Position numbers and translations under genes: made by a program. Below are positions 1 to 64,000 of a stretch of 64,000 nucleotides of DNA, piece by piece. Numbering within the stretch: the stretch's first letter is position 1; every line of letters starts with the position of its first letter. Origin of the DNA: an uncultured virus (IMG/VR IMGVR_UViG_2049941000_000254). Taxonomy: Duplodnaviria; Heunggongvirae; Uroviricota; Caudoviricetes. Below the pieces are notes generated by a model. The model ran no database searches, was not told where the DNA came from, and saw only the letters and a program-made list of their open reading frames with translations. The stretch lies in IMG/VR virus record IMGVR_UViG_2049941000_000254; one strand, given 5' to 3'.

Positions 1-198
1 TCCTGGAAGCCGAGCATATCCGAGAAGAACACTTCGGATATATCGTTACGGACTGCACGTATTTCCTCTGCACGATGGATAATTTCGGCACGCTTGGTGT
101 CGGACAATAGAATAGGATGNNNNNNNNNNAGGTCGCATGCTGTGATGACCTTGAGGAAGTCGGCTACGAAGCTGTGGATGNNNNNNNNNNACTTTGGT

Positions 199-545
199 TT
201 ACAATTCATCTGGGTGCAAGGTGATGAACAGCTGTTGTTGGAGGAAGTAGGACAGCTGGTCCCTCGTGACCTTGGAGATTGGGATCTTCCTGGGAGGAGC
301 CTTTACCGGCCTGTTCCTTATGTCCATGTAGAACTGGCGGTATTCTATTTCCTTGTGCTTGATGAGCATGTCCCACACGAAATGGTTGTGGTCCTTCCTC
401 CTCATTTCGAGTTCCTCGTTGGACGGCTGTGTATAGGTGATTGCTATGAATTCCTCGTTTGAGCCGATGTACTTCATGACCTTGTAGTAGTCCGGGTAGT
501 TTTCGAGTAGTCCCAGGGCGGTCTGTTTTGCTTCACCGTAGTTCA
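199..545 (-). CDS. hypothetical protein (MNYGEAKQTALG...)
   Basis: Open frame with GGAG upstream of ATG on the minus strand; the 3' end lies near an N gap. Confidence 0.5.
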
Positions 546-1055
546 TGTATGCTCCTGTTTTGGGGTGGATATGCCCTGTTCCTTCAGGACGATACGGATA
601 TATGCGTCCGCCCTCCTTTCTGCGAACACGATGGCCCAGTAGTAGGCATAGTGGTCCTCGTGTCCAGTGGCGCCTATGGTGTCCAGGACAACCTTGAAGG
701 CCTTTTCCCTGANNNNNNNNNNNNNNNNNNNNNNNNNNNNNNNNNNNNNNNNNNNNNNNNNNNNNNNNNNNNNNNNNNNNNNNNNNNNNNNNNNNNNNNN
801 NNNNNNNNNNNNNNNNNNNNNNNNNNNNNNNNNNNNNNNNNNNNNNNNNNNNNNNNNNNNNNNNNNNNNNNNNNNNNNNNNNNNNNNNNNNNNNNNNNNN
901 NNNNNNNNNNNNNNNNNNNNNNNNNNNNNNNNNNNNNNNNNNNNNNNNNNNNNNNNNNNNNNNNNNNNNNNNNNNNNNNNNNNNNNNNNNNNNNNNNNNN
1001 NNNNNNNNNNNNNNNNNNNNNNNNNNNNNNNNNNNNNNNNNNNNNNNNNNNNNNN

Positions 1056-1749
1056 ACTTCCGGACTTCGGAGGAAAGCACGGAGTCGTAGTTGTCTATCG
1101 TCTCCTGTACGAACTCGGAGCCGTAGTAGTTGACGTTGGACTTCGCTATCTGGTGACATGTGATGACCTGTGCCATCTTGTACTTGAGCTCTATGGGGAG
1201 GGACTTGTAGAGTTCGGTATAGAACGGGTGGTCGGTATTGATGATGACAATCGTCTTGTTGTTGGCGATCTGGAACTTGTACATGTCCTCGCCGATACCG
1301 AGTGATGCTTCCTGGATACCGTCGAGCCAGCGCTTCCTGCGTTCCCTGGTCGGATTCGGGTGTTTCTGGGGGCCTCTCGGTTCATGTTCCTTGGGGGGTT
1401 CGTTTCTCGGCTTGTTTTCGCCCCTGCGGTTTACCCTGAGGAGGAGATTGCCGTTCTGTTCCTGGACGACATTGTCGTACATCTTGAGGGTTTCGGGGTC
1501 TGTGGAAGCCCTGGACATTGCAGCCTCGGCAAGCGAGCGGTGCTTGACTTCCATGATGTAGGGGCCGAGTTCCTTGGCCAGGGTATCCTTGATGGCCTGG
1601 GACATGGTTTCGGAGGAGCGTTCACTGATGATCTTGGTGAATGAGGCGCCGAGCATGGTGTCGTTGGTTCCGTCCATGAGCAGTTCGACACGGAGGCCGT
1701 TGAGGGACGGGTGGCGTTTCCACAGGCCGAGGGTGAGGGCTCTTCCGAC
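1056..1749 (-). CDS. C-terminal fragment of GHKL/MORC-family ATPase (VGRALTLGLW...IIINTDHPFY)
   Basis: Continues naturally from ...NQGIYIYRQSRLV of the 3211-3681 fragment; the INxxHPFY motif is typical of MORC-like C-termini; bounded by gaps. Confidence 0.65.
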
Positions 1750-1759
1750 NNNNNNNNNN

Positions 1760-2113
1760 TTCCGGGAGGGCCGCGGCGAGCCTGGATGCACAGGTGTTGC
1801 ACAGGTGGACGGACATCTTGTAGATGGAGAGCCTTGCCGCTTCGTCCGTAGAGGCGAAGTTAAGCCTGATGGACGCCTCCTGCCTTCCGCAGCCGGCGCA
1901 CCTGTTGTAGACGTATATCGCCCTGGACTGGTGCTTGAACCGGGATGGGTCGTAGGCGCCCGGGCGCAAGGTGTTCAGCGCCTTCACCAGGGTACCTGGA
2001 CTACAACCAAGGAACCTGGCGGCCTGTTTTGCCGGCACATCCTTCAGTTGCGGGAATGATTCCCATCGGATGCATAGCTGTTCGTATGCCTGTAAGGTCT
2101 TTTCCTTTCTCAT
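1760..2113 (-). CDS. hypothetical protein with Cys pairs (MRKEKTLQ..., CAGC...CNTC), truncated by gap
   Basis: Open frame directly downstream of a TTGCCA-17-TACATT promoter. Confidence 0.55.
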
Positions 2114-2119
2114 GCAGCA

Positions 2120-2148
2120 AATGTAGCAAAAGGGCCGCCGGTTGGCAA
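2120..2148 (-). promoter_or_regulatory. sigma70-type promoter TTGCCA-17-TACATT
   Basis: Hexamers and 17-nt spacer read directly. Confidence 0.55.
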
Positions 2149-2913
2149 CNNNNNNNNNNNNNNNNNNNNNNNNNNNNNNNNNNNNNNNNNNNNNNNNNNN
2201 NNNNNNNNNNNNNNNNNNNNNNNNNNNNNNNNNNNNNNNNNNNNNNNNNNNNNNNNNNNNNNNNNNNNNNNNNNNNNNNNNNNNNNNNNNNNNNNNNNNN
2301 NNNNNNNNNNNNNNNNNNNNNNNNNNNNNNNNNNNNNNNNNNNNNNNNNNNNNNNNNNNNNNNNNNNNNNNNNNNNNNNNNNNNNNNNNNNNNNNNNNNN
2401 NNNNNNNNNNNNNNNNNNNNNNNNNNNNNNNNNNNNNNNNNNNNNNNNNNNNNNNNNNNNNNNNNNNNNNNNNNNNNNNNNNNNNNNNNNNNNNNNNNNN
2501 NNNNNNNNNNNNNNNNNNNNNNNNNNNNNNNNNNNNNNNNNNNNNNNNNNNNNNNNNNNNNNNNNNNNNNNNNNNNNNNNNNNNNNNNNNNNNNNNNNNN
2601 NNNNNNNNNNNNNNNNNNNNNNNNNNNNNNNNNNNNNNNNNNNNNNNNNNNNNNNNNNNNNNNNNNNNNNNNNNNNNNNNNNNNNNNNNNNNNNNNNNNN
2701 NNNNNNNNNNNNNNNNNNNNNNNNNNNNNNNNNNNNNNNNNNNNNNNNNNNNNNNNNNNNNNNNNNNNNNNNNNNNNNNNNNNNNNNNNNNNNNNNNNNN
2801 NNNNNNNNNNNNNNNNNNNNNNNNNNNNNNNNNNNNNNNNNNNNNNNNNNNNNNNNNNNNNNNNNNNNNNNNNNNNNNNNNNNNNNNNNNNNNNNNNNNN
2901 NNNNNNNNNNNNA

Positions 2914-3199
2914 GCATCTTCGTGGAGCGTGTAGACGGTCAGTTTCTGGCCTATGCTGAGTGCAGCCGTCTTAAGGCCTGTTCCGTACATGCCGAGATTG
3001 GATGTTCCGGTCTTTCCCGTCATCGAGCCGAGGCACAGGGCTTCCTTGAGGATATCGTATGGCATGCCCGAACCGTCGTCGGCGATTACTATTGTCGAGA
3101 TAGGTTCGCCGCGTCCCGCCGTTTCCAGGGTGATTTCGACCTTGGATGCGTTGACATTGGGTTCGATTGAGTTGTCGATGATGTCGGCGATTGCCGCGT
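2914..3199 (-). CDS. GHKL (HATPase_c) ATP-binding fragment of MORC-type ATPase
   Basis: AIADIIDNSI (N box), IADDGSGM (G1) and LGMYGTGLK (G2) motifs. Confidence 0.85.
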
Positions 3200-3210
3200 N
3201 NNNNNNNNNC

Positions 3211-3757
3211 CGACGAGCCTTGACTGGCGGTAGATGTAGATGCCCTGGTTGTACGAGTTCCTGGCGTTCCCTTCGCCCAGTGCGTCCTCTGAGCCGTCCT
3301 TCGGGAGGAAGTAGGCGGTATAGGAGAACGAGTGACCGTCGACGCTGAATGAGCCCTGCCCGAGGAGTTCGCTGATACCGTTCGGGTTGATCATGGGGTT
3401 GACCGGCTGGACTTCGTGCCTGTCGACGAACAGCTTGAATGTGCTTGTGAAGATGTACTTGCCGAAGATTTCGCCGAGCTTGGCACGCAGGTATCCGCCG
3501 AACGACTTCCGGTCGGTATTGGAAAGCCTGTCGATGGCCTCGATTTTCACCGCGGTACCGCTCTTGGCGTCTTCGGGGAGGAGATCCTTTACGGCCTGAG
3601 CCGATACCGTGTCGAGGGTCACCTTGACGCCACCCTGATTCAGTGCGGCATCGGTGATGTCCAGCGTGGCGACGCTGCCGTNNNNNNNNNNGTATCCGCA
3701 GTTGCGGAGGGCGTTCACGACGAAAGAGTCGCGAACCATGATGGAATTCGTTTCCAT
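3211..3757 (-). CDS. N-terminus (METNSIM...ALRNCGY) plus middle fragment (SGTAVKIE...NQGIYIYRQSRLV) of the same GHKL/MORC ATPase
   Basis: LRxxGY precedes the N box in this family; GTxV and QGxYxYRxxRL motifs are present; fragments are joined across 10-N gaps. Confidence 0.75.
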
Positions 3758-3869
3758 GTGTTTCCTTGCCGTGCCGCCTTTCGGTTGATAGCGATTTCCA
3801 TGCGGTGCGGCGCGGTCATGTGTCCCGTACGAAAATCTCACCGGCGAACTTGTTTCGCCCGTATACAAT

Positions 3870-3898
3870 AATATAGCAACAGGATGTCAGGATGTCAA
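3870..3898 (-). promoter_or_regulatory. sigma70-type promoter TTGACA-17-TATATT upstream of ATPase
   Basis: Consensus -35, 17-nt spacer, near-consensus -10. Confidence 0.75.
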
Positions 3899-3902
3899 GG
3901 GG

Positions 3903-4166
3903 TTATTCCTCCAAATATGCCCATTCGGATACATCCTGGTAGAAGAACTGTCCGGGACCGAACTCGACGAAGTGGTACGGGACGGTATAGTTGCCGCCCA
4001 CCTGTACTTCTTCGAGGTATGCGACGACCTGTTTGATATCTCCCTTGCCGTGGAAGATCCACGGGGCGTGCGGTACCTTGATGATGACCACCCGGTTCAT
4101 TTCCGGGATGTCCTTGGAGGCGTCGTGCCATTTCAGCACCTGTGTCCTGGTGATATTTTCTTTCAT
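3903..4166 (-). CDS. small phage-type hypothetical protein (KWHDASKDIPE...WAYLEE, DUF551-like)
   Basis: W...P N-terminal and W-x-Y C-terminal pattern; start overlaps the upstream stop. Confidence 0.6.
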   Translation of the reverse strand: MKENITRTQVLKWHDASKDIPEMNRVVIIKVPHAPWIFHGKGDIKQVVAYLEEVQVGGNYTVPYHFVEFGPGQFFYQDVSEWAYLEE

Positions 4167-4861
4167 TTGGGTTCCTTGGGTTTACTGTATATGAGTTCAT
4201 CAGTCCAGGTATTCAGCTTAGGACCAACAGGGAATTGGACGTTGAACTCTGAAGCGAGGCGGGACAGTTCCAGGCATTCGCATTTGAGGTTTCTGAGTGA
4301 GTCGGCGGTATCCTGAAGGGACTTGGAGATTGCCAGGTACTGGTTGAGCATGCAACGTACATAGGATACGAGTTCGGTCAGTTTCCACTGTCCCTTTGCG
4401 GCATCGTCTCCCCTTTTGAGCGGGATTCTCAGCGGGAGTCCGTAGTTGAAGGAACGTTCCCTCGCGGGTACGGGTCCGTGGTCCTCGATTTCCAGGTCGA
4501 TGTCGTCCGGGTCACTGCAGGGGGATATTGTGGCGGTGAAACGTCCCGGCCTGTGGTCGGTGTTCACGGTGATCGCCTTCGGATTCACGGTGACGTTCGG
4601 GCCGAGGTGGACGGTGCTTACGTTGAGGGACACGTAGTGTTCGACCTCGTCCAGGTCCTCCTTCGTGAACCTGGGCTCGTTTTTCCTGTTGGTCTTGAAG
4701 GAACTGCAGGGTATGCACAAGTTGAACATAGTGAGGGCCTTCTCGTCCGTGGTCATATGTTCCTTGTCCTTCATGGGGCACTTGTTGCATGACGGGAGCT
4801 GTCCCTCCGGGAGGGACTTCATGTACTTGTCGAATGCCCGTTTTTGCATGTCGAATGTCAT
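4163..4861 (-). CDS. hypothetical protein with CxxC pairs
   Basis: Long ORF with AAGGA before ATG (MTFDMQ...). Confidence 0.65.
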   Translation of the reverse strand: MTFDMQKRAFDKYMKSLPEGQLPSCNKCPMKDKEHMTTDEKALTMFNLCIPCSSFKTNRKNEPRFTKEDLDEVEHYVSLNVSTVHLGPNVTVNPKAITVNTDHRPGRFTATISPCSDPDDIDLEIEDHGPVPARERSFNYGLPLRIPLKRGDDAAKGQWKLTELVSYVRCMLNQYLAISKSLQDTADSLRNLKCECLELSRLASEFNVQFPVGPKLNTWTDELIYSKPKEPK

Positions 4862-4950
4862 TGATGGGTTCCTTTTTATAAAGAGTAGTTTACAATCCGT
4901 ATGTTTTCGGTAACGCCCCATATGTTTTGTTCTGGTTGTCGACCGGTATA

Positions 4951-5077
4951 TGGCCAAAGCCGGATTCGAACCGGCACGCCCGTTTGNNNNNNNNNNNNNN
5001 NNNNNNNNNNNNNNNNNNNNNNNNNNNNNNNNNNNNNNNNNNNNNNNNNNNGCTTGCTAGGCTTCCGCCATTTGGAC
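4951..5077 (-). tRNA. tRNA-Leu-like gene, anticodon hidden in N gap
   Basis: GTCCAAA-TGGCGGAA 5' end and GCCGG-TTCGAAT-CCGGC-TTTGGCCA T arm/acceptor end; TTGCCA-18-TACATT promoter at 5105-5134. Confidence 0.6.
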
Positions 5078-5160
5078 TCTGTTTCAGTTCTTCGCCTATT
5101 TTTAAATGTAGCAAACGGGGGGAACTGGTGGCAATAAGGTGCACAGTTGTACACTAGTTC

Positions 5161-5967
5161 CTAGTTGACTATTTCGTTCCGGCGTTTTCCGGACGGGCAT
5201 ACGTTGAACGTTTCGCCGTCGGAATCCATGAGCTTGGCCTCTACAGATGCCATCCCCTCGAACCAGGGGCACAGTGCGGACAGGTCCTTGAAGTCGTCCA
5301 TGTCGCCGTCGTCCCCGTATGCCTTCCTCAGTCCGTCGGCGTCCATGGCGAACACGTGGCCCGCGGCCATGGATACCGCGTACGTGTCGCACTTTGGCTG
5401 GTCGTATGAGCCGGCGGTCTCGACAAGGTCGTCCAGGCAGGTATCCGGGCACTTGGGGACCCGGATGACGAATGTCATGCACTCGTCGAGCTTCCTACCC
5501 CTGTACGAGTCGTTCGCCATGTTGCAGGCGCGTAGCGCCGTGTCGGCGCACTCGTCAAAGTGGGGCTCGTGCTCTATCTGGCCGCCCCTGCACTTGAACG
5601 AGATGTGCCATCCGTCGTACTTGCCGCTGGAGGCCACGACGTTTACCACCTTGTCCCCAGGGATACACGAGATGGCCCTCTTGATCTTGGCCAGTGTATC
5701 CTTGTTGGACACGGTGTACCCGGTGTCCGAGAGGTACCTGTCGGAAACTTCCTTTCCTCGGTCCAGGGACATGCTCACGGGGTCGAGGACGCAGTCGCAG
5801 GAAAACTGGCGCCTTGTGAACAGTACCCAGTTGGAGTTGCACCGGACGCAGTGGACTATGGGGACATCTTTGAACGTCTGCCACGGGGAGCCGCATACGG
5901 GGCATCGGATCTCGTTGTGCTGCATGTAGGGGGGATGGTCGAAACTGTTGAGGAGTTCCTCGAGCAT
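5161..5967 (-). CDS. hypothetical protein with N-terminal Zn ribbon (CPVC...CVRC)
   Basis: 268-aa ORF with two CxxC motifs. Confidence 0.65.
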   Translation of the reverse strand: MLEELLNSFDHPPYMQHNEIRCPVCGSPWQTFKDVPIVHCVRCNSNWVLFTRRQFSCDCVLDPVSMSLDRGKEVSDRYLSDTGYTVSNKDTLAKIKRAISCIPGDKVVNVVASSGKYDGWHISFKCRGGQIEHEPHFDECADTALRACNMANDSYRGRKLDECMTFVIRVPKCPDTCLDDLVETAGSYDQPKCDTYAVSMAAGHVFAMDADGLRKAYGDDGDMDDFKDLSALCPWFEGMASVEAKLMDSDGETFNVCPSGKRRNEIVN

Positions 5968-6073
5968 AGGGAATATGTTTTCGGCNNNNNNNNNNTCGCC
6001 GCGACACGCATGATGAACATGGGCTTTTCGGGGGCATCATCGAACACGGCGTACCAGAGGTTTGGCTTGTCCA

Positions 6074-6577
6074 TCAGATGCACCTCGTCACGGTCCCGGC
6101 GTCGGTGCCGAATTCCATCATGCTCTGGATTGCATATTCCCGGGTATCCTCACGGGCAATGATATACTGTTCGTCCAGGTCGTAGACGCACCAGTTGCCG
6201 CGATGCCGACTGTTGATGGCGAACTTTGCGTTCCCGATGGAATGACACGGGTTTCCTTCCTTTGTGAAGAATTCGGCTCCCGAGTACGGTTCCATGAGCC
6301 AGTCCAGGAACGTCTTGGCCCCGACCATGGCGTCATAGAACGTACTGAACCTTGCATAGGGAAGTACGGTGAACTGGTTATTGATGTACGGATCCACCTT
6401 TGTGTAGTTCGGCCTTCCCGGACGTTCAATCTTCATGGCCAGCGAATATAGGCCGTTGCCACCGATCACCTTGACCCTGGTGTGCTTTGCCGGATATGGG
6501 CGCCAGTTCTCGTTGGCGAAAAGCGGTCGTCTGAGTTCGGCGGTCCTTCTGATTTCCTGCATGAAGTTTAGTATCAT
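6074..6577 (-). CDS. hypothetical protein
   Basis: AAGGA upstream of ATG (MILNFMQE...). Confidence 0.6.
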   Translation of the reverse strand: MILNFMQEIRRTAELRRPLFANENWRPYPAKHTRVKVIGGNGLYSLAMKIERPGRPNYTKVDPYINNQFTVLPYARFSTFYDAMVGAKTFLDWLMEPYSGAEFFTKEGNPCHSIGNAKFAINSRHRGNWCVYDLDEQYIIAREDTREYAIQSMMEFGTDAGTVTRCI

Positions 6578-6635
6578 ATGAAGAGTCCTTTTTAGTAACT
6601 GTCCGCCTCTTCCGGCGTAAGGAATNNNNNNNNNN

Positions 6636-6889
6636 GTATCGGAAAGCTGGTCGGCGAACGAGTCCACGAAGTCGCCGAGCGTCTTGTTCCAGAGGGCCGT
6701 AATGTTCGGGACGGTCACGTCGAGCGCATATTCGACCGCGTCGATGAGCTTCGTTTCGTCCTTTTCCCAGATGTGGAGGTCGATCCCCATCTGGGAATTT
6801 TCGGCATACAGCATGTAGCAGGAGAGCGACATGCCGTTGATGCGGGCGATGCACTGCCCGACCCTGTTGATGATTGTCTTCCGTTCCAT
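6636..6889 (-). CDS. hypothetical protein, acyl-carrier-like pattern, truncated by gap
   Basis: LIDAVEYALDVTVP...TLGDFVD resembles the ACP C-terminal helices but lacks the DSL serine. Confidence 0.4.
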
Positions 6890-6890
6890 A

Positions 6891-7106
6891 TCAGTCCACC
6901 GCGTCCATGTTGGTTTCGTACTTGGGGGGCTGAACGGGCGGGGTGTCGAGGCGTTCTACCTTGACAGTGCCCTCGACCGCGTTGTTGCTGCGGTCGCCGA
7001 CGATGCCGGTGATGACGCTTTCCTTCATGGCGTCATATTCCTCATCGGAGGCGCCATCGGGGATTTCGAAAGTCCTGGATACTGTGTAGGTGAGCTTGAA
7101 CTGCAT
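6891..7106 (-). CDS. small hypothetical protein
   Basis: AAGGAG SD before ATG (MQFKLTY...). Confidence 0.65.
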   Translation of the reverse strand: MQFKLTYTVSRTFEIPDGASDEEYDAMKESVITGIVGDRSNNAVEGTVKVERLDTPPVQPPKYETNMDAVD

Positions 7107-7225
7107 AGGATGTATCTCCTTGTCTGTTAGGTATTTATGGTTGTCTGTTATGGTACATTGGTATCGATGGCGATGGGGGTGCGCTTGAGTGTCGCCGATC
7201 CGTTCGCCGCGACACNNNNNNNNNN

Positions 7226-7502
7226 CCGTGACAACCTCAACTTCATCAAGAATCTTTGCCGCAAGGCTTGGGAAACGAGCAAGCATTTTGGCGGTGCATT
7301 TTTAAATAATGTTTTCGTGGACTACCGAGACGGCTCCATTTGGTACGATACGGAAAAGTACCGCCTTTGTCTCGTCGGATACAAGATTGCAAAGAAAATC
7401 AAGGAAGTCAAGGACAAAGCGGGAAACTTGGTCAAAAGAACCATATGGGCCTTGGAACAATGTAGCGCCACCAATGGCCTCGCAACCGCAACCGAGGCCT
7501 AG
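7226..7502 (+). CDS. hypothetical protein, 5' end in gap
   Basis: Open frame ending just before the first hairpin repeat. Confidence 0.5.
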
Positions 7503-7606
7503 GGGCCTCCCCTAACGGGAATCGGGTGCCACCGTGTCCCGAGTGTACCCTCGAACGGGGGACCTGGGGGACTATCGTGCAGGCGTATTCGACAAAGGAG
7601 ACCAAA

Positions 7607-7882
7607 ATGGTTGATATGAACGCCCCGCTTTCCGCTGAAATTGAAAATGAACTCGCTCTCATTGAAGCGAATGAAGTTCTCGAAGCCACCATTAAATGGA
7701 AGGATACCGAAGAGACCGAAGAGGTCAATATTGCCATGCATGGCGACATGGGCGCAGATGATGACATTTTCTTTTATTGCGAGAGCACGAACGACTTTCG
7801 TGCATTGCTGAAACCTGACAACGGGGAGGACTTTGTAGTAACCGAATTCTTAGGCGGTAAATCCAAATATCCACGCAACTAA
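7607..7882 (+). CDS. small acidic hypothetical protein (DDDIFFYC...EDFVV)
   Basis: Repeat, then AAGGAG, then ATG. Confidence 0.8.
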   Translation: MVDMNAPLSAEIENELALIEANEVLEATIKWKDTEETEEVNIAMHGDMGADDDIFFYCESTNDFRALLKPDNGEDFVVTEFLGGKSKYPRN

Positions 7883-8009
7883 CTAGGGGCGACTTCGGTC
7901 GCCATTCTGTTCCCTTACGGGAACCTCGCCCCACCGTGCCCCACCGGTGCCGGATCTAACCGGGGCTGGGGGAACATCGTGGAGGTGTTCAAACGAAAAG
8001 GAGATTATT

Positions 8010-8477
8010 ATGGCTTTTTTNNNNNNNNNNNNNNNNNNNNNNNNNNNNNNNNNNNNNNNNNNNNNNNNNNNNNNNNNNNNNNNNNNNNNNNNNNNNNNNN
8101 NTCAGCACCTGCATGACCTCGTCATGGCGAAGGCGAAGGAACTTAACCCGAACATGGGCGAAGCGGAACTGAAAAAGGTGGAAGTTCCTCTTCCGAAAAA
8201 GGTGAGCTACAAATATAAGGGGTTCATGCAGCCCGCCCGCAAGATTGTCATAAGCGCCATGGTCGCCACCGACAAGACGGGTGCGGGCATTCCATGTTTC
8301 GTTTGGGATTGCGGGAGCGTGCACGCCGTGACTACGTTCGAGGAACTTCCGAACCATACAATGCACCGTATCATTGACCTGCTGAAGACTTCCGAGACGA
8401 AAGCAGTCAATACCACGGTTGCACTGATGACTGAACTTTCCTCGGTCGAAAAGGTGGCGGTTTACGGGAACGGCTAG
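8010..8477 (+). CDS. hypothetical protein (contains gap)
   Basis: Repeat, SD and ATG; followed by a hairpin terminator. Confidence 0.6.
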   Translation: MAFXXXXXXXXXXXXXXXXXXXXXXXXXXXXQHLHDLVMAKAKELNPNMGEAELKKVEVPLPKKVSYKYKGFMQPARKIVISAMVATDKTGAGIPCFVWDCGSVHAVTTFEELPNHTMHRIIDLLKTSETKAVNTTVALMTELSSVEKVAVYGNG

Positions 8478-8605
8478 ACAAGGGGCTGACGCCCCTTTTT
8501 CGACTTAAAAATTTTTCATCGTGCCCACCGTGTCCCGAGTGTCACCGGAATCGGGTGACCTGGGGGAGTATCGTGGGGGCATTCAACCGAAAGGAGTTTT
8601 TAAAA

Positions 8606-8938
8606 ATGCGTAATCTTCCAATAGTCATCGGCATCGTCGAGGCATGTGTATTTGCCGACCAACTTCCCGTATGCGAGGAATTTGCCGGAGAGGAACATAT
8701 TCAGTGCGTATCGACTGACCGTGCTGCTGTAATCATTTCCCGATTCGATGACAGCGTGCAGTATGAATTTTACACGGCTGACGGGCACAAGGGTTACATC
8801 TACCTTGACGGAGGGGTCACAGTGAATACCGCAAAGCGTCACATGGACATTGCCGCCATACCCGCCGATGACAAGGACGAATATGTCCGAGAAGTGTTCA
8901 ATGCGGTCATGGATGACATCCATTGGCAGCATGACTAG
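8606..8938 (+). CDS. hypothetical protein
   Basis: Repeat, SD and ATG. Confidence 0.8.
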   Translation: MRNLPIVIGIVEACVFADQLPVCEEFAGEEHIQCVSTDRAAVIISRFDDSVQYEFYTADGHKGYIYLDGGVTVNTAKRHMDIAAIPADDKDEYVREVFNAVMDDIHWQHD

Positions 8939-9082
8939 GGCCTGCTGAATGAATGCCATCGGGGACCTATGGTCCCCGATGGTCCTGTTCGTTCCAAATA
9001 GCTGCCCACCGTGTATCAGTTGTCCCACGATCGGTGGGACCTGAGGATACATCGTGGGAATGTTCAACGAAAGGAGTTCACT

Positions 9083-9258
9083 ATGGCAACACAGATTATC
9101 CGTTACTCTAACCGAGCCGAGTTTGAGATTGAAAACTTGGTGGTTGATTTTACCACCGAAGATGTTGAAGTGGTTGACCATGTTCACATTGACGAAACCC
9201 ATATCTATTTCATTGGCGGTTTCCGTAAGGAATTGGCCGCCAAGGACCAGCTGTCCTA
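9083..9258 (+). CDS. hypothetical protein, truncated by gap
   Basis: Repeat, SD and ATG. Confidence 0.6.
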
Positions 9259-9718
9259 NNNNNNNNNNACGATATCTATCACTTTAATAGTTGTGAAGAA
9301 CTGATTAAGACGGGGCACACCACGGCAACATACTACCATCGGTCGGTTGATGTATATGCGGGTCTGCACGCAAAAAAGGTTGTTGATGACATGGGCGAGA
9401 AGAGCCTTGCAAAGTGCTATGCATACATTGCCGAACGCAGAAAGGAACACGCAAAGAACCTTTCCGACATGGAATTGCTCCGAGCCACCGCAAAAAATTC
9501 TTCTGTCACGGAAGATACCGCTGAAAATCTTGTTGAAGACATCAAGTGGTTCCTTGACAACAGAAAGGAAATCAAGGCGAAATGCAAGTAATTCAAGGGG
9601 CGAAAGCCCCTTTTCAATTTTTAATTTTTGAATCCGTGACCACCGTGTATCCGGTGTCCCACGGAAGATGGGACCTGAGGATACATCGTGGGAATGTTCA
9701 TTAAACAAGGAGTTAAAT

Positions 9719-10036
9719 ATGGTGAACTTTGAAAACGGCAACATCATTGACGACGATGGCTTTACAACCACATTCCCGTCTGACTTTTCCATTGCAGATC
9801 GCTTTGGGGTGAACGCCATCAAGGACACATTTAATCGTGCCTTTGGCGAATGGAAGGGGCACTACAAGTATCTGACTCACCTTGTCATCGCCTTGAACCA
9901 CAAGATTCATCAATGGTATGGCAAGAATGACGCCTATGCCAAACTCTACAACGCGTTGTGGGAAAAGGCGGACGCCTACGCATGCGAGAACTTGAAAGGC
10001 GATGAACTGAACTACTTCTACCGCACAACGGACTAG
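9719..10036 (+). CDS. conserved phage/MGE hypothetical protein (TTF.SDFSIADRFG...YFYRTTD)
   Basis: Repeat and SD; sequence pattern recognised as a widespread phage hypothetical family. Confidence 0.85.
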   Translation: MVNFENGNIIDDDGFTTTFPSDFSIADRFGVNAIKDTFNRAFGEWKGHYKYLTHLVIALNHKIHQWYGKNDAYAKLYNALWEKADAYACENLKGDELNYFYRTTD

Positions 10037-10162
10037 GAGAGGGGGCTTACCCCTGCCCCTCCCTTTTCCAACCGGTATCCGGTGCCCACCGTGTACCGTA
10101 TGTCCCACGGAAGATGGGACCTGAGGGTACATCGTGGGAATGTTCAAACAAAGGAGTTCATT

Positions 10163-10741
10163 ATGGCATTAGCAGAAATTTTCGGTCGCATTATCGGGGA
10201 CGAATACACGGGTATCTGTGTGGCGGACTACCTTGCCGAGAACCCCCACGCAAAGGTCAATGACCTCGTAAAGTTCCGCGGTGTCGGAATGGAGAACGCA
10301 AAGACCATCATGATGGTGATGGAAAGCAGTGCCGAATACCTAGCAGGAACCAATGCGGTATCCGTGTCCGACCCCAGCACCATCGTGAACCACCTCTCGT
10401 GGATGCGGTGGGAACAGCAGGAGAATTTGGTGGTGGTGACCCTTGATAATGTGAACCATATTATCGACAAGCACCTAGTGACTAAGGGTCTTGTAAACGA
10501 GGGGCCTTTCCACCCTAGGGAGATACTCCGTCACGCCATCTTGGACAATGCGGTGAGCATAATAGTGGCGCATAACCACCCTAGCGGAAATAGTGAACCT
10601 AGCGAGCAGGATATTGCGGTCACTAGGTTGGTAAATGCCGCTTGTAAAATTATGAAAATGCCTTGTTTAGACCATATTGTGATAAGCCGTAGTGGGTTTA
10701 CTTCTATCCACAGAACGCACCCCGAACTCTTTGAAATTTAA
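10163..10741 (+). CDS. radC: RadC-like JAB/MPN domain protein
   Basis: HhH-like GVGxxxA, QE, HPREI and AHNHPSGNSEPSEQD...LDHIVI motifs. Confidence 0.93.
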   Translation: MALAEIFGRIIGDEYTGICVADYLAENPHAKVNDLVKFRGVGMENAKTIMMVMESSAEYLAGTNAVSVSDPSTIVNHLSWMRWEQQENLVVVTLDNVNHIIDKHLVTKGLVNEGPFHPREILRHAILDNAVSIIVAHNHPSGNSEPSEQDIAVTRLVNAACKIMKMPCLDHIVISRSGFTSIHRTHPELFEI

Positions 10742-10895
10742 TTTTCAACTCCACGAATGAACAACCCTAGGGGCAAAAGCCCCTAGGACACTTTTTAAAA
10801 TTTATTTTCCCCGCATACCACCGTGTATCGCCGGTGCCCCGAGAGATGGCACCCGATGATACATCGTGGGTATGTTCAACAAAAGGAGTTCAGCT

Positions 10896-11387
10896 ATGAG
10901 CAATAAAGACGCAAAGAAAGAAAAAGAAGCCTCTTCGGCCTTTGACTGCCTCGCAGTTACGCAGGTGCAGGTTTACCCCTTCCAGCAAGGCCCTTCTATG
11001 GGACATCTGTTGGGATTGGCGACTGTTGTCCTCAATGACCAGTTCCAAGTCAGGGGCCTCCGTATTATGGACGGTGAGAATGGCCTCTATGTAGGCTATC
11101 CGAATGACCCGTTCTACAAGGGGGAAGACTTCCGCAGTGTCTGTTGCCCGATGACCCGACAGCTGAGGGAACATATCGAGAACTGTGTTCTCGAAAAGTA
11201 TTCGGCATCCGCAGACCCCAAGGAATGGGTTGTTGAGTTCAAGAACGGGGACGAAATGTCCATCAAGATGGAAGTGTCCGAGTTTACGAGGGCGGACGCC
11301 ATCGTCCTTGCGAAGGGCAAGATTGAAGCCAAGTATGGCAAGAAGGTCGCCGATGGCCTTGAATTGGTATCGGCAACCGAAAAGTAA
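10896..11387 (+). CDS. spoVG: SpoVG-family nucleic-acid-binding protein with C-terminal extension
   Basis: VTQVQV...ATVVLNDQFQVRGLRIMDGENGLYVGYP...CCPMTRQLREHIENCVLEKY. Confidence 0.9.
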   Translation: MSNKDAKKEKEASSAFDCLAVTQVQVYPFQQGPSMGHLLGLATVVLNDQFQVRGLRIMDGENGLYVGYPNDPFYKGEDFRSVCCPMTRQLREHIENCVLEKYSASADPKEWVVEFKNGDEMSIKMEVSEFTRADAIVLAKGKIEAKYGKKVADGLELVSATEK

Positions 11388-11611
11388 TCATGGGGGCTTA
11401 CGCCCCCTTTTCACCATCAAACAACATTAACAAGGAGTAGGAAATGCGTCGTTTAGTCGGATATCACGGATAATTTTTTGTTCCACTTTTCTAGTGCTCA
11501 CCCGAGCACTAGATTTTTATTTTTTAAATCGGGTCCACCGTGTATCCTAGGTGCCCTGCCCGATGGCACCTGATGATACATCGTGGGAGCGTTCAATAAA
11601 AGGAGTTCAAT

Positions 11612-12091
11612 ATGCCCAAGTATCACTACAATGTCCATGTCATTTCCAAGGCCGATGATTTCTCCATGTGGGTGGGCGTCACCCTTGACCACAAGCAGCT
11701 TCCGCAGGGCAACTTTTGCCTTGACAACAGCCTGCTCGGCATGACGGCCATCGCCCGTGCCCGTGAACTTTGCCCTGCCCTCAAAGAGTGCTTCTGCGAA
11801 GAATGGAACGGCGGTGACGAAGTGGAAGATGACCCAGTTCAGAAGTTCCTAGGTGCCGACTACAAGAACAAGATGGCTATACTCAAAGCCGCCATCAAGC
11901 CGCTCTTGACAGCCCTTGACCAAACCCACATGCAGTTGGCAGTAGACCATCGGTGCGAGTATTGGCTGACGGCTATCCCGTGGCGTGATGAATACGCAGG
12001 TGGTATGCCCGAGGGCATGGACACCGGCAAACTCCTTGACGCAACTATTGCGTTGGGTGACGCACAGCACCTCGTTGCCGTCATAGATTAA
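11612..12091 (+). CDS. hypothetical protein
   Basis: Repeat, SD and ATG. Confidence 0.8.
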   Translation: MPKYHYNVHVISKADDFSMWVGVTLDHKQLPQGNFCLDNSLLGMTAIARARELCPALKECFCEEWNGGDEVEDDPVQKFLGADYKNKMAILKAAIKPLLTALDQTHMQLAVDHRCEYWLTAIPWRDEYAGGMPEGMDTGKLLDATIALGDAQHLVAVID

Positions 12092-12217
12092 GCATGGGGG
12101 AGGGTTCCCCTCCCATGTTCTCCCTACACTTTCCATAGTCTACCGTGTGTCCGGAGTGCCACGATCGGTGGCACCCGATGACACATCGTGGGAGCGTTCA
12201 ACCAAAAGGAGATGACT

Positions 12218-12670
12218 ATGGAAGATATGACCAAACGCATTATCACCGCTTGCAACCTTGACGCAGGTGCAGTGGACGAATACGGCACCGATGAATACCA
12301 AATTGATGAAAGTATCAAGAACCTGCAAGACCTTGATGATATCTATGCCGACTATGTGAAGGGGTGTGGCGACCCGCAGCTCGTTGCCGACTTCCAGCAG
12401 GAGTTCCTGCATTGGAACATTGGTGAGAAGGTGGTCTTTGAGAGCGGCGACCACGAATGGAACCTCGTCAAGAATTGGGACGATTGGGATTTCCCGAAGG
12501 CTGAACTCACTGACATATTGCGTGGCGATTTGAGCGAAGGCGGTATCGTCTATGTCCACTTCAAGGACGAGGACGGGGAAGACCGATATGGTGAAGTGTC
12601 TGACCTTGAACTTGCAGAGGCTCGCAAGTATTTCGGGGAGCAGGGCACCCCGATGGAAAACCTCGTGTAA
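12218..12670 (+). CDS. acidic hypothetical protein
   Basis: Repeat, SD and ATG. Confidence 0.8.
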   Translation: MEDMTKRIITACNLDAGAVDEYGTDEYQIDESIKNLQDLDDIYADYVKGCGDPQLVADFQQEFLHWNIGEKVVFESGDHEWNLVKNWDDWDFPKAELTDILRGDLSEGGIVYVHFKDEDGEDRYGEVSDLELAEARKYFGEQGTPMENLV

Positions 12671-12795
12671 TGGGTAAGGGGCTATGCCCCATTTCCCTTT
12701 TTATTGTTCCGCCCGTTACCACCGTGTTCCCTATATGTCCCGCCCGCGGCCACCCGATGTCGCATCGTGGGAGCGTTCAACCAAAGGAGTGCTAT

Positions 12796-13041
12796 ATGAG
12801 CCTTATCAACCCGACCGAAAACGCCAACTATATCCTCAACTGCGTCAAGGACGCATTAAAGACCCACGGGAGCGACAATGTGTGCGTGTCCGTAGACGAA
12901 GAAGATGACCAACTCATCGTGGCCTATCACTCGGACAAGAACGGCTATCCCATCAACGAAACGGGCATTTCACCCGATGATGTGAACCTTACGGCTCTCC
13001 GAGATGGGCTGGACGCCCTTGATGTGGGGTATGACTTCTAG
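12796..13041 (+). CDS. small acidic hypothetical protein
   Basis: Repeat, SD and ATG. Confidence 0.8.
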   Translation: MSLINPTENANYILNCVKDALKTHGSDNVCVSVDEEDDQLIVAYHSDKNGYPINETGISPDDVNLTALRDGLDALDVGYDF

Positions 13042-13139
13042 GAAGTGCCGACCTGCTGACCGACCGTGTATCGTGTGTGACCCGACAAGGGTCACCCGAT
13101 GATACATCGTGGGAGTGTTCATTCAACAAGGAGTTCAAT

Positions 13140-13472
13140 ATGGGCAACAACGAAATGATGGCTATGGCAAACGCAAGGGAAATTGAGAAACTCCCCTATG
13201 ATACGCTGAAAGCATTGTTCCCGAATGTCCGCTATATGGTGCAGGGTGAAAGGTGGTACAGAAAGTTCATCGGCCACAGAACCAACGAAATCACGGGCAA
13301 GGAAGAAACATACGCAGCAGGGGAATGGAAAGCCGAGATTAACGGCAGGGAATTTGACACTCCGCAGATGGCTTACGAATATGCCCGAATGAACTACTCA
13401 AAGGGTCATTTCAAGGTCTATGCGTTCGTTCCCGAATTGCATAGGGTTTCCAACCAAATCATCAACGAATAG
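13140..13472 (+). CDS. hypothetical protein
   Basis: Repeat, SD and ATG. Confidence 0.8.
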   Translation: MGNNEMMAMANAREIEKLPYDTLKALFPNVRYMVQGERWYRKFIGHRTNEITGKEETYAAGEWKAEINGREFDTPQMAYEYARMNYSKGHFKVYAFVPELHRVSNQIINE

Positions 13473-13592
13473 GGACTAGGGGGCGACCCCTTTCCTTTAC
13501 CAAGCACCTCAGACTACCGTGTATCACCGGTGACCCCGAACAAAGTCACCTGATGATACATTGTGGGAGCACAAGTTCAAAAGGAGTTCAGT

Positions 13593-13877
13593 ATGATTTA
13601 TCCACCGAATGTTGAAATGCTTGACCTAATCAAGAGCCGTCCGCACTATGAAGTGTCCTTTGACACGGAAGCCGAGGCTAGGGATGAAGAATACCTGCTC
13701 AATGACGGGTGGAGCCCCTTCCTTGATACGGAAGTGGACGGAACCACGCTCTATTTCTCCAATGACCCCTTCTTTAAAGAAGACCACGTCTCCAATGACC
13801 CCTTCTTTAAAGAAGACCACGCAAGAATCGTTGCCGAGAATTGGTGGGACGGCAGGGCGAAACTCGTAAACCCATAG
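13593..13877 (+). CDS. hypothetical protein with 11-aa tandem duplication
   Basis: Repeat and SD; 33-bp exact duplication at 13756-13821. Confidence 0.75.
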   Translation: MIYPPNVEMLDLIKSRPHYEVSFDTEAEARDEEYLLNDGWSPFLDTEVDGTTLYFSNDPFFKEDHVSNDPFFKEDHARIVAENWWDGRAKLVNP

Positions 13878-13897
13878 CCAAACAAGGAGTATGACAA

Positions 13898-14104
13898 ATG
13901 GCAAGACTTGTCCCCGAGAAGAACACCATTTCCGACCTGCTGAATTTCCTGCGCAGTACAGAACGCAGAATAACCGCAGATAACCCCGAGTGTGATACGT
14001 TATGCGATGCACAGGCAGATTTCGTTGATGGATATGCGCTTGGATTCATTGCCGACTTGGTAGAGGGCGCAGTGGAGATGAGCAAGGAAATAGCATGCAA
14101 GTAA
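13898..14104 (+). CDS. small hypothetical protein
   Basis: AAGGAG SD. Confidence 0.7.
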   Translation: MARLVPEKNTISDLLNFLRSTERRITADNPECDTLCDAQADFVDGYALGFIADLVEGAVEMSKEIACK

Positions 14105-14140
14105 ACGATACAAAAATGTCACAAAAAGTGTATGCTTTTT

Positions 14141-14420
14141 GTCAACTACGCACCGCTTAAAGGCGGTGAGCTTGTAAAGCTCCAAAAGGAGGCTTACATA
14201 CGATTGGCCGGTTGACTCACGGCCTGCCTGTCAAGTATGCGTAGGCATACGAGACGGGATGGTTAGACTGCATTTCAGCAATCCGCTATACTCATAATGC
14301 ATCTTGAATCCGTTATGTATGTAGCTACCGAATCCAATCAAACTGTTTCCTCACCGAGCTACGAGCCTCTTTTGGACTTTTAGATGAGTGCCTTTTATTT
14401 CAGCAAGATTTTCAGCGTTT
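14141..14420 (-). mobile_element. IS200/IS605-family right end (omega/reRNA-like) remnant without intact tnpB
   Basis: Minus strand reads CAGGCCGTGAGTCAACCGGCCAAT...CAAGCTCACCGCCTTTAAGCGGTGCGTAGTTGAC, the characteristic subterminal hairpin and terminus; left boundary uncertain. Confidence 0.7.
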
Positions 14421-14563
14421 GGTACAATATAGATTATAATTTTCTATTTGGCAAGTGACAAAATTTTCTAAATTTGATCCCAGTCCCCACCGTGTGTCCG
14501 GTGTTCCATGAACGGGGGAACCTGAGGACACATCGTGGAAGTGTTCAAACAAAGGAGTTCACA

Positions 14564-14815
14564 ATGGATTTCAAACGAGAAGATTTTTTCAAGAAGTGCA
14601 AGGACGACCACGACCGCCTCTGCAAGTTGATTATGGACGCAGGGGAAGTATCGGTGTCTCAGAACATCGTCGGGGTTGTGAAGATGGGCAGTCGCACCTA
14701 CTCTGTCTATCTCTACAAGATTGGCGACAAGGAATACCGTGTCTCCAAGAAGCTTCACGAGTTCCTAGTGGAACATGGAGCATTGGAACGGGAGGGGACA
14801 GATGAAGCGAAATAG
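14564..14815 (+). CDS. hypothetical protein
   Basis: Repeat, SD and ATG. Confidence 0.75.
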   Translation: MDFKREDFFKKCKDDHDRLCKLIMDAGEVSVSQNIVGVVKMGSRTYSVYLYKIGDKEYRVSKKLHEFLVEHGALEREGTDEAK

Positions 14816-15011
14816 AACGCCCGTGAAGCCCGCCCCGCCCGTATTCAAGGGCTTGTTTTCAGTCTCGCCTAATTGGTTGGACGTGGTAATCAGTGACTTA
14901 ACATATATTTGGGGTTGCATGATTGGAAAGTAGCCACCGTGTCCCATGTGTCACCGGAATCGGGTGACTCGGGGGAACATCGTGGGAATGTTCAACCAAA
15001 GGAGATTGGAT

Positions 15012-15494
15012 ATGACCAAGATTGTGTATCAGAAGAACGGCAATGGTGAACGCTATGCAGGCCTTACTCTCAAGCAGCTTGCAAAGGCGATGTGGGGGGA
15101 ATGGAATAAGCTGCCCAGCGACAACACGAGGCAGTTGCTGGTGGACTTCGCCTCCGACACTGACGAGAAGGATGATGTGTCAAGCCACCACGGACTGCTC
15201 TTGCAGGCGCCATTTGATAGCCCGATCCTAATCACCGGTGGCTATGGAGGCTATGACTTCGGTTCTGCGGAACTTGTGGACACCGAGGACGAGCTTGGCT
15301 ACGGCACCGATTGGAAGGACGACTATCCCGACATGACGAGGAACGAGGCCGTCCTCCAAAAGGCCATTGAAGGTATCCTGTGGGACGAATGGAAAGACGA
15401 GAATGGACTTTTGTGGTGTGAGGTCAAGGGGTGCATTGAAACATACCTTGAAAACTTGCCCGATGACGAACTTGAAGTAATCAACAATTTTTAA
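15012..15494 (+). CDS. acidic hypothetical protein
   Basis: Repeat, SD and ATG. Confidence 0.8.
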   Translation: MTKIVYQKNGNGERYAGLTLKQLAKAMWGEWNKLPSDNTRQLLVDFASDTDEKDDVSSHHGLLLQAPFDSPILITGGYGGYDFGSAELVDTEDELGYGTDWKDDYPDMTRNEAVLQKAIEGILWDEWKDENGLLWCEVKGCIETYLENLPDDELEVINNF

Positions 15495-15653
15495 TGACTC
15501 CGAATGAACAACCGCTAGGGGGAGCAATTCCCCTAACGGCGTTTTTGTAAATTTTATTTTTCATTTTTGCCCAGTGCCCACCGTGTATCTGGTGTTCCCC
15601 GAAAGGGGGAACCTGAGGATACATCGTGGTAATGTTCAAATAAAGGAGACTCT

Positions 15654-15821
15654 ATGCCCATAACTATTACCATTACCATTGACACGGGCAAGGAAACCCC
15701 TGCACAGCGCAGGGTGCGCATTGCGGAGACGCAGAACGGACGCAAGACACGGACTAGGGCAATCCCCGACAAGCGCAGGAAAGCCCCTAAACACAAGAAA
15801 CCACTAACAGACGGAGAATAA
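15654..15821 (+). CDS. 55-aa basic peptide (…RTRAIPDKRRKAPKHKK…)
   Basis: Repeat, AAGGAG and ATG; below the ORF-track cutoff, translated by hand. Confidence 0.7.
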   Translation: MPITITITIDTGKETPAQRRVRIAETQNGRKTRTRAIPDKRRKAPKHKKPLTDGE

Positions 15822-16042
15822 TATGCTCAACATCATCAAAACAAAATTTTTCAAATTTGCCGCGTTTGCCGCAAAGTCGCAGGGAATGGGACAAGTCCAA
15901 CCAATAGTTGTCCACCGCAACGGAAACACAGACCTGTTCGGCAGGTTTGGACGGCGCCGCTAGTCCAACCGTGTATCCGGTGTTCCCCGTTCGGGGGAAC
16001 CTGAGGATACATCGTGGAAGCGTTCAAACAAAGGAGTTCACC

Positions 16043-16453
16043 ATGGAAATCAAGACACTACAAGAAGCCGAAACCGCAATCAGCAAGGCATACATTGAAC
16101 GCCACCCCGATGCCTCCGAGAGAACTTTCGGTGAGGCGGACGAGTTCGTCCTGCAATCTATCCTTGACGGCAAGGAGCACTTCGAGTATGACTCACTCAA
16201 CAATGCGGCACAGTTGGCTGCAGTGGACTTGTATGGTGTTCCGACCGGCATAGTGATTACCTACGAGTTCAATCACTTTGCCACGCTTTCCAAGCCGATT
16301 AGGCTGACACTCAACGCAATGTGCGGTGGACATCTGACACCCCTTTGTCACAAGCATTTCAACCACACCGACAAAGACGGCTTGAAGAAGGCCATTGACA
16401 CACTATATGTGCGTGCCTATGCCATTGCTGAAGGTGCTAAGGCGGAGGCGTAG
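16043..16453 (+). CDS. hypothetical protein, paralog of 16632-17039
   Basis: Repeat and SD; shared FGExD, AVDLxGVxTG, YEFNHF and AMCGG motifs. Confidence 0.85.
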   Translation: MEIKTLQEAETAISKAYIERHPDASERTFGEADEFVLQSILDGKEHFEYDSLNNAAQLAAVDLYGVPTGIVITYEFNHFATLSKPIRLTLNAMCGGHLTPLCHKHFNHTDKDGLKKAIDTLYVRAYAIAEGAKAEA

Positions 16454-16631
16454 TATGGAACTGTTCAGAAACGATAATTGTTGGACTCCGAATGAACACA
16501 TGCTAGGGGTTCTTCCCTAGCATGTTTTTATAAATTTTCAATTTTGCCTTAAGTCCACCGTGTATCCCATGTGCCACGAACTCTGGCACCCGGTGATACA
16601 TCGTGGAAATGTTCAACGAAAGGAGTCAATC

Positions 16632-17039
16632 ATGGCAACAAAGACAGTAAACGAGATACAGAAAGAAATCTGCGTGGCATACGAGGAATTTCGCAACTTT
16701 CCGCACGCCGAATTTGGCGAAGTGGACAATGCAGTAATCGTTCAGGCTCTCGAAGGTGACGTTCCGTTCACGTTCGATGCGAAGAATGATGCACTTCTGT
16801 TCCATGCAGTTGACTTGTCCGGCGTAACTACCGGATTGGTAATATGCTACGAATTTAATCACTTCTATTACACGAACGATTCAACGCCGATTGAACTCTC
16901 GGCCATGTGTGGTGGTCGCTTGATGCCATTGGCAAGTGCAGATTTCCGTATTGATGGCACGGGTCGTTCGTTCAAGGAAACGTTGGACTTGCTTCAACGC
17001 AGGGCGCACGCCGTGTATGAAGCATTGTGCAACAATTAG
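16632..17039 (+). CDS. hypothetical protein, paralog of 16043-16453
   Basis: Repeat and SD; same shared motifs. Confidence 0.85.
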   Translation: MATKTVNEIQKEICVAYEEFRNFPHAEFGEVDNAVIVQALEGDVPFTFDAKNDALLFHAVDLSGVTTGLVICYEFNHFYYTNDSTPIELSAMCGGRLMPLASADFRIDGTGRSFKETLDLLQRRAHAVYEALCNN

Positions 17040-17052
17040 AAAGGGGGTTACT

Positions 17053-17175
17053 ATGGGTTGTCTTGCAGGTATCGGATCCGTTGCGGTGTTTGGTGTCCTC
17101 TACGCCATACACCCGTTTTGGGCGGGTTGCTGGTTAATATTTTTACTAGGTTTCTCGGCGGGAAAGAAAGGCTAG
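17053..17175 (+). CDS. small membrane peptide
   Basis: GGGGG SD; hydrophobic 40 aa. Confidence 0.55.
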   Translation: MGCLAGIGSVAVFGVLYAIHPFWAGCWLIFLLGFSAGKKG

Positions 17176-17257
17176 GTGCACTACCGTGTCCCAAGTGTCC
17201 CGATTATCGGGGGACGTGGTGGAACATCGTGGAAGCACATTCAGCAAGGAGGCCTAC

Positions 17258-17515
17258 ATGGCAGAAAGCATTTGGGTAGTAGTAAACTGGTGTGAACCCA
17301 CGCCGGAATCGGACGCAGGTTGCTTCGGGACATTTTTCCCGACCTTTGACGCGGCATTTGCCTTCGCAAAGAAAGACGCTGCCGCCTTCAAGAAAAACAA
17401 CTGCATAGAAGGCGAAATTTCCTGCAATGATGACGATGGCAGGGTTGACCTAGAATGGGGTGACATCATGCACCATTGGCTCGTTGAAGAACTCAACCCC
17501 GCAAAGGAGGCCTAG
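17258..17515 (+). CDS. hypothetical protein
   Basis: Repeat, SD and ATG. Confidence 0.8.
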   Translation: MAESIWVVVNWCEPTPESDAGCFGTFFPTFDAAFAFAKKDAAAFKKNNCIEGEISCNDDDGRVDLEWGDIMHHWLVEELNPAKEA

Positions 17516-17516
17516 T

Positions 17517-17732
17517 ATGGCAACAAGAACGGAAGCACTTCTCGAAAAGCTCTCTGACAACAGCAAGCGAATTGTCGGCTACATCATGACCTTCGTGCCC
17601 TCGCAGGGGCTTTATGGCCGCCTCATGCGTGACCTGCTTGAAGCGGGGGCTGAAAGAGCCGAGGAATGGCTCTCGCAGTATCACCACTGCACCGACTGCC
17701 TTGATTTCGTCATGGAATATGAAGGTGGCTAA
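17517..17732 (+). CDS. phage-type small protein (SQGLYGRL)
   Basis: GGAGG SD; SQGxYGRL motif common in phage hypotheticals. Confidence 0.75.
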   Translation: MATRTEALLEKLSDNSKRIVGYIMTFVPSQGLYGRLMRDLLEAGAERAEEWLSQYHHCTDCLDFVMEYEGG

Positions 17733-17860
17733 CCTAGTGCCCGTTTGGGCACTTTTCTTTTTTTCAAATTTTGCTTTAGCCCACCGTGTTCCATGATGTG
17801 CCCCGAACGATGGCACCCGTTGGAACATCGTGGGAGCACAAGTTCAAAAGGAGTTGCTAT

Positions 17861-18421
17861 ATGAAGCACGAAATTTTCGGTTGGTCTTTCGACCACGAAC
17901 CCAAGAAACTCGATGACCTATTTGACTGCATCAGAGATGCGGACGACGAGGTTATCTTTGCCACCAAGGAAACCTACGAACACCGCGAGGAAGGGCTGAA
18001 CTTTGACTACAAGTTCGCTATCCGTGCCGAGAACGCCTATGAACTGACAGGCGAGCCCGAGGATGAGGACAAGTGGCACCTTGAAGTCATGCTCGTCCCG
18101 ACCGTGGACAGCCTTCTCACGAACAAGCGAGAGGACACCATTGACGGCGAGGACTGCACCTTCATAGACCTCATTGACGCGGGCTCCTATGTGCAGTTCG
18201 GCTTCGAGGCGGTCAAGGTAGACCCAGACAAGGGGTATGACGCAGTGATGAACCCCAAGTATGACGAGGCCGCTTCCGTAATTGACAACATGAACGCCAT
18301 GCGTGGATTTTACCTCGACAAGGCGCAGAACCGCATTGGCTCTACGGGGTGGGATATTCTGAACTCCCTTGTCGGTAACGGAAAGGACTTCATTTCAGCC
18401 GCATTTGACAGAATGAAGTAA
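17861..18421 (+). CDS. acidic hypothetical protein (GFYLDxxxNRIGxTGWD)
   Basis: Repeat, SD and ATG. Confidence 0.85.
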   Translation: MKHEIFGWSFDHEPKKLDDLFDCIRDADDEVIFATKETYEHREEGLNFDYKFAIRAENAYELTGEPEDEDKWHLEVMLVPTVDSLLTNKREDTIDGEDCTFIDLIDAGSYVQFGFEAVKVDPDKGYDAVMNPKYDEAASVIDNMNAMRGFYLDKAQNRIGSTGWDILNSLVGNGKDFISAAFDRMK

Positions 18422-18564
18422 TCACCCTGCAAGGGGGTGCCAAAGGCGCCCTCTTGTAAATTTTATTTTTCATTTTTGTCCCAGTCCCACCGTGTTCCCG
18501 ATGTGCCCCGATCCGTGGCACCCGGTGGAACATCGTGGGAGCACATTCAACAAAGGAGTTCAAT

Positions 18565-18930
18565 ATGGCTTACAAGACACCGAAATTTACCGCTACGGGA
18601 AAGTTCCACACCGAATGGTGGAGTTTCCGCCACTGCGACCCCCGCAGGGAAATCAGTTTCGTCCACTCCGCGGCTCTCGTTGACCCGCAGGGAAACATCG
18701 TAGCCCGTGCCAACATCGGCTACTGCAACCGCACTTGGGAGTGCCACTCGGGCGATTGCGTCCGTTCCAAGTTGGCCGACCTGCTCGTCCGCAAGTACCC
18801 GACCGTTGCCGCCATGGCCGAGGTCAAGCCCCTCATTGACCAACTGAAGGTCAGTCAGTCCGTGCCGTCCGTATCGTGCGATGCAGGCACCCGTATCGGC
18901 TACTCCCTCTCCATGTGCTGCCCCATGTAA
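18565..18930 (+). CDS. hypothetical protein (YCNRTWE)
   Basis: Repeat, SD and ATG. Confidence 0.8.
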   Translation: MAYKTPKFTATGKFHTEWWSFRHCDPRREISFVHSAALVDPQGNIVARANIGYCNRTWECHSGDCVRSKLADLLVRKYPTVAAMAEVKPLIDQLKVSQSVPSVSCDAGTRIGYSLSMCCPM

Positions 18931-19530
18931 GGAGGTGCTATGCTTGGNNNNNNNNNNATGATAGCAACTTTGAACCTCGGTCCGACCGACCCGAACAACC
19001 CTAAAGAAGATTTTACCAAATATTTCAGCACTGTCCGAAACACCGCCTTTAAGGACGATGTCAAGAAGTTCGTTGATTACCTGCATGCCCGTTACGATGG
19101 CGACAAGTGGTTCAAAGTGCTTGACCACTTCAAGGTCGAAGTCAACCGCATGGTTGAAAACCACAAAATCGGGTTGCTTAACNNNNNNNNNNATCGTCAG
19201 AGAAATAGAAGCAAAGCACAGAAATGCCAAGAGGGTCACCGTGACCTGCTACGGACAGAGGCAGGAATTTGAGAACACCCGCAAGGCGATAAATTTCTTC
19301 ACTCTTGCCGTTAACGGCTGCGACCCGCAGAGTTCCGAATGTGGCCGATACCAAAGAATTTTAAATCGGCTTTATGCGGGGGAGCGCATTGTTTCCGATG
19401 AATAAAAATAGTGCCCTCATGGGCACTTATTTTTTATTTTTTAATTTCGGGTCCCACCGTGTTCCATAGGTCCCATCACATGGGGTACCTGATGGAACAT
19501 CGTGGGAATGTTCAAACAAAGGAGATTGAC

Positions 19531-20229
19531 ATGATAGCGACTTTGAACCTCGGCCCGACCGACCCGAACAACCCGAAAGAAGACTTTACCCAGCATTTCG
19601 GCCCTGTCCGAAACACCGCCTTCAAGGACGATGTTAAGAAGTTCGTTGACTATCTGCATTCCCGCTACGATGGCGACAAGTTTTTCAACGTGCTTGACAG
19701 CTTCAAGAGAGAAGCCGACCGCATGGTCGAGAACCACAAAATCGGGTTGCTCAACCAACGTCCTCCTATACCCGAACAACTCGCCTCGCTTGCCTCGTTC
19801 GCTACCCGCTTCGAGGGTGCCAAAGTAGCCCTTGACTACTACGAGAAGAACGGGTGGAGTTTAGGTATTTATACAGAACACGCTTTCGGGGCTTTCCACT
19901 TTCACGAGCACGAAAACCCCGTGACCGACAAATCCCGTGAAGACATCTACCGCATGTTCGGGAAACTCCACGAAAAGGCGTGCCGCCCCATCGAAAACCT
20001 GTTTTATGTGCAGGCCGAAGTAGTTACCAACGAAATCGGAGAGGATGAATATAGCAGCAAAGATTATATTGTTTCGCCCCCGTTCGCGTCAAAACCCGAG
20101 GCGGAAAATTATTTAAAAATGATGACCGGAATTTACGATGACAACGAGAAGAATGATTTTGTAAAGGCGTTCCTTCCACCGGAAACGAACATTGACTATG
20201 TAGAAAAGGGGAGGGTGATTTGCCCATAG
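19531..20229 (+). CDS. hypothetical protein
   Basis: Repeat and SD; N-terminus duplicated in the gap-bounded fragment 18958-19182. Confidence 0.8.
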   Translation: MIATLNLGPTDPNNPKEDFTQHFGPVRNTAFKDDVKKFVDYLHSRYDGDKFFNVLDSFKREADRMVENHKIGLLNQRPPIPEQLASLASFATRFEGAKVALDYYEKNGWSLGIYTEHAFGAFHFHEHENPVTDKSREDIYRMFGKLHEKACRPIENLFYVQAEVVTNEIGEDEYSSKDYIVSPPFASKPEAENYLKMMTGIYDDNEKNDFVKAFLPPETNIDYVEKGRVICP

Positions 20230-20340
20230 GGCAATCCCCCTTTTTATACTTCCTAGTGTCCACCGTGTTCCAGATGTGCCACGACCGGTGGCACCCGAGG
20301 GAACATCGTGGGATCACATTCATTCAACAAGGAGTTTGAC

Positions 20341-20742
20341 ATGGAACTGAACAAGGAAAAGATGTATTTGAACGATGGCTTTGGCGCACCGCATATCGGT
20401 TTCTACCGCAATACCGATAGGCCGATTGTGGAAATCGGTGGCAGGAACTTTGCCATTGAACAAGTCGGCTTAAAGCGGGGCGAGTTCATCGTGCTTCTCT
20501 ATGAAGCATGGGGCAAGCCGGAAAGTCACGCCCCCATGTGCACTTGTGGCAAGATTTACATGTTCTACTCCTTCGGCAAGGGTATATGGCATGTGGACGA
20601 AACCTACATGGACGGCTTCAAGAGCGACACTACCGCCGCGCTCATGAGCGACATCGTCAATTCCACGATAGCCCTCTTCAAGGACGAATTGGACAAGGTG
20701 GACACCGAATACGGCACCCATTACTCCACCGCCACCGCATAA
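20341..20742 (+). CDS. hypothetical protein
   Basis: Repeat, SD and ATG. Confidence 0.8.
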   Translation: MELNKEKMYLNDGFGAPHIGFYRNTDRPIVEIGGRNFAIEQVGLKRGEFIVLLYEAWGKPESHAPMCTCGKIYMFYSFGKGIWHVDETYMDGFKSDTTAALMSDIVNSTIALFKDELDKVDTEYGTHYSTATA

Positions 20743-20753
20743 AGGAGACCGCC

Positions 20754-21086
20754 ATGGCGAATATCCACAACCTATTCAAAATTCTCGTCAAGCGAAAGTT
20801 CAACTTTGACTACTCCGCTATCACCACGCAGATGTTCTTCCGTGACGAGGAACACGCGGAGTGGGATAGCGCGAAGCAGGAATACAAGGTGGACGCATAC
20901 CCCCTTACTGCGCGAATTGAAATCTATGATACCGCTGACCACAGGATTACGGTCTATACCTGCAAGGGCTTGGACGCGCTTGTGGACATGGACAACAAGG
21001 AAAGCCAAATCATGGACGCGCAGGAAGTCGGAGTGTGGGCGCTCAACGAACTACGCGATGAACAAGTCATGTATGGGGACGCCTAG
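20754..21086 (+). CDS. hypothetical protein
   Basis: AAGGAG SD; second gene of its unit. Confidence 0.75.
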   Translation: MANIHNLFKILVKRKFNFDYSAITTQMFFRDEEHAEWDSAKQEYKVDAYPLTARIEIYDTADHRITVYTCKGLDALVDMDNKESQIMDAQEVGVWALNELRDEQVMYGDA

Positions 21087-21176
21087 TCACCTCCGTTCCT
21101 ACCGTGTTCCCTAGGTCCCACAAAAGAGGGGACCTGAGGGAACATAGTGGAAACACATTCAACCAAGGATACAACA

Positions 21177-21692
21177 ATGCAGAATATCAAGGCTACCGGA
21201 AAGAAGTTCCTCGTCGAAATGAAGAATGACTCGGGAGAATACGAACCTCTCGGGGTTCTGTCGTTCCACGATGCGGTTCAGATGCAGTTCACTACCAACC
21301 ACTCAATCCGTATGCAGCGGGTGAGTGACCTCGATGAACGCGAGGGTGAACTCGTTGGCAAGCAGTTGTTCACCCGTGGTGAACTCCGCAAGGCCCTTAT
21401 CGACCTTGTAGAAGCCATCAAGCCCGAAATGAACGCCGGTGAAAGCATCGGCCTCTATGACCTCCGCAACGGCTACTCGACCACCGAGAAGCGAGACCTC
21501 TGCGAGAACCAGTGGCCCCATGAGATTATGGCCATCGACTTCGACGCCGTATATGCCTCCCTCATCAAGGTAGATGCCCGAATTACCGAAGGCAACCTCG
21601 AAGTCTACTTCAATGACATGGAAGGCAATTCGGCCTACTGCGAAAACCACGGGATTTGGATTACCGATGGAAAGATTACGAAAGTTTACTAA
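21177..21692 (+). CDS. hypothetical protein
   Basis: Repeat, SD and ATG. Confidence 0.8.
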   Translation: MQNIKATGKKFLVEMKNDSGEYEPLGVLSFHDAVQMQFTTNHSIRMQRVSDLDEREGELVGKQLFTRGELRKALIDLVEAIKPEMNAGESIGLYDLRNGYSTTEKRDLCENQWPHEIMAIDFDAVYASLIKVDARITEGNLEVYFNDMEGNSAYCENHGIWITDGKITKVY

Positions 21693-21839
21693 CTCCTGAT
21701 TGAACGGCCACGGGGGCTTATGCCCCCGTGGTGTTTTTTGTTTAATTTCCACCCTCAGGCCCACCGTGTCCCCATATGTGCCCCTAACGGTGGCACCCGG
21801 CGGGCCATCGTGGGAAACACCCTCAACAGAGGAAACACC

Positions 21840-22232
21840 ATGAAAAATATTTTGATTTTGGCTTCGGCCCTGCTTCTTGCAGCCTGCGCCTCCAACCTTA
21901 CCCAGCCCAGCACACGCGTGATGGGGAGCAGCTCGACCAACTATACCACCTTCTACCGCATAGGCTGCCTTGACCGACTACCTCGAGAGGAACCTATCCG
22001 CTATCGTTCCCATGTGGAGATTACCAAGTATGAGGACAGGTCTATGGTCTGCTTCCGCTACGAGGGCAACGAGGAACGCTGTGACGAGGCCTCCGTGCCC
22101 TACAATGACCACGGGGTGCGTGAGGTATATACCACGGCTGACGGGGACACCTTAACCCTTGACATGGCATCGTTCATGGTCACGGGCGGCAAGGGGTGCT
22201 TCGTGCTCGGGAGAGAGAATGCCACCCCGTAG
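21840..22232 (+). CDS. putative lipoprotein
   Basis: MKNILILASALLLAAC lipobox. Confidence 0.8.
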   Translation: MKNILILASALLLAACASNLTQPSTRVMGSSSTNYTTFYRIGCLDRLPREEPIRYRSHVEITKYEDRSMVCFRYEGNEERCDEASVPYNDHGVREVYTTADGDTLTLDMASFMVTGGKGCFVLGRENATP

Positions 22233-22355
22233 GCGCCACGGAAATTTTTAATTTTTGATTTTCGCCGTTCGATATGTCCAACCGTGTTCCCGTTGTCCCA
22301 CGATGAATGGGACCCGGCGGAACATCGTGACATCGTTCAACCAAAGGAGACTACA

Positions 22356-23099
22356 ATGAACGAACCACTGAAAGCAATCAAGACCGAAACACTTGCTGCA
22401 GCAATTTCCGATGTCGATGAACTCGAAGCAGGGCTGAGTGAAATCTTCACGAAGTATGGTGGCATGAATATCCGTTCCATCATCGCCATCTTCCACCGAT
22501 ACCACTGCCAAGTTGAAATCAATGACGGTTTGTTCCTCGAAGGCGATATGTGCTATGCCGACTCCGCACAATGTATGTGGGACGGCGACCCGAAGAAGAT
22601 CGAGCATATCCGATTGGGAAATTTCAAACACCTCTCATACATCTACATCTCGCCAAAGGTTGGTGGTGTCAACCACTACATTGACCGTTTCGACATCGGG
22701 TACGAAGATGATGCCGAATGGGTCGAGGAAGTGTCGCTTTACAACCTCAAATTGGAACTTGAAATCCGTAATCGCGTTATCCTCCCCTCGGTGGTGGAGC
22801 AAGCCACCAAGATGTTCACCGACTTGCAGATTTTCATCTCGCAGAACGAACTCTCCCTCTGTTATGACGAGGACGATTGCAACCTCTTCATCGGGCCGAA
22901 GGACCTCCTTTGGAATGTCCACTCAGACCCGGGGGAGAAGGGTTCGAACCGTGACCCCGAACTCCGCAAGTATGCAACCCGCGAACTGATGGAAAAGTTT
23001 GCCAAGCAGGGACACCTCGCCCACGAGTGCATCACGCACCTCCATGTGTCCGACAGCGACGAGACCTTCAAGTCATGCGACCTCACCTACTCAGTGTAG
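22356..23099 (+). CDS. hypothetical protein
   Basis: Repeat, SD and ATG. Confidence 0.8.
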   Translation: MNEPLKAIKTETLAAAISDVDELEAGLSEIFTKYGGMNIRSIIAIFHRYHCQVEINDGLFLEGDMCYADSAQCMWDGDPKKIEHIRLGNFKHLSYIYISPKVGGVNHYIDRFDIGYEDDAEWVEEVSLYNLKLELEIRNRVILPSVVEQATKMFTDLQIFISQNELSLCYDEDDCNLFIGPKDLLWNVHSDPGEKGSNRDPELRKYATRELMEKFAKQGHLAHECITHLHVSDSDETFKSCDLTYSV

Positions 23100-23221
23100 A
23101 ACCTAGTGCCCGTATGGGCACTTATTTTTCCTTACGGAACTTCAGCCCACCGTGTTCCCGGGGTCCCATTATTCCGGGGACCCGGTGGAACATCGTGGCA
23201 TCGTTCAACCAAGGAGACAAC

Positions 23222-23593
23222 ATGAAACTGACTTGCCAACAGATTGAAGATAGGCTTCGCGCCTCGTTCGAGACCCTCGATGACAACAACCCGATTTTCG
23301 TGACCCACGAGGATTTCCTCTGCGAGGTTGCCAAGATTGCGAAGGAACAATTCGAGGAGGAGACCGTCGTATTTACGGGCAGAAACCCCCGTTTCCCCGA
23401 GACTGACGGGCTTCATACCTATTCATGGCTTGTCAATTACCGCAAGGAAGTGCCCCCAATTCAGACGGGCGAGCATGGCGAACCTATCCATGTAAGATAC
23501 GACCATGTGTGGAGAACTGCCTTCGAGGTGGATGCGCAAGTCAAGTTAGACAGCGCCCACTCGTTCATCGTCTATGGGATATCTGTGAAGTAA
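23222..23593 (+). CDS. hypothetical protein, distant paralog of 23760-24068
   Basis: Repeat and SD; RLxxxFxTxDDxNPI shared. Confidence 0.8.
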   Translation: MKLTCQQIEDRLRASFETLDDNNPIFVTHEDFLCEVAKIAKEQFEEETVVFTGRNPRFPETDGLHTYSWLVNYRKEVPPIQTGEHGEPIHVRYDHVWRTAFEVDAQVKLDSAHSFIVYGISVK

Positions 23594-23759
23594 CACTCCC
23601 CGCTTCCCTCGGGGAGGCCCACGGGTGGCGTTCGGCACACTTTGCCACAACACAATGCCGTCACCCGTGGGCAATTCTTTCCACCGTGTTCCCGGTGTCC
23701 CACTATTCCGGGGACCCGGTGGAACATCGTGAAAGCACATTAACCAAAGGAGACAACCC

Positions 23760-24068
23760 ATGAATATCATCACACGCCTCGAAGAGCAGTTCAAGACACG
23801 CGATGACGAGAACCCGATACTTTTCAATATCTATGACTTCGTTCTCGCCCTGCAACGCCTCGGCATTGAAGCCTTTGGCGCGGATACCATCGCGGACTAC
23901 GGGGGCAACGATACCCTCGACACCAAGTTCCCGCGGGCTTGCCATCACTTCGCCGTCCGTTCCAAGGTCAATGGGAAGTGGAAGTGCGTCATGCTCGTTT
24001 GTGTATTTGGGGAATGGAAGAAGGACGGGGAACTCGCTGCCTACGAAATCGAGGAGGACAAGTATTAA
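23760..24068 (+). CDS. hypothetical protein
   Basis: Repeat, SD and ATG. Confidence 0.8.
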   Translation: MNIITRLEEQFKTRDDENPILFNIYDFVLALQRLGIEAFGADTIADYGGNDTLDTKFPRACHHFAVRSKVNGKWKCVMLVCVFGEWKKDGELAAYEIEEDKY

Positions 24069-24185
24069 CTCCCCGCTTCCCTCGGGGGTAGTCCGTGGGC
24101 ACTTCTTTCCACCGTGTTCCAGGTGTCCCCCGAACGGTGGGACCCGGCGGAACAACGTGGTGGCACAATCAACCAAGGAGACAAC

Positions 24186-24398
24186 ATGGAAATCGCCTAC
24201 ATCAACGAACGAATTGACCGAAAATTGTGGTCAAGCACCCCAGTTTTCTGCGCGACCAAGGAAAGGATTACCGAAGCATTGAACAAGATTTTGACCCGCA
24301 AGGGACTGAAACCCGTTGCAGGAAAGGTCAATGTCGGCTTCAAGGTAAAATATCCACCATATACATTTGATGTGTCGGCAATTCAGCCGAGACAATAA
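24186..24398 (+). CDS. small hypothetical protein
   Basis: Repeat, SD and ATG. Confidence 0.7.
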   Translation: MEIAYINERIDRKLWSSTPVFCATKERITEALNKILTRKGLKPVAGKVNVGFKVKYPPYTFDVSAIQPRQ

Positions 24399-24411
24399 AA
24401 GGAGACAGACA

Positions 24412-24783
24412 ATGCGAAACATCCCAATCATCACCATCATGCTCCTCGCGTTCGCCCTCTTGACGGGGTGCGGGGAAGACACAAAGCAGGCAGCCAAGGA
24501 AGCCGCCAAGTCCACGGGCAAGCTTGTGGGCGCGGTAGTCACCGATGCCGCCAAGACCACCCTAGATGTAGCCACCGAGGTCGCCACGGGCGCGGGAGAG
24601 GTGGTAAAGGAAAAGGGTGGCGCAATGCTTGACACGGCAGCGGAAAAGGCCAAGGCGGTCGCGATAGACGCAAAGGACGCAATAGCCAAGAAAGCCAAGG
24701 AAACTGCCGACAGCGCCAAGAAATCGGTAAACGCGAGGGTTGGTGAGATAAAGAAGGCCAATAGAGAGCGAATGAAGAAATGA
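24412..24783 (+). CDS. Ala/Lys-rich putative lipoprotein
   Basis: LLAFALLTGC lipobox; helical AK repeats. Confidence 0.8.
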   Translation: MRNIPIITIMLLAFALLTGCGEDTKQAAKEAAKSTGKLVGAVVTDAAKTTLDVATEVATGAGEVVKEKGGAMLDTAAEKAKAVAIDAKDAIAKKAKETADSAKKSVNARVGEIKKANRERMKK

Positions 24784-24864
24784 TCCAACCGTGTTCCCGG
24801 TGTCCCTCGGAACGGGGGACCCGGTGGAACATCGTGATGGCACAATCAACCAACGGAGACAATA

Positions 24865-25176
24865 ATGCGTAAAATCCCCGATGAACAAATCAAGGCTATT
24901 CAGGAAAAAGCCAAAGAACTTAGTGACCTTGTGGACAAGGCCGACTGCCGTCTTATCGCATACCTTGACGGCTGCGATTGGGGCTTTGGCTTGAAAGTAG
25001 TGCCCCGCGAGGTCGAAATGGGCGAACGCGGTATCTATAAGGAAAAGGCCGATGAAGAAGCCGAGTCCATCGACAGCAATGAACTCCAAACCACGGGTCT
25101 TTACGGAACCGTATGCAACTGTGAAATCAACTCCCTCTACGAAGAGGGCGAGTGTCAAGACCCTTACGACTTCTAA
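24865..25176 (+). CDS. hypothetical protein
   Basis: Repeat, SD and ATG. Confidence 0.8.
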   Translation: MRKIPDEQIKAIQEKAKELSDLVDKADCRLIAYLDGCDWGFGLKVVPREVEMGERGIYKEKADEEAESIDSNELQTTGLYGTVCNCEINSLYEEGECQDPYDF

Positions 25177-25510
25177 CAAGGAGACAATATGGCTATCAAT
25201 GAACCGAAAAGGCGGTTTGACTTCGTTGTCCACCGCAACGGATACAACGAGAATGTCGCCGTGTTCGACGAGTCCAAGTGGCTCGCCATGGCGCAGATGC
25301 GAACACTCTATCCGGGATCAAAGTTCTCCCTCGTAGTAGGAGGTAGAAAGTGAAGAAATTTTAACATAACACCCCACGGGGAGCCGGTTCTCCCTGTGGC
25401 ATTTTATTTTTTTAATTTTTGCTTTAGCCTACCGTGTACCGTAGTCTCCATATTCCGGGGTACCCGGTGGAACATCGTGGAAGCACAATCATTCAGCAAG
25501 GAGACACAAC

Positions 25511-26023
25511 ATGAAAAAGCAGGAAATCAAGATTGGAAACCGAATCCCGTTTGCGGAACTCGGCAAGGCAATCGGAACTACCGACAAGGAATACCAGGCC
25601 CACATGAACAAGGGCTTTGCCGTCAAAGACCCGGTGAAGCCGAAGCGCAAGCACGAAATTTGCCGTTCCGACTTCGAGGACGCTCCGGAAGCGATGCAGT
25701 GTTGGTATCTCTCCGACGAAACCATGCAGACCATCGCCGACCAAATGAGCCAGGCCATGACTCAATACGAAAAGGAATATATCCGTTCCAACGATGATTT
25801 CGATGCCGCGTTCTGGCGAGAAGAGGAAGAAGCGCTCCGTGCGTTCGGTGTTCCTTACTACTCCGACGAGGTGAAGGCACCGAAGAAGGGCGCAAGGGTG
25901 TTCAGTGTGGACTACGGCTATGCAACCTACCTCGGAGAGGACAAAGAGGGCAATGCGGAAATCATGACCGATGATGGACAGAAGAAAACCACCTATATCG
26001 GGCTTATCGTGGAGGAATACTAA
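25511..26023 (+). CDS. hypothetical protein
   Basis: Repeat, SD and ATG. Confidence 0.8.
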   Translation: MKKQEIKIGNRIPFAELGKAIGTTDKEYQAHMNKGFAVKDPVKPKRKHEICRSDFEDAPEAMQCWYLSDETMQTIADQMSQAMTQYEKEYIRSNDDFDAAFWREEEEALRAFGVPYYSDEVKAPKKGARVFSVDYGYATYLGEDKEGNAEIMTDDGQKKTTYIGLIVEEY

Positions 26024-26276
26024 TGCTCAAATGCCCCGCAATCAAGCAAGTGGAGCATGACACTATCGGACAGACGGACGCCCGTTTCAGACGGGTCGCC
26101 CGTTCCCTTGGTCTCGAAGTCTGCGGCTTCATGACCTTTGACAAATTTTTTAATCGCAAGTATTCCGCGTTGCAGGCTCGTCTCTGCCAGACAGTTCCCA
26201 ACCGTGTAGAGAACAGCCCCCGGTAGTGGGCACCTGGTGGAACATCGTGGAAGCATCAAACAAAGGAGACAACAAT

Positions 26277-26585
26277 ATGATGATTTGCACTTACTACTCC
26301 ACTGACAGAAGCGATGGGGACTTTATCCCTGCCGTCATTGAAGCCACGGGCGATAGCATTGATGACCTCATTCCCGCAATTTCAGACGAGGTTGCTACGG
26401 AACTCGCTATGGCTGACGAAATTGGCAAGACGGTCGAGATTTCCGACCAAGAGGGCAACGAAATTGAACGCTCTGTGTTCGGCGTGGCCGATGCCCTCGC
26501 CAAAGGCGCCACCTGCATCGTGCTGAAAAATACCCTGTCCACGGGTGAAACCTACGAGAATGTGTTCACTATTCACAACATCTAG
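26277..26585 (+). CDS. acidic hypothetical protein
   Basis: Repeat, SD and ATG. Confidence 0.8.
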   Translation: MMICTYYSTDRSDGDFIPAVIEATGDSIDDLIPAISDEVATELAMADEIGKTVEISDQEGNEIERSVFGVADALAKGATCIVLKNTLSTGETYENVFTIHNI

Positions 26586-26683
26586 GAGGATCCATGCGTA
26601 AGTATTACATAAATCCGGCGGGAAAGATACCGTCCCTTTAGGTCGGCATATGAGAGCCGGACAGAACAAAAATTAAAAAATAC

Positions 26684-26712
26684 TTGACGGAGCAAAGCAA
26701 TTAAACTATATT
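26684..26712 (+). promoter_or_regulatory. sigma70-type promoter TTGACG-17-TATATT with AT-rich UP region
   Basis: Read directly; precedes a non-coding stretch. Confidence 0.7.
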
Positions 26713-26719
26713 TGAAAAT

Positions 26720-26990
26720 GTCAGGCTGAATGACGTTAAATAAGCAGGTACCTCCGGTGCGGAGGAAGCTTATGAGGTCCGACTAGATACCCTCTACGGT
26801 TGCCACTTCGGTAAAGGCAAGGTGTCCGGGTTGAAGACCGAAGCTGCCACAATTTATGGTGGCGGTAGTTCACATCGTGACACAGGCCGGCATTTCCGAC
26901 AACGAACACTTCATGGAGCCGTTCGGGGTTGCTAGCAGTTAACGAAATCACCGTCTAAACAAGTGCCCACATGGGCACTTTTTATTTTTT
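26720..26990 (+). ncRNA. candidate structured ncRNA
   Basis: Promoter upstream, no SD-led ORF, several hairpins, terminator AGTGCCC-ACAT-GGGCACT-TTTT at 26962. Confidence 0.4.
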
Positions 26991-27084
26991 ATTTTTTGCC
27001 TTTTGCCCACCGTGTGCCCCATGTGCCCCGATCCATGGCACCCAGTGGCACATCGTGGAGGCGTATTCAACCAAGGAGACAACA

Positions 27085-27360
27085 ATGGCTACACACATTA
27101 TCACCTGCCACTGCACCAACCCCGACTGCACCCGTGACTACTATGCGCAGAGGGAATTTGTCGGTGACATCGAGGGCTGCGCGGAGCGCTTCAAGGAAAT
27201 CTATGACAGCAGTACCAAGGACGGCTACGAAGTCACCGATGCGCACGATGACGAACTCGACCCCGACACCATCGTCAATGATGTCATGAAAGGAAATTTG
27301 GCCTGCATCAAGGTGAACACGATGGCGGAAGATGTCTATACAATAATCGAACTTGTCTAG
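27085..27360 (+). CDS. acidic hypothetical protein
   Basis: Repeat, SD and ATG. Confidence 0.8.
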   Translation: MATHIITCHCTNPDCTRDYYAQREFVGDIEGCAERFKEIYDSSTKDGYEVTDAHDDELDPDTIVNDVMKGNLACIKVNTMAEDVYTIIELV

Positions 27361-27546
27361 GAGAAACTATGAAAAAGGAAGAAACATACAGCGCCCCTAT
27401 GCTTGTGGTAGGGGCAGATGGCAAACTCGTCGTAAAGCGCGTAAAGGCGCCGCGCAAGCACTAACGCCTACCGTGTTCCCAATGTCCCCCTTACGGTGGG
27501 ACCCGGTGGAACATCGTGAAAGCACATTCAACAAAAGGAGACAACC

Positions 27547-28125
27547 ATGAACACTGAAGATTACTACCTCATTGGCAAGGACAACAACGGCAAGCGCGTA
27601 TGGCTTGAAAAACCCTCCTGGGACTGTGGCTGGTATTGGGGATTCGGCTACCTCCAGACCATGCAGGGCAACCGCGAACCGTCCAAGGCCCGCGGCATCG
27701 ACTGCCATACCCACTGGGACTCCTGTGTCTCCGAGAGCCGCAAGAACGCCTATGATTGGTTCATCGAGACCTTTGGCAAACCGACTACAGACCTCTGTGG
27801 CTATCCGACCAAGGCCGACAAGGGCACCCGTATGTGCCGTTTCACCGACAAGCAGGTATGGAGCCTCTGCGAACTGATGGCTACCGCCTACACCCTCCGC
27901 GAGACCGCCGAAGTCCTCGGGCGCGGCAAGTCCAACTACAGCGAAAATCCGTGCGTAAAGGTCATCAAGAACACCCGCGAGGCCAAGCGCATCAACTCCA
28001 AGGTGCTCCCCGCAATCTTCGCGGAAATCAGCAAGATTTTCGATGAAGCGGACAAGGCTGAAAAACCCTCCAAGCCTTTCCAGGGCATCGGTTGGCGCGA
28101 AGCCCCGAAGAAGACGAAGAAGTAA
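27547..28125 (+). CDS. conserved phage hypothetical protein (PSWDCGWYWGFGYL)
   Basis: Repeat and SD; motif recognised from phage hypotheticals. Confidence 0.85.
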   Translation: MNTEDYYLIGKDNNGKRVWLEKPSWDCGWYWGFGYLQTMQGNREPSKARGIDCHTHWDSCVSESRKNAYDWFIETFGKPTTDLCGYPTKADKGTRMCRFTDKQVWSLCELMATAYTLRETAEVLGRGKSNYSENPCVKVIKNTREAKRINSKVLPAIFAEISKIFDEADKAEKPSKPFQGIGWREAPKKTKK

Positions 28126-28252
28126 ACAAGTGCCCACATGGGCACTTTTTATTTTTATTTTTTGCTTTTTGCCCACCGTGTTCCCGGTGTGACCCGAACG
28201 CGGTCACCCGGTGGAACATCGTGGAGGCACATTCAACCAAGGAGACAACAAC

Positions 28253-28504
28253 ATGGTAATCGCATTTGGAACCAAGGAAGCCCGTGACAAGCTCATGATG
28301 GGTATGCAGAAGATTGAATACTGCGTGAACGGTCGCGACCTCGAAGATTTGAACGGCTGCACAGCCCCTACCGAGGTGGTCATCGCTTTCGAGAACGACA
28401 GCGGGTGGCCCAGGCTGACCCCTAGCGGCATCGACCTTTCCGATTGGAGCGAACGCTTCGGTGAGGAAAGTGTCAAGACGGGTGAATGGGTGAACGAGCT
28501 TTAA
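28253..28504 (+). CDS. hypothetical protein
   Basis: Repeat, SD and ATG. Confidence 0.75.
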   Translation: MVIAFGTKEARDKLMMGMQKIEYCVNGRDLEDLNGCTAPTEVVIAFENDSGWPRLTPSGIDLSDWSERFGEESVKTGEWVNEL

Positions 28505-28516
28505 GGAGATTACAAC

Positions 28517-28753
28517 ATGGCAAAAATCTATATTCTCGCAGGAACACATGAACACCCTGAGGAATGTGAACCGGACATCATTACCGATGTATTCAAGAGC
28601 CGCAGTGAAGCAGCAACGCAGGCACTTGAAATTTTCCGCGAAACTTTCCCCGACCATGCTGACGAATTTACGAAAGCAGGGTGCATGGAAAGCAACTTCT
28701 TTGAAGAATACGGGGAAGTTCTGAAACTTGAAATCAACGAATTTTCAATTTAA
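28517..28753 (+). CDS. small acidic hypothetical protein
   Basis: AAGGAG SD. Confidence 0.75.
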   Translation: MAKIYILAGTHEHPEECEPDIITDVFKSRSEAATQALEIFRETFPDHADEFTKAGCMESNFFEEYGEVLKLEINEFSI

Positions 28754-28771
28754 CCAAAAGGAGACCAAACC

Positions 28772-28972
28772 ATGAACTCGACCGTCTACTACTTCCTCGA
28801 TATGTTTGCCGAGTCCGATATGCAGGAAGTGGCAATCTTCGACCTCAACAAAGGCGAAGAAATCTATCGCGGAACACGCGATGAAATGCCGCTCTATGTG
28901 CAGGACCTCGAAATCTGCTCCATCGACAACCTCGACGGCTCCAATGTCCTCACGCTCAATGTGGAGGCATAA
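28772..28972 (+). CDS. small acidic hypothetical protein
   Basis: AAGGAG SD. Confidence 0.75.
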   Translation: MNSTVYYFLDMFAESDMQEVAIFDLNKGEEIYRGTRDEMPLYVQDLEICSIDNLDGSNVLTLNVEA

Positions 28973-28979
28973 CTGAACG

Positions 28980-29198
28980 ATGTGGAACGACTTCGGCAAT
29001 CCCGCCCCGATTATCGACAGGTCATACGGAGACCCCGGTTCGGGTGCGAAGAAGCGTAATTCAGACCACGCGGGGACAATGGGCAAGTGCAAGCACTGCG
29101 GAAAACCTACCTATCGAACGGTAGGCTCCGCCTATGTCTGCTCATACTGCACCCATCTTGAAAAGGAAAAGTGGCCCAATCTCCGTTCTGACAATTAG
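28980..29198 (+). CDS. small Zn-ribbon protein (CKHC...CSYC)
   Basis: Two CxxC motifs; GGAGG SD. Confidence 0.65.
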   Translation: MWNDFGNPAPIIDRSYGDPGSGAKKRNSDHAGTMGKCKHCGKPTYRTVGSAYVCSYCTHLEKEKWPNLRSDN

Positions 29199-29278
29199 CC
29201 CAACCGTGTTCCTTGGGTCCCCCTATCCCGGGGACCTGAGGGAACATCGTGGGGATACATTCAACCAAGGAGATAACA

Positions 29279-29740
29279 ATGATTAGAACTTTCAAGACCG
29301 GAAAACTGGGCCTGTCCGACCAGGAAATCGAGAAGGAACGACAGGACATCTTCGAGGCCATGTGCAAGCGCCACAACCTCGACCCAAAAGACTGCGGTTC
29401 CAAAATCGGCACGGGACACTTCTACACCCCTACCGAACTTCACCGCGAACAGGTGCTATGGGCTATGTCGATGGCTAACTCTATCCTGTGCTACGGTGGA
29501 ACCAAGGAAGAATGGAACCGCCATGCCTGTAAGTACCAGGCCCAGGAAGTATGGCAGCGCGATGGACTGGGACTGACCCGCAAGTTCGGGTACAACAAGG
29601 TGCATAACGAAGCCTACGCCCTGACCGCCATCGAGACCGACAAGATTTGGGAAGCGCAGAAGGAACGCATCTCCAAGGCGACCATCATACCGAATGTCGT
29701 GGACGACGAGGAAGGAACACTTAACGGAATCAGGTGGTAA
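29279..29740 (+). CDS. hypothetical protein
   Basis: Repeat, SD and ATG. Confidence 0.8.
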   Translation: MIRTFKTGKLGLSDQEIEKERQDIFEAMCKRHNLDPKDCGSKIGTGHFYTPTELHREQVLWAMSMANSILCYGGTKEEWNRHACKYQAQEVWQRDGLGLTRKFGYNKVHNEAYALTAIETDKIWEAQKERISKATIIPNVVDDEEGTLNGIRW

Positions 29741-29741
29741 A

Positions 29742-29978
29742 ATGAAATTTACAATCATGTTCAAAACTATGGGACTGACCCTGTTCGCGGGCGAGGTCGA
29801 GGCTGACCGGGTGGAAAACGCAAAGTCCAAGGCCACCGACCTTATCAACAGGCGCCACCTAAAAAATATTGAATCCGCGGCCATACTCGCCCCAGACGGC
29901 ACTGAAGCCGCACTGATGAATGTGGCCCGGTTCAACCGCCCAGGTCATCAGATTGAATGGCTGACAGTGCACAAATAA
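29742..29978 (+). CDS. small hypothetical protein
   Basis: ATG directly after the previous stop. Confidence 0.65.
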   Translation: MKFTIMFKTMGLTLFAGEVEADRVENAKSKATDLINRRHLKNIESAAILAPDGTEAALMNVARFNRPGHQIEWLTVHK

Positions 29979-30074
29979 TTTTTTGATTTTCGCGGTCGCC
30001 GGGTTGTTAGCGGTTAACGAAAGTGTTAACAAAATTTAACTAAATATGCAATGGAAATAATGTATATTTAGTTA

Positions 30075-30342
30075 TGCCTAGTTTGATATGCCGGCCGTGT
30101 TAAGGCTCTTCCGCAAGGGAGTAGGACTAGGCAAGTAAGCCGTATTGCTTGATGCATATTAGGAATATCGCGTAGATACGGTTGATTAAGTGCCGTTACG
30201 GCCTACCCAGTGATGGGAAAGGTAGGAAATCACATAGGTCTACCCAGTGGTAGATTTAGGTAGGTTTCAGGTAACGGTTGAATGAACACGCACCCCCGGA
30301 GTCGGCAACTGTGACCTACTATATCCAGGGGGTGCATTTTTT
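30075..30342 (+). ncRNA. candidate multi-hairpin ncRNA
   Basis: TATATT at 30063; four consecutive closed stems ending in GGGGGTGC-A-T6; no SD-led ORF. Confidence 0.5.
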
Positions 30343-30444
30343 ACACCGTGTTTCCGCTGTAGCCAACCGTGTTCCCGGTGTCCCACAAAAGAGGGGACCC
30401 GGTGGAACATCGTGTATACAACAATTCAACCAAAGGAGTTCATA

Positions 30445-30837
30445 ATGAGCGAATACGAACAGCAAGCAAAGGAAACCTGTCAGAAGTATGGCATCACCAT
30501 GAAGGTAGGCGAACCCGTGTACGACTACCCCATTTGGGACGAGAAGTATCGCCACTACATCTTCCCGGTGACTCTCCGCAAGGACGGGAAGTCCATGAAG
30601 ATCCAATTCGCCAATTCCATAAACGCAGGGGGCAAGGCACCCACCGAGTACGATGTACTCACCTGCATCACAAAGAGCGACCCTGGGTCCTTCGAGGACT
30701 TCTGTGGCGAGTTTGGGTATGACACCGATTCCCGCAAGGCCGAAAAGACCTACAAGGCCGTGAAGCGCGAATGGGAAGCCGTTAAGCGCGTGTTCGGTGA
30801 GGGCGAGTGCCTGGAAGCCCTCCAGGAAATCGTATAA
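30445..30837 (+). CDS. conserved phage hypothetical protein (PTxYDVLxC...FEDFCxEFGYDxDSRKA)
   Basis: Repeat and SD; motif recognised from phage hypotheticals. Confidence 0.85.
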   Translation: MSEYEQQAKETCQKYGITMKVGEPVYDYPIWDEKYRHYIFPVTLRKDGKSMKIQFANSINAGGKAPTEYDVLTCITKSDPGSFEDFCGEFGYDTDSRKAEKTYKAVKREWEAVKRVFGEGECLEALQEIV

Positions 30838-31107
30838 ACTGCTGGTATGAAGCAGAAAAACAAATTCTCCATATCATGGCTTGATATTGCGATAGGTGTA
30901 CTCACTGTGGCCAACATCGCACTCATTGCCGTGATATTCGTCCATTAAATTTTGTTATTGTCTCCGCCCGACCTGGTTCTCTAGGCCGGGTTTTTTATTT
31001 TTTATTTTTCTCCCGGACCCCTCCTGCCCACCGTGTTCCATATGGTCCACTTACAAGGGGACCTGGTGGAACATCGTGAGGATACATTCCAACCAAGGAG
31101 CCAAATC

Positions 31108-31347
31108 ATGTTCCACGAAAGAATCAAGATAATCGAACACAAGCCGGACGGAACCGATAAGGTCATCGAGGAGCGCGTATGGGCATCGCCGTATGGCAAT
31201 ACGAGGAACCCCGAAATCTTCATCCGTTCTTCCTACAAGGAACTTGTCGGGGAAAACATCAAGGTCGAAATTTCCGGCTCGAAATGGCAGCTGAATAGCC
31301 CGGACGGACACTATTCCTGGGTGGCTACCTGGGAATCGGCCATCTGA
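31108..31347 (+). CDS. hypothetical protein
   Basis: Repeat, SD and ATG. Confidence 0.75.
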   Translation: MFHERIKIIEHKPDGTDKVIEERVWASPYGNTRNPEIFIRSSYKELVGENIKVEISGSKWQLNSPDGHYSWVATWESAI

Positions 31348-31428
31348 CCTACCGTGTTCCATATGTCCCATTTAATTGGGGACCCGGTGGAACATCGTGG
31401 GGATACATTCAACCAAAAGGAGACAACG

Positions 31429-31563
31429 ATGGAATACAATATTATCGTCGGCAATAGGAAAACCGTTATCAAGGCCAAATCTGCCGCTGAAGCCGCAGAA
31501 AAATCGGCCAAGATTGTCAAAAAGTCCAAGACACCGGTGGACATTAAGATTGTCCCGGCATAA
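31429..31563 (+). CDS. 44-aa peptide
   Basis: Repeat, SD and ATG. Confidence 0.7.
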   Translation: MEYNIIVGNRKTVIKAKSAAEAAEKSAKIVKKSKTPVDIKIVPA

Positions 31564-31604
31564 GGTGCAACATTGATCTGACCATCGTCAACAAGGATAC
31601 AACA

Positions 31605-32048
31605 ATGAAAAAGAATTTGAAAAAGGTCGAGTTGCCCGAACTCCACCTGTGTATCGGCAGGGAAGAACTTGCGGACACAATCGCGGCCTATGTGAACGAT
31701 GCCAGGCACAAGGGTGCAATCGGAGACATCGACTTCAAGGTGGAATGTGTGCCGACCAAGGAAGAATGGGACGGCATGAACCTCATGGAAAAGGCATCTG
31801 CGTGGAATGACGCTCTAGGCAGTTACGGCATCAAGGAAATCGGAAAGTTGTTCGACGACGATTCCTTCATGCTCGTCGCGAACTACTGGGGCGGTTCCAA
31901 CATGGTGCCTTCACCGGTGTTCGACCGGGGCAACAAGGAAACCGAAATCTACAAAATCGTAGAGGACCTTGTGGACAGCCAGTTGTCCTTCGAGGACCAT
32001 TCCGAGGGCCGATACCTCCTCCGCATCACGGAAATCAAGTACATTTAA
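31605..32048 (+). CDS. hypothetical protein
   Basis: AAGGA SD. Confidence 0.8.
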   Translation: MKKNLKKVELPELHLCIGREELADTIAAYVNDARHKGAIGDIDFKVECVPTKEEWDGMNLMEKASAWNDALGSYGIKEIGKLFDDDSFMLVANYWGGSNMVPSPVFDRGNKETEIYKIVEDLVDSQLSFEDHSEGRYLLRITEIKYI

Positions 32049-32128
32049 TTCCAACCGTGTTCTCCATGTCCCACTATCCAGGGGACCTGGTGGAACATCG
32101 TAGTGGCATCAACCAAAAGGAGACAACA

Positions 32129-32821
32129 ATGAACAGTCTTTGCACACTTCTCAACAAACTCTCGAAGAGCACCATCATCGCACAACAGTTGGATGACCTT
32201 TGCAACCTAATCGCCATCGTAGTAAGGGACGACTTGGGCAACGACTCCAAGTCCCTCATCACAAACTGGGTGGATAACAACGGCGATTACATCGACTTCT
32301 CCTTCGCCCTGCGCCCGGACTGGCTTGTCGGCACACCCGATGACAAGCAGGTGAAGATGCGTATTTCCATCGACACTTGCAACCAGTCGTGGTATGCCTA
32401 CCTTATCATGGACTGCGAGGACGGCGAAATCGAAGATTGGGGAGAAAAGGAGTTCAAGAGTGCTGAACTGGAAGAATACTCCATGCCGGTGAAGGCCATG
32501 CTCGAAGTAATCCACGGGCAGTACGACAAGAAACTCCATGATGAAAATGCGAAATCGGATGCCGACCTCGCCAAGGCTGCCCAGGTAGCCAAGAAACTCC
32601 AGAAGCATGTCGATGCCATCAAGAAGCTCTGCAAGGAGAACAACCTCAAACTCTATTCCGACCACAGCCTCGATGGCACAAGTTGCCTCTATTTGGTACC
32701 CGACAACATGCACTGCCTCACCGATGACAACAGCGGGGAAGTAATCGACCTCGAAAAAATCCCCTATCTCGACTTCGATGCCATGGGCTTCGACCCCAAC
32801 TACGACTTCTTCCGTAGGTAA
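32129..32821 (+). CDS. two-domain hypothetical protein
   Basis: Repeat, SD and ATG. Confidence 0.8.
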   Translation: MNSLCTLLNKLSKSTIIAQQLDDLCNLIAIVVRDDLGNDSKSLITNWVDNNGDYIDFSFALRPDWLVGTPDDKQVKMRISIDTCNQSWYAYLIMDCEDGEIEDWGEKEFKSAELEEYSMPVKAMLEVIHGQYDKKLHDENAKSDADLAKAAQVAKKLQKHVDAIKKLCKENNLKLYSDHSLDGTSCLYLVPDNMHCLTDDNSGEVIDLEKIPYLDFDAMGFDPNYDFFRR

Positions 32822-32847
32822 AAAAATTTTTAACTTTTGGAGAAACC

Positions 32848-33171
32848 ATGCCAAAGAAGAAAGACATCTGCTCACTTGCCGACGGGAAGAACATTCTCGA
32901 AATCGCCTACTACGGCCCCGGTGACCACAAGAAACTCGAAGAGGAAAGGGGGCACTACTGGTTCGAGAAGGAGGTACTCATCTCGTTACTGGGGCAGTAT
33001 TCAAAGGACAAGACCATCGCGGTCATTGACTACAAGGACGGAGGCGCCACCCGGCAGCACTTCGGCCTGGGAAACTCCCCGGAGGAAGCCGTCAAGTCCG
33101 CGCTCACCACCCTAATCGCCAAGTACGAGCCAATCGTAGCATCTGCCGAGAAGGCCCTCCGGGGCCTCTGA
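32848..33171 (+). CDS. hypothetical protein
   Basis: GGAG SD. Confidence 0.75.
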   Translation: MPKKKDICSLADGKNILEIAYYGPGDHKKLEEERGHYWFEKEVLISLLGQYSKDKTIAVIDYKDGGATRQHFGLGNSPEEAVKSALTTLIAKYEPIVASAEKALRGL

Positions 33172-33254
33172 CCCACCATGTTCCACAGGTCCCCCGGTCG
33201 AGGGGACCCGGTGGAACATCGTAGGGTCAACAATCAACCAAAGGAGACAACACC

Positions 33255-33650
33255 ATGACTATTATCAACCTCGAAGCCTTCCTGAAACTAGCCGACTACA
33301 AGCTCACCTACATCATCTCGGGCGCGTTTACCGGCTCCGAATACTGGATTGACGGCGACACCGACCAGTTCGATGCGGTAAAGAAATCCCTCGCCGAGAA
33401 CTGCCAGGACCCCTATGGCCCGTGCGTGGAGGACATCTATGCCGAAATGCTCCAACGCGGCATGACCCTAACGGTCACCGACCCGGAAGGCGGCAAGCAT
33501 GACCTCACCATCGAGCACCTCGAACGCGCCGTCGATGTCATCTTCACCAAGGAGACCGAAATCCTCAAGCAGTATCTCAACGCACCCGACATGCTCACCG
33601 ACTGCGCCTTCATCGACTGTGCCATCTTCGGCGAAGTGACTTTCGGGTAA
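33255..33650 (+). CDS. phage hypothetical protein (C-terminal D...AIFGEVTFG)
   Basis: Repeat and SD; C-terminal motif common in phage hypotheticals. Confidence 0.8.
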   Translation: MTIINLEAFLKLADYKLTYIISGAFTGSEYWIDGDTDQFDAVKKSLAENCQDPYGPCVEDIYAEMLQRGMTLTVTDPEGGKHDLTIEHLERAVDVIFTKETEILKQYLNAPDMLTDCAFIDCAIFGEVTFG

Positions 33651-33661
33651 GGGGGTGATAC

Positions 33662-34012
33662 ATGGCTGTGACACTATGGATTCTTCGCCACAATGGCGAA
33701 CCAATTTTCAAGTTTGGCCCCTCGCGCTATACTAATGACAGCGAGGACAAACTTTTAATCGACTATGTATGCAAGGAAATCCACAAGCACCCCGGTTGCA
33801 AGGTTTCCCTTAACCATACCTGGTTTGAGGACAGGCCTAGCATTTCCGGCAAGGTCGCCATGGAATACAATGGCCCCCAGGACAACCGCAAACTGCGCTA
33901 CATGATGAAGCGCCAATGCCGATGGTTTTGGACGCATGTCTACAACATCTTTGTCGATAGTCCCGATGGTCGCCGTATCATCGACTTCGAACTGGAATAC
34001 ATCGACCTCTAG
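33662..34012 (+). CDS. hypothetical protein
   Basis: GGGGGTG SD. Confidence 0.7.
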   Translation: MAVTLWILRHNGEPIFKFGPSRYTNDSEDKLLIDYVCKEIHKHPGCKVSLNHTWFEDRPSISGKVAMEYNGPQDNRKLRYMMKRQCRWFWTHVYNIFVDSPDGRRIIDFELEYIDL

Positions 34013-34093
34013 TCCTACCGTGTTCCCCATGTCCCATTTAAATGGGGACCCGGTGGAACATCGTAGGGACATCAATCAAAAGGAGACAACACC

Positions 34094-34654
34094 ATGACAA
34101 AGATTGACTTCAAGATTACCCCCAAGGTCACCTACATCACCTCCGATGCTCCAGACTACGATGACTTCAAGTCCAACTGGGAAGAATGCCACGATGGGGA
34201 AGAACCTTGCCCGAAAGATAACTCCCGTGAATACTGGGAAGCCGTCTCTGACGACCAGAGCCGCGAATGGGACGACTTCCGTTCCAACTTCAACTACGGC
34301 GAACTTATCGGCAAGACCTGCCTGTTCCGTGGCCGCTATTCCAGCCGATACCCCAGCTACCAACCGTCCGGTGACGCAGGGCGCGTAATCACCATCAACT
34401 CCATCGACGACTTCATGAAGTTCACGGGCGACCACCCGGACAATGTGGATATCTGGCAGGACAAGGACGGCCTCCATGTATCCAATGCCCACCATGACGG
34501 CACCCTGTCCCTCGTGGTCAAGACCCTCACCAAGAAGGGAGAGGAATACTGGGAACGTATGTGCCGCAAGGGCGAAGGCCAGTCCCGCGAGTGCCACAGG
34601 CACCTGGACGAAACCAAGGGCCTCTCCAGTCCCATCGACTACTACCTCTTCTAA
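34094..34654 (+). CDS. phage hypothetical protein (HHDGT motif)
   Basis: Repeat, SD and ATG. Confidence 0.8.
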   Translation: MTKIDFKITPKVTYITSDAPDYDDFKSNWEECHDGEEPCPKDNSREYWEAVSDDQSREWDDFRSNFNYGELIGKTCLFRGRYSSRYPSYQPSGDAGRVITINSIDDFMKFTGDHPDNVDIWQDKDGLHVSNAHHDGTLSLVVKTLTKKGEEYWERMCRKGEGQSRECHRHLDETKGLSSPIDYYLF

Positions 34655-34829
34655 ATTTCACTCCGGTGCCCGATCGGCGCGGTGGGGGGCTTAACACCCA
34701 TGACGGTGCCGGAGTGCTGTGTTTTATTTTTTATTTTTTGACTTTTCCCCACCGTGTTCCCCATGTCCCCCGACAAAGGGGACCCGATGGAACATCGTGC
34801 GGATACAATCAACCAAAGGAGACAACACC

Positions 34830-35771
34830 ATGTGCACATTCTTAACCATGTTTGGCGCATCTGCATTAGCAACGATTTTATTTGCACCCAAAAATACACA
34901 AGACTATTCATCACAGTTCAATAGCCTTAATGAAGGCATAAATAAGCTAGATGGCAAATTAGATTCCTTGTTGGATGTATCCACTTTTATGAAAGCCAGG
35001 TCTTGCCTTACTGAATTTAGCCCCCGGCTTATCGGTACGCCAACATTGTCTTATACCCACCATTCCATAGATGATATTATGCTTGCCGCGAAAGAGGGGT
35101 TTCATGATTTGCTTGAAATCGCAAAAGCGGATGATAATAATTTCATCACAGCAAGAGCCATATTTGAGAAAACCTATGGTAATGCTGATTGGGTATCGGC
35201 ACAATTTGTTAATCAACTTGATGACTATGCACAGTTGGATACCCTAATCAATAAGTATTCTGTTAAACTATTAAGCCTTGTTAAGGCAGAAGGCCGTTAT
35301 GAACACACATTCAGAGAATTAGAGAGAACATACAAACGGTATAAAAACCTATGGTGGTTTCAATTCAAAAAGAGGCGTGCTGCACAAAAAACATTACTTG
35401 AAATTCAACGCGATCTTATTGCTATTTCAAATGAGTTCGTTGCAAAAGCACAGTTGGACCTAAACGATAATGAACTCTTTATACTGTTCATGATAGTTTG
35501 GTCAAATAATAAAGATGATTGGGCAAGCCGATATTTTGAATACGCAACCGGGAAACACAATAGTGAATTCAATTGGTCCTGGGCATCACAGTGGATAACA
35601 TTCATCCCATGCTCATGTTCTCAGCATGATTACAAATACTATAGTGGTGAACATAGATATTGGCTACGCTACTATAATGGGTTGGATATTGATATTAAAA
35701 AATCTCACCGGAAGTTATTTAAGATATTATTATCGGACAAAACAATATCAAGGAAACACCTTCGCGCCTAA
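34830..35771 (+). CDS. AT-rich 313-aa hypothetical protein with hydrophobic N-terminus
   Basis: Repeat, SD and ATG; visibly A/T-ending codon usage unlike neighbours. Confidence 0.8.
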   Translation: MCTFLTMFGASALATILFAPKNTQDYSSQFNSLNEGINKLDGKLDSLLDVSTFMKARSCLTEFSPRLIGTPTLSYTHHSIDDIMLAAKEGFHDLLEIAKADDNNFITARAIFEKTYGNADWVSAQFVNQLDDYAQLDTLINKYSVKLLSLVKAEGRYEHTFRELERTYKRYKNLWWFQFKKRRAAQKTLLEIQRDLIAISNEFVAKAQLDLNDNELFILFMIVWSNNKDDWASRYFEYATGKHNSEFNWSWASQWITFIPCSCSQHDYKYYSGEHRYWLRYYNGLDIDIKKSHRKLFKILLSDKTISRKHLRA

Positions 35772-35857
35772 TGTATTCCCATCGTGTTCCCCATGTCCCC
35801 CGAACGAGGGGACCCGGTGGAACATCGTGCGGATACATTCAACCAAGGAGCACAACA

Positions 35858-36394
35858 ATGTCCTTACCCGCAGAATTGAAGAAAGTCCTCGCCCAGGTCA
35901 AGCAGGGCGACAAGTTGAACTGCACAGTCATCTTCGGGACCCATTCCGATGAAACGGAAATCTCGGAGAACTGCCCGCTCGTAATCGGCAAGGGCGATGA
36001 CCCCGATACCTTCTACTGCTCCCTTGCGAAACTGAAAACCCTCTTCGACCCCGATACCTCCAAGGAGGACTTCATCATCGCGGAGTTCACCGGGCCCTCC
36101 TACTCCTACCTCTGCCAGAAGCGCCTCACCTTCAAGGCCAAGGGGTGGAAGCTCAAACTGCGCGGCTTCATGGTGGGCGGCTACTGGGACTACACCCTCA
36201 TCGACCCCCAGGGCCGTGCCTACGAAGCCGGGAACGAATGGTCGTTCGAGGACAGTTCGGGCGAAAAGACAGGTCGCCCGGTCATCCCCGCTATCAAGGA
36301 TATCCTCATCGACATGACCGATGTCATGGCGGGAACCTTCGAGGATGCCGTGGCCAAGATGCCCGACTTCGACGAATGGGTCCAGGAGGACTAA
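35858..36394 (+). CDS. hypothetical protein; N-terminal domain related to 7607-7882
   Basis: Repeat and SD; FYC...EDFII motif. Confidence 0.8.
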   Translation: MSLPAELKKVLAQVKQGDKLNCTVIFGTHSDETEISENCPLVIGKGDDPDTFYCSLAKLKTLFDPDTSKEDFIIAEFTGPSYSYLCQKRLTFKAKGWKLKLRGFMVGGYWDYTLIDPQGRAYEAGNEWSFEDSSGEKTGRPVIPAIKDILIDMTDVMAGTFEDAVAKMPDFDEWVQED

Positions 36395-36480
36395 CCATTC
36401 CCCAACCGTGTTCCCCATGTCCCCCGGAAAAGGGGACCCGGTGGAACATCGTAGGGGCATCAAGCAACCAAGGAGACAAT

Positions 36481-36951
36481 ATGGCAAATGTAAAGAAACC
36501 TTCAAAGAACATGATACGCGGTTCCTGGTTCGGGAACGCCACGGTCACGCTTAACCACCTGGCAAACATGGTCGTAGGCGTAGACCTGGTGCAAGAATAC
36601 GGGGAAGCACTAAATGACATCTCCCACCTCTACGAGACTGGCGATGACCTCAACCGACTCATCATCGGCCAGGCCCCGGTGAACGGAATGGATGCCAAGG
36701 ATGTACCGAAGCACCAACGCTTCTGCAAGGCCGTCCAGGATATCAAGGACAAGGCCAAGGAAAAGGGTATCCCCCTGCAACTCGGATACACCGACACCGA
36801 ATCCGACCTGGAGCCGGTATGGTATGTCGATGTCTCCTCCCCGGAAACCGAAGTGTTCGAGATTAAGGTCACCACGTATGGACGGCAGATTCTAAAAATC
36901 ATCGGCCAGCACGGCATCGCCTTCGACACCCAAGTCACTGAATGCTACTAA
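36481..36951 (+). CDS. hypothetical protein
   Basis: Repeat, SD and ATG. Confidence 0.8.
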   Translation: MANVKKPSKNMIRGSWFGNATVTLNHLANMVVGVDLVQEYGEALNDISHLYETGDDLNRLIIGQAPVNGMDAKDVPKHQRFCKAVQDIKDKAKEKGIPLQLGYTDTESDLEPVWYVDVSSPETEVFEIKVTTYGRQILKIIGQHGIAFDTQVTECY

Positions 36952-37241
36952 AGCAAAAATGGGCCCGTGCAGTTCGGAGGGCAATGACTCAATAACCCGT
37001 CGCCGGATTGCACGGGCCCGTAAAAGCCAAATTCCGGCGACATTATAAAATTAGTATTTTTCTATTAACTGATTTGTAAAATTTAATTTTTTGTTGTCTC
37101 CACGCCCGACCTGGTTCCCCAGGCCGGGCCTTTTTGTCCCACGGATCCCTCTAGCCCACCGTGTATCACATGTCCCCACCATCAAGGGGACCTGAGGATA
37201 CATCGTGGTCGTGAAATACAGGACCAATAAAGGAAAATAAC

Positions 37242-37652
37242 ATGACAGTCAAGAAACATTTCACACAACAGGTTGCAAAGGCCATCTTCGACTTCACACG
37301 CAAAAACCCCAGGGACCCGAAGGCCAAACTCCCGGAATCCGTATGGGTCCTCGACTTCTCCAAGGATACCCCCAGGAAAATCTTCTCCCTCTCCAAGATG
37401 TTCCTCTCCTGTACCCATGTCACCACGGGCCAGAATGTGTACTTCGGTTTCACCATCGAACCCGGTGTCGAACCACTACAGTTCACCGTGAAACACTGGA
37501 CACAGACCGGGGACGAAACCGTGACACAACTGGGAACTACCACGGAACAGGTCGCAAAGGTCGAAGATGTACCCGCGATTGTCAACAATGCCGCGAACAA
37601 GGCGAAAGAACTCGCCAACGCGCTCCGGCGTGAACAGGGTCGAGCCAGTTAA
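37242..37652 (+). CDS. hypothetical protein
   Basis: Repeat, SD and ATG. Confidence 0.75.
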   Translation: MTVKKHFTQQVAKAIFDFTRKNPRDPKAKLPESVWVLDFSKDTPRKIFSLSKMFLSCTHVTTGQNVYFGFTIEPGVEPLQFTVKHWTQTGDETVTQLGTTTEQVAKVEDVPAIVNNAANKAKELANALRREQGRAS

Positions 37653-37741
37653 CCCCGGTCCCCTACCGTGTCCTTACTGTCCCACATTACCGGGGACCTG
37701 AGGACACATCGTAGGGACATAATTCAACCAAGGAGACAACC

Positions 37742-38179
37742 ATGAAGTTTACGGAACACAACATCGCGGCCATCCAGTCCTTCATCAAGGACTACGACAG
37801 GCACCTTGCTCACTTGAAGTACGAGGTTTGCTTCCAACCCGGCCATTTCGGCATCGGTCGCGCCAACGACGGTGACACGCCCATGGAATGCAGCCCGGTG
37901 TCCTGCGGGAACCATACATCCATCTACCCCTGCATGAACTACCTGGACCCCGTGGTCGTGGAGACCCATTTCGAACAGACCGATGGCGGCATATTCTGGA
38001 AGATTACAAAGCGCTATAAGAGGCGCGACCCTGAAATCACCGTGCTTCGCGGTGTGTTCCGCGACCGCGTACTTGTGACGGAGACCCCGTGTCCCGATCG
38101 TGTCCGCAAGGGCATGATGAAAGTGGCCCTGCTTGCGGAGAAGTTCGCGAAGATGGAGAATGAGGCCATGCACATCTGA
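37742..38179 (+). CDS. hypothetical protein
   Basis: Repeat, SD and ATG. Confidence 0.8.
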   Translation: MKFTEHNIAAIQSFIKDYDRHLAHLKYEVCFQPGHFGIGRANDGDTPMECSPVSCGNHTSIYPCMNYLDPVVVETHFEQTDGGIFWKITKRYKRRDPEITVLRGVFRDRVLVTETPCPDRVRKGMMKVALLAEKFAKMENEAMHI

Positions 38180-38268
38180 TTTCCCCCTACCGTGTCCTTA
38201 CGGTCCCACATTCCCGGGGACCTGGTGACACATCGTAGGGACAGAATTTTTTAAAAAAGGAGACAACC

Positions 38269-38547
38269 ATGATTCAAGTCATCAATAACAAGAACAAACC
38301 CTGCATGTCCATCCTAGACAACATGCAGCTCAATACTCTCGACCAGGCCATCAAGACCGTGGACCCCAATGTCGCTATAGACACAGTAAACTACGACACG
38401 GGTATCATCTACATCTCCATCACATACAACAAGGACACCAAGGACCAGTGGACCAATGACCGCTTCATGGAAATCAATGTCGCGACAGACTCCGTACCCG
38501 CCATCTTCTACGATGTCTTTACTAGGGTCTACAAACGCTGTATCTAA
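38269..38547 (+). CDS. hypothetical protein
   Basis: Repeat, SD and ATG. Confidence 0.8.
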   Translation: MIQVINNKNKPCMSILDNMQLNTLDQAIKTVDPNVAIDTVNYDTGIIYISITYNKDTKDQWTNDRFMEINVATDSVPAIFYDVFTRVYKRCI

Positions 38548-38609
38548 TCACCCATAGGGACCTCCTGCACCCGGAGGCCCCCGTCACTATTTCCACCAAA
38601 GGACATACT

Positions 38610-39338
38610 ATGCACCCAAATACCATTAAGCCCTACATCAACATGATGCTTTTCTCCATGTCCCATGACCTGACAGGGACGGCTTTCGTCGAATGCACCG
38701 AAGGCCTCTTCGACCTTATCGCACAGGTCCTGGAACCATTCGGTTGCACCATTTCTCCATTCAAGTCCAAGGTCATCAACGATACTGCACACCGTTGGAC
38801 CACCGAGGTCATCGGACCTATCATGCAAGGCGGCACGTCAGTACGCCTCACGGTCGAAATCGTTCCCTGGGCAAAACGGTGGCAAGTCTATGCCACTTTC
38901 AACCCAGGCAACCATGGCCAGTCAGATATCTTCGACAACCTCAAGGACGATAATATCTGCGGGGACGGGTTTGTCTACCACATGGTCTACAATATCGCCC
39001 ATAGGGCAAACATCAGGCTTGTGCAGGAGCGACTCAAGCTGGACCAGAAGGTCACATTCTCGACAGATACCCTCTACCAGTCGCTCCAAGGCAACCAGGG
39101 CTCCCAAAAGTACACCGAGGACGACCTCGTTCTCCAACTGGACGGGAACCCCCTGGAACCCCGATGCACCCTGTTCGCCAAGGAAATCGGCCTCAAACAG
39201 GTCGCCGCGAACCTGGACGAACTGACAGTCGCCAATGTCTCCGACCATGGCTATGTCACCCTGCGGAACCCGGCAGGTGACCAGTTCATGCTCAATGCCG
39301 AAGAAGCCATCGCCGCTATCCCAGAACTCCAAGTCTAA
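38610..39338 (+). CDS. hypothetical protein
   Basis: AAGGA SD; 242 aa. Confidence 0.75.
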   Translation: MHPNTIKPYINMMLFSMSHDLTGTAFVECTEGLFDLIAQVLEPFGCTISPFKSKVINDTAHRWTTEVIGPIMQGGTSVRLTVEIVPWAKRWQVYATFNPGNHGQSDIFDNLKDDNICGDGFVYHMVYNIAHRANIRLVQERLKLDQKVTFSTDTLYQSLQGNQGSQKYTEDDLVLQLDGNPLEPRCTLFAKEIGLKQVAANLDELTVANVSDHGYVTLRNPAGDQFMLNAEEAIAAIPELQV

Positions 39339-39567
39339 TCAATAACCCTGTTGTCTCCTGACCCCCGGTGACCCATGTCGCCGGGGGTCTCTTTGTGTCC
39401 CCGGTCCCCCCTTGCCCACCGTGTCAATACCCCTGCCCCGAGCGAAGGCACCCGGTTCCCCCGGACCCCCTGTTCCCACCGTGTATCCCCCTTGCCCCGA
39501 TCGATGGCACCCGATGATACACCGTGAACCCCGAAACCAGTCGAACCTATCTGCCAAAGGAGGCACC

Positions 39568-39954
39568 ATGAAAATCGAAGTCACTTACGCCAACGAGGGC
39601 CAGGCCACCATCGACCTCGACCCCTCCACCTTCCGAAAGGTCACCATCGACCCCGAACGAGCCTATGACACAAGGGTCAGGGTCGCCTTCAAGGACGGCC
39701 AGGAACCCCTCGACCTGTTCTTCCTCAAAGAAGGTGCACCGGAGCCCAACGGTCCCCTCGGTCCCTTCGTCACCTATGTCACCGTGTTCCGTCCAGGCTC
39801 CGACCCCGTTGTCCTTACTGACCCCGAGGCCATCTATGCCACCTTGAGCAACCTGTTCCTCTATGGTGACACATGGGGACAAAAGGGGACCGATGGGACA
39901 AAGGACCCCGAGGGCAAACACATGGAGCCGGGGGAGACAGTCCACGGCCTGTAA
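39568..39954 (+). CDS. hypothetical protein
   Basis: Repeat, GGAGG and ATG. Confidence 0.7.
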   Translation: MKIEVTYANEGQATIDLDPSTFRKVTIDPERAYDTRVRVAFKDGQEPLDLFFLKEGAPEPNGPLGPFVTYVTVFRPGSDPVVLTDPEAIYATLSNLFLYGDTWGQKGTDGTKDPEGKHMEPGETVHGL

Positions 39955-40427
39955 ACATTTTTTAATTTTTAATTTTTCATTTTTTAATTTTTGAATTTTG
40001 CCCCCGCGCCACCCAGGCCACCCATGTTTCGTAAAATTTTGGAAACATAAGTGGACAGGTGTGGAAAATGGGACCGGGCAACGGAGGGACCGTTGCACAC
40101 GGGTTNNNNNNNNNNNNNNNNNNNNNNNNNNNNNNNNNNNNNNNNNNNNNNNNNNNNNNNNNNNNNNNNNNNNNNNNNNNNNNNNNNNNNNNNNNNNNNN
40201 NNNNNNNNNNNNNNNNNNNNNNNNNNNNNNNNNNNNNNNNNNNNNNNNNNNNNNNNNNNNNNNNNNNNNNNNNNNNNNNNNNNNNNNNNNNNNNNNNNNN
40301 NNNNNNNNNNNNNNNNNNNNNNNNNNNNNNNNNNNNNNNNNNNNNNNNNNNNNNNNNNNNNNNNNNNNNNNNNNNNNNATAAGGATTGAGGCAATTCTAT
40401 CAATTATATCAATTATATGAATTGTCT

Positions 40428-40443
40428 TGTTTCACATGGAACA
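40428..40443. promoter_or_regulatory. parS-like palindrome TGTTTCACATGGAACA
   Basis: 2 differences from TGTTTCACGTGAAACA; second identical copy at 40912-40927. Confidence 0.5.
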
Positions 40444-40911
40444 TTTGGTCCTGTGGAGCCTACCGTGTCCATGGTATGTTCTGGAAAGGTGGGACCTGGT
40501 GGAGCATCGTACGGACATAGCAATTTGGCAAGGAGACAACTATGGCAAAGCATAACTTACCGATTATCGAGGGTAACGATACCANNNNNNNNNNCAAAAA
40601 TATACCCTTGATAAATATAAGTACCGCGATATTACCAAAGATTATCCATGGACCGGATATGATGGAACCGTACACCATTCATATTACACATATACGGAAC
40701 ATTACGATGAAATAACATCTGTTGCTGCGGTTCGAGGACAGTTCGGGCGNNNNNNNNNNGTGCGCCCCGTGACCCTATGATACATATTTTGTGTATCGTG
40801 GGGTACAATGGTGCGTAGTGGTGGAGAGTGGGAACCTTTGAGCAGGTGTGCAGTTGAGCAGTATATGAATTGATGCAATCATATCAATTCTATCAATTAT
40901 ATGAATTGGCG

Positions 40912-40927
40912 TGTTTCACATGGAACA
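40912..40927. promoter_or_regulatory. parS-like palindrome TGTTTCACATGGAACA
   Basis: Identical to the copy at 40428-40443. Confidence 0.5.
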
Positions 40928-41025
40928 TTTGTGCCTATGGTGCCTACCGTGTACCCGGTCGGTCCCGATCTCGGGGACCCGGTGGTATATCGTATGGGCA
41001 TAACGAAACAACACGGAGACAACAG

Positions 41026-41482
41026 ATGAAACGAATAAAGTTAATGACATTATTGGGCCTTGCATTGGCACTATATGTACATGCTGATATCAAAGGTGGC
41101 ATAACTGTAGGTGGCGATGTTGGACTAGGAATGCCATTTGAATGTATGGGAATAGATACCACATTGGAAAGTGGAGCCTCCGAAATAGGGTGGACAATTA
41201 GACCCGCAATCATTCTAGGCAAGGATAACAAATTTGCCATAGGCATAGAATACACCTACGGACCTGAGGATACNNNNNNNNNNNNNNNNNNNNNNNNNNN
41301 NNNNNNNNNNNNNNNNNNNNNNNNNNNNNNNNNNNNNNNNNNNNNNNNNNNNNNNCATGGCCCAGATGATTATAACGCAAATTTTATGCTTGCGCTATAT
41401 ACCTACATATCGGCCAAAAAAATGTCGATTGGCCTTACGCTGAATTTCCAAGCATACACCGATTATTATAGCTCATCGACAT
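41026..41482 (+). CDS. secreted/outer-membrane beta-type hypothetical protein (gapped)
   Basis: Signal peptide MKRIKLMTLLGLALALYVHA; alternating beta-strand pattern; AT-rich. Confidence 0.6.
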
Positions 41483-41516
41483 GNNNNNNNNNNNNNNNNN
41501 NNNNNNNNNNNNNNNN

Positions 41517-41696
41517 TCATATCGTGACACCACCACCTATTATGGTACCTACTATCCATCCGATACAACTACCTATTATGGAAGTAGTGACCGAGTACAT
41601 GTTAGGGGCCATTATAGGCACTACAAATCGGGAAAAGTAAGTTATGTACGACCGCACACGCGCAGTTATCCCGGTCGCGGTAGAAGTAAAAGATAG
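41517..41696 (+). CDS. C-terminal fragment with VRGHYR...GKVSYVRPHTRSYP motif
   Basis: VxGxxRxxGxxVxxHxR-type motif; 5' end in gap. Confidence 0.6.
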   Translation, partial: SYRDTTTYYGTYYPSDTTTYYGSSDRVHVRGHYRHYKSGKVSYVRPHTRSYPGRGRSKR

Positions 41697-41704
41697 GAGG
41701 GTAT

Positions 41705-41980
41705 ATGGTACGAAATCGTGAAATGTTTATCTGGTGGTTAATACTTACACTTATTCAATTTGGTTTACCTTTTGTCGATACCCGCATATACACCCCTTTG
41801 TGGATATTGACAATAGCCACATGTCCTCTATTCCTCGCAATACTAGGCCCACTTTCGCATCACCTAATAACCGATAATGAAAATGACCCTGGTGCACAAG
41901 TAGTATATGGTGTAGCAGTATTATGCGCGTTATGGTACTGTTATCCTATATTCCTCACAGTCATATATTGCATTAAATAG
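41705..41980 (+). CDS. small membrane protein (about 3 TM)
   Basis: GGAGG SD; hydrophobic segments. Confidence 0.7.
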   Translation: MVRNREMFIWWLILTLIQFGLPFVDTRIYTPLWILTIATCPLFLAILGPLSHHLITDNENDPGAQVVYGVAVLCALWYCYPIFLTVIYCIK

Positions 41981-42069
41981 CCAACCGTGTACCTGGGGTG
42001 CCCCGGTCGTGGGGACCCGGTGGTACATCGTAGGCGCATAACGAAAACAAACCGAAAGGAGACAACCTT

Positions 42070-42297
42070 ATGAAGAAAATGATTGGACTTATTATCGCAT
42101 CTGCCACAATGGCATGTGCCTTCTGCCAATATATGTCCAAGTCGGGAGAATATACTTCAAGCCGTACCTTTAACAACGGTTCAGTATATAGCTCCAAGGT
42201 GTGCGTATATGGGGATGGCGATTATCATATCCCCGTGGCNNNNNNNNNNCCTATTTCGGGAACAACCATGTCATGCCCTACGGGGTGCTTTTGGTGA
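42070..42297 (+). CDS. small secreted Cys-containing protein (gapped)
   Basis: Repeat and SD; signal peptide. Confidence 0.6.
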   Translation: MKKMIGLIIASATMACAFCQYMSKSGEYTSSRTFNNGSVYSSKVCVYGDGDYHIPVXXXXPISGTTMSCPTGCFW

Positions 42298-42512
42298 CTG
42301 ACGGCGAGACCGAGAAGGCCTGCCGTACCAAGGGCGACCGATGGGACGACGGTTGGGACGGCCCGCAGTACATCACCTTCAAGCGGAAGCGGTACCGGGT
42401 GGTTCGCGAGGGCAGGTCGTTCGCGGAGAAGTTCAGTTTGAGGCCCATGTAGCCAACCGTGTGACCGGGTGTCCCCGATCGNNNNNNNNNNTTCCCTCCC
42501 AACAAGGAATCC

Positions 42513-43043
42513 GTGGAGAAGTGTCATGTTCGCGACCACGGGAACATAGAATGTTGGTTCACGGTAAACGGGGTGAAGTATGTTCTTCACTACAATCCCA
42601 AGCTCGCGGGCTATGACGGCATGCCTGCGGAGGCACGGGAGAACTGCGTGATTTCCCGAGAAATCGACGGCAAGTCGTTCAACTGCACTACGCAGTATGC
42701 AATCCCTGGCATGCCCGAGGTGGGTGCCTACCAGAAACGGACGTATGACTATTTCGGGAAGAATGCGGCTGTGGACTCCTTCATGAACCCGACCGAGAAG
42801 ATGCTTCTCGATACCTTCATCAACCCGTTCGTGAAGGATTACAACATCGCAACGTTTACGCAGATTACCGAAGCGGATGCGTTTTGGAACGGCCTCACAG
42901 CAAGTGAGAAGGAAGCCGTGGTCGCCATGTTCAAGGCGGTCCGCGCAATAGCGAGGNNNNNNNNNNACGGGAATCCTCTCTACGCCCTCTATCTTCAAAG
43001 CGGATGCGTGGACGAGAAGTGCTGGTTGAACGCCCAGGGCTGA
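42513..43043 (+). CDS. hypothetical protein (gapped)
   Basis: Open frame with AAGGA before GTG. Confidence 0.5.
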   Translation: MEKCHVRDHGNIECWFTVNGVKYVLHYNPKLAGYDGMPAEARENCVISREIDGKSFNCTTQYAIPGMPEVGAYQKRTYDYFGKNAAVDSFMNPTEKMLLDTFINPFVKDYNIATFTQITEADAFWNGLTASEKEAVVAMFKAVRAIARXXXXGNPLYALYLQSGCVDEKCWLNAQG

Positions 43044-43188
43044 CGGAATCACGGGTACGAGGACGATATTGAAATCACCCTCAAATACAGCCCTAGACTG
43101 GCCTACCGTGTCCAATGGGTCCCATGTGTGAGGGGACCTGGTGGGACACCGTATGGGCATGAACAATTAACCGAAAGGAGACACTAAT

Positions 43189-43643
43189 ATGGCCAAGGTT
43201 GACAACATCGAAATCCACCCGAGCGAAGTGGATGACCTCAAACGCATCTTCAAGGACCCGGTACTTCACATCTACAAGACCCGCAAGGGCAATCGTGACG
43301 AATACCGCCTTGAACTCACCGACCGCAAGACGGGAATCAAGGCAGAAATCGACACGGGCAACGAGGCGGGATTCGTATTCAAGGCCTACGATACCCCGGA
43401 CTTCGAGGACATTTGGGTGGGCTTCAAGGCAGACGGCCTGGACTTCGACCTCAATATCTTCGACCTCTATCTGTACGGGCCGCGTGACAAGGACGGCGAC
43501 CTTTACGGGTCGTATGAAAAGGACTGTGGCCTTTATGCGACCGTCTGCACGGTTGACGAGAACGGTTCCACCATTACAGAACCGTCCGTATATGTCGAGA
43601 CGCATGTCCACTACCGAGACGAGAGTGGGAATGTGATTGACTT
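43189..43643 (+). CDS. hypothetical protein, 3' end in gap
   Basis: Repeat, SD and ATG. Confidence 0.75.
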
Positions 43644-43819
43644 NNNNNNNNNNNNNNNNNNNNNNNNNNNNNNNNNNNNNNNNNTGTGACGATGGGTCGA
43701 ACTACCTTCTTAAGCTCGCCGCATGGGACGGGTCCAAGTAGCCAACCGTGTGCCCGGTGTCCCATGAAGATGGGGACCTGGTGGCACATCGTATGGGCAT
43801 AACAATCAAGGAGACAACC

Positions 43820-44437
43820 ATGACAAAGAAGAAATTACCGCTTATCGAGAGTGACGAATCCGTCCGCGTATGGGTGAACAAGAAACTGGGCAAGGTAGTG
43901 ACCGACATGATGGGCACGGGTGACAACCTCCTGCCGGAAGATTACGATGCGGGCTACGGAGCCTATTCGCTCCCGTCCGTCTACAACATCGAGGACCTGC
44001 CGGAAGGCTCGTTCAAGGTGTCCGACCTTGAAGATGTGTACGATGGCGACATCGACTACGCCGGGGACAGCGTGTCTGCCGACAACAGTTCCATGGTGCT
44101 CATGAAGGACATGGACGATTACGACAAGCCGGAGCATTTCGATGCCGTGATGGAAGAACTCGACCTAGACAAGACGGGTTGGAAGCAGGTAATCGGCCCG
44201 GCCATGGAACCTGCCACCGAGGCCAAGGAGCACAAGAAGGAAACGGAGCCAAAGAAGGCCGAAAAGAAGGCCGAATTTCGCATCACATTCAATGCGGAAA
44301 TCTACATCGAAGCCGGAAGCAAGGAAGAAGCCTTGAAGTTGTTTGCCGACCAGTTCGATGTTACCGAACTGTTCACCTTGAAGGCAAGACAGCATGGCGC
44401 ACGGAACCTGGAAACCAGTTCCGTAGAGGAAAATTAG
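43820..44437 (+). CDS. acidic hypothetical protein
   Basis: Repeat, SD and ATG. Confidence 0.8.
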   Translation: MTKKKLPLIESDESVRVWVNKKLGKVVTDMMGTGDNLLPEDYDAGYGAYSLPSVYNIEDLPEGSFKVSDLEDVYDGDIDYAGDSVSADNSSMVLMKDMDDYDKPEHFDAVMEELDLDKTGWKQVIGPAMEPATEAKEHKKETEPKKAEKKAEFRITFNAEIYIEAGSKEEALKLFADQFDVTELFTLKARQHGARNLETSSVEEN

Positions 44438-44662
44438 CCGACCGTGGAACAAATCAAGGCTACCGTCCTGCGCTACCTCGATTATAAGTTCGAGAACGCG
44501 AGGGTCATCGACGATTACCGCGATACCGTGGTCGAGGGTCTCCAGGCCCGCTACACGAACAAGGAAGAACTCCGCGCAGATGTCGAGCGCATCTTCGAGG
44601 AAGGTGAAGAATTTTTTGAACCCGAAGAATAAATTTTTTGAAAAAAAGGAGGCATTAGAGCC

Positions 44663-44998
44663 ATGGCATTAAATATCGAAACGGTCGAGACCGTAGTCNN
44701 NNNNNNNNAACTTGCTGAGGAAGGCATCGTGTTCACGGTCCTCTACGACAAGTCCCCCGACATCAACATCCACTACCGTGCCAACTATGACCACGCGGAT
44801 GCGTATGTGCATGAAAGTGGCAAAGACGGTAAGCCGAATTACGAAATCTACCTCAATGGGCGCAAAATCATCGAGCAGGAATTTGACCTGGAGAAGATAC
44901 TCCTCAAAGACCTTCTCTACACGGTCGCGGTATGCACAGGGGACCTTGACCAGTCCATCGAGGATTTCAACGAGGATATCGAGCATCTAACTGTCTAG
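44663..44998 (+). CDS. hypothetical protein, paralog of 47014-47334
   Basis: GGAGG SD; shared LAxEGI, YRANYDHA and TGxxDQxIExF. Confidence 0.8.
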   Translation: MALNIETVETVVXXXXLAEEGIVFTVLYDKSPDINIHYRANYDHADAYVHESGKDGKPNYEIYLNGRKIIEQEFDLEKILLKDLLYTVAVCTGDLDQSIEDFNEDIEHLTV

Positions 44999-45006
44999 GA
45001 GGCAAC

Positions 45007-45471
45007 ATGATTACGATGAAGGAATATCGCGAGTGCAAGGAAAANNNNNNNNNNNNNNNNNNNNNNNNNNNNNNNNNNNNNNATTTCGAGCGTTCGGTAA
45101 TCGTGGCCGCAATAGTGACCGGGAACCTTGTGAACACTTCAATACCAGATGTGACTGCGGTGGTGCCGGATTCCAATGGCGGAATTTGGCTCCATGAGTA
45201 CGATATCGCGCACCACATTCCCAGAAAGGAACTCCGTTCCATGATGAAGGGAGGTGGCCGTTGGGTCGTTGAGTTCAAGGACATCCACTGCAACCGGGAG
45301 TACCGCATCTTCGATGACAAGAAGTCCGCAAATCGCTACTATGACGAATGCATGGCCCGTACTGCGGAATGCGCCGATGAAGGCGATGACTATGACATCG
45401 AATGGGTAGACATCAACTGGTACGACTGGGCAGATTTCCCGGAAGAAGCCCTGGACTACGCCGACCTGTAG
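45007..45471 (+). CDS. hypothetical protein (gapped)
   Basis: GGAGG SD. Confidence 0.6.
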   Translation: MITMKEYRECKEXXXXXXXXXXXXXXFERSVIVAAIVTGNLVNTSIPDVTAVVPDSNGGIWLHEYDIAHHIPRKELRSMMKGGGRWVVEFKDIHCNREYRIFDDKKSANRYYDECMARTAECADEGDDYDIEWVDINWYDWADFPEEALDYADL

Positions 45472-45548
45472 CCAACCGTGTGCCATGTGTCCCCCGGATA
45501 AGGGGACCCGGTGGCACATCGTAAGGTCATGACAATCAAGGAGATAAC

Positions 45549-45932
45549 ATGGTAGTAAATATAATCACGACTTTGAACAAGAACCAGTTATTCACGAAGA
45601 ATTTCCCGGTCGAGGGTATTTGTGCGCGTGTTGCCGTGTTGAAGGAATGGGCAACCTATTACATCGCAGACGGAGAGGAAGATAACATCAAGGATGTTGT
45701 CGTGTACGGCAACGACCCGGCGGGAACGGTTGTACCCTTCGAGACCCGAAAGGAAACCTGTGAAACTGTGTCCAGTCTAATCGACGCCGCTACGAACAAG
45801 GTAGTAATCAACTGCCTGGACGGAAATGTGCTCGTTGCTAATGTTCGCATGTTCGTCACTAGCAAGACCCCGTATCCCGAGAAGCATTGGGGACCGTGGC
45901 GCGAATGCACCCCGGAGGACTGGAAAGGATAA
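45549..45932 (+). CDS. hypothetical protein
   Basis: Repeat, SD and ATG. Confidence 0.8.
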   Translation: MVVNIITTLNKNQLFTKNFPVEGICARVAVLKEWATYYIADGEEDNIKDVVVYGNDPAGTVVPFETRKETCETVSSLIDAATNKVVINCLDGNVLVANVRMFVTSKTPYPEKHWGPWRECTPEDWKG

Positions 45933-45941
45933 ATTAACAAA

Positions 45942-46075
45942 TGTCGGATGGTGGAATTTGGCAGACACGGGGCGGTAAAGCAGAGAGAACTGTGGGCCGC
46001 TCGGCACTATCTAAACAGTAGCACCTGACGGTTCGAGTCCGTNNNNNNNNNNCGGTTCGAGTCCGTCTCCGGCAC
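45942..46075 (+). tRNA. tRNA-Leu-like gene with enlarged non-canonical anticodon arm
   Basis: GTCGGAT/TCCGGC acceptor, GGTGGAATTTGGCAGACAC D arm, GACGG-TTCGAGT-CCGTC T arm (duplicated across a 10-N gap); no 7-nt anticodon loop. Confidence 0.6.
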
Positions 46076-46253
46076 CTATCTATCCTACCATTGTTCCATG
46101 TCACGAAAGTTGGGAACAGTTCGGTGGCACCACGGAAGAACTCCACATCACCGTACCCGTGGCCGACAAGTACAGCGCATGGCTCCATGGAGCCGAAGAA
46201 GAATAAAATGGTGACAAACATGGTACAGCACTTTACAAGGTAGTGTGATGGGG

Positions 46254-46346
46254 TGGCGGTAGCCCAATAGGATAGAGGCGGGGCCATTACGGCCCGTTCA
46301 TGGTACACCCAGTTAGCAGTTGCAGGTTCGAAGCCTAGCTCGCCAT
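46254..46346 (+). tRNA. degenerate tRNA-like gene
   Basis: TGGCGG/TCGCCA acceptor, TAGCCCAATAGGATAGAGGC D arm, AGG-TTCGAAG-CCT T arm; 5-nt loop in the anticodon arm. Confidence 0.45.
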
Positions 46347-46433
46347 TCACCCATCCTACCGTGTTCCTGGTGTTCCCCGTTCGAAGGCACCCGGTGGCAC
46401 ATCGTATGGTCATCACTTCAAAAGGAGACAATT

Positions 46434-46928
46434 ATGCAGTCCAATTTCGCAAAACTGGCCCAGTTGGCCACAAACACCGTCCGCATGGACGAAGCATCCA
46501 AGATTATCGGCAAGCAGGACGAAAGCCGTACCTTGCTTTCCACCCTCGCGCCCCTTTTCGCGACCGTCATTGACGCGGAACTGGCTCATGCCATGGAGCA
46601 GAACCTTTCCGGCCTTTCCAAGGACGATGACATCGGCGTGGAGGACAGCAAGTTCGAGGTGGGCAAGTCTGCCGATGAAGGCACCCGTTGGCTTGACTAC
46701 ATCTTCATGCTCACGGGCAATTTCCCCGGCGTTATCAAGTTGCGCCTCACCATCTGTACCGCCCCGGACAAAATCGACTTCTACATGCAGACCCTGGCCC
46801 AGGACGATGAAGGCAAGGTGATTGACGATAACAGTATCGGGGAAGCCGAAATCAAGGGTATCCCGTTTGCCCTCCCGATGGCGGTGTCGATGATGCTCGA
46901 TGCCTGCAAGAAGAAGGGCGAGGCATAG
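46434..46928 (+). CDS. hypothetical protein
   Basis: Repeat, SD and ATG. Confidence 0.8.
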   Translation: MQSNFAKLAQLATNTVRMDEASKIIGKQDESRTLLSTLAPLFATVIDAELAHAMEQNLSGLSKDDDIGVEDSKFEVGKSADEGTRWLDYIFMLTGNFPGVIKLRLTICTAPDKIDFYMQTLAQDDEGKVIDDNSIGEAEIKGIPFALPMAVSMMLDACKKKGEA

Positions 46929-47013
46929 CTAACCGTGTTCCCGGCGTGTCCCGATCGAGGGCACCCGGCGTCACATCGTATGGGCAACAATCAACAAGCT
47001 AGGGAGGCTTACC

Positions 47014-47334
47014 ATGGAATTTAAGGACGAAATCATCAAGAGACTTGCCGACGAAGGCATCTTGTTCACGAAGAACAACACGGGAAGCATACTTACCTAC
47101 CGTGCCAACTATGACCATGCGGAAGTCACCGTGTTCGCGGGCCGTTCCTACCAGGGTTTCTTGCCGCATTTCAAGATTATGTGTGATGGCATGGAAACGG
47201 TAAACAAGGCATTTCCCGAGGATGCGGACCTGGAGAAGGTACTGCGCGATGTTGNNNNNNNNNNCACGGGCAACATGGACCAGGCCATCGAGAACTTCCA
47301 GGAAACCATAGGTGGCTACAAGGACCTCAAGTAG
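47014..47334 (+). CDS. hypothetical protein, paralog of 44663-44998
   Basis: Repeat, GGAGG and ATG. Confidence 0.8.
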   Translation: MEFKDEIIKRLADEGILFTKNNTGSILTYRANYDHAEVTVFAGRSYQGFLPHFKIMCDGMETVNKAFPEDADLEKVLRDVXXXXTGNMDQAIENFQETIGGYKDLK

Positions 47335-47411
47335 CCAACCGTGTGTCCGGTGTCCCACGTAACCGGGGACCCGGTGACACATCGTATGGACAACAAACAA
47401 GGAGACACTCA

Positions 47412-47723
47412 ATGAGTACCGATAAAACCTCTCTCAACACCCCGTTAGCCCAGGTAGACTACGGCGTGATTGTTGACTACCCGCATTCCGTGAAGTTTGT
47501 CGCAATCCTTTCCGACGTGGCAGGGGTCGCGTTGGACGAAACTGCGGAAATACTCTTCCCGAAGCCGTCCCATCCGTGCTTCTCGGTAACGGGGAACCAT
47601 ATCGCGACGAGCGACGAGGTGTTCGCGAAACTTGTATCCTGGCTATCGGACAAGAAGCTCATGTACAGCACAAGCGACATGGACATGTACGCGAATAAGA
47701 TACACTACCTGGCCAACGCATAG
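47412..47723 (+). CDS. hypothetical protein
   Basis: Repeat, SD and ATG. Confidence 0.8.
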   Translation: MSTDKTSLNTPLAQVDYGVIVDYPHSVKFVAILSDVAGVALDETAEILFPKPSHPCFSVTGNHIATSDEVFAKLVSWLSDKKLMYSTSDMDMYANKIHYLANA

Positions 47724-47806
47724 GCCAACCGTGTTGGCCGGATGCCGGATGCCACGGCACCCGGCAACACATCGTATGGTCATAGCAAAATTAAAGGCGA
47801 GAACCC

Positions 47807-48208
47807 ATGAAGGAAACGAAACTTGAAACTATCCTCCACATGACCAAGGTGCTGAACAATTTCAAGGAACAGCACCCCGGCATCATAGACATCGGCGTGA
47901 TGGGGGTCGATACATTCTTCGATACCCTGGGCAAGAACCTTCCTTCCTGGGCGAAGAAGAACGCGGAACCCCACAAGGGCGGCTACGCAGGGTACATCCG
48001 TATCAAGTGTTCCGAGACGCTGAGAAAGAAACTGGACTACCCGTCCATCTGGGAGTACCAGTTCAGCGACAAGGCCGAGGATGCAATAATTGGCGCAGTC
48101 CAGGTCATGCACGCCGTATGTACCGCCCGTGGCAACAAGGGCGAGGCAGAGTTCCTGGGTAGCATTTCAAGGGACCTCCGTTCACTTGATTTCAACCCTA
48201 CCGTGTAG
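47807..48208 (+). CDS. hypothetical protein; stop codon inside next repeat
   Basis: Ends ...CCT ACC GTG TAG. Confidence 0.75.
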   Translation: MKETKLETILHMTKVLNNFKEQHPGIIDIGVMGVDTFFDTLGKNLPSWAKKNAEPHKGGYAGYIRIKCSETLRKKLDYPSIWEYQFSDKAEDAIIGAVQVMHAVCTARGNKGEAEFLGSISRDLRSLDFNPTV

Positions 48209-48277
48209 ACGGCACCACGCGAACAAGGGGACCCAGTGGAACATCGTATGGGTATAACAAACAACAAGGAGACAAGC

Positions 48278-48883
48278 ATGACAAAGATTGAAAAAGAATA
48301 CATGGAAAAACAGTTCGCCAAGGCCGTGAAGGCTTGCGAGATGGTCGCCAAGAAGAACGCCTGTGTCAAGGAACTCACAGTCCTCAAAAAGGATAAGTTT
48401 TGGAACACTTGGGCAAAGGTGAACGGTTATTCTAGCCTCGTAAAGAAAACACATCGTTTCGTTGCGGTTCTCCGCTTGAACTTCGACAACGGAGGTGAAC
48501 TGTGCTACTCGGTGAGTAATTCCAAACAGCCGGAAATCGCCGTCCTCGATGTCATCAAGATGGCGATTGTTGGATGGACACCGATACCCGATAGCCAAAC
48601 CATAGGCACCTTTTCCAAGTACGGTTCCGTCGCCAAGAAGAATTTCAAGAAGGTCAAGCGTCTCATGGATGCCTTCGTCAAGGCGATGGAAGCACCCGAG
48701 AAGAAAAAGGTACGCAAGGCATACAACATCAAGTGGGACACTGATGGTGCAACCTTGAAGGAATGTGGCCTCCCTCGTTCCGTGGTCATCCCGGACGATG
48801 TTGCCGATGATGAAGTTGGTGACTGGCTATCAGATACATACGGCTTCTGTCATGACGGCTACATGACGAATTTTGACGAATAA
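48278..48883 (+). CDS. basic hypothetical protein (NIKWDTDG...WLSDTYGFCH C-terminal module)
   Basis: Repeat and SD; C-terminal module recognised from phage/MGE hypotheticals. Confidence 0.8.
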   Translation: MTKIEKEYMEKQFAKAVKACEMVAKKNACVKELTVLKKDKFWNTWAKVNGYSSLVKKTHRFVAVLRLNFDNGGELCYSVSNSKQPEIAVLDVIKMAIVGWTPIPDSQTIGTFSKYGSVAKKNFKKVKRLMDAFVKAMEAPEKKKVRKAYNIKWDTDGATLKECGLPRSVVIPDDVADDEVGDWLSDTYGFCHDGYMTNFDE

Positions 48884-48891
48884 ACACATTT

Positions 48892-49014
48892 GGATAGGTG
48901 GCCCCGCGAGATAATCGCAGAATAAGGCGCGGAGCAGGCCATACCCTGGGAGAAAGCCGAACTGCGGGCAAGTATCACGAAACCTGGAAAGCCGAAGGGG
49001 TCCAGGGCCTATCC
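48892..49014 (+). ncRNA. candidate multi-stem structured RNA
   Basis: GGATAGG/CCTATCC closing stem enclosing TGGCC/GGCCA and CCCTGG/CCAGGG stems. Confidence 0.45.
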
Positions 49015-49361
49015 TCCACCTTTTAACCTACCGTGCGCCAGGTGTTCCCCGATCGGGGGGACCCGGTGCTTCATCGTATGGGCATAACTCAAACAAAGGA
49101 GACAACCAATGACCTTTACCAAACTTCTCGCAATTCTCAACAAGAAATGCCCCATGTATGAGGTCGGGCATGAGACCGGGGCCAAGGTGCTTTTCGGGAA
49201 TGGAGGCGGCACCATAGATTGGTGCGNNNNNNNNNNCACTTTGGTTTCACCTTCGGGAGCGACGATGCCGAATGGCTCGATGAAACAGGTCACACACCCG
49301 TATGGACCAAAATCCAGGACGAACGTTTCCTTGAACAACTCTTAAAGAAGGAGGCTTAACA

Positions 49362-49733
49362 ATGGCAGATAATCAAGTAAAATGGTGTGCGGTGCGGTCC
49401 ATGTACTCCACGCAATTCGATGTCGCTCAGGTGGATAATGCAAAGTGCAAGATGGTCTTTGTTGAACACGGCAAAAAGTTGTTCGCATCATACGACAAGG
49501 CCGTTGAAGATGCACAGCGTCTCACCAAAGAACGCAACTGTGCCCAATGGGAATTTTCTCGACTGGTTAATGAGTTTAGCCGGAAAGCATCCACCATGGC
49601 AAATGACCAAACCTTCTTCCCACATGGTTTGCATTCCGATACCAAGGAATCCATCTATGCGGCAATCCGCATGCTTCGGTCGCTTGCGGACAACATGGTT
49701 GCGGCTGAATTGGCCGAACGACTGTCAAAATAA
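49362..49733 (+). CDS. hypothetical protein
   Basis: GGAGG SD. Confidence 0.75.
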   Translation: MADNQVKWCAVRSMYSTQFDVAQVDNAKCKMVFVEHGKKLFASYDKAVEDAQRLTKERNCAQWEFSRLVNEFSRKASTMANDQTFFPHGLHSDTKESIYAAIRMLRSLADNMVAAELAERLSK

Positions 49734-49755
49734 TTTTTCATTTTTGGAGGCCGAC

Positions 49756-50190
49756 ATGGCAAAGAAGAAACTCGCCGAACGCAAGTTCTCTAGTGGGGAA
49801 CTGAAACAGATTAACGCAAAGAAGTACCTTTCCTGGAAATGTACTCGCAAGAAGGTCATCGAGGGGAACAAGACGGATTTCGCCCTGTTCACGTTGAGCG
49901 ATACTTTCGTGCATGAGCATCACTCCATAGGAATCAGCCCGGTAATAGTTTCGCGAACCAATACCGAACTTCGGTTGGGTTATAAGGTGGTCGTTTCGTT
50001 CACCGAGAAGGATGTCGCAAAGCGTTTCTCCGCAATCGCCGCGCCGTCCNNNNNNNNNNCCGAAGGTAATGTCGATATCGCCATCTACGAGGCGACTCGT
50101 TTGGCCAATGCACAAAACAACCTGCTGTGGACCATGCCCGATGGGACTGTCCGTACAGGTGCCAAGCGTCGCAGGAAGACTACCGTGTAG
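49756..50190 (+). CDS. hypothetical protein; stop codon inside next repeat
   Basis: GGAGG SD (MAKKKL...); ends ACC GTG TAG; contains gap. Confidence 0.65.
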   Translation: MAKKKLAERKFSSGELKQINAKKYLSWKCTRKKVIEGNKTDFALFTLSDTFVHEHHSIGISPVIVSRTNTELRLGYKVVVSFTEKDVAKRFSAIAAPSXXXXEGNVDIAIYEATRLANAQNNLLWTMPDGTVRTGAKRRRKTTV

Positions 50191-50457
50191 CGGGCATGCC
50201 CCGATCTCGGGCACCTGATGGNNNNNNNNNNAATGTGGGTCGCCCGTGCCTACTTCGGCGATGGTAACACCGTCAAGGCGGGGGTGAACCTATCCGACAG
50301 GACAATCGAGTGTCTTGAATGGGCCGAGAATGAACTTGGGAAGGAACAGTACACTATGCCCTATGCCACCGAAATCGCCATCACAATCAAGTACCTCAAA
50401 GCCCGAAAGGANNNNNNNNNNACATCGTATTGGCAACGAACAACAAAGGAGACAATC

Positions 50458-50850
50458 ATGAGCATTTATGCAGTAATCGGTTCCGGTTTCAGCGAAGTTC
50501 CGCGCAGGGAAATGAACGGAACGGTCAGCAAGGCATTCCCCCTCATTACCTGTGCTTCCCGCTTCGAGGAACGCCAGGATGCCGTCAATGACCTTATCAA
50601 GCGTCTGGAAGACATCGTGATGAATGCCGAGGACGATGTGGTGCTTTCTACCTACAGCCAGGTCGGTACCCCGTTCGGAAACCTCGACACCAACATGACC
50701 TTCTCCAAGACGGTCTTCGATGAAGACCACCCGGATGCCAACCTTGGCCAACTCCGCATCTGCCTGGAAATTTATCGCCACGACCATGTGGAAGTGGAAG
50801 TGGGCGGTGACAAGGCAACCTACGCAATCGTTTGCATCAAGGAGGACTAA
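50458..50850 (+). CDS. hypothetical protein
   Basis: Repeat right arm, SD and ATG. Confidence 0.75.
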   Translation: MSIYAVIGSGFSEVPRREMNGTVSKAFPLITCASRFEERQDAVNDLIKRLEDIVMNAEDDVVLSTYSQVGTPFGNLDTNMTFSKTVFDEDHPDANLGQLRICLEIYRHDHVEVEVGGDKATYAIVCIKED

Positions 50851-50852
50851 CC

Positions 50853-51246
50853 ATGATTACCCGTCTCAATCTCGACTGCATCGCGACCGCCTATCCCTAC
50901 GAATACCGCGCTTTCAGCGAAGCCTATTCCGATTTCGATGACAAGTATTCCCCGGCAGGTGAACTCGGCGAACAGGCCCGTTTAGTGGCCAATGCGGCCA
51001 CTAACCCGGACTACCTCATTGATGATGAAGCCGATNNNNNNNNNNTTCGTCAAGGCAATCAAGGACATCATCGACCGTTTCGCCAATGATGGAATCCGCG
51101 TGTTCCCTGCGGTTCTCGACTCCGAAACCCAGTTCGAACTGTTCTTCGGCGTGGAAAATCCCACCCGCGAACTCATCGACCTCATGGGTGACAAGGTTGT
51201 CACCGAGGAATACGAGGACAGCCCGGACATCTTTGTGGCATGGTAA
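50853..51246 (+). CDS. acidic hypothetical protein (frame broken by gap)
   Basis: GGAGG SD (MITRLNL...). Confidence 0.6.
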
Positions 51247-51384
51247 CGAAATTCTCCATGCTAGCATTCCGAAATGTTAGTATGCAGTAAAATGTTAGAT
51301 AGGATCCTACCGTGTACAGGGGATACCCCGGTGACTGGGGCCTGGTGGCACATCGTATGGACAACAAGCAACAAGGAGACAAAC

Positions 51385-52023
51385 ATGAACGAACAGCAGA
51401 AAACACTTTTCAATGAATATCAGCGCGAAATCAAGCGTGAAATCGTGGACATGGAAAACTATGCCCTGGCTCTATCCCTTATCGAGTACAATCCCAAGGC
51501 CGATGGAACTGAGCGTGTCAATTTTGACGATAACTTCGCCATTCATGGACTCGGTGCAAAGGTGAAGTATGCTAGCGGCATCCTGCATCGCCGTGTCAAG
51601 GTGATTCCTGTCACCTATAACGGGTGGTTCGAAGGAAAGCAGCAGGAAAGGGTCACCTGTCTTGACATTACTGTCTTGCCTATTGACGATGAAGCTGAAA
51701 TGAATGCCGCGTCCCTGGAGCTTCCACTTCCTCTTATGAACGACTGGCGGTTCGCATTCAGCATCTATACGAAGCGTGAATCCATGCCGACTGACACCAA
51801 GCCGGAAGAATATGTCAAGGTCATCCACGAGGAAATCATCCCAGGTATCCGCGAGAAGATAAAGAAACTCTGGGGCGAACTTGGTACGCTTCCGAGCGTG
51901 TTCCAGAATGTTGTGAAGGCGGCAAATGCCTGCAACGAGGCCAATAAGGCCTGCGAGGATACGATACGCCTCAAGTATCTCGTCAGCAAGATGATTAAGG
52001 ACATTCCTAATCTGCACGACTAA
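51385..52023 (+). CDS. hypothetical protein
   Basis: Repeat, SD and ATG. Confidence 0.8.
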   Translation: MNEQQKTLFNEYQREIKREIVDMENYALALSLIEYNPKADGTERVNFDDNFAIHGLGAKVKYASGILHRRVKVIPVTYNGWFEGKQQERVTCLDITVLPIDDEAEMNAASLELPLPLMNDWRFAFSIYTKRESMPTDTKPEEYVKVIHEEIIPGIREKIKKLWGELGTLPSVFQNVVKAANACNEANKACEDTIRLKYLVSKMIKDIPNLHD

Positions 52024-52037
52024 AATTTGTTGTCTCC

Positions 52038-52186
52038 TGCCGGGCGTATGCAAGTGGGCACAAGCTATCGTCAGTATCTAACTGAATAAGTTAAAGAAGT
52101 TGAACTAGAGAGAACTAGGTAACTTGGAGAAAGGCGTGAGGGCGAGTTAAACATCGTCACGGAGGTTCGAATCCTCCCCCCGGCAA
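52038..52186 (+). ncRNA. tRNA-like RNA with about 90-nt insertion replacing the anticodon arm
   Basis: TGCCGGG/CCCGGCA acceptor, GCAAGTGGGCACAAGC D-arm-like segment, GGAGG-TTCGAAT-CCTCC T arm. Confidence 0.6.
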
Positions 52187-52214
52187 ATTTTATTTTTCAA
52201 TTTTTGGAGGAAAC

Positions 52215-52418
52215 ATGAGGAAAATTCTCTTGGGGTTCATTTTGGGAGTGGTCGTGTGCCTCTCCATGGGAGCCGAACTCTATCACCCGTTGAAGGGAAT
52301 CATTATCCGTACAGAAACAAGTTTCCGTTCGGACATCGCATCTGACTTCAAGGCCGTCATGATGAACCAGGAAGCAATCTACAACCTTGTCAATGCGAAA
52401 TGCGGAGACAAAAACTAA
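52215..52418 (+). CDS. small secreted/membrane protein
   Basis: GGAGG SD; hydrophobic N-terminus. Confidence 0.7.
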   Translation: MRKILLGFILGVVVCLSMGAELYHPLKGIIIRTETSFRSDIASDFKAVMMNQEAIYNLVNAKCGDKN

Positions 52419-52431
52419 CATGGAGGGCGAT

Positions 52432-52623
52432 ATGCCGACTAACATGAACGAAATCAAGGACTACACCGAAAATGCAAACAAGTTCATCGAGGAACTGATG
52501 AAGGAAGGATATGCCAAGTCGGATATCTTCACCAAGTTCGTCACGGGAGGTAAGCAGGTCGTGTACCCGGTCATAGGCGACGACGGCAGACCGCACCTGG
52601 AAAAGAAAACGTTCAAGTCGTAG
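52432..52623 (+). CDS. small hypothetical protein
   Basis: GGAGG SD (MPTNMN...). Confidence 0.65.
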   Translation: MPTNMNEIKDYTENANKFIEELMKEGYAKSDIFTKFVTGGKQVVYPVIGDDGRPHLEKKTFKS

Positions 52624-52702
52624 CCAACCGTGTCCCAGTTGTTCCCCGATCGTGGGCACCCGGTGACACATCGTAACGGCATAACAACAAAGGAGACACA
52701 CC

Positions 52703-53137
52703 ATGAGCGAGAATATCATCAACAACGAAAAGAAGATGCCCGAAGGGTACTTCAAGCCGGAACATATCCCGACCACCATCGAGGACATCCAGGTGGGCGA
52801 TGTGTTCCACAGTCACTGCAACGCTACGATGGCATGCAACTATTATTACAAGGTCATCAAGCGCACCGCCAAGTTCGTCACCCTGCGTGAATTGCGCGAT
52901 GTCGAGCAGGATACTGGTTTTCTCCATGGTGTCCAGTATCCCCTGGACGAGTTCAAGGACCACTCCTGCGTCTATGACGGTCGCCGCAAGGAATACCCGG
53001 ATGGCAAGGTCTACTCCGAGGTGACCCGCAGGCTCCCGGACAAGCTAGAAAACGGGCGCATCTGGATTAAGATTTCCGAGTGGGAATATGCAAGACCGTG
53101 GGACGGGAAGCTCAACAGTTTCGACCACGCAGACTAG
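52703..53137 (+). CDS. phage hypothetical protein (VGDVF...YYKVIKRTAKFVTLRE...WDGK)
   Basis: Repeat, SD and ATG. Confidence 0.8.
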   Translation: MSENIINNEKKMPEGYFKPEHIPTTIEDIQVGDVFHSHCNATMACNYYYKVIKRTAKFVTLRELRDVEQDTGFLHGVQYPLDEFKDHSCVYDGRRKEYPDGKVYSEVTRRLPDKLENGRIWIKISEWEYARPWDGKLNSFDHAD

Positions 53138-53573
53138 GGGGAGTCATGACAGATGTCATCATCAAGAACCTTTTCCGCGAGTCCACTCTCGCGTATTTCA
53201 ACCGCAGAGTTCCCGGCGTCATGGTACCGGGCCATGGACCGGAAGCCCTCGCCAAGTGCAAGGATTATCTTAAGGAACATGAGGCCGACTGGNNNNNNNN
53301 NNNNNNNNNNNNNNNNNNNNNNNNNNNNNNNNNNNNNNNNNNNNNNNNNNNNNNNNNNNNNNNNNNNNNNNNNNNNNNNNNNNNNNNNNNNNNNNNNNNN
53401 NNNNNNNNNNNNNNNNNNNNNNNNNNNNNNNNNNNNNNNNNNNNNNNNNNNNNNNNNNNNNNNNNNNNNAGGAGGCCGAAACGAAATAAGAACCAACCGT
53501 GTTCATGGAACCACCGGATCGAAGGCACCCGGTGGTTTATCGTATGTGCATCCACTTAACAAAGGAGACAAAC

Positions 53574-53888
53574 ATGCAAGTACCGTTTAAGGACAAGAAG
53601 AAATACCTCAAAGACGAACTCAAAAAACTCGAAGGATTCGAAATGGGGTGGGTCATGAAGGAATATGATGACGAGGAGCACGGAAACTCCGTATCTCTCT
53701 ATGGCCTGGACAAGGGTCAGGCGTTTGGTATCGACAGCAAAGGTACACGCGCCACCGTGGCATTACAGTCCTGCTATGTCGTTGAATACATGTTCAACGA
53801 GACGGGCAATACCGTTGTGTTCACCGATGATGACCTGGAAGGTGCCATCGACTACACCCTCAAACTTATCGCCCTCGCGAAGGCATAG
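53574..53888 (+). CDS. hypothetical protein
   Basis: Repeat, SD and ATG. Confidence 0.8.
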   Translation: MQVPFKDKKKYLKDELKKLEGFEMGWVMKEYDDEEHGNSVSLYGLDKGQAFGIDSKGTRATVALQSCYVVEYMFNETGNTVVFTDDDLEGAIDYTLKLIALAKA

Positions 53889-53897
53889 GAGGCTGCC

Positions 53898-54122
53898 ATG
53901 TGGGTATTAGTCTTGTTTACAATCATGGGGGTCAATGGAAATGTTAGGCCGGACTCCCCCGTGACCTCGACCGTCATTCATTATTTCAAGTCCGAAAAGT
54001 CTTGCATCGAAGCGGGACATTCGTTCGTGGCACAAAACCGCGTGAAGGATTTCCGGGCAGAGGGCAATTTGTGGCAGGTCGATTTGGGACACCGTTTCCA
54101 TTGTGTCGAAATCGGTAAATAG
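53898..54122 (+). CDS. small phage-type protein (MWVLVL...FKSEKSC)
   Basis: GGAGG SD. Confidence 0.7.
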   Translation: MWVLVLFTIMGVNGNVRPDSPVTSTVIHYFKSEKSCIEAGHSFVAQNRVKDFRAEGNLWQVDLGHRFHCVEIGK

Positions 54123-54205
54123 ATCCAACCGTGTTCCCCCGGTGCCCCGATCGGTGGCACCCGATGGAACATCGTATGGGCATCACTCAAACAAAGGAGA
54201 CAACC

Positions 54206-54592
54206 ATGTCAATCAAGAACAACAAAGTTTACATCGCCGCGGGCATGTACTGCGGTACTGACGGTTCCGACCTTTTGGTCCCGGAAGTCTACGAAAGCCG
54301 CGAGGATGCTCGCAAGGCCATCATCGAGGCAATTCTCGGCGCGGCAGCAGGCGCGGAACTCATTGACGAGGAAAGGAACCTTATCAAGGACGAGTTCGGA
54401 AACGGTGACCGCGTGGTGGTCACGGTTCAAGGGATGGTCGATGGTAAGAATGTCATTGACGATTCCCTCACCTCGCTCACCGATGAAGAAATTGACAGGG
54501 TTGTCCCTGCCGATGTAAGGTGTATCACCATCAAAGACAATTCCTATGATGAATACTGGACATGGGAAATCCATGAAAAGGTCATCGGGTAA
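54206..54592 (+). CDS. acidic hypothetical protein
   Basis: Repeat, SD and ATG. Confidence 0.8.
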   Translation: MSIKNNKVYIAAGMYCGTDGSDLLVPEVYESREDARKAIIEAILGAAAGAELIDEERNLIKDEFGNGDRVVVTVQGMVDGKNVIDDSLTSLTDEEIDRVVPADVRCITIKDNSYDEYWTWEIHEKVIG

Positions 54593-54605
54593 CGGAGGCA
54601 AACAA

Positions 54606-54992
54606 ATGTACTACACCGGAATGATTCCGAAATGCTTCATCGTCGAGGAAACCGTAACCAAGAACAACCTGGTTGCAGGAAAGTTTCTCACCGTGTTTCG
54701 ATTCGACCAGGCGCACTGGATGCGCAAGTTCATTGAGGACAGGATGGCGAAAGCCTTTGCACAGTTCGGCGATAACTACAACCTGGAAACGGGGCGTTTT
54801 GAGAACGGAGCGAAGGTCACCATCATCTACTCTCCGAAAGATACTTCATGCATTGCCGATACCATCGAATCGTATTCCCCATGTTCCCTCCCGGAGACCG
54901 TAGCACATGTCAAGGTGGAAGACAGCCTGGGCACCGAATGGGACTGGCAAATCTACTGGCAGGACGAGGACGTTCCTGAAGCAAACGGATAA
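54606..54992 (+). CDS. hypothetical protein
   Basis: GGAGG SD. Confidence 0.75.
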   Translation: MYYTGMIPKCFIVEETVTKNNLVAGKFLTVFRFDQAHWMRKFIEDRMAKAFAQFGDNYNLETGRFENGAKVTIIYSPKDTSCIADTIESYSPCSLPETVAHVKVEDSLGTEWDWQIYWQDEDVPEANG

Positions 54993-55090
54993 TGCGGCCT
55001 TACCCATAGGCCAACCGTGTTCCAGGTGTGCCCAGAACGAGGGCACCCGGTGGAACATCGTATGGGCAACAAACAACAAAGGAGACACCT

Positions 55091-55408
55091 ATGAAGAACT
55101 ACAAGATGCTCAAGCCGGGAAAGACCGTGTGCATTTCCCTTGAAGAACTTTTCAACACCATCCACAACGGCGATGTACACACTACCGACTGCGGCCATGA
55201 GATTGTCCGCACCGTGGAAGATGATGGTTCCGCATATTTTGACCTTGACAACAGTGCTACCGATTACGCCTGCTGCGATGGTGAAGAATGCGAAGTGAAG
55301 TCAGTGGACGGTTCCGTGGTCACCTTCATCAACAAGAACCAGGAAGAACCGCAGGAGTTCAAGCTCACCATCCGCGAATGTGAAACCGCCATTTTTGGCT
55401 TGAAGTAA
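55091..55408 (+). CDS. hypothetical protein
   Basis: Repeat, SD and ATG. Confidence 0.8.
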   Translation: MKNYKMLKPGKTVCISLEELFNTIHNGDVHTTDCGHEIVRTVEDDGSAYFDLDNSATDYACCDGEECEVKSVDGSVVTFINKNQEEPQEFKLTIRECETAIFGLK

Positions 55409-55418
55409 GGAGGAAACC

Positions 55419-55936
55419 ATGGGAACACGCTCTACAATCGGATTCCGTTCCGGTAATGAAGTCCGCTATATCTATGTGGATTGTGACGGTTTCAATCACG
55501 GCGCAACGCTTGAAAAGATTGGCCATTACTCATGCCTAAAACTCTGGGAACAAATCGGGGAAGCCGAGAAAAACGGGCAGAAGGTATGGTTGGACCACCT
55601 CTACACCGATGATGTGCTTCCTATTGACTGGGCTCCCGTTCAGCCGAATGCGCGTACCCCGATTGTCGCGACCGAAAAGAACTGGNNNNNNNNNNCAAGG
55701 CATATCTTGAAACCCAGGCTTTCCAGTTGAGCGGCATCATCAAGGTGGAAACGAATTGGAAAGTCAGCCCGTTCGACCTGATGCACCTCATTGATATGGA
55801 AGGTACCGTGTGGCTCTATGACCTGGACAACGGCAAGGTGTTCTTCATGGGTGACCCGGAAGCCACCGAAGACCTGGTGTACAACCACAAACCCGCAAGT
55901 TCCACCGGAATCGTAAAGAAGCAGATCGAGTTTTAG
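55419..55936 (+). CDS. phage hypothetical protein (MGTRSTIG...IYVDCDG), frame broken by gap
   Basis: GGAGG SD; MxTRSxIG N-terminus typical of a phage family. Confidence 0.65.
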
Positions 55937-56016
55937 CCAACCGTGTGCCATGGGTCCCCCGATCGAGGAGACCCGATGGCACATCGTATGGACATCAAGC
56001 AACAAGGAGACATATC

Positions 56017-56296
56017 ATGGCAAATACCGTTATTCGTAGGGAACTCTCGCGAACCGACCGCGAACAATTCTATGTGATGGTCAGGGCATATTTCCCCAAT
56101 GCCGTTATCATCCCGGAAACCGAATACGATAGCATGATGTGGCTGTTAGGGTGTGACCGCATGGACAAGAAAGCCGCGATGATTATGAGCACCAGTAAGG
56201 GCGTGTACCTCTATGTTGGTATTGAGAATGTAGTAACGGGCAGGTTTCATCGTCTTTGCAAGACGAAAGACCCCATACGTTTTATGTCCAAATTGA
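56017..56296 (+). CDS. hypothetical protein, 3' end in gap
   Basis: Repeat, SD and ATG. Confidence 0.7.
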
Positions 56297-56441
56297 NNNN
56301 NNNNNNNNNNNNNNNNNNNNNNNNNNNNNNNNNNNNNNNNNNNNNNNNNNNNNNNNNNNNNNNNNNNNNNNNNNNNNNNNNNNNNNNNNNNNNNNNNNNN
56401 NNNNNNNNNNNNNNNTTTCGAACTTAAAGTAAGGAGACACC

Positions 56442-56930
56442 ATGCAGAAACTTATTTTCTTTTATACATACATGGTAGCCCGCTATGCCAGTCCGTTCAA
56501 GGGTAGAAAACCTGTGGATGTGCTCGGCTACGGGAAGACGGTAAAGCCGCGCACGGTCGATCCCAAGACCATACCGGACATGCTTTTCGGCATTGGCAAC
56601 AGAATGATGGAGCCGATGTCTAATGAATGGATTGTCGATGAACTCAACATGCCTAGCATTAGACAGCCCGAAGTCACCCGCCTTATCCATGAAACTGTGG
56701 ACGAAAGCCGGATGATTGACTGGGTTTCCGAAGAAGACGATGGAAGCTGCGAAGACGGTTTCCCGATGCGTAAGTTCGTGGACGCATACTTTTTCTCGAA
56801 GGACGATTGCGACCGCGTGGTGAGCATCCTCAACCAAAAGTTTACCGCCATGGCGAAACGCCTGGCCAAGCGCGAGAACAAGACCCTGGCCCAGGTCGCC
56901 AAGGAACACGGGGCTGAAATCGAAGACTAA
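56442..56930 (+). CDS. hypothetical protein
   Basis: AAGGAG SD. Confidence 0.8.
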   Translation: MQKLIFFYTYMVARYASPFKGRKPVDVLGYGKTVKPRTVDPKTIPDMLFGIGNRMMEPMSNEWIVDELNMPSIRQPEVTRLIHETVDESRMIDWVSEEDDGSCEDGFPMRKFVDAYFFSKDDCDRVVSILNQKFTAMAKRLAKRENKTLAQVAKEHGAEIED

Positions 56931-57019
56931 TGTCAACCGTGTGCCATATGTGCCCCGANNNNNNNNNNCGGGGGCACCCGATGGCACATCGTATGGGCAT
57001 GACAAACAAGGAGACCAAC

Positions 57020-57262
57020 ATGCCTGAAACAAAGGAAACAATACCACAGTGCATCACGCTTGAAGGCGTGAAAGTTCGTCATGTCGAAATTCATGATGGC
57101 CAGTTCGACAGTCACTATGAAGACCTGGTTAGCCTGAAGGATGTCAAGAACCTCGTTGAGCAGGCGAATCGTCTCATCTGTCTTAGCGAAGGCAAGGCAT
57201 CTGGCCTACAATATGCGCTGAACGCGCTTCTTGAAAAGACACCCAAGTACAAGAAAGGTTAA
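57020..57262 (+). CDS. small hypothetical protein
   Basis: Repeat, SD and ATG. Confidence 0.75.
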   Translation: MPETKETIPQCITLEGVKVRHVEIHDGQFDSHYEDLVSLKDVKNLVEQANRLICLSEGKASGLQYALNALLEKTPKYKKG

Positions 57263-57275
57263 AAGGAGACACACC

Positions 57276-58088
57276 ATGAAACATTCAAGGACAATTATCA
57301 CATTCCCGTACGACATGGCATGCGACATCAAGTACCTTCCTACCAAGCGTCACAAGAAGCCTCATACTATCCGTGGTAGCCACCGCGTATGCGGCGAGGT
57401 CCCGGTCGTCGAGGAAAAGGACTTCCCGGTCGCATTCAAGGTAAAGAAGTATCATACCGTCTGTCCGTCCGCAAAGACGCATAGCGACCTTTCGAAAGGT
57501 CTCCCTACCAAATCCGGGTACATGCCCATCCCGGTACGCGCATATAAGGGAAAGTTCTACCGCCCGTACCAGTATGGCTTCGGTGCGGTCAAGACTACCT
57601 GTGGTGTCAAAAGCGTGGAGGGTCTCCGATATGAAATCGAACGCATGTTCCGCGAATATGGCATCGAAATGACCCCGTCGGAAACTGGCAATTTCCTTGC
57701 CGATGCCATCATGCTCGAAGAAGATATCCGTTCACTCTCCGCGGCCCAGAAGGCTGACGGCAAGAGGTTGCGGGAATTTTGCTCGTCGTTCGTGAGTTTC
57801 AAGGGCAAGCTCTGGACAGAATGCGGGGAACCGTTCTATCACTACATGGTGTTCGGGATGGGTAACGGCAACGGCGATACTGCATTCTTCGTGGACTTCG
57901 AGAACGAGTGGCTCGACTGGCACCGCGGGGAAATGGTGTACAACGCCTTCCACCGCGAACAGTGCCTGGATGCAGCCCGTAAGCGTGCAACCATGCGCCA
58001 CGACAGTATGGAATTGCTAAACAACCCGAAAGAAGATATCAAAATTCTTCTCCCGGAGCTTGTGAAAATCAAGGAAAATATTTTTTAA
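57276..58088 (+). CDS. hypothetical protein (YLPTKRH...FPVAF...GEPxY...FG)
   Basis: AAGGAG SD; 270 aa. Confidence 0.8.
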   Translation: MKHSRTIITFPYDMACDIKYLPTKRHKKPHTIRGSHRVCGEVPVVEEKDFPVAFKVKKYHTVCPSAKTHSDLSKGLPTKSGYMPIPVRAYKGKFYRPYQYGFGAVKTTCGVKSVEGLRYEIERMFREYGIEMTPSETGNFLADAIMLEEDIRSLSAAQKADGKRLREFCSSFVSFKGKLWTECGEPFYHYMVFGMGNGNGDTAFFVDFENEWLDWHRGEMVYNAFHREQCLDAARKRATMRHDSMELLNNPKEDIKILLPELVKIKENIF

Positions 58089-58326
58089 TTCGTGATTTAG
58101 TAAATCGTGATTTAGTAAATTTGTCTCCTACCGTGTCCCGGCAGTCCCCCGGAACGGGGGACCCGGAGACATATCGTCTAGGCATCTTAATCAAAAGGAG
58201 ATAACATNNNNNNNNNNGACGCATCGTACACGCATGAAACCCGGTCGGGTGCCCCGTGGCAAATTGGTCAAATCCAATCCCACACATCGCCCTCGGCACC
58301 CGGCCACATCTTTAAGGAGACAAGTC

Positions 58327-58820
58327 ATGAAACGACTGAACAAAATCCTCGCTGCCGCCCAGAAGTTCGCGTCCAAGGATTACACCTACCGCAACCTCAA
58401 CGCCATCAAATTCGACCTTAACCGCCAGACCATCGAGGTGACTGACGGTCATGCAGGTATCGTTATCAAGGGAAGCAAGGGTTTCGTTGCCGGAATGGCT
58501 AACGACTATGCGGAATATCTCGGCCTTGAACCGGTCGGGGGTGATTTCGACATCGTAAAACTCGCCCCGAAGAACGGAAAGCGTTATCCCAAGGCCGAAA
58601 GGCTTAGCGATGACGAGGAACAGCGTGGCGACCTGTTCCGAGTTCTCCGCTTTGGCGACCATGACCCGGAATTTTGCAAGAAATCCGTCATTTTCAAGGA
58701 CCAGTTGCCGCGTCTCAACCAGTTCTGCAAGGCTGTACGTGCCAAGCTGCACTTGATTCCGGGAACAAGCCCGGTGTCTGCCATGATGCAGTACGGCAAG
58801 GGCCAGTTCAACGGTATGGA
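58327..58820 (+). CDS. hypothetical protein with beta-clamp-like fragment (ASKD...LNAI...TDGH)
   Basis: AAGGAG SD; motif resembles a DnaN central domain; 3' end in gap. Confidence 0.6.
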
Positions 58821-58831
58821 NNNNNNNNNNC

Positions 58832-59125
58832 ATGCAGGATAGCAAAACCAATAAATATGAGGAAAACTTCCGCATTCTACTCGCCATATTGCTCTCCGCA
58901 GCAATCGGGTTTGCCTACCTGGCCGCACAGCAGGCTGCCGATAAACTCAACGCGAAAGATATCGACATCGGCCACCTGTTCGGCAGGGCGTCCCGTGAAT
59001 TTGAGCACAAGCTACACGAAATCCTTAAAATGGACGGAATGACGGCTGCACAGAAGTGTGCCATCGAAGCGGCGAATGCGAATGTCCATGCAATCACCAA
59101 ACTCATGAACAACGAGCATTTCTAA
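58832..59125 (+). CDS. small membrane-anchored protein
   Basis: Single hydrophobic segment. Confidence 0.55.
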   Translation: MQDSKTNKYEENFRILLAILLSAAIGFAYLAAQQAADKLNAKDIDIGHLFGRASREFEHKLHEILKMDGMTAAQKCAIEAANANVHAITKLMNNEHF

Positions 59126-59129
59126 CAGG

Positions 59130-59158
59130 TTGCCACAACTCCAGGGAAATGCTATATT
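59130..59158 (+). promoter_or_regulatory. promoter TTGCCA-17-TATATT for tRNA-Arg
   Basis: Read directly; similar promoters at 59346-59374 and 59440-59468. Confidence 0.65.
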
Positions 59159-59173
59159 TGCCCCTGGAACTAC

Positions 59174-59248
59174 TGCCCCGTAGCTCAATGGAATTAGAGT
59201 GTCTCCGTCCGAAGGAGAAGGTTGCGCGTTCGAGTCGCGTCGGGGCAA
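59174..59248 (+). tRNA. tRNA-Arg (anticodon CCG)
   Basis: TGCCCCG/CGGGGCA acceptor, TAGCTCAATGGAATTAGAGT D arm, TCTCC-GTCCGAA-GGAGA anticodon arm, GCGCG-TTCGAGT-CGCGT T arm; no encoded CCA. Confidence 0.9.
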
Positions 59249-59501
59249 CTAATGGGACATGGGCCTACAGATGCATTGTTTGGCACACAATGACCATGAA
59301 CATGGAAATTGCAACAAACACCTAAACATCCATCAACTCAAACATTTGCATCCAGGCCTGTGTCCTACTATATTGCTAACAACCCATGAAAAATACGTGA
59401 TGCTTGTTGCTTATACCTAGCGAGTGATTATGGAACAGGTTGCCGTTTGAATACCTGTTTGCTATATTTGGAATATAAACTGGTGTATAAGGAGATATAT
59501 T

Positions 59502-60326
59502 ATGAGTGACTATGAACAGAAAGTACAGACTGCTATGGTAGAGGCAGCGGCAAATGCCGCCGATGCGCTCGGTATCATGGAGGCAAACGAAGCCAAGAAG
59601 ATGCTCCATGGCATCGGGCCAGGTAAGTCGAGATTTCCCTCATATGCCATTTTGACTGCCGAAAACCCAGATTGCAAGCAGCTTTCTCCAATGGAAAATA
59701 ACAAGCGCATGGAGGAACTTACCTCTACGCTATCTTCCGGCAAGTATCCTTTCCGTAAGGTTAAAGGTTTCTATGGTGTCACTGACGGCGCACACCCCGA
59801 ACATTCCGTGGTAATCGGTGGCATCACGCTTGACACGGCGAAGAACATGTCCAAATTCTGGGGACAGCAGTCGTTCATCTTCATCACCCGTGATGCAGGT
59901 AACAAGGTCTCCTATGAAATGTGGGCCAAGGGTCCCGCAGGTGAATATGAGAAAGTGGACGAGAAGGACAAGATCAATTTCGTGCCTTCCGACCAGGACT
60001 TCTACTCCCGCGCAGGTGACTTCAAGGGAAGTATCCCGTTCGAGCACTTCACGCCGGGTACATCCCCAATGGTTGGCGATGTCGAACATGACGGCAGCGC
60101 ACTCGGCCAGGCCTATGACACCGCGTTGAAAATGGATACTGATGTCAACGATGCAATCAACTATCTCGACTCCTTCCTGGAAAGTGTAGTAGTTGGCAAG
60201 GGACAGTACGGAAAACTGTTCGAAGGTCTCAATGGCGGTCCTAAGATTGCCCGGTACTATTGGCAGTGCCGTTGCGAAGGCATGACAGGGGCCAAGTATG
60301 GAGAAGATGGTGTCCTACTGGGATAA
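59502..60326 (+). CDS. DUF3293-like phage protein
   Basis: AILTAENP...ENNKR...L...GFYG...EHS...QQSFIF pattern. Confidence 0.7.
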   Translation: MSDYEQKVQTAMVEAAANAADALGIMEANEAKKMLHGIGPGKSRFPSYAILTAENPDCKQLSPMENNKRMEELTSTLSSGKYPFRKVKGFYGVTDGAHPEHSVVIGGITLDTAKNMSKFWGQQSFIFITRDAGNKVSYEMWAKGPAGEYEKVDEKDKINFVPSDQDFYSRAGDFKGSIPFEHFTPGTSPMVGDVEHDGSALGQAYDTALKMDTDVNDAINYLDSFLESVVVGKGQYGKLFEGLNGGPKIARYYWQCRCEGMTGAKYGEDGVLLG

Positions 60327-60532
60327 TTTCCCGGTTTAACGAGAATTGTACCTAACAATTATCCAACTAAATTGCAAGAAACCAAAGGCGCGGTGGAAGT
60401 TCCCTGCGTCTTTTCGTATGACTACCGTGTTCCACATGTCCCACGATCCCGGGGACCTGGTGGAACATCGTATGGGCACATCAATCAAGAGGAACAACAC
60501 CTCGCAAACCAACAATTAACAAGGAGAAAACC

Positions 60533-61018
60533 ATGAAACAGATAATGTTCTTTATGTTTGCGCTGATTTTATGCTTATGCGCATGCGAAGAAGTCGCCCC
60601 GTCCTACGTGGACGACGTACAAGGCAGCTCCATGTACGACGTACCAGGTAGCTCCGTGTACGGCGCACAAGGCCGTTCATGCTCAGCCGAGCAGCCAACC
60701 AGTTCGTCATCGTATCAGAGTACCCGTCCGAATCCCGGTCATGTATTCAGGGAAGCTGATGAACCGGACCCATTCGAGGAAACAATCCGGCTGCAGTGCC
60801 GGAAAGTTGTAAAGGAGGTCACCGAAAAACTAGGCGGAATTATCACTTATGACAATGGACAATATTACATGATAATGCACGATAACATCGACATCAAGTC
60901 CGACAAATACAAGCAGATGTGTAATGATGTTCGTGAGTATCTTACTAATGTACTTGGCTTTGTAGATAAAGTGGCATCATTTTGTATGGGCCACTCGAAC
61001 ATGTTTTGCTCGGAATAG
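60533..61018 (+). CDS. putative lipoprotein
   Basis: Repeat and SD; ...LILCLCAC lipobox. Confidence 0.75.
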   Translation: MKQIMFFMFALILCLCACEEVAPSYVDDVQGSSMYDVPGSSVYGAQGRSCSAEQPTSSSSYQSTRPNPGHVFREADEPDPFEETIRLQCRKVVKEVTEKLGGIITYDNGQYYMIMHDNIDIKSDKYKQMCNDVREYLTNVLGFVDKVASFCMGHSNMFCSE

Positions 61019-61965
61019 CACTGTCGGCTCATATTCGGAATTCTCCATTCAATGCGGGAATCCGTGAACTACCGTGTTCCCCCACCANNNNNNNNNNNNN
61101 NNNNNNNNNNNNNNNNNNNNNNNNNNNNNNNNNNNNNNNNNNNNNNNNNNNNNNNNNNNNNNNNNNNNNNNNNNNNNNNNNNNNNNNNNNNNNNNNNNNN
61201 NNNNNNNNNNNNNNNNNNNNNNNNNNNNNNNNNNNNNNNNNNNNNNNNNNNNNNNNNNNNNNNNNNNNNNNNNNNNNNNNNNNNNNNNNNNNNNNNNNNN
61301 NNNNNNNNNNNNNNNNNNNNNNNNNNNNNNNNNNNNNNNNNNNNNNNNNNNNNNNNNNNNNNNNNNNNNNNNNNNNNNNNNNNNNNNNNNNNNNNNNNNN
61401 NNNNNNNNNNNNNNNNNNNNNNNNNNNNNNNNNNNNNNNNNNNNNNNNNNNNNNNNNNNNNNNNNNNNNNNNNNNNNNNNNNNNNNNNNNNNNNNNNNNN
61501 NNNNNNNNNNNNNNNNNNNNNNNNNNNNNNNNNNNNNNNNNNNNNNNNNNNNNNNNNNNNNNNNNNNNNNNNNNNNNNNNNNNNNNNNNNNNNNNNNNNN
61601 NNNNNNNNNNNNNNNNNNNNNNNNNNNNNNNNNNNNNNNNNNNNNNNNNNNNNNNNNNNNNNNNNNNNNNNNNNNNNNNNNNNNNNNNNNNNNNNNNNNN
61701 NNNNNNNNNNNNNNNNNNNNNNNNNNNNNNNNNNNNNNNNNNNNNNNNNNNNNNNNNNNNNNNNNNNNNNNNNNNNNNNNNNNNNNNNNNNNNNNNNNNN
61801 NNNNNNNNNNNNNNNNNNNNNNNNNNTCTTCTGCATAGCGCAGATGCCGTGTCACCGTAATCTTATGGATGATGAAGGCAATCCGAAAACCGAAGCGGTC
61901 ACCTACGAGTCTCTTGACGAAATCGACCAGGAAACAATGAAGCAATTCGAAAAGATGGTAAAGTA

Positions 61966-62226
61966 ATGATTGAATACTTCTACTTCAATTTCGCCTACTC
62001 GCTGAACGGAAAGAAGAACCCGTATGCAAGGTACCATGACATGTTCTGCCGTGTCACGGTACCTAGTAGCCCGGATGCAGCAAAGGTTGCCCTTGAAAAG
62101 TTCTCCACCAGGTTCAAGCGAAACGAATGGGGCTTCCAGTACACCCAGGCCGAGTTCGATACTTTCCCGTCTAAACCGTGGTGGAAGGATACCGAAAGGG
62201 TCGTAGACTTCGATGACCTCCGTTAA
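61966..62226 (+). CDS. hypothetical protein
   Basis: TAATG overlap with the upstream frame. Confidence 0.65.
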   Translation: MIEYFYFNFAYSLNGKKNPYARYHDMFCRVTVPSSPDAAKVALEKFSTRFKRNEWGFQYTQAEFDTFPSKPWWKDTERVVDFDDLR

Positions 62227-62617
62227 AGGATATCACAGAGTATGAGGAGCCCTATTATCACTAAGAACACAATAGCCACCAGGAACATTTCGTTTGCACA
62301 CGGACCGTAGATGGCCGCATAGGGGTTTCCAGCATACTGTGCCACGTAAAGTGTCGTTGCTGTGCTTAATGATTGCATAATCTTACCTACCCATAATGAT
62401 TGCATAATCTTACCTACCCATAATCTAGCTTATTCGTTCCACTTTTTCAAAGCTATTTGTCGGGTGATGACACATATCACAGCTCGCATTCGGTGTGATT
62501 TCTGTCATCCATTCGGCGTGATTTTGCCTACCGTGTTCCACCTTCCCCAGGAAAACGGGGACCTGAGGGACCATCGTATGGGCAACGAAACAAAAACAAC
62601 TCAACAAGGAGACACTT

Positions 62618-63382
62618 ATGCCACAGGCTGCACACAACTTCTTCGAAAAGGAACTGAAACCTACCCTCGTCGATGTATTCGGCGAAATCCTCGACTTCGT
62701 GACCTATGGTGACGAATGGTACCAGATTGGTGTCGAAAACGAAGGCGACATCGAGGACTGCGAATGGAAGGACCGCGACGGCTTTTGGAGCCATAATAAC
62801 GGCGGCGTTGAAATGTGTTTCACGCCGAACACCTCCATCCTGTACAACGGTTCCAGGCTCGCACCCTGCATCAAGAAGTGGGTCGATGACCAGTACGAAT
62901 CCTGCAAGGAAGATGCCAAGGAAGACGAGGACTATCTCGCCTGGAAGGCCGAACAGGAAGAAAAGGGCGAAGACTCCGATGTTGAAACCTGGCTCGCCGA
63001 TACCGACGATGGTAACGAGTTCGAGAACAACCATGAGAACAACTGGATGGAAGCCTCCCCGTTCTGCAAGGTCGAGGCCTGGTTGCAGGGCCCGGACAGC
63101 TACCAGTTCCACGGCCCGGTCGAACCGAGTACGATCTTGAAACTCCACTTCGAGTTCTGCTTCAACGATGACCTCGGCTATGGCCGTCCGTACATTTCCT
63201 GGTGCCCCGGTGTCGGTGACCACCCGAAGTGTGAAGCCAACATCTTCTTCGAGGCCAAGGATGTCGAGAAGGTCCGTGAACTTATCAAGACCAAGATTCT
63301 CGAAATGGCAAAGTGCCCGGACAACGAGCAGCGCGAGAAGGAAGAGTTCTACACCGATGGACTGGATGACCGTCCGTTCTAA
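62618..63382 (+). CDS. highly acidic hypothetical protein
   Basis: Repeat, SD and ATG. Confidence 0.85.
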   Translation: MPQAAHNFFEKELKPTLVDVFGEILDFVTYGDEWYQIGVENEGDIEDCEWKDRDGFWSHNNGGVEMCFTPNTSILYNGSRLAPCIKKWVDDQYESCKEDAKEDEDYLAWKAEQEEKGEDSDVETWLADTDDGNEFENNHENNWMEASPFCKVEAWLQGPDSYQFHGPVEPSTILKLHFEFCFNDDLGYGRPYISWCPGVGDHPKCEANIFFEAKDVEKVRELIKTKILEMAKCPDNEQREKEEFYTDGLDDRPF

Positions 63383-63418
63383 AAACAATTTTTAATTTTC
63401 AAAAACGAGGATAATATC

Positions 63419-63811
63419 ATGCAGAGATTCACACTTTCCAAATTTTACAGACCGGAAAATGTCGTGGAACACGCCGTATCCCGAGTAAAGGAATGCGGTG
63501 GAACTCTCGACAAAATCCGCTACCCGAAACTCGGCGACGCAACCGGAGCAATCTGGGTCACCTTCACCAAGAACGGCATGCCCGATGCGTTCCGCATCAG
63601 CAAGGGTCCCATGGGTCCCTACCGCCTGTTCGAACTCCCCGCGCTCACGTTCTTCCAGGACGATGATGTGGCGAAGTTCATGGTGGACACGCTCCGCGCC
63701 CTGCCGGACAAGGGTACACTCAAAACCACTAACAAGGCCGCATTCGAGGCAATCTGCCATTGGCTCCACAAGGCACCACGGACGGTCATGAAGGAAATCA
63801 AGGAGGTATAA
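63419..63811 (+). CDS. hypothetical protein
   Basis: GAGGA SD. Confidence 0.75.
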   Translation: MQRFTLSKFYRPENVVEHAVSRVKECGGTLDKIRYPKLGDATGAIWVTFTKNGMPDAFRISKGPMGPYRLFELPALTFFQDDDVAKFMVDTLRALPDKGTLKTTNKAAFEAICHWLHKAPRTVMKEIKEV

Positions 63812-64000
63812 ATGTACAACAAGGCCAAACGCTACAACATCCCGACATACAAGGAATCTAAGGGCATGCGCGGGGAACTCATTCGCAAGGTGGTCAACTA
63901 TCTCCATCGGCTGAATGATGAAACCACCATCCCTACCTTCCGTCACAACGCGCACTTTGCCATCCTGACGGCGCACATGATTGGGTCGAGGGAACGGTGC
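63812..64000 (+). CDS. hypothetical protein, runs off window
   Basis: GGAGG SD, then ATG TAC AAC... Confidence 0.55.
   Translation, partial: MYNKAKRYNIPTYKESKGMRGELIRKVVNYLHRLNDETTIPTFRHNAHFAILTAHMIGSRERC

Follow-up and report, generated by a model that had tools for sequence, protein, structure and literature searches.

What does a hairpin do that recurs about 70 times, always in the same orientation, before the genes of a 55-kb block? The question is raised by the window analysed here (the whole stretch of 64 kb of DNA), which is part of an uncultured bovine-gut jumbo phage. A sequence-only reading had offered three answers that need not exclude one another: (a) a recombination site for integron-like gene capture; (b) a hairpin promoter; and (c) an RNA leader or processing signal.

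The initial sequence pattern (at most three mismatches) matched the 64-kb window 57 times, all on the + strand from 7531 to 62577; the number expected by chance was 0 (100 shuffles). A profile built from the 57 matches retrieved 71 + strand copies at E<1e-3 and a covariance model retrieved 70 at E<=1e-5, the 11 minus-strand matches of the latter being weak echoes at the sites of + strand copies. Two to three extra partial copies adjoin masked N runs near 42456 and 50381; there are 40 such runs in the window (3034 N in total) and further copies may be hidden in them. The earlier estimate of about 74 same-orientation copies agrees with the 70–71 full and 2–3 truncated copies. Spacing from copy to copy was 704 nt at the median (range 321–2294, 71 copies). 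The array begins just after a divergent intergenic region at ~7.3 kb, and its one direction, with no copies at 1–7.2 kb, was borne out: neither the profile nor the covariance model found a copy on either strand at 1–7520.

7523 to 62585, + strand: array of 71 same-orientation 48-nt hairpin elements with their leaders (profile and covariance model)
Core starts at 7–20 kb, + strand (profile): 7531, 7933, 8527, 9008, 9642, 10088, 10820, 11537, 12142, 12721, 13063, 13516, 14489, 14936, 15580, 15968, 16557, 17183, 17783, 18489, 19456
Core starts at 20–35 kb, + strand (profile): 20262, 21101, 21763, 22281, 23149, 23683, 24111, 24788, 25431, 26201, 27009, 27470, 28175, 29203, 30366, 31030, 31351, 32054, 33175, 34017, 34751
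Core starts at 35–49 kb, + strand (profile): 35781, 36405, 37158, 37665, 38189, 39478, 40462, 40946, 41984, 43105, 43745, 45475, 46358, 46932, 47338, 47728, 48200
Core starts at 49–63 kb, + strand (profile): 49030, 50182, 51309, 52627, 53496, 54128, 55014, 55940, 56936, 58130, 60424, 62530

Related phage records of 203–253 kb each carry the element in one block on one strand (44 matches in G001, 8 in G002, 32 in G003 and 49 in G004, the last including one opposite-strand echo).

The core had been described as exactly 48 nt long in three counted copies (9008, 34751 and 54128); this length holds for 57 of the 71 copies but not for a few with 1-nt indels (giving 65-nt model matches). In its fold, a lower stem of ~13 pairs is separated by a 4-nt/5-nt internal loop from an upper stem of 5–6 pairs, which makes about two helical turns in all; 2–3 further pairs lie in the flanks. 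The 3' side of the internal loop is conserved and follows CYGRK. Three subfamilies are represented by:

9008 to 9055, + strand: core of the 9–16 kb subfamily, outer stem TGTATC/GATACA, 3' internal loop CTGAG, no pattern mismatches
34751 to 34798, + strand: core of the 18–36 kb subfamily, outer stem TGTTCC/GGAACA, MFE −26.9 kcal/mol, z = −3.59
54128 to 54175, + strand: core of the 43–62 kb subfamily, its leader beginning ATGGGCAT

For the first of these the MFE fold was the proposed structure (−31 kcal/mol, z = −4.12). Among 147 distinct copies, 84.6% of the pairing cells were paired, compared with 78.2% in shuffles (0 of 500 reached 84.6%), and pairing fell to 33–52% when the partners were slid. 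Compensatory changes were found at core positions 8/41 (UA 42, GC 35, AU 25), 9/40 (CG 95, UA 26) and 17/31 (CG 86, GC 31), and a blind mutual-information scan placed these three pairs at ranks 1, 2 and 4. RNAalifold recovered the same two helices, and 88.2% of cells were paired in an independent metagenome set, where pair 17/31 was GC in 69 and CG in 57 cases. The window, four related phage contigs and the independent set thus all show compensatory changes that back the two helices. Non-canonical features are kept as well: the C3·C46 mismatch in 146 of 147 copies and the G4·U45 pair in 116 of 147. The fold itself does not favour the sense strand, as the mean MFE over the 147 copies was −29.29 for the + and −29.21 kcal/mol for the minus strand, and in a single tested copy the minus strand folded better. 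With the conserved G·U pair set aside, there were more C·A/A·C than G·U cells (110 to 66), so that this wobble test lends no support to a sense RNA. The element matched no family in Rfam; the novelty claimed for it therefore extends to the motif, for which a covariance model is now available, but not to the kind of system.

Core, leader and Shine-Dalgarno sequence (SD) form one conserved unit of ~85–90 nt that is always sense to the genes. The earlier placement of an SD and an ATG some 75–80 nt from the core start was confirmed: an SD-like motif was present at +56 to +80 in 61 of 66 usable copies, and in 55 of 66 copies an SD-guided caller made for this analysis put the gene start 72–82 nt past that of the core, most commonly at 75–77. 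The same spacing was found in the relatives. The best covariance-model score (78.2 bits) was obtained for:

18489 to 18567, + strand: complete module, with core (18489–18536), C/A-rich spacer, SD AAGGAG (18553–18558) and ATG (18565)

Most units contain a single gene (43 units; 23 have two, three have three and two have none). The 98 array genes have a median length of 128 aa and include only three paralogous pairs. Among the cargo are:

10163 to 10741, + strand: gene for a RadC-like JAB domain protein (PF04002, E = 2.6e-35; phrog_10276)
10896 to 11387, + strand: gene for a SpoVG homologue, a nucleic-acid-binding family (PF04026, E = 2.6e-16)
59174 to 59249, + strand: tRNA-Arg(CCG), inside the array
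59502 to 60326, + strand: gene with a DUF3293 domain (PF11697, E = 4.5e-11)

Simple insulation of the ribosome-binding site (RBS) by the hairpin gave a negative result in silico. In 158 units the unpaired probability from SD to AUG was 0.559 for the native sequences, 0.553 after shuffling of the hairpin and 0.562 after its deletion.

The hairpin might still act on translation, as an operator through which an RNA-binding protein of phage or host would switch the whole block, a regulon-wide counterpart of T4 RegA or coat-protein control. This would suit the strongly conserved stem sequence, the invariant non-canonical pairs, the conserved 3' strand of the loop and the ~15 nt between hairpin end and SD. 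The dominant 3' loop form is moreover genome-specific (CTGGG in 19 of 24 G003 copies; CCGGT is the commonest in the window), which fits co-evolution with a factor, or homogenisation. Elements also resemble their neighbours in the same genome rather than their orthologues, the orthologous element being the closer one in only 1 of 13 comparisons with G003 and 2 of 14 with G001; local duplication or gene conversion would explain this equally well. The SpoVG homologue, conserved within the array with a 64% identical counterpart in that of G001, is a speculative candidate for a trans-acting factor of the hairpin. No candidate protein was tied to the element, however, an Atlas lookup of two conserved array proteins returned nothing, and in predicted folds the hairpin leaves RBS accessibility unchanged. 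We regard a translational operator as doubtful, though it comes second, behind processing, among the mechanisms that act on RNA.

The element lies in two upstream contexts, of which it is the common part, as illustrated by:

45469 to 45551, + strand: class A context, upstream stop TAG (45469–45471) 3 nt before the core (45475–45522), SD at 45538–45543 and ATG at 45549
18428 to 18458, + strand: class B context, intrinsic-terminator-like GC hairpin and then a ~20-nt T-rich tract ending in TTTG, 11–14 nt before the core at 18489 (terminator scan)

Of 205 elements from five sequences, 61 have a stop codon no more than 12 nt from the core (TAG in 34 of the 61), and a core 3–4 nt behind the stop codon leaves no room for a separate promoter or terminator. 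A stricter test written for this work placed a terminator before 18 of the 67 window elements, none of the 18 lying outside 11.5–37.2 kb; the terminator scan gave ~15 strong terminator-like hairpins in 7–27 kb. Sigma-70-like sites were not enriched before the elements (17 found, 17.3 expected).

With at least 18 terminator-like sites and no recognisable sigma-70 promoter, the promoter could sit in the element itself: transcription must restart between a terminator 45–55 nt 5' of many copies and the ATG. The hairpin or its conserved blocks would then be the DNA signal that starts transcription of each unit, either as an extruded N4-type hairpin or as a site for a holoenzyme with a phage sigma factor, the transcript starting in the leader 10–25 nt before the SD. 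Sigma-70-family factors are encoded by the phage relatives, and since both strands fold equally well a cruciform is conceivable. In the promoter-early stem-loop (PeSL) cassettes of T4-type phages (PMC2839356, PMC4122927), the passages that describe them place −35/−10 elements in the slot between AT-rich tract and SD (PMC2839356). On the other hand, no T7-like, N4-like or multisubunit RNA polymerase domains were detectable in G001–G003 (the PF00940 search having no positive control), and the spacing of the conserved blocks, from inspection of column frequencies, fits no sigma-70-type −35/−10 geometry. Compensatory changes are not expected in a duplex promoter, and a cruciform would gain nothing from the invariant C·C mismatch or the 4/5 internal loop. 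The T-tract ending in TTTG is confined to terminator-preceded copies (22 of 203), which suggests a promoter there, 5' of the hairpin. A promoter, of the hairpin or the alternative-sigma kind, is a possibility of low probability; against the hairpin kind, answer (b), stand the lack of a detectable phage polymerase and fold energies that prefer neither strand.

The alternation of terminators and elements in 11–37 kb, with no recognisable promoters between them, would also suit antitermination of the nut/put type, in which the nascent hairpin loads a factor on RNA polymerase or modifies it for terminator read-through and the repeats recharge the complex; the start of the array just past the divergent region at ~7.3 kb is in line with this. 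In known nut and put systems, however, one or two sites per operon suffice, not 70; the 43–62 kb half of the array has elements but almost no terminators, and a fixed distance to SD and ATG is not required. Antitermination is accordingly rather improbable.

The content of the array changes strongly between phages. Only ~30 of ~98 genes are common to the window and each relative, yet the shared genes keep their order: 30 of 31 and 27 of 28 reciprocal best hits are collinear with two relatives, and 21 of 29 with the most distant one (G001), where some reordering is seen. In the comparison of the window with G004, 11 of 38 HSPs start at −15 to +5 of a core (1.0 by chance) and 14 of 38 end at +45 to +90 (2.2 by chance). 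An example is:

46989 to 49096, + strand: unit-level replacement, four units against ~325 nt in G004, both blastn HSP breakpoints lying in leaders (+57 and +66 from a core start)

Cassette-like behaviour was thus anticipated correctly, with heavy gain and loss and with homology blocks that start and end at repeats. Homologous recombination between repeats would produce such blocks, as in PeSL. One-strand, structure-conserved hairpins that bound small unrelated ORFs, the turnover, the reordering and the homology breaks at the repeats could also be read as site-specific capture on a folded single strand, integron-like or HUH/RAYT-like. This has very little probability, and the integron-like form, answer (a), was not upheld: no tyrosine recombinase was found in G001–G004, the only Y1 HUH transposase is in G001 at 186.5 kb, beside a TnpB gene and far from the array, and sequence and length are fixed, unlike in attC. 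Besides the collinearity of the shared genes, breakpoints lie in the leader or at the ATG and not at one fixed hairpin base, and single genes without their own element are inserted or deleted too (e.g. 56017–56427).

Answer (c) fits best, because the element is always sense, forms a conserved ~85-nt module with leader and SD, occurs both behind terminators and abutting stop codons, and conserves non-canonical pairs of the type seen in recognised RNAs. We put the probability at about 0.55 that the element is a leader or intercistronic hairpin that is transcribed and that some factor recognises. The cassette comprises the flanking pairs, the 48-nt hairpin, an unstructured C/A-rich spacer, a consensus SD and the ATG, and stands before most of the accessory ORFans, probably early genes, that make up the 55-kb hyperplastic block. 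The hairpin probably acts post-transcriptionally, as a site in the sense RNA that a trans-acting factor recognises. The mechanism that we favour, tentatively and by analogy with T7 and SP82, is endonucleolytic processing of the RNase III kind, or stabilisation. With a single cut, every gene would gain an mRNA with the same short leader, and the upstream RNA would be left with a hairpin that protects it. Against this explanation, no phage RNase III was detectable in the relatives, the sense strand is not energetically favoured, and a generic RNase III substrate can do without so strictly conserved a sequence. The ~70 near-identical repeats probably double as crossover points at which genes are gained, lost or replaced as units. 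Most likely, then, a shared RNA leader signal allows many accessory genes to be expressed, and over time swapped, as standard cassettes.

Integron attC sites resemble the element as folded, strand-specific sites between small unrelated co-oriented ORFs. What defines them is their structure, whereas their sequence is little conserved and their length varies; they lie 3' of their gene and need an adjacent IntI. Here sequence and length are fixed, the element is linked to the start codon that follows it, no integrase is present and the genes keep their order. The hairpin promoters of the N4 virion RNA polymerase are likewise small and conserved and point the same way as the early genes of a virulent phage. 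Their stems have 5–7 bp and their loops 3 nt, they form on the template strand, each genome has three of them, and they depend on the giant virion RNA polymerase; the hairpin found here has ~19 pairs and an internal loop and occurs in ~70 copies, and no such polymerase was detectable.

The start-associated sequences of Cluster K mycobacteriophages (SAS and ESAS), as far as the cited sections describe them, are also one-orientation repeats at the translation starts of many genes, with an inverted repeat and spacer just 5' of an SD-containing motif and a consensus that varies among related phages (PMC3203893). In the same sections the authors find little support for an mRNA hairpin of the ESAS arms, in contrast to the strong compensatory changes here, and ESAS are at about half of each genome's SAS-preceded genes, as against ~70 copies in the window (PMC3203893). 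Host phylum and sequence differ as well.

The RNase III signals of T7 and SP82 resemble the element in being irregular intercistronic hairpins. In both, an internal loop divides about two helical turns, the next start codon follows a few tens of nucleotides later, and related sequences recur within one phage. The loop of T7 R1.1 is also 4 nt/5 nt, and T7 has about ten RNase III sites in all. The element shows no sequence similarity to these signals and is conserved far more strictly than RNase III would require, and its cleavage is presumed. In the published passages, the polycistronic T7 mRNA is cut at five RNase III signals, whose internal loops enforce single-strand cleavage that leaves stabilising 3' hairpins (PMC3867540, PMC1540722). 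Work cited in PMC4838370 places RNase III sites in the early mRNA of the Bacillus phage SP82. Those five early T7 sites (PMC3867540) compare with ~70 copies in the window.

From PeSL cassettes the element differs in lacking sequence similarity, in its defining part (an extra 48-nt covarying hairpin between AT tract and SD) and in the ~30% of copies that have no terminator and AT tract and adjoin a stop codon. As the available descriptions have it, the basis of PeSL is a sigma-70 early promoter that can be recognised as such, with the terminator as stem-loop; here no sigma-70 promoter is recognisable. By those descriptions, both are short composite regulatory cassettes, repeated before ORFans in hyperplastic regions of large myoviruses, in which a GC stem-loop terminator is joined by an AT-rich tract and an SD.

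The sequence-only reading had described a hairpin core of constant length that heads gene units of one orientation, with a Shine-Dalgarno sequence (SD) and an ATG at set distances, and all of its factual statements on the element hold. Its degenerate pattern, applied with up to three mismatches, gave 57 matches in the window, all on the + strand (7531 to 62577), compared with 0 expected by chance (100 dinucleotide-preserving shuffles). A profile made from these matches detected 71 + strand copies (E<1e-3) and a covariance model 70; the 11 minus-strand matches of the latter are weak echoes at the same palindromic places. Two to three further partial copies are truncated at masked N runs, and zero matches were found within 1-7520. 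The core measures 48 nt in 57 of 71 copies. The element is intergenic and lies 27–32 nt ahead of the ATG, with an SD-like motif at +56..+80 from the core start in 61 of the 66 usable copies and a called gene start 72–82 nt past the core start in 55 of the 66. Genes were called by an in-house SD-guided ORF caller, which biases the choice of start and not the existence of the ORF. The window holds 40 N runs (e.g. 713-1055, 2150-2912, 40106-40378 and 61088-61826), and low-GC dips in 2-kb bins at about 2–4, 40–42 and 60–62 kb are masking artefacts, not islands.

The structure of the core was assessed in an ungapped alignment of 147 distinct fixed-length copies (the window contributed 57 and four related contigs the other 90), in which 23 columns are at least 90% conserved. 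The proposed fold consists of three flanking pairs, a 10-position lower stem with one mismatch (ACCGUGUnnC/GnnACAUCGU), a 4-nt/5-nt internal loop, an upper stem of 5–6 pairs (GUnCC/GGnAC) and an apical loop of 7–9 nt. Paired cells on this fold amount to 84.6%, compared with 78.2% after column shuffling (0/500 reach the observed value) and 33–52% with slid partners. Compensatory changes were found at core positions 8/41 (UA 42, GC 35, AU 25, CG 4), 9/40 (CG 95, UA 26) and 17/31 (CG 86, GC 31), and these three pairs took ranks 1, 2 and 4 in a blind mutual-information scan of 123 columns. Both helices were obtained independently with RNAalifold, and the folds computed for single copies agree with the proposed one (z-scores −2.6 to −4.1). 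In an independent metagenome set (150 model matches, 100 loci) 88.2% of the cells were paired and position 17/31 was GC in 69 and CG in 57; the search pattern partly dictates its outer invariant positions and leaves the covarying ones free. Non-canonical features are kept as well: the C3·C46 mismatch in 146/147 copies and G4·U45 in 116/147. Of the two strands of the internal loop, the 3' one conforms to CYGRK and the 5' one is free. The novelty claimed for the motif is borne out by Rfam 15, which at gathering threshold gave only a tRNA and no family for the element over the whole window; a relaxed scan of 33100-36600 (five copies) gave only chance matches, at least 14 bits under gathering.

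Within IMG/VR the exact pattern was found in five contigs, four of which are divergent relatives of the window phage with 65–94% nucleotide identity in patches: G001 (253 kb, estimated 99% complete), G002 (253 kb), G003 (203 kb) and G004 (a 42-kb fragment). The match in the fifth contig (G005, 51.6 kb) was treated as chance, with 0 covariance-model matches, as were isolated single matches in Ruegeria, an alphaproteobacterial MAG and a Methanomassiliicoccaceae MAG. Model matches form one block in one orientation per record, with 44 in G001 (27.0–82.1 kb), 8 in G002 (at a broken end), 32 in G003 and 49 in G004, one of the last being an opposite-strand echo; copies per genome number about 45–70. 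Beyond the four phage contigs, the element occurs in a contig assigned by binning to a Clostridiales MAG and in at least 240 metagenome stretches, and exact matches were also present in metagenome contigs of 158–473 kb. The Clostridiales-MAG contig (L063-L069, 11,180 nt) carries the densest array seen, with at least 20 exact-pattern copies about 300–800 nt apart. Public runs containing window DNA are labelled bovine gut metagenome (19 DNA runs, some with about a third of the sampled words, and 2 RNA runs with small shares), and no similar DNA was found in INPHARED phages or PLSDB plasmids. The left flank of the window is 90–93% identical to G002 at the amino acid level, a figure that rests on two left-flank proteins. 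The window stretch 1-7286 is a minus-strand gene block without family matches save a 51-aa HATPase_c_3 fragment, which adjoins a long masked run.

G001 is a myovirus-type jumbo phage as judged from PHROG matches of 119 large ORFs, which include a baseplate wedge, tail tube, head protease and a 2728-aa tail-fibre-like protein, two sigma factors, thymidylate synthase, PhoH and many TnpB-type transposases. An SD precedes 39/112 large G001 ORFs outside the array, compared with 11/112 control positions. This SD usage, together with the Clostridiales MAG label (possibly a binning artefact, the binning of phage contigs being weak evidence), hints at a host among the Bacillota. G001 also encodes an RNA 2'-phosphotransferase (Tpt1/KptA-like, 127838-128395) and a Thg1-like tRNA-His guanylyltransferase (180980-181960), which suggest a capacity for RNA or tRNA repair. 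Its insertion-sequence load is unusual for a phage, with at least seven TnpB/IS605-family genes, one IS607-type serine recombinase and one IS200-type Y1 transposase.

Examples of these insertion-sequence genes in G001 (L037-L049) lie at 18446-19738, 108906-110192, 128435-129667, 145306-146697, 182349-183620 and 184976-186202.

Units in the window have a median spacing of 704 nt and contain one gene (43 units), two (23), three (3) or none (2). The 98 array genes have a median length of 128 aa and include only three paralogous pairs. ORFs of at least 60 aa (n=93) gave three Pfam matches (RadC-like JAB, SpoVG and DUF3293) and six PHROG matches, and the array is therefore described as an ORFan-rich accessory region. 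In G001 it is continued by further genes on the same strand, which include those for thymidylate synthase, a sigma factor and an FtsK-like ATPase. By likeness to T4 and SPO1 we infer that the array probably consists of early genes. A tRNA-Arg(CCG) gene lies between units inside the ORFan array (59174-59249). About 45 nt of near-identical sequence upstream of two adjacent elements (40417-40461 and 40901-40945) indicates a recent local unit duplication, and adjacent units at 18940-19272 and 19531-20229 carry partial duplicates of one gene (85% amino acid identity), one of which is broken by masked N runs. Upstream of the element at 58130 are two tandem copies of a word of about 16 nt (58085-58129); the orthologous place in G004 (reverse-complement ~25800-25863) has two copies of a different word of about 21 nt, and these tandem words may be an operator or iteron.

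The sequence ahead of the element falls into two contexts. Among the 205 elements of the window and its four relatives, 61 have the stop codon of an upstream gene at most 12 nt from the core, mostly 3–4 nt; TAG makes up 34 of these 61, compared with 31% of stops elsewhere. The gap in such copies is too short for a promoter or terminator, and the GC stem-loop and AT-rich tract of the second context are absent from them. In the second context a strong GC hairpin with a T-run precedes the element (about 15 cases in 7–27 kb by terminator scan). Terminator-like sites number 42 in the window, compared with 23 expected, and a stricter test assigned one to 18/67 window elements, all at 11.5–37.2 kb; terminator and tract precede 14/47 elements in G001, 9/47 in G004, 3/32 in G003 and 1/8 in G002. 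The T-rich tract of terminator-preceded copies continues for about 25 nt, and TTTG at −14..−11 ends the tract in 9 of 22 AT-rich upstream regions. The terminator-like hairpins form a repeat family of their own (AGTGCCC-N4-GGGCACT plus T-run, at 17736-17753, 19410-19427, 23105-23122 and elsewhere), and thus the composite terminator-plus-T-tract module is also reiterated. Because the 48-nt hairpin occurs with abutting stops as well as with terminators, it is the common denominator of the two contexts. Since the T-tract accompanies terminators only, the arrangement points to a putative promoter upstream of the hairpin in terminator-preceded units and to read-through in the others.

That the hairpin itself is a promoter, for an ssDNA or cruciform form of which the sequence-only reading had allowed, would explain how transcription restarts in post-terminator units: these need such a restart, yet sigma-70-like sites are not enriched in the window (17 versus 17.3 expected), and none lies ahead of an element on the + strand. 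A Sigma-70 region 2 domain is present in all three larger records, and the mean fold energies of the two strands are equal (−29.29 versus −29.21 kcal/mol). If the conserved G·U pair is set aside, C·A cells (110) exceed G·U cells (66), and the wobble counts thus do not favour a sense-strand RNA. A duplex promoter or cruciform would, however, not keep the conserved non-canonical features, and an N4-type hairpin promoter is opposed by the failure to find a phage-encoded, virion-delivered RNA polymerase in G001-G003: domains PF00940, PF00562 and PF00623 gave no match there (the PF00940/T7-type search was run without a positive control, and a very divergent enzyme could escape it), nor was there an RNA polymerase PHROG among the 119 large G001 ORFs. 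We consider a promoter function of the element unlikely. When the conserved blocks and the T-tract were inspected for promoters of −35/−10, ECF-like, sigma-54-like or Bacteroidota-type (TAnnTTTG) form, none fitted consistently.

Overall, we favour a role of the element at the RNA level, with a probability of roughly 0.55 on the sequence evidence. The element is in the sense orientation, and hairpin, spacer and SD form one module; it sits in promoter-less intercistronic gaps; and compensatory changes are combined with non-canonical features that a DNA duplex or cruciform would not preserve. Within this reading, endonucleolytic processing of the T7/SP82 type is tentatively preferred by analogy, because the hairpin is irregular, spans about two helical turns, has an internal loop conserved on its 3' side and stands ahead of each cistron. 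An RNase III-type enzyme would then cut at the hairpin ahead of each cistron. The internal loop of the T7 R1.1 site is 4 nt/5 nt. The geometry of the element, with 3 + 10 (one mismatch) + 5–6 pairs round a 4/5 loop in an intercistronic or leader position, is that of an RNase III processing signal. Five such signals are described for the T7 early precursor, and an internal loop is said to limit RNase III to a single cut that leaves a protective 3' hairpin (PMC3867540, PMC1540722); RNase III sites in SP82 early mRNA are cited as well (PMC4838370). A phage RNase III was absent from the related phage records searched. Two other RNA-level functions were considered from the sequence: a sequence-specific translational operator is a doubtful candidate, ranking below processing, and a nut/put-like antitermination site is improbable. 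The hairpin as a passive insulator of the ribosome-binding site was rejected as a sufficient explanation, since no effect was predicted on the unpaired probability of the SD-AUG window (native 0.559, hairpin shuffled 0.553, hairpin deleted 0.562).

The comparison of the arrays shows how the units change between genomes. Reciprocal best hits are collinear in 30/31 cases between the window and G004, 27/28 between the window and G003 and 22/22 between G004 and G003; with G001, the most distant relative, 21/29 are collinear and local reordering is seen. The gain and loss of units for which the sequence-only reading had proposed to look did occur: only about 30 of the ~98 genes are common to the window and each relative, and homology-block (HSP) ends are enriched at the repeats. 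The reordering of units that it had considered is confined to G001, and the breakpoints do not fall at a fixed position in the repeat but are scattered over the stretch between core start and ATG. In the comparison of the window with G004, 11/38 HSPs begin at −15..+5 of the core (1.0 by chance) and 14/38 end at +45..+90, in the leader or ATG (2.2 by chance), an enrichment of 6- to 11-fold that is weaker in other pairs. The enrichment of HSP ends is partly expected from repeat conservation, but it shows that the differences come as whole genes or units. For instance, four units at 46989-49096 stand in place of about 325 nt of G004 with both breakpoints in leaders, and the insertion at 56017-56427 consists of one gene, which separates a leader from the gene that adjoins this leader in G003. 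Orthologous pairs of which just one member carries the element split 5/3 (window versus G003), 7/1 (versus G001) and 0/4 (versus G004).

Capture of genes at an integron-like site, the first role proposed, would account for unit-wise differences, and it is contradicted on several counts. A search for Phage_integrase (PF00589), whose control was positive in 14/14 genomes, gave no match in G001-G004, and none of the 104 window ORFs scanned against Pfam is an integrase, so that the tyrosine recombinase (IntI) that accompanies attC arrays together with attI and Pc is missing. Sites of the attC type keep their structure but vary in sequence and length, and they stand 3' of promoterless genes; the constant length, the 23 conserved columns and the fixed ATG distance are also unlike attC, as are the collinear order and the junctions scattered over many bases. 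We regard this function as very improbable. A Y1 HUH transposase (Y1_Tnp) was found only in G001, at 186.5 kb in an insertion sequence beside a TnpB gene; G002-G004 carry the element without Y1_Tnp, which argues against a REP/RAYT or IS200-type site. Of the enzymes that had been proposed as partners of the element, a sigma factor was thus recovered in all three larger records and an HUH enzyme in G001 only, and neither a tyrosine recombinase nor an RNA polymerase was found in the records searched.

The element itself evolves locally. In comparisons with distant relatives it is nearer to its neighbours than to its orthologue (the orthologue was closer in just 1/13 and 2/14 cases), its variants cluster along the window, and the dominant 3'-loop form is CTGGG in 19/24 G003 copies, compared with CCGGT, CTGAG and CCGAT in the window. 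This likeness to neighbours and the genome-specific loops reflect either local homogenisation or co-evolution with a factor. A more speculative extension of the RNA-level reading, to which we give little weight on sequence grounds, is that the hairpin serves as operator in a post-transcriptional code private to the phage, in which a phage protein co-evolving with the genome-specific loop variant would bind one and the same RNA structure ahead of some 70–100 accessory genes. Such a protein would process, stabilise or translationally switch the whole block simultaneously, and a gene recombined in behind a hairpin would join the regulon immediately. If true, this would constitute a plug-and-play platform for expression and gene capture, widespread in gut jumbo phages. 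The window encodes a SpoVG homologue (10896-11387), kept in the G001 array with 64% identity; as SpoVG proteins are nucleic-acid binders, it is a speculative candidate for a factor that binds the hairpin RNA. Atlas matches for two conserved array proteins, considered as candidate trans-factors, were unnamed clusters only, at <0.9.

The feature is real and striking; the motif is new and the architecture is of a known kind. The motif is a sharply defined 48-nt structure, supported by covariation and with conserved non-canonical pairs, and represents a candidate new RNA family by which the starts of genes and arrays of accessory genes can be recognised in uncultured jumbo phages. It provides a tractable model of the expression and exchange, in giant phages, of large collections of small genes for host takeover or anti-defence and, if a dedicated factor reads it, would define an unusually large viral post-transcriptional regulon and a source of standardised expression parts. 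The literature covered yielded no account of an element of this kind from jumbo or rumen phages (PeSL papers and unrelated work only, subscription journals lying outside the scope). Repeated regulatory cassettes that head ORFan genes in plastic regions of large phages are known from the promoter-early stem-loop cassettes (PeSLs) of T4-type phages. Resemblance to the start-associated SAS/ESAS repeats of Cluster K mycobacteriophages, which are likewise tied to start codons and have a 13-bp SAS motif and 17-bp inverted repeats, is one of architecture only, and the ESAS authors saw little to support the formation of a hairpin in the mRNA (PMC3203893). Taken as a whole, the arrangement follows the PeSL principle as a variant of it: a repeated cassette stands ahead of ORFans in a hyperplastic region, and indels between relatives are bounded by cassettes. 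Unlike in PeSLs, there is no recognisable sigma-70 promoter between the AT-rich tract and the SD, the hairpin filling that slot, and the core is a leader hairpin in its own right, which covaries and is also present where there is no terminator.

Follow-up and report, generated by a model that had tools for sequence, protein, structure and literature searches.

A hairpin repeated about seventy-fold ahead of small genes in an uncultured jumbo phage looks like a new gene-expression signal

Repeated stem-loops ahead of genes are known from phages of the T4 type. According to one report (PMC2839356), these promoter-early stem-loops (PeSLs) number about 50 per genome, occur ahead of ORFans in regions called hyperplastic, and have a Shine-Dalgarno site and then a start codon at their end. 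That report and another (PMC4122927) describe them as mediating the shuffling of cassettes. The RNase III substrates of T7 and SP82, as described in PMC1935012, are hairpins with an internal loop and a single cut on the downstream side, and the promoter stems of phage N4 combine conserved bases with variable bases that need only keep up the hairpin, as stated in PMC4496689. How does the hairpin described here compare with them? It is imperfect, about 55 nt long and without a match in Rfam, and at some seventy copies it looks like a new signal for gene expression.

The window, meaning the whole stretch of 64,000 nt that was analysed, comes from the genome of an uncultured, distant T4-type jumbo phage, whose clade is found in ruminant gut samples; its terminase shares 26-31% identity with those of the gp17 type, and matches were found to PHROGs of the baseplate and the tail. 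There are 69 full copies in the window, all on the + strand. Copies do occur over the range 8524..56000 given by the first-pass annotation, but the family is larger and extends from 7526 to 62585. A copy runs from CCNACCGTGT to ACATCGT, with the end boxes 48 nt apart in 64 of the 69. The copies can be sorted by the base after CGT and by the outer 5' arm. Those with G after CGT and the arm TGTATC lie at 9003..9063, 9637..9697, 10815..10875 (with a gene for a SpoVG-like protein downstream), 11532..11592, 13058..13118, 13511..13572, 15575..15635, 15963..16023, 16552..16612, 37153..37214 and 39473..39533. With the same base, the arm TGTTCC is found at 12716..12776, 17778..17839, 18484..18544, 19451..19511, 20257..20317, 21096..21156, 22276..22336, 23144..23204, 23678..23738, 24106..24166, 24783..24843, 27465..27525, 28170..28230, 29198..29258, 30361..30421, 31025..31085, 31346..31406, 34746..34806 and 35776..35836; TGTCCC at 7526..7586, 8522..8582, 14931..14991, 17178..17238 and 21758..21819; TGTACC at 10083..10143 and 25426..25486; TGTGTC at 12137..12197 and 14484..14544; TGCCCC at 7928..7988; TGTGCC at 27004..27064; and a degenerate 5' arm, TGTAGA, at 26196..26256. 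Where A follows CGT, the arm is TGTTCC at 33170..33230, 34012..34072, 36400..36460, 46353..46413, 46927..46987, 54123..54183, 55009..55069, 60419..60479 and 62525..62585; TGTGCC at 43740..43800, 45470..45530 and 55935..55995; TGTCCT at 37660..37720 and 38184..38244; TGTCCA at 40457..40518 and 43100..43160; TGTACC at 40941..41001 and 41979..42039; TGTTCT at 32049..32109; TGTGTC at 47333..47393; TGTTGG at 47723..47783; TGCGCC at 49025..49085; TGTACA at 51304..51364; TGTCCC at 52622..52682; TGTTCA at 53491..53551; and the degenerate TGTAGA at 48195..48255. One copy with TGTCCC has C after CGT (58125..58185). The copies starting at 13511, 17778, 21758, 37153 and 40457 are longer by 1 nt. Three further copies, likewise on the + strand, are interrupted by masked runs of N: a 5' half at 42449..42481, cut by the run 42482-42491; a partial copy at 50175..50221, cut near its 3' end by the run 50222-50231; and one at 56931..57000, with the run 56959-56968 inside the terminal loop.

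Another 145 copies were collected from four related virus records, and conservation was counted over 212 copies. C8 is kept in 210 and C51 in 211, and C stands opposite C in 209; 196 copies have G9 and 150 have T50, and G faces T in 140. CCYGR, which forms the 3' side of the asymmetric internal loop, is conserved as well (C39 in 199, Y40 in 211, G41 in 206), while on the 5' strand the conservation at positions 16-19 is only 46-55%. This bears out the earlier observation that unpaired positions, CG opposite TC and CYG in the 4x5 loop, are among the strongly conserved ones. The sequence of the terminal loop varies though the length of the copies is nearly fixed.

The elements are restricted to one co-oriented block of 55-60 kb, which consists of small genes of almost no known families; about two thirds of these genes are preceded by an element. 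Could the block be a recombination or mobility module? In such a module the element would be a folded single-stranded DNA site, either attC-like or like those of IS200/IS605 and REP elements, or a homology patch that shuffles cassettes as reported for PeSLs. The layout is indeed cassette-like, with small unrelated genes and one imperfect palindrome repeated in a single orientation; the relatives differ in gene content while the elements persist, and the complete relative has at least eight TnpB-like genes. However, a tyrosine recombinase was found in none of the four related records and not among 91 proteins of the window, and a Y1/HUH transposase is present in one of the four records only, at 186.5 kb, with over 100 kb between it and the elements, whose block there lies at 22-82 kb. 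With no integrase found and Y1/HUH in a single relative, the likeness to attC or HUH hairpins drawn in the first-pass annotation fails. The end boxes also differ from attC core sites, the length is fixed, and the conservation continues into the ribosome-binding site, so the analogy was rejected. Homologous shuffling could in turn be a by-product of any other reading, and we consider a recombination module very improbable.

Is the complementarity of the arms maintained by selection? The first-pass annotation had claimed compensatory changes in three stems, and the variants it listed are all there. In the outer stem these are TGTATC/GATACA (9008, 13063), TGTGTC/GACACA (12142, 14489), TGTTCC/GGAACA (17783, 23683), TGTGCC/GGCACA (27009, 45475, 55940) and TGTACC/GGTACA (10088, 41984); in the inner stem GTCAC/GTGAC (8527, 14936), GTGAC/GTCAC (13063, 28175) and GTTCC/GGAAC (14489, 15968); in the basal stem CCTAC/GTAGG (34017, 37665). 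For the 69 copies of the window, 81.7% of the cells are paired against 75.8 +/- 0.6 after shuffling, and both sides have changed in 87 cells against 43.1 +/- 4.8; neither value was reached in 500 shuffles, and a control with slid partners gave 34-50% paired. The 145 copies of the other records form an independent set, as the structure was derived without them. Here the values are 77.4% against 71.0 +/- 0.5 for paired cells, 217 against 117.5 +/- 7.8 for cells changed on both sides, and 0.216 against 0.130 for the covariation score, again reached by none of 500 shuffles. In both sets, neither the number of pairs with two-sided change nor the number of pair types exceeds the shuffles. When 1830 column pairs are ordered by mutual information with average-product correction over the 212 copies, 13-46 and then 22-36 head the list, with 14-45 at rank 5 and 5-54 at rank 12; the best long-range pairs are exactly predicted base pairs, and the remaining top pairs are adjacent columns only. 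Of the 212 copies, 102 have a perfect outer stem of 6 bp and 111 a perfect inner stem of 5 bp, with eight and seven perfectly complementary variants, respectively, seen in 17 combinations. Comparison of 90 element pairs that stand ahead of orthologous genes brought out 95 compensatory pair changes; one example is GCC/GGC versus TCC/GGA, with downstream proteins that share 94% identity. In both sets, then, the arms of the outer stem and those of the inner stem have stayed complementary. For the basal stem the covariation is weak and comes from pair 5-54 (CG in 79 copies, TA in 35, TG in 12, unpaired in 86); beyond A6-T53 and C7-G52 this stem is paired in about half of the copies.

Pairing beyond chance does not make selection on the fold its only possible source, which qualifies the earlier conclusion of selection on secondary structure. 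For telling the folding strand, and RNA from DNA, the first-pass annotation had proposed a count of G-T versus A-C appositions. Over 937 informative cells, lone appositions that are not Watson-Crick, in stems intact elsewhere, comprise 24 G-T, 22 A-C and 32 others. As G-T is no commoner than A-C, the count does not decide between RNA and DNA, and the missing asymmetry also leaves room for a source of pairing other than the fold: arm-to-arm templated mutation in quasi-palindromes could likewise hold the arms complementary. Equal tolerance of G-T and A-C matches the prediction of a constraint at the DNA level or on both strands. In 12 terminator hairpins of the same genomes, a small sample given without significance test, there are 7 G-U, 2 A-C and 3 others.

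These counts bear on the possibility of an operator in duplex DNA for a symmetric regulator (a dimer or tetramer) of the element-preceded gene class. The arms of such an operator would owe their complementarity to quasi-palindrome templated mutation or conversion between copies, not to selection on the fold. The half-sites AC..TGT..C and GTSCC with their mirror images are nested, near-symmetric and fixed in spacing; the 24:22:32 mismatches come, by reasoning and not by computation, near the proportions expected of new mutations in the absence of selection; and the SpoVG-like protein, of a family that includes site-specific nucleic-acid binders, is encoded early in the block (10896-11387 in the window), as it is in the complete relative. 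However, the complementarity of 13/46, 14/45 and 22/36, which a dimer leaves uncontacted, would stay unexplained across the 17 arm combinations. Templated correction should also pair the strands of the internal loop, yet positions 16-19 are not complementary to the 3' strand (position 18, facing the invariant G41, is a purine in 173 of 212 copies), and the asymmetry (CG versus TC, the 4x5 loop) together with the single orientation argues for a directional reading. An operator of this kind is therefore distinctly unlikely.

What does the element stand next to? The copies lie on the coding strand immediately ahead of the ribosome-binding sites of small genes, and 124 of 210 copies have a Shine-Dalgarno site that begins 14-17 nt beyond ..CGT. 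On the other side, 77 of 191 copies have an upstream reading frame that either ends fewer than 10 nt ahead of ACCGTGT or runs into the 5' flank, and a terminator-like hairpin is found within 90 nt upstream in only 41 of 213. Since upstream stop codons adjoin and terminators are few, most copies should lie within multi-gene units; the element is tied to translation signals, not to the borders of transcription units. Almost all of these upstream hairpins belong to copies with G after ..CGT: 39 of 125 such copies have one, but 2 of 83 with A. Early in the block, strong terminator-like hairpins stand 25-50 nt upstream of 14 elements; that scan found 41 against 22.2 +/- 4.5 expected. Those located on the + strand, each followed by a T run, are a GC hairpin at 9595..9612, which is 25-50 nt from its copy, and hairpins upstream of copies at 10766..10787, 11490..11513, 16498..16525, 17736..17753, 18428..18458, 19410..19427, 21707..21732, 23105..23122, 25374..25399, 26961..26980 and 28128..28147. 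No recognisable promoter lies between the upstream hairpins and the elements, so transcription may be started by something at the element or close to it.

One explanation is that the element is a non-canonical early promoter cassette, a counterpart of the PeSLs, which would be read as DNA by a modified host polymerase or as a hairpin-form promoter like that of N4, with a start near the G-rich bases after ..ATCGT. Besides the terminators just described, the T4-type affiliation of the phage is in line with it, and so are the PeSL-like placement, the fixed length, the lack of a G-T preference, and the confinement to one block, as for a temporal class. N4 stems, as noted above, tolerate variable bases if the hairpin is kept. 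In a relative, one copy stands 22 nt ahead of a gene for tRNA-Arg, which also fits transcription, or processing, and not a purely translational operator. On the other hand, sigma-70-like sites number 16 against 16.4 +/- 4.0 expected, none of them at an element, and position frequencies, read by eye, show no two conserved blocks 16-18 bp apart, as for -35 and -10 boxes, from which a start ahead of the Shine-Dalgarno site would follow. Such an architecture is at odds with a promoter of the sigma-70 type. The sigma-70-family factors of the phage are encoded beyond the downstream end of the block, one of them by a gene with an element in front of it; a role in a later class is therefore more likely for them. 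In a 99%-complete relative no RNA polymerase of the phage's own was detected: no frame of at least 150 aa has a DxDGD motif, comparison of the large proteins with PHROG and PDB sequences gave nothing, and PF00940 gave no match, as its control did not either. A duplex-DNA reading gives no reason for the covariation of the stems, and as a DNA hairpin, with a mean of -12.4 kcal/mol, the element is a poor candidate for extrusion. Its 17-19 pairs, two internal loops and 9-nt loop are also unlike the N4 hairpin of 5-7 bp with a 3-nt loop. With two thirds of the copies lacking a terminator and adjoining an upstream stop codon, we regard a promoter as rather unlikely.

We tentatively prefer, at a probability of about 0.42, a transcribed RNA hairpin in leaders or between cistrons, read by a protein as a signal for processing, stability or translation. 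The element would be the core of a lineage-specific gene-expression cassette, in the order of the imperfect hairpin, an A/C-rich linker of about 15 nt, the Shine-Dalgarno site and the start codon. Transcribed in early mRNAs as a 5' leader or intercistronic spacer, it would fold in the RNA, and a protein may read the invariant lower helix, in which ACCGUGU pairs with ACAUCGU around a C-C mismatch and a G-U pair, as well as the conserved CCYGR strand. Several findings point this way: the pairing kept through change in the window and in the independent copies, the tie to Shine-Dalgarno sites and not to transcription-unit borders, the lack of sigma-70-type architecture and of any sign of an own RNA polymerase in the 99%-complete relative, the copy ahead of the tRNA-Arg gene, and the stability as RNA, with a mean of -26.4 kcal/mol over 212 copies and z from -2.1 to -4.4 in five. 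The reading is weakened by G-T being tolerated no more than A-C, by the upstream terminators without a promoter before the element, and by the near-fixed 48 nt, typical of spacing in duplex DNA. It is also weakened by the RNA folds of single copies, whose minimum-energy structure has the canonical register in no more than 93 of the 212 (the RNAalifold consensus is weak, -1.73 kcal/mol), and by the failure to find a phage RNase III in any of the four related records; a RegA-like regulator gave no match, with its control also silent.

Then what would such a hairpin do? Its most likely job would be that of a processing and stability signal, as RNase III sites are in the early mRNAs of T7 and SP82, by which long transcripts would be cut or marked to give each gene a defined, unstructured leader, while the upstream piece of RNA would be left with a protective 3' hairpin. 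A close variant would be a class-wide switch of translation or decay for the element-preceded genes. Among the known systems, the PeSLs of T4-type phages match the element in placement, and the early-mRNA RNase III sites of T7 and SP82 offer, in their internal-loop hairpins, a precedent for the element itself.

The repeat search and the pattern scans find one repeat family in the window, with a unit of about 61 nt. Read 5' to 3', the element consists of CCNACCGTGT, a 6-nt arm, 4 nt, an arm of 5-7 nt, a loop, a matching arm, CCYGR-K, a second matching arm, ACATCGT and G-rich bases, and it forms a hairpin whose 17-19 pairs are interrupted by two internal loops and closed by a terminal loop of some 9 nt. 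Its two ends, ACCGTGT and ACATCGT, are invariant by column frequencies, and ACCGTGT is 48 nt away from ATCGT in 64 of the 69 full copies aligned and 49 nt away in the other 5. These 69 copies all lie on the + strand, from 7526 to 62585, and three further ones are interrupted by masked N runs; the first-pass annotation was right about the copies, but the range it gave for them was too narrow. The first 7.5 kb of the window, which carries genes of the opposite strand, has no copies.

A covariance model was built from the alignment of the copies and run on the window and four related records (439,434 bases, E <= 0.01). It gave 213 matches, and the three on the opposite strand each overlap a same-strand copy. 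A position-weight scan shows the same orientation, with same-strand and opposite-strand hits of 68/1 in the window and 60/0, 47/1, 31/0 and 8/0 in the relatives. In the 253-kb relative (99% complete) the copies are confined to 22.0-82.1 kb. At least 145 loci on metagenome contigs were matched, at least 40 of which hold at least 72 true copies, some of them on contigs of 159-473 kb. The bases following ..CGT fall into classes, and the order of the classes along the block is the same in all five records. As for the terminal loops (model positions 24-35), 57 of 212 copies carry GATC there and 25 carry CGATCG, far more than chance, roughly estimated at about 3-4%, would give; DNA methyltransferases are encoded by a relative.

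Do the stems co-vary? Mutual information with average-product correction, which damps family structure, was combined with shuffles, slid controls, an independent set of 145 copies and a comparison of elements before orthologous genes. In both the window set and the independent set, the percentage of paired cells, the cells changed on both sides and the covariation score each exceed all 500 shuffles, and pairing is far above the slid controls, while neither the count of pairs showing a double change nor that of pair types exceeds the shuffles. By mutual information, columns 13-46 rank first, 22-36 second, 14-45 fifth and 5-54 twelfth, and the remaining top pairs are all neighbouring columns. 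The pair 13-46 is GC in 45 copies, TA in 43, AT in 39 and CG in 5; the pair 14-45 is CG in 118 and TA in 37; the pair 22-36 is CG in 109, GC in 38 and TA in 7. Of the three co-varying stems that the first-pass annotation had described, two are thus borne out by the shuffles, the slid controls and the mutual information. Perfectly complementary variants number 8 for the outer stem and 7 for the inner stem, occurring in 17 combinations, so a few inherited haplotypes cannot account for the pattern. Among 90 pairs of elements before similar proteins in different records there are 95 compensatory pair changes, together with 124 double changes that involve at least one unpaired state and many single changes.

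Such covariation requires either a folded single strand or mutation by copying from arm to arm. The second route would be that of a duplex operator with templated correction of its arms, a reading we consider quite improbable. Copy-to-copy conversion could also shift both arms together, and each complementary variant must still have arisen at least once.

The fold is not uniform. The stems are perfect in a fixed register in only about half of the copies, and one subfamily keeps the outer stem only with a one-base bulge. The minimum-energy RNA fold is the canonical one in 93 of 212 copies, has the inner stem only in 31 and is another structure in 85, the last being commonest in the GC-rich relative, with the loop region pairing in a shifted register. 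The invariant 5' box CCACCG (positions 4-9) is exactly complementary to CGGTGG (40-45) on the conserved strand of the loop, and a fold joining them would exclude the 3' end box. This fold has minimum energy in 3 of 212 copies, six Watson-Crick pairs in 8 and at least five of the six in 65; it was rejected because covariation favours the fold of the first-pass annotation. K-turn, twister and hairpin-ribozyme assignments were also rejected, given a variable terminal loop, unfitting loop geometry and no support from Rfam.

Then is the folded strand RNA or DNA? The first-pass annotation had proposed that G-T against A-C mismatches would tell, and no such asymmetry appears: at positions flanked on both sides by Watson-Crick pairs, 937 cells comprise 859 Watson-Crick, 24 G-T, 22 A-C and 32 other appositions. 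Terminator hairpins of the same genomes with one internal mismatch have 7 G-U, 2 A-C and 3 others, leaning in the direction expected for RNA, a sample of 12 being too small to prove a difference. A count over per-copy folds gives 111 internal G-U against 17 A-C, is biased by the energy model and was not relied on. The mean folding energy is -26.4 kcal/mol as RNA and -12.4 as DNA, and the z-scores of five copies are between -2.1 and -4.4. For one copy the reverse complement folds about equally well, as is expected of a palindrome; the conserved G9/T50 is a wobble pair on the + strand only.

A Shine-Dalgarno site starts 14-17 nt past ..CGT in 124 of 210 copies, with the start codon next, and the sequence 3' of the hairpin is G-rich with no T run. 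On the 5' side, a stop codon of the upstream frame lies less than 10 nt before ACCGTGT, or the frame overlaps the element flank, in 77 of 191 copies. The genes of the block are small; by a rough gene list about two thirds have an element, and those that have none abut the preceding gene without a gap. A Pfam family is found in only 3 of 86 block proteins (a RadC-like JAB domain, SpoVG and DUF3293), and a PHROG match for 2 of 24 window proteins. Proteins of the SpoVG family are site-specific DNA/RNA binders, and the SpoVG-like protein encoded early in the block (10896-11387, + strand, Pfam E 2.6e-16) is therefore a candidate reader of the element. An element precedes the SpoVG-like gene itself, which is conserved in the 253-kb relative at 74455-74715.

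Some copies follow putative transcription terminators. The stretch 9300-29200 is enriched in terminator-like hairpins with T runs (41 found against 22.2 +/- 4.5 expected), and by stricter criteria 41 of 213 copies have one within 90 nt upstream, 39 of the 125 copies with G after ..CGT against 2 of the 83 with A. Promoters resembling those of sigma-70 are not enriched in 9300-29200 (16 against 16.4 expected), and none is on the + strand at an element; sigma-70 boxes sought in the T-rich blocks by eye and by a computed scan gave nothing consistent. Boxes of the Bacteroidota type and of the sporulation-sigma type were rejected on their spacings, and the transcription start would land inside the Shine-Dalgarno site.

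What might the element be? It tracks the ribosome-binding site everywhere, whether or not there is a terminator, and often touches the upstream stop; a duplex promoter of sigma-70 would fit neither the covariation nor the way the conserved blocks are spaced, and no phage polymerase was found in the complete relative. On these grounds we favour a transcribed RNA signal, tentatively and with a probability of roughly 0.4. The main competitor is a cassette of promoter type, equivalent to the PeSLs of T4-type phages and perhaps taking a hairpin form like the promoters of phage N4. Three observations would suit it: no promoter is to be seen after the terminator-like hairpins, the element has a fixed length, and wobble pairs are not preferred. 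We regard it as somewhat unlikely. For the transcribed signal, the closest working model would be the internal-loop hairpins of T7 and SP82 early mRNAs that are cut by RNase III. One specific form of it, which we hold to be unlikely as a whole, is a new kind of mRNA mark, specific in both sequence and shape, which a dedicated protein of phage or host would cut or bind or which perhaps cleaves itself, and that would split the long early transcripts of this ruminal jumbo-phage clade into single-gene messages and switch a whole gene class together.

Several other features lie beside the copies. A T-rich block of the type TTTTGTAAATTTTATTTTTCATTTTTG or TTTTTATTTTTTATTTTTTG recurs between the terminator hairpin and the element and ends 8-12 nt before ACCGTGT (window 15521-15574, 16526-16551, 18437-18483, 25400-25425, 26981-27003, 28148-28169 and 34700-34745; also in the 253-kb relative and in another relative, G004). 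It exceeds the length that a terminator tail needs and could be an unrecognised promoter, with transcripts starting at the foot of the hairpin. The window encodes a tRNA-Arg(CCG) at 59174-59249, and in a relative a tRNA-Arg gene is 22 nt downstream of one copy. Two tRNA-like 3' ends of the GGTTCGAA...CCA type stand just 5' of elements (46320-46352 and 52164-52185), and at the matching places a relative has tRNA-SeC(TCA)-like and tRNA-Glu genes with elements immediately after. Two elements have in common, on their 5' side, some 75 nt of AT-rich sequence that includes a doubled TATCAATT (40386-40456 and 40870-40940), in a stretch of low G+C (0.436). Short direct repeats, CGTGATTTAGTAAAT twice and CATTCGGYGTGATTT twice, are just 5' of two others (58088-58124 and 62490-62524) and look like iterons or operators. 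A direct repeat of 225 nt (family D19 of the repeat search; 18958-19182 and 19531-19755, 88% identical, spaced by 573 nt) is in or beside two neighbouring small genes.

The proteins of the complete 253-kb relative include a terminase with 26-31% identity to T4-type gp17, baseplate-wedge and tail proteins, PhoH, thymidylate synthase and an FtsK-like ATPase. A megablast of 20 kb of the window gave no match among cultured phages. The two-barrel polymerase motif was not found in this relative, its large proteins have no sequence match in PHROG or PDB, and PF00940 (T7-type polymerase) gave no match in a search whose control was silent everywhere; a very divergent RNA polymerase of virion type may be present there. 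Searches for RegA and AsiA homologues also gave no match, with both controls silent everywhere. Full-length factors of the sigma-70 family are encoded in three of the four related records, with genes at 7448-8218 of the complete relative and 160263-160457 of a further relative, G003. In the latter the gene comes directly after the final element of the block, which fits a cascade where the block is expressed before a sigma-dependent class. A sugar-metabolism gene that looks host-like has its nearest counterparts (43-47% identity) in genomes of Clostridia and Oscillospiraceae; this weakly hints at a host of that type, in agreement with the strong Shine-Dalgarno sites, and the sequencing runs indexed are of bovine gut metagenomes.

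The block of small genes, nearly devoid of known families, makes up about a quarter of these 250-kb genomes, and nearly all its genes would be governed by one structured signal that is absent from the libraries. Identification of the protein or other factor that reads this signal would give a handle on the timing and dosing of host-takeover genes in uncultured jumbo phages of gut Firmicutes, as well as an early-gene marker for metagenomic contigs. The element might also find use as a compact, insulating part for gene expression. To study the reading of a helix with fixed mismatches by a protein, over 280 natural variants are available (212 scored copies in five records and at least 72 from metagenomes).

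How does the element compare with known systems? In Rfam at gathering thresholds, tRNA is the sole match in the whole window, and over 33100-36600, which holds five copies, no match to the element stands out from noise at E up to 5; a single match overlaps an element, that to a miRNA model, and it scores 20.7 bits where the threshold is 82. A keyword-based literature search, which could miss other wording, returned work on the PeSLs, N4, RNase III and start-associated sequences and nothing on the element. The first-pass annotation had likened it to attC sites and HUH hairpins. With integron attC it shares imperfect palindromes between small co-oriented genes and conserved unpaired bases. The end core sites of attC read RYYYAAC ... 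GTTRRRY, while the element ends in ACCGTGT and ACATCGT. An attC site has a centre of variable length and the cassette border inside it, whereas the element has a fixed length, 64 of 69 copies having the same 48-nt spacing, and its conservation continues to the Shine-Dalgarno site of the next gene. The integron integrase (PF00589) is found in none of the four related records, the control being positive in 14 of 14 genomes, and Pfam finds neither a tyrosine recombinase nor a Y1 (HUH) transposase among the 91 window proteins. Hairpins of the IS200/IS605 or REP kind are read by Y1 HUH enzymes and go with a Y1 transposase or RAYT gene in the same genome; here the Y1 transposase (PF01797) occurs in one of the four records, at 186545-186922 of the complete relative, outside its block at 22-82 kb, and both likenesses fail. 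We hold a recombination module to be very unlikely. At least eight TnpB/OrfB_IS605-like genes (loci L084-L093) are scattered over the same 253 kb; one of them adjoins the Y1 transposase, and another, inside the block, has an element upstream.

The three N4 virion RNA polymerase promoters, as described in passages of PMC4496689, have a stem of 5-7 bp and a 3-nt loop within -17 to +1, and their reader is a giant virion polymerase working with gyrase and SSB. They resemble the element in having conserved stem bases along with variable ones that need only to pair, and in standing 5' of early genes in a single orientation. The element differs in its 17-19 pairs, two internal loops and about 70 copies. 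A polymerase of this kind did not come up in the complete relative, where the control for PF00940 was silent. Start-associated sequences of Cluster K mycobacteriophages number 11-19 sites per genome. In the passages of PMC3203893 that describe them, they are in one orientation beside translation starts, conserved before orthologous genes, and the extended form adds imperfect inverted repeats upstream; their 17-bp inverted repeats with a variable spacer of 4-13 bp, their occurrence in temperate mycobacterial siphoviruses and their unrelated sequence set them apart, and those passages report no stem covariation.

The PeSLs, as portrayed in parts of PMC2839356 and PMC4122927, have a consensus sigma-70 promoter at the core and a stem-loop of varying position that is a terminator. 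Like the element, they are found as about 50-70 intergenic cassettes per genome, concentrated in a variable region of small ORFans and directly 5' of them, with a G/C-rich stem-loop and a Shine-Dalgarno site and start codon at the end, and the phage here is also of the T4 superfamily. No consensus -35/-10 boxes were found at the element, and its hairpin, with G-rich bases after it, does not look like a terminator or attenuator, the terminator-like hairpins upstream of 41 of 213 copies being separate; unlike PeSLs it has a fixed 48-nt frame, invariant end boxes, co-varying stems and no T run after the hairpin. The RNase III site R1.1 of T7 has a 4/5 loop. In the account of T7 and SP82 early mRNAs within PMC1935012, each such signal is a hairpin between genes, its two stems separated by an asymmetric internal loop; it stands just 5' of the ribosome-binding site of the next gene, recurs along the early transcript and is cut once by RNase III, on the downstream strand. 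The element agrees in its two helices, its internal loop and its intergenic place 5' of a ribosome-binding site; it differs in having tens of copies rather than a handful, terminator-like hairpins before some of them and invariant boxes that RNase III does not need. It is best placed among the repeated intergenic expression cassettes of large phages, with an unusually rich record of variants.
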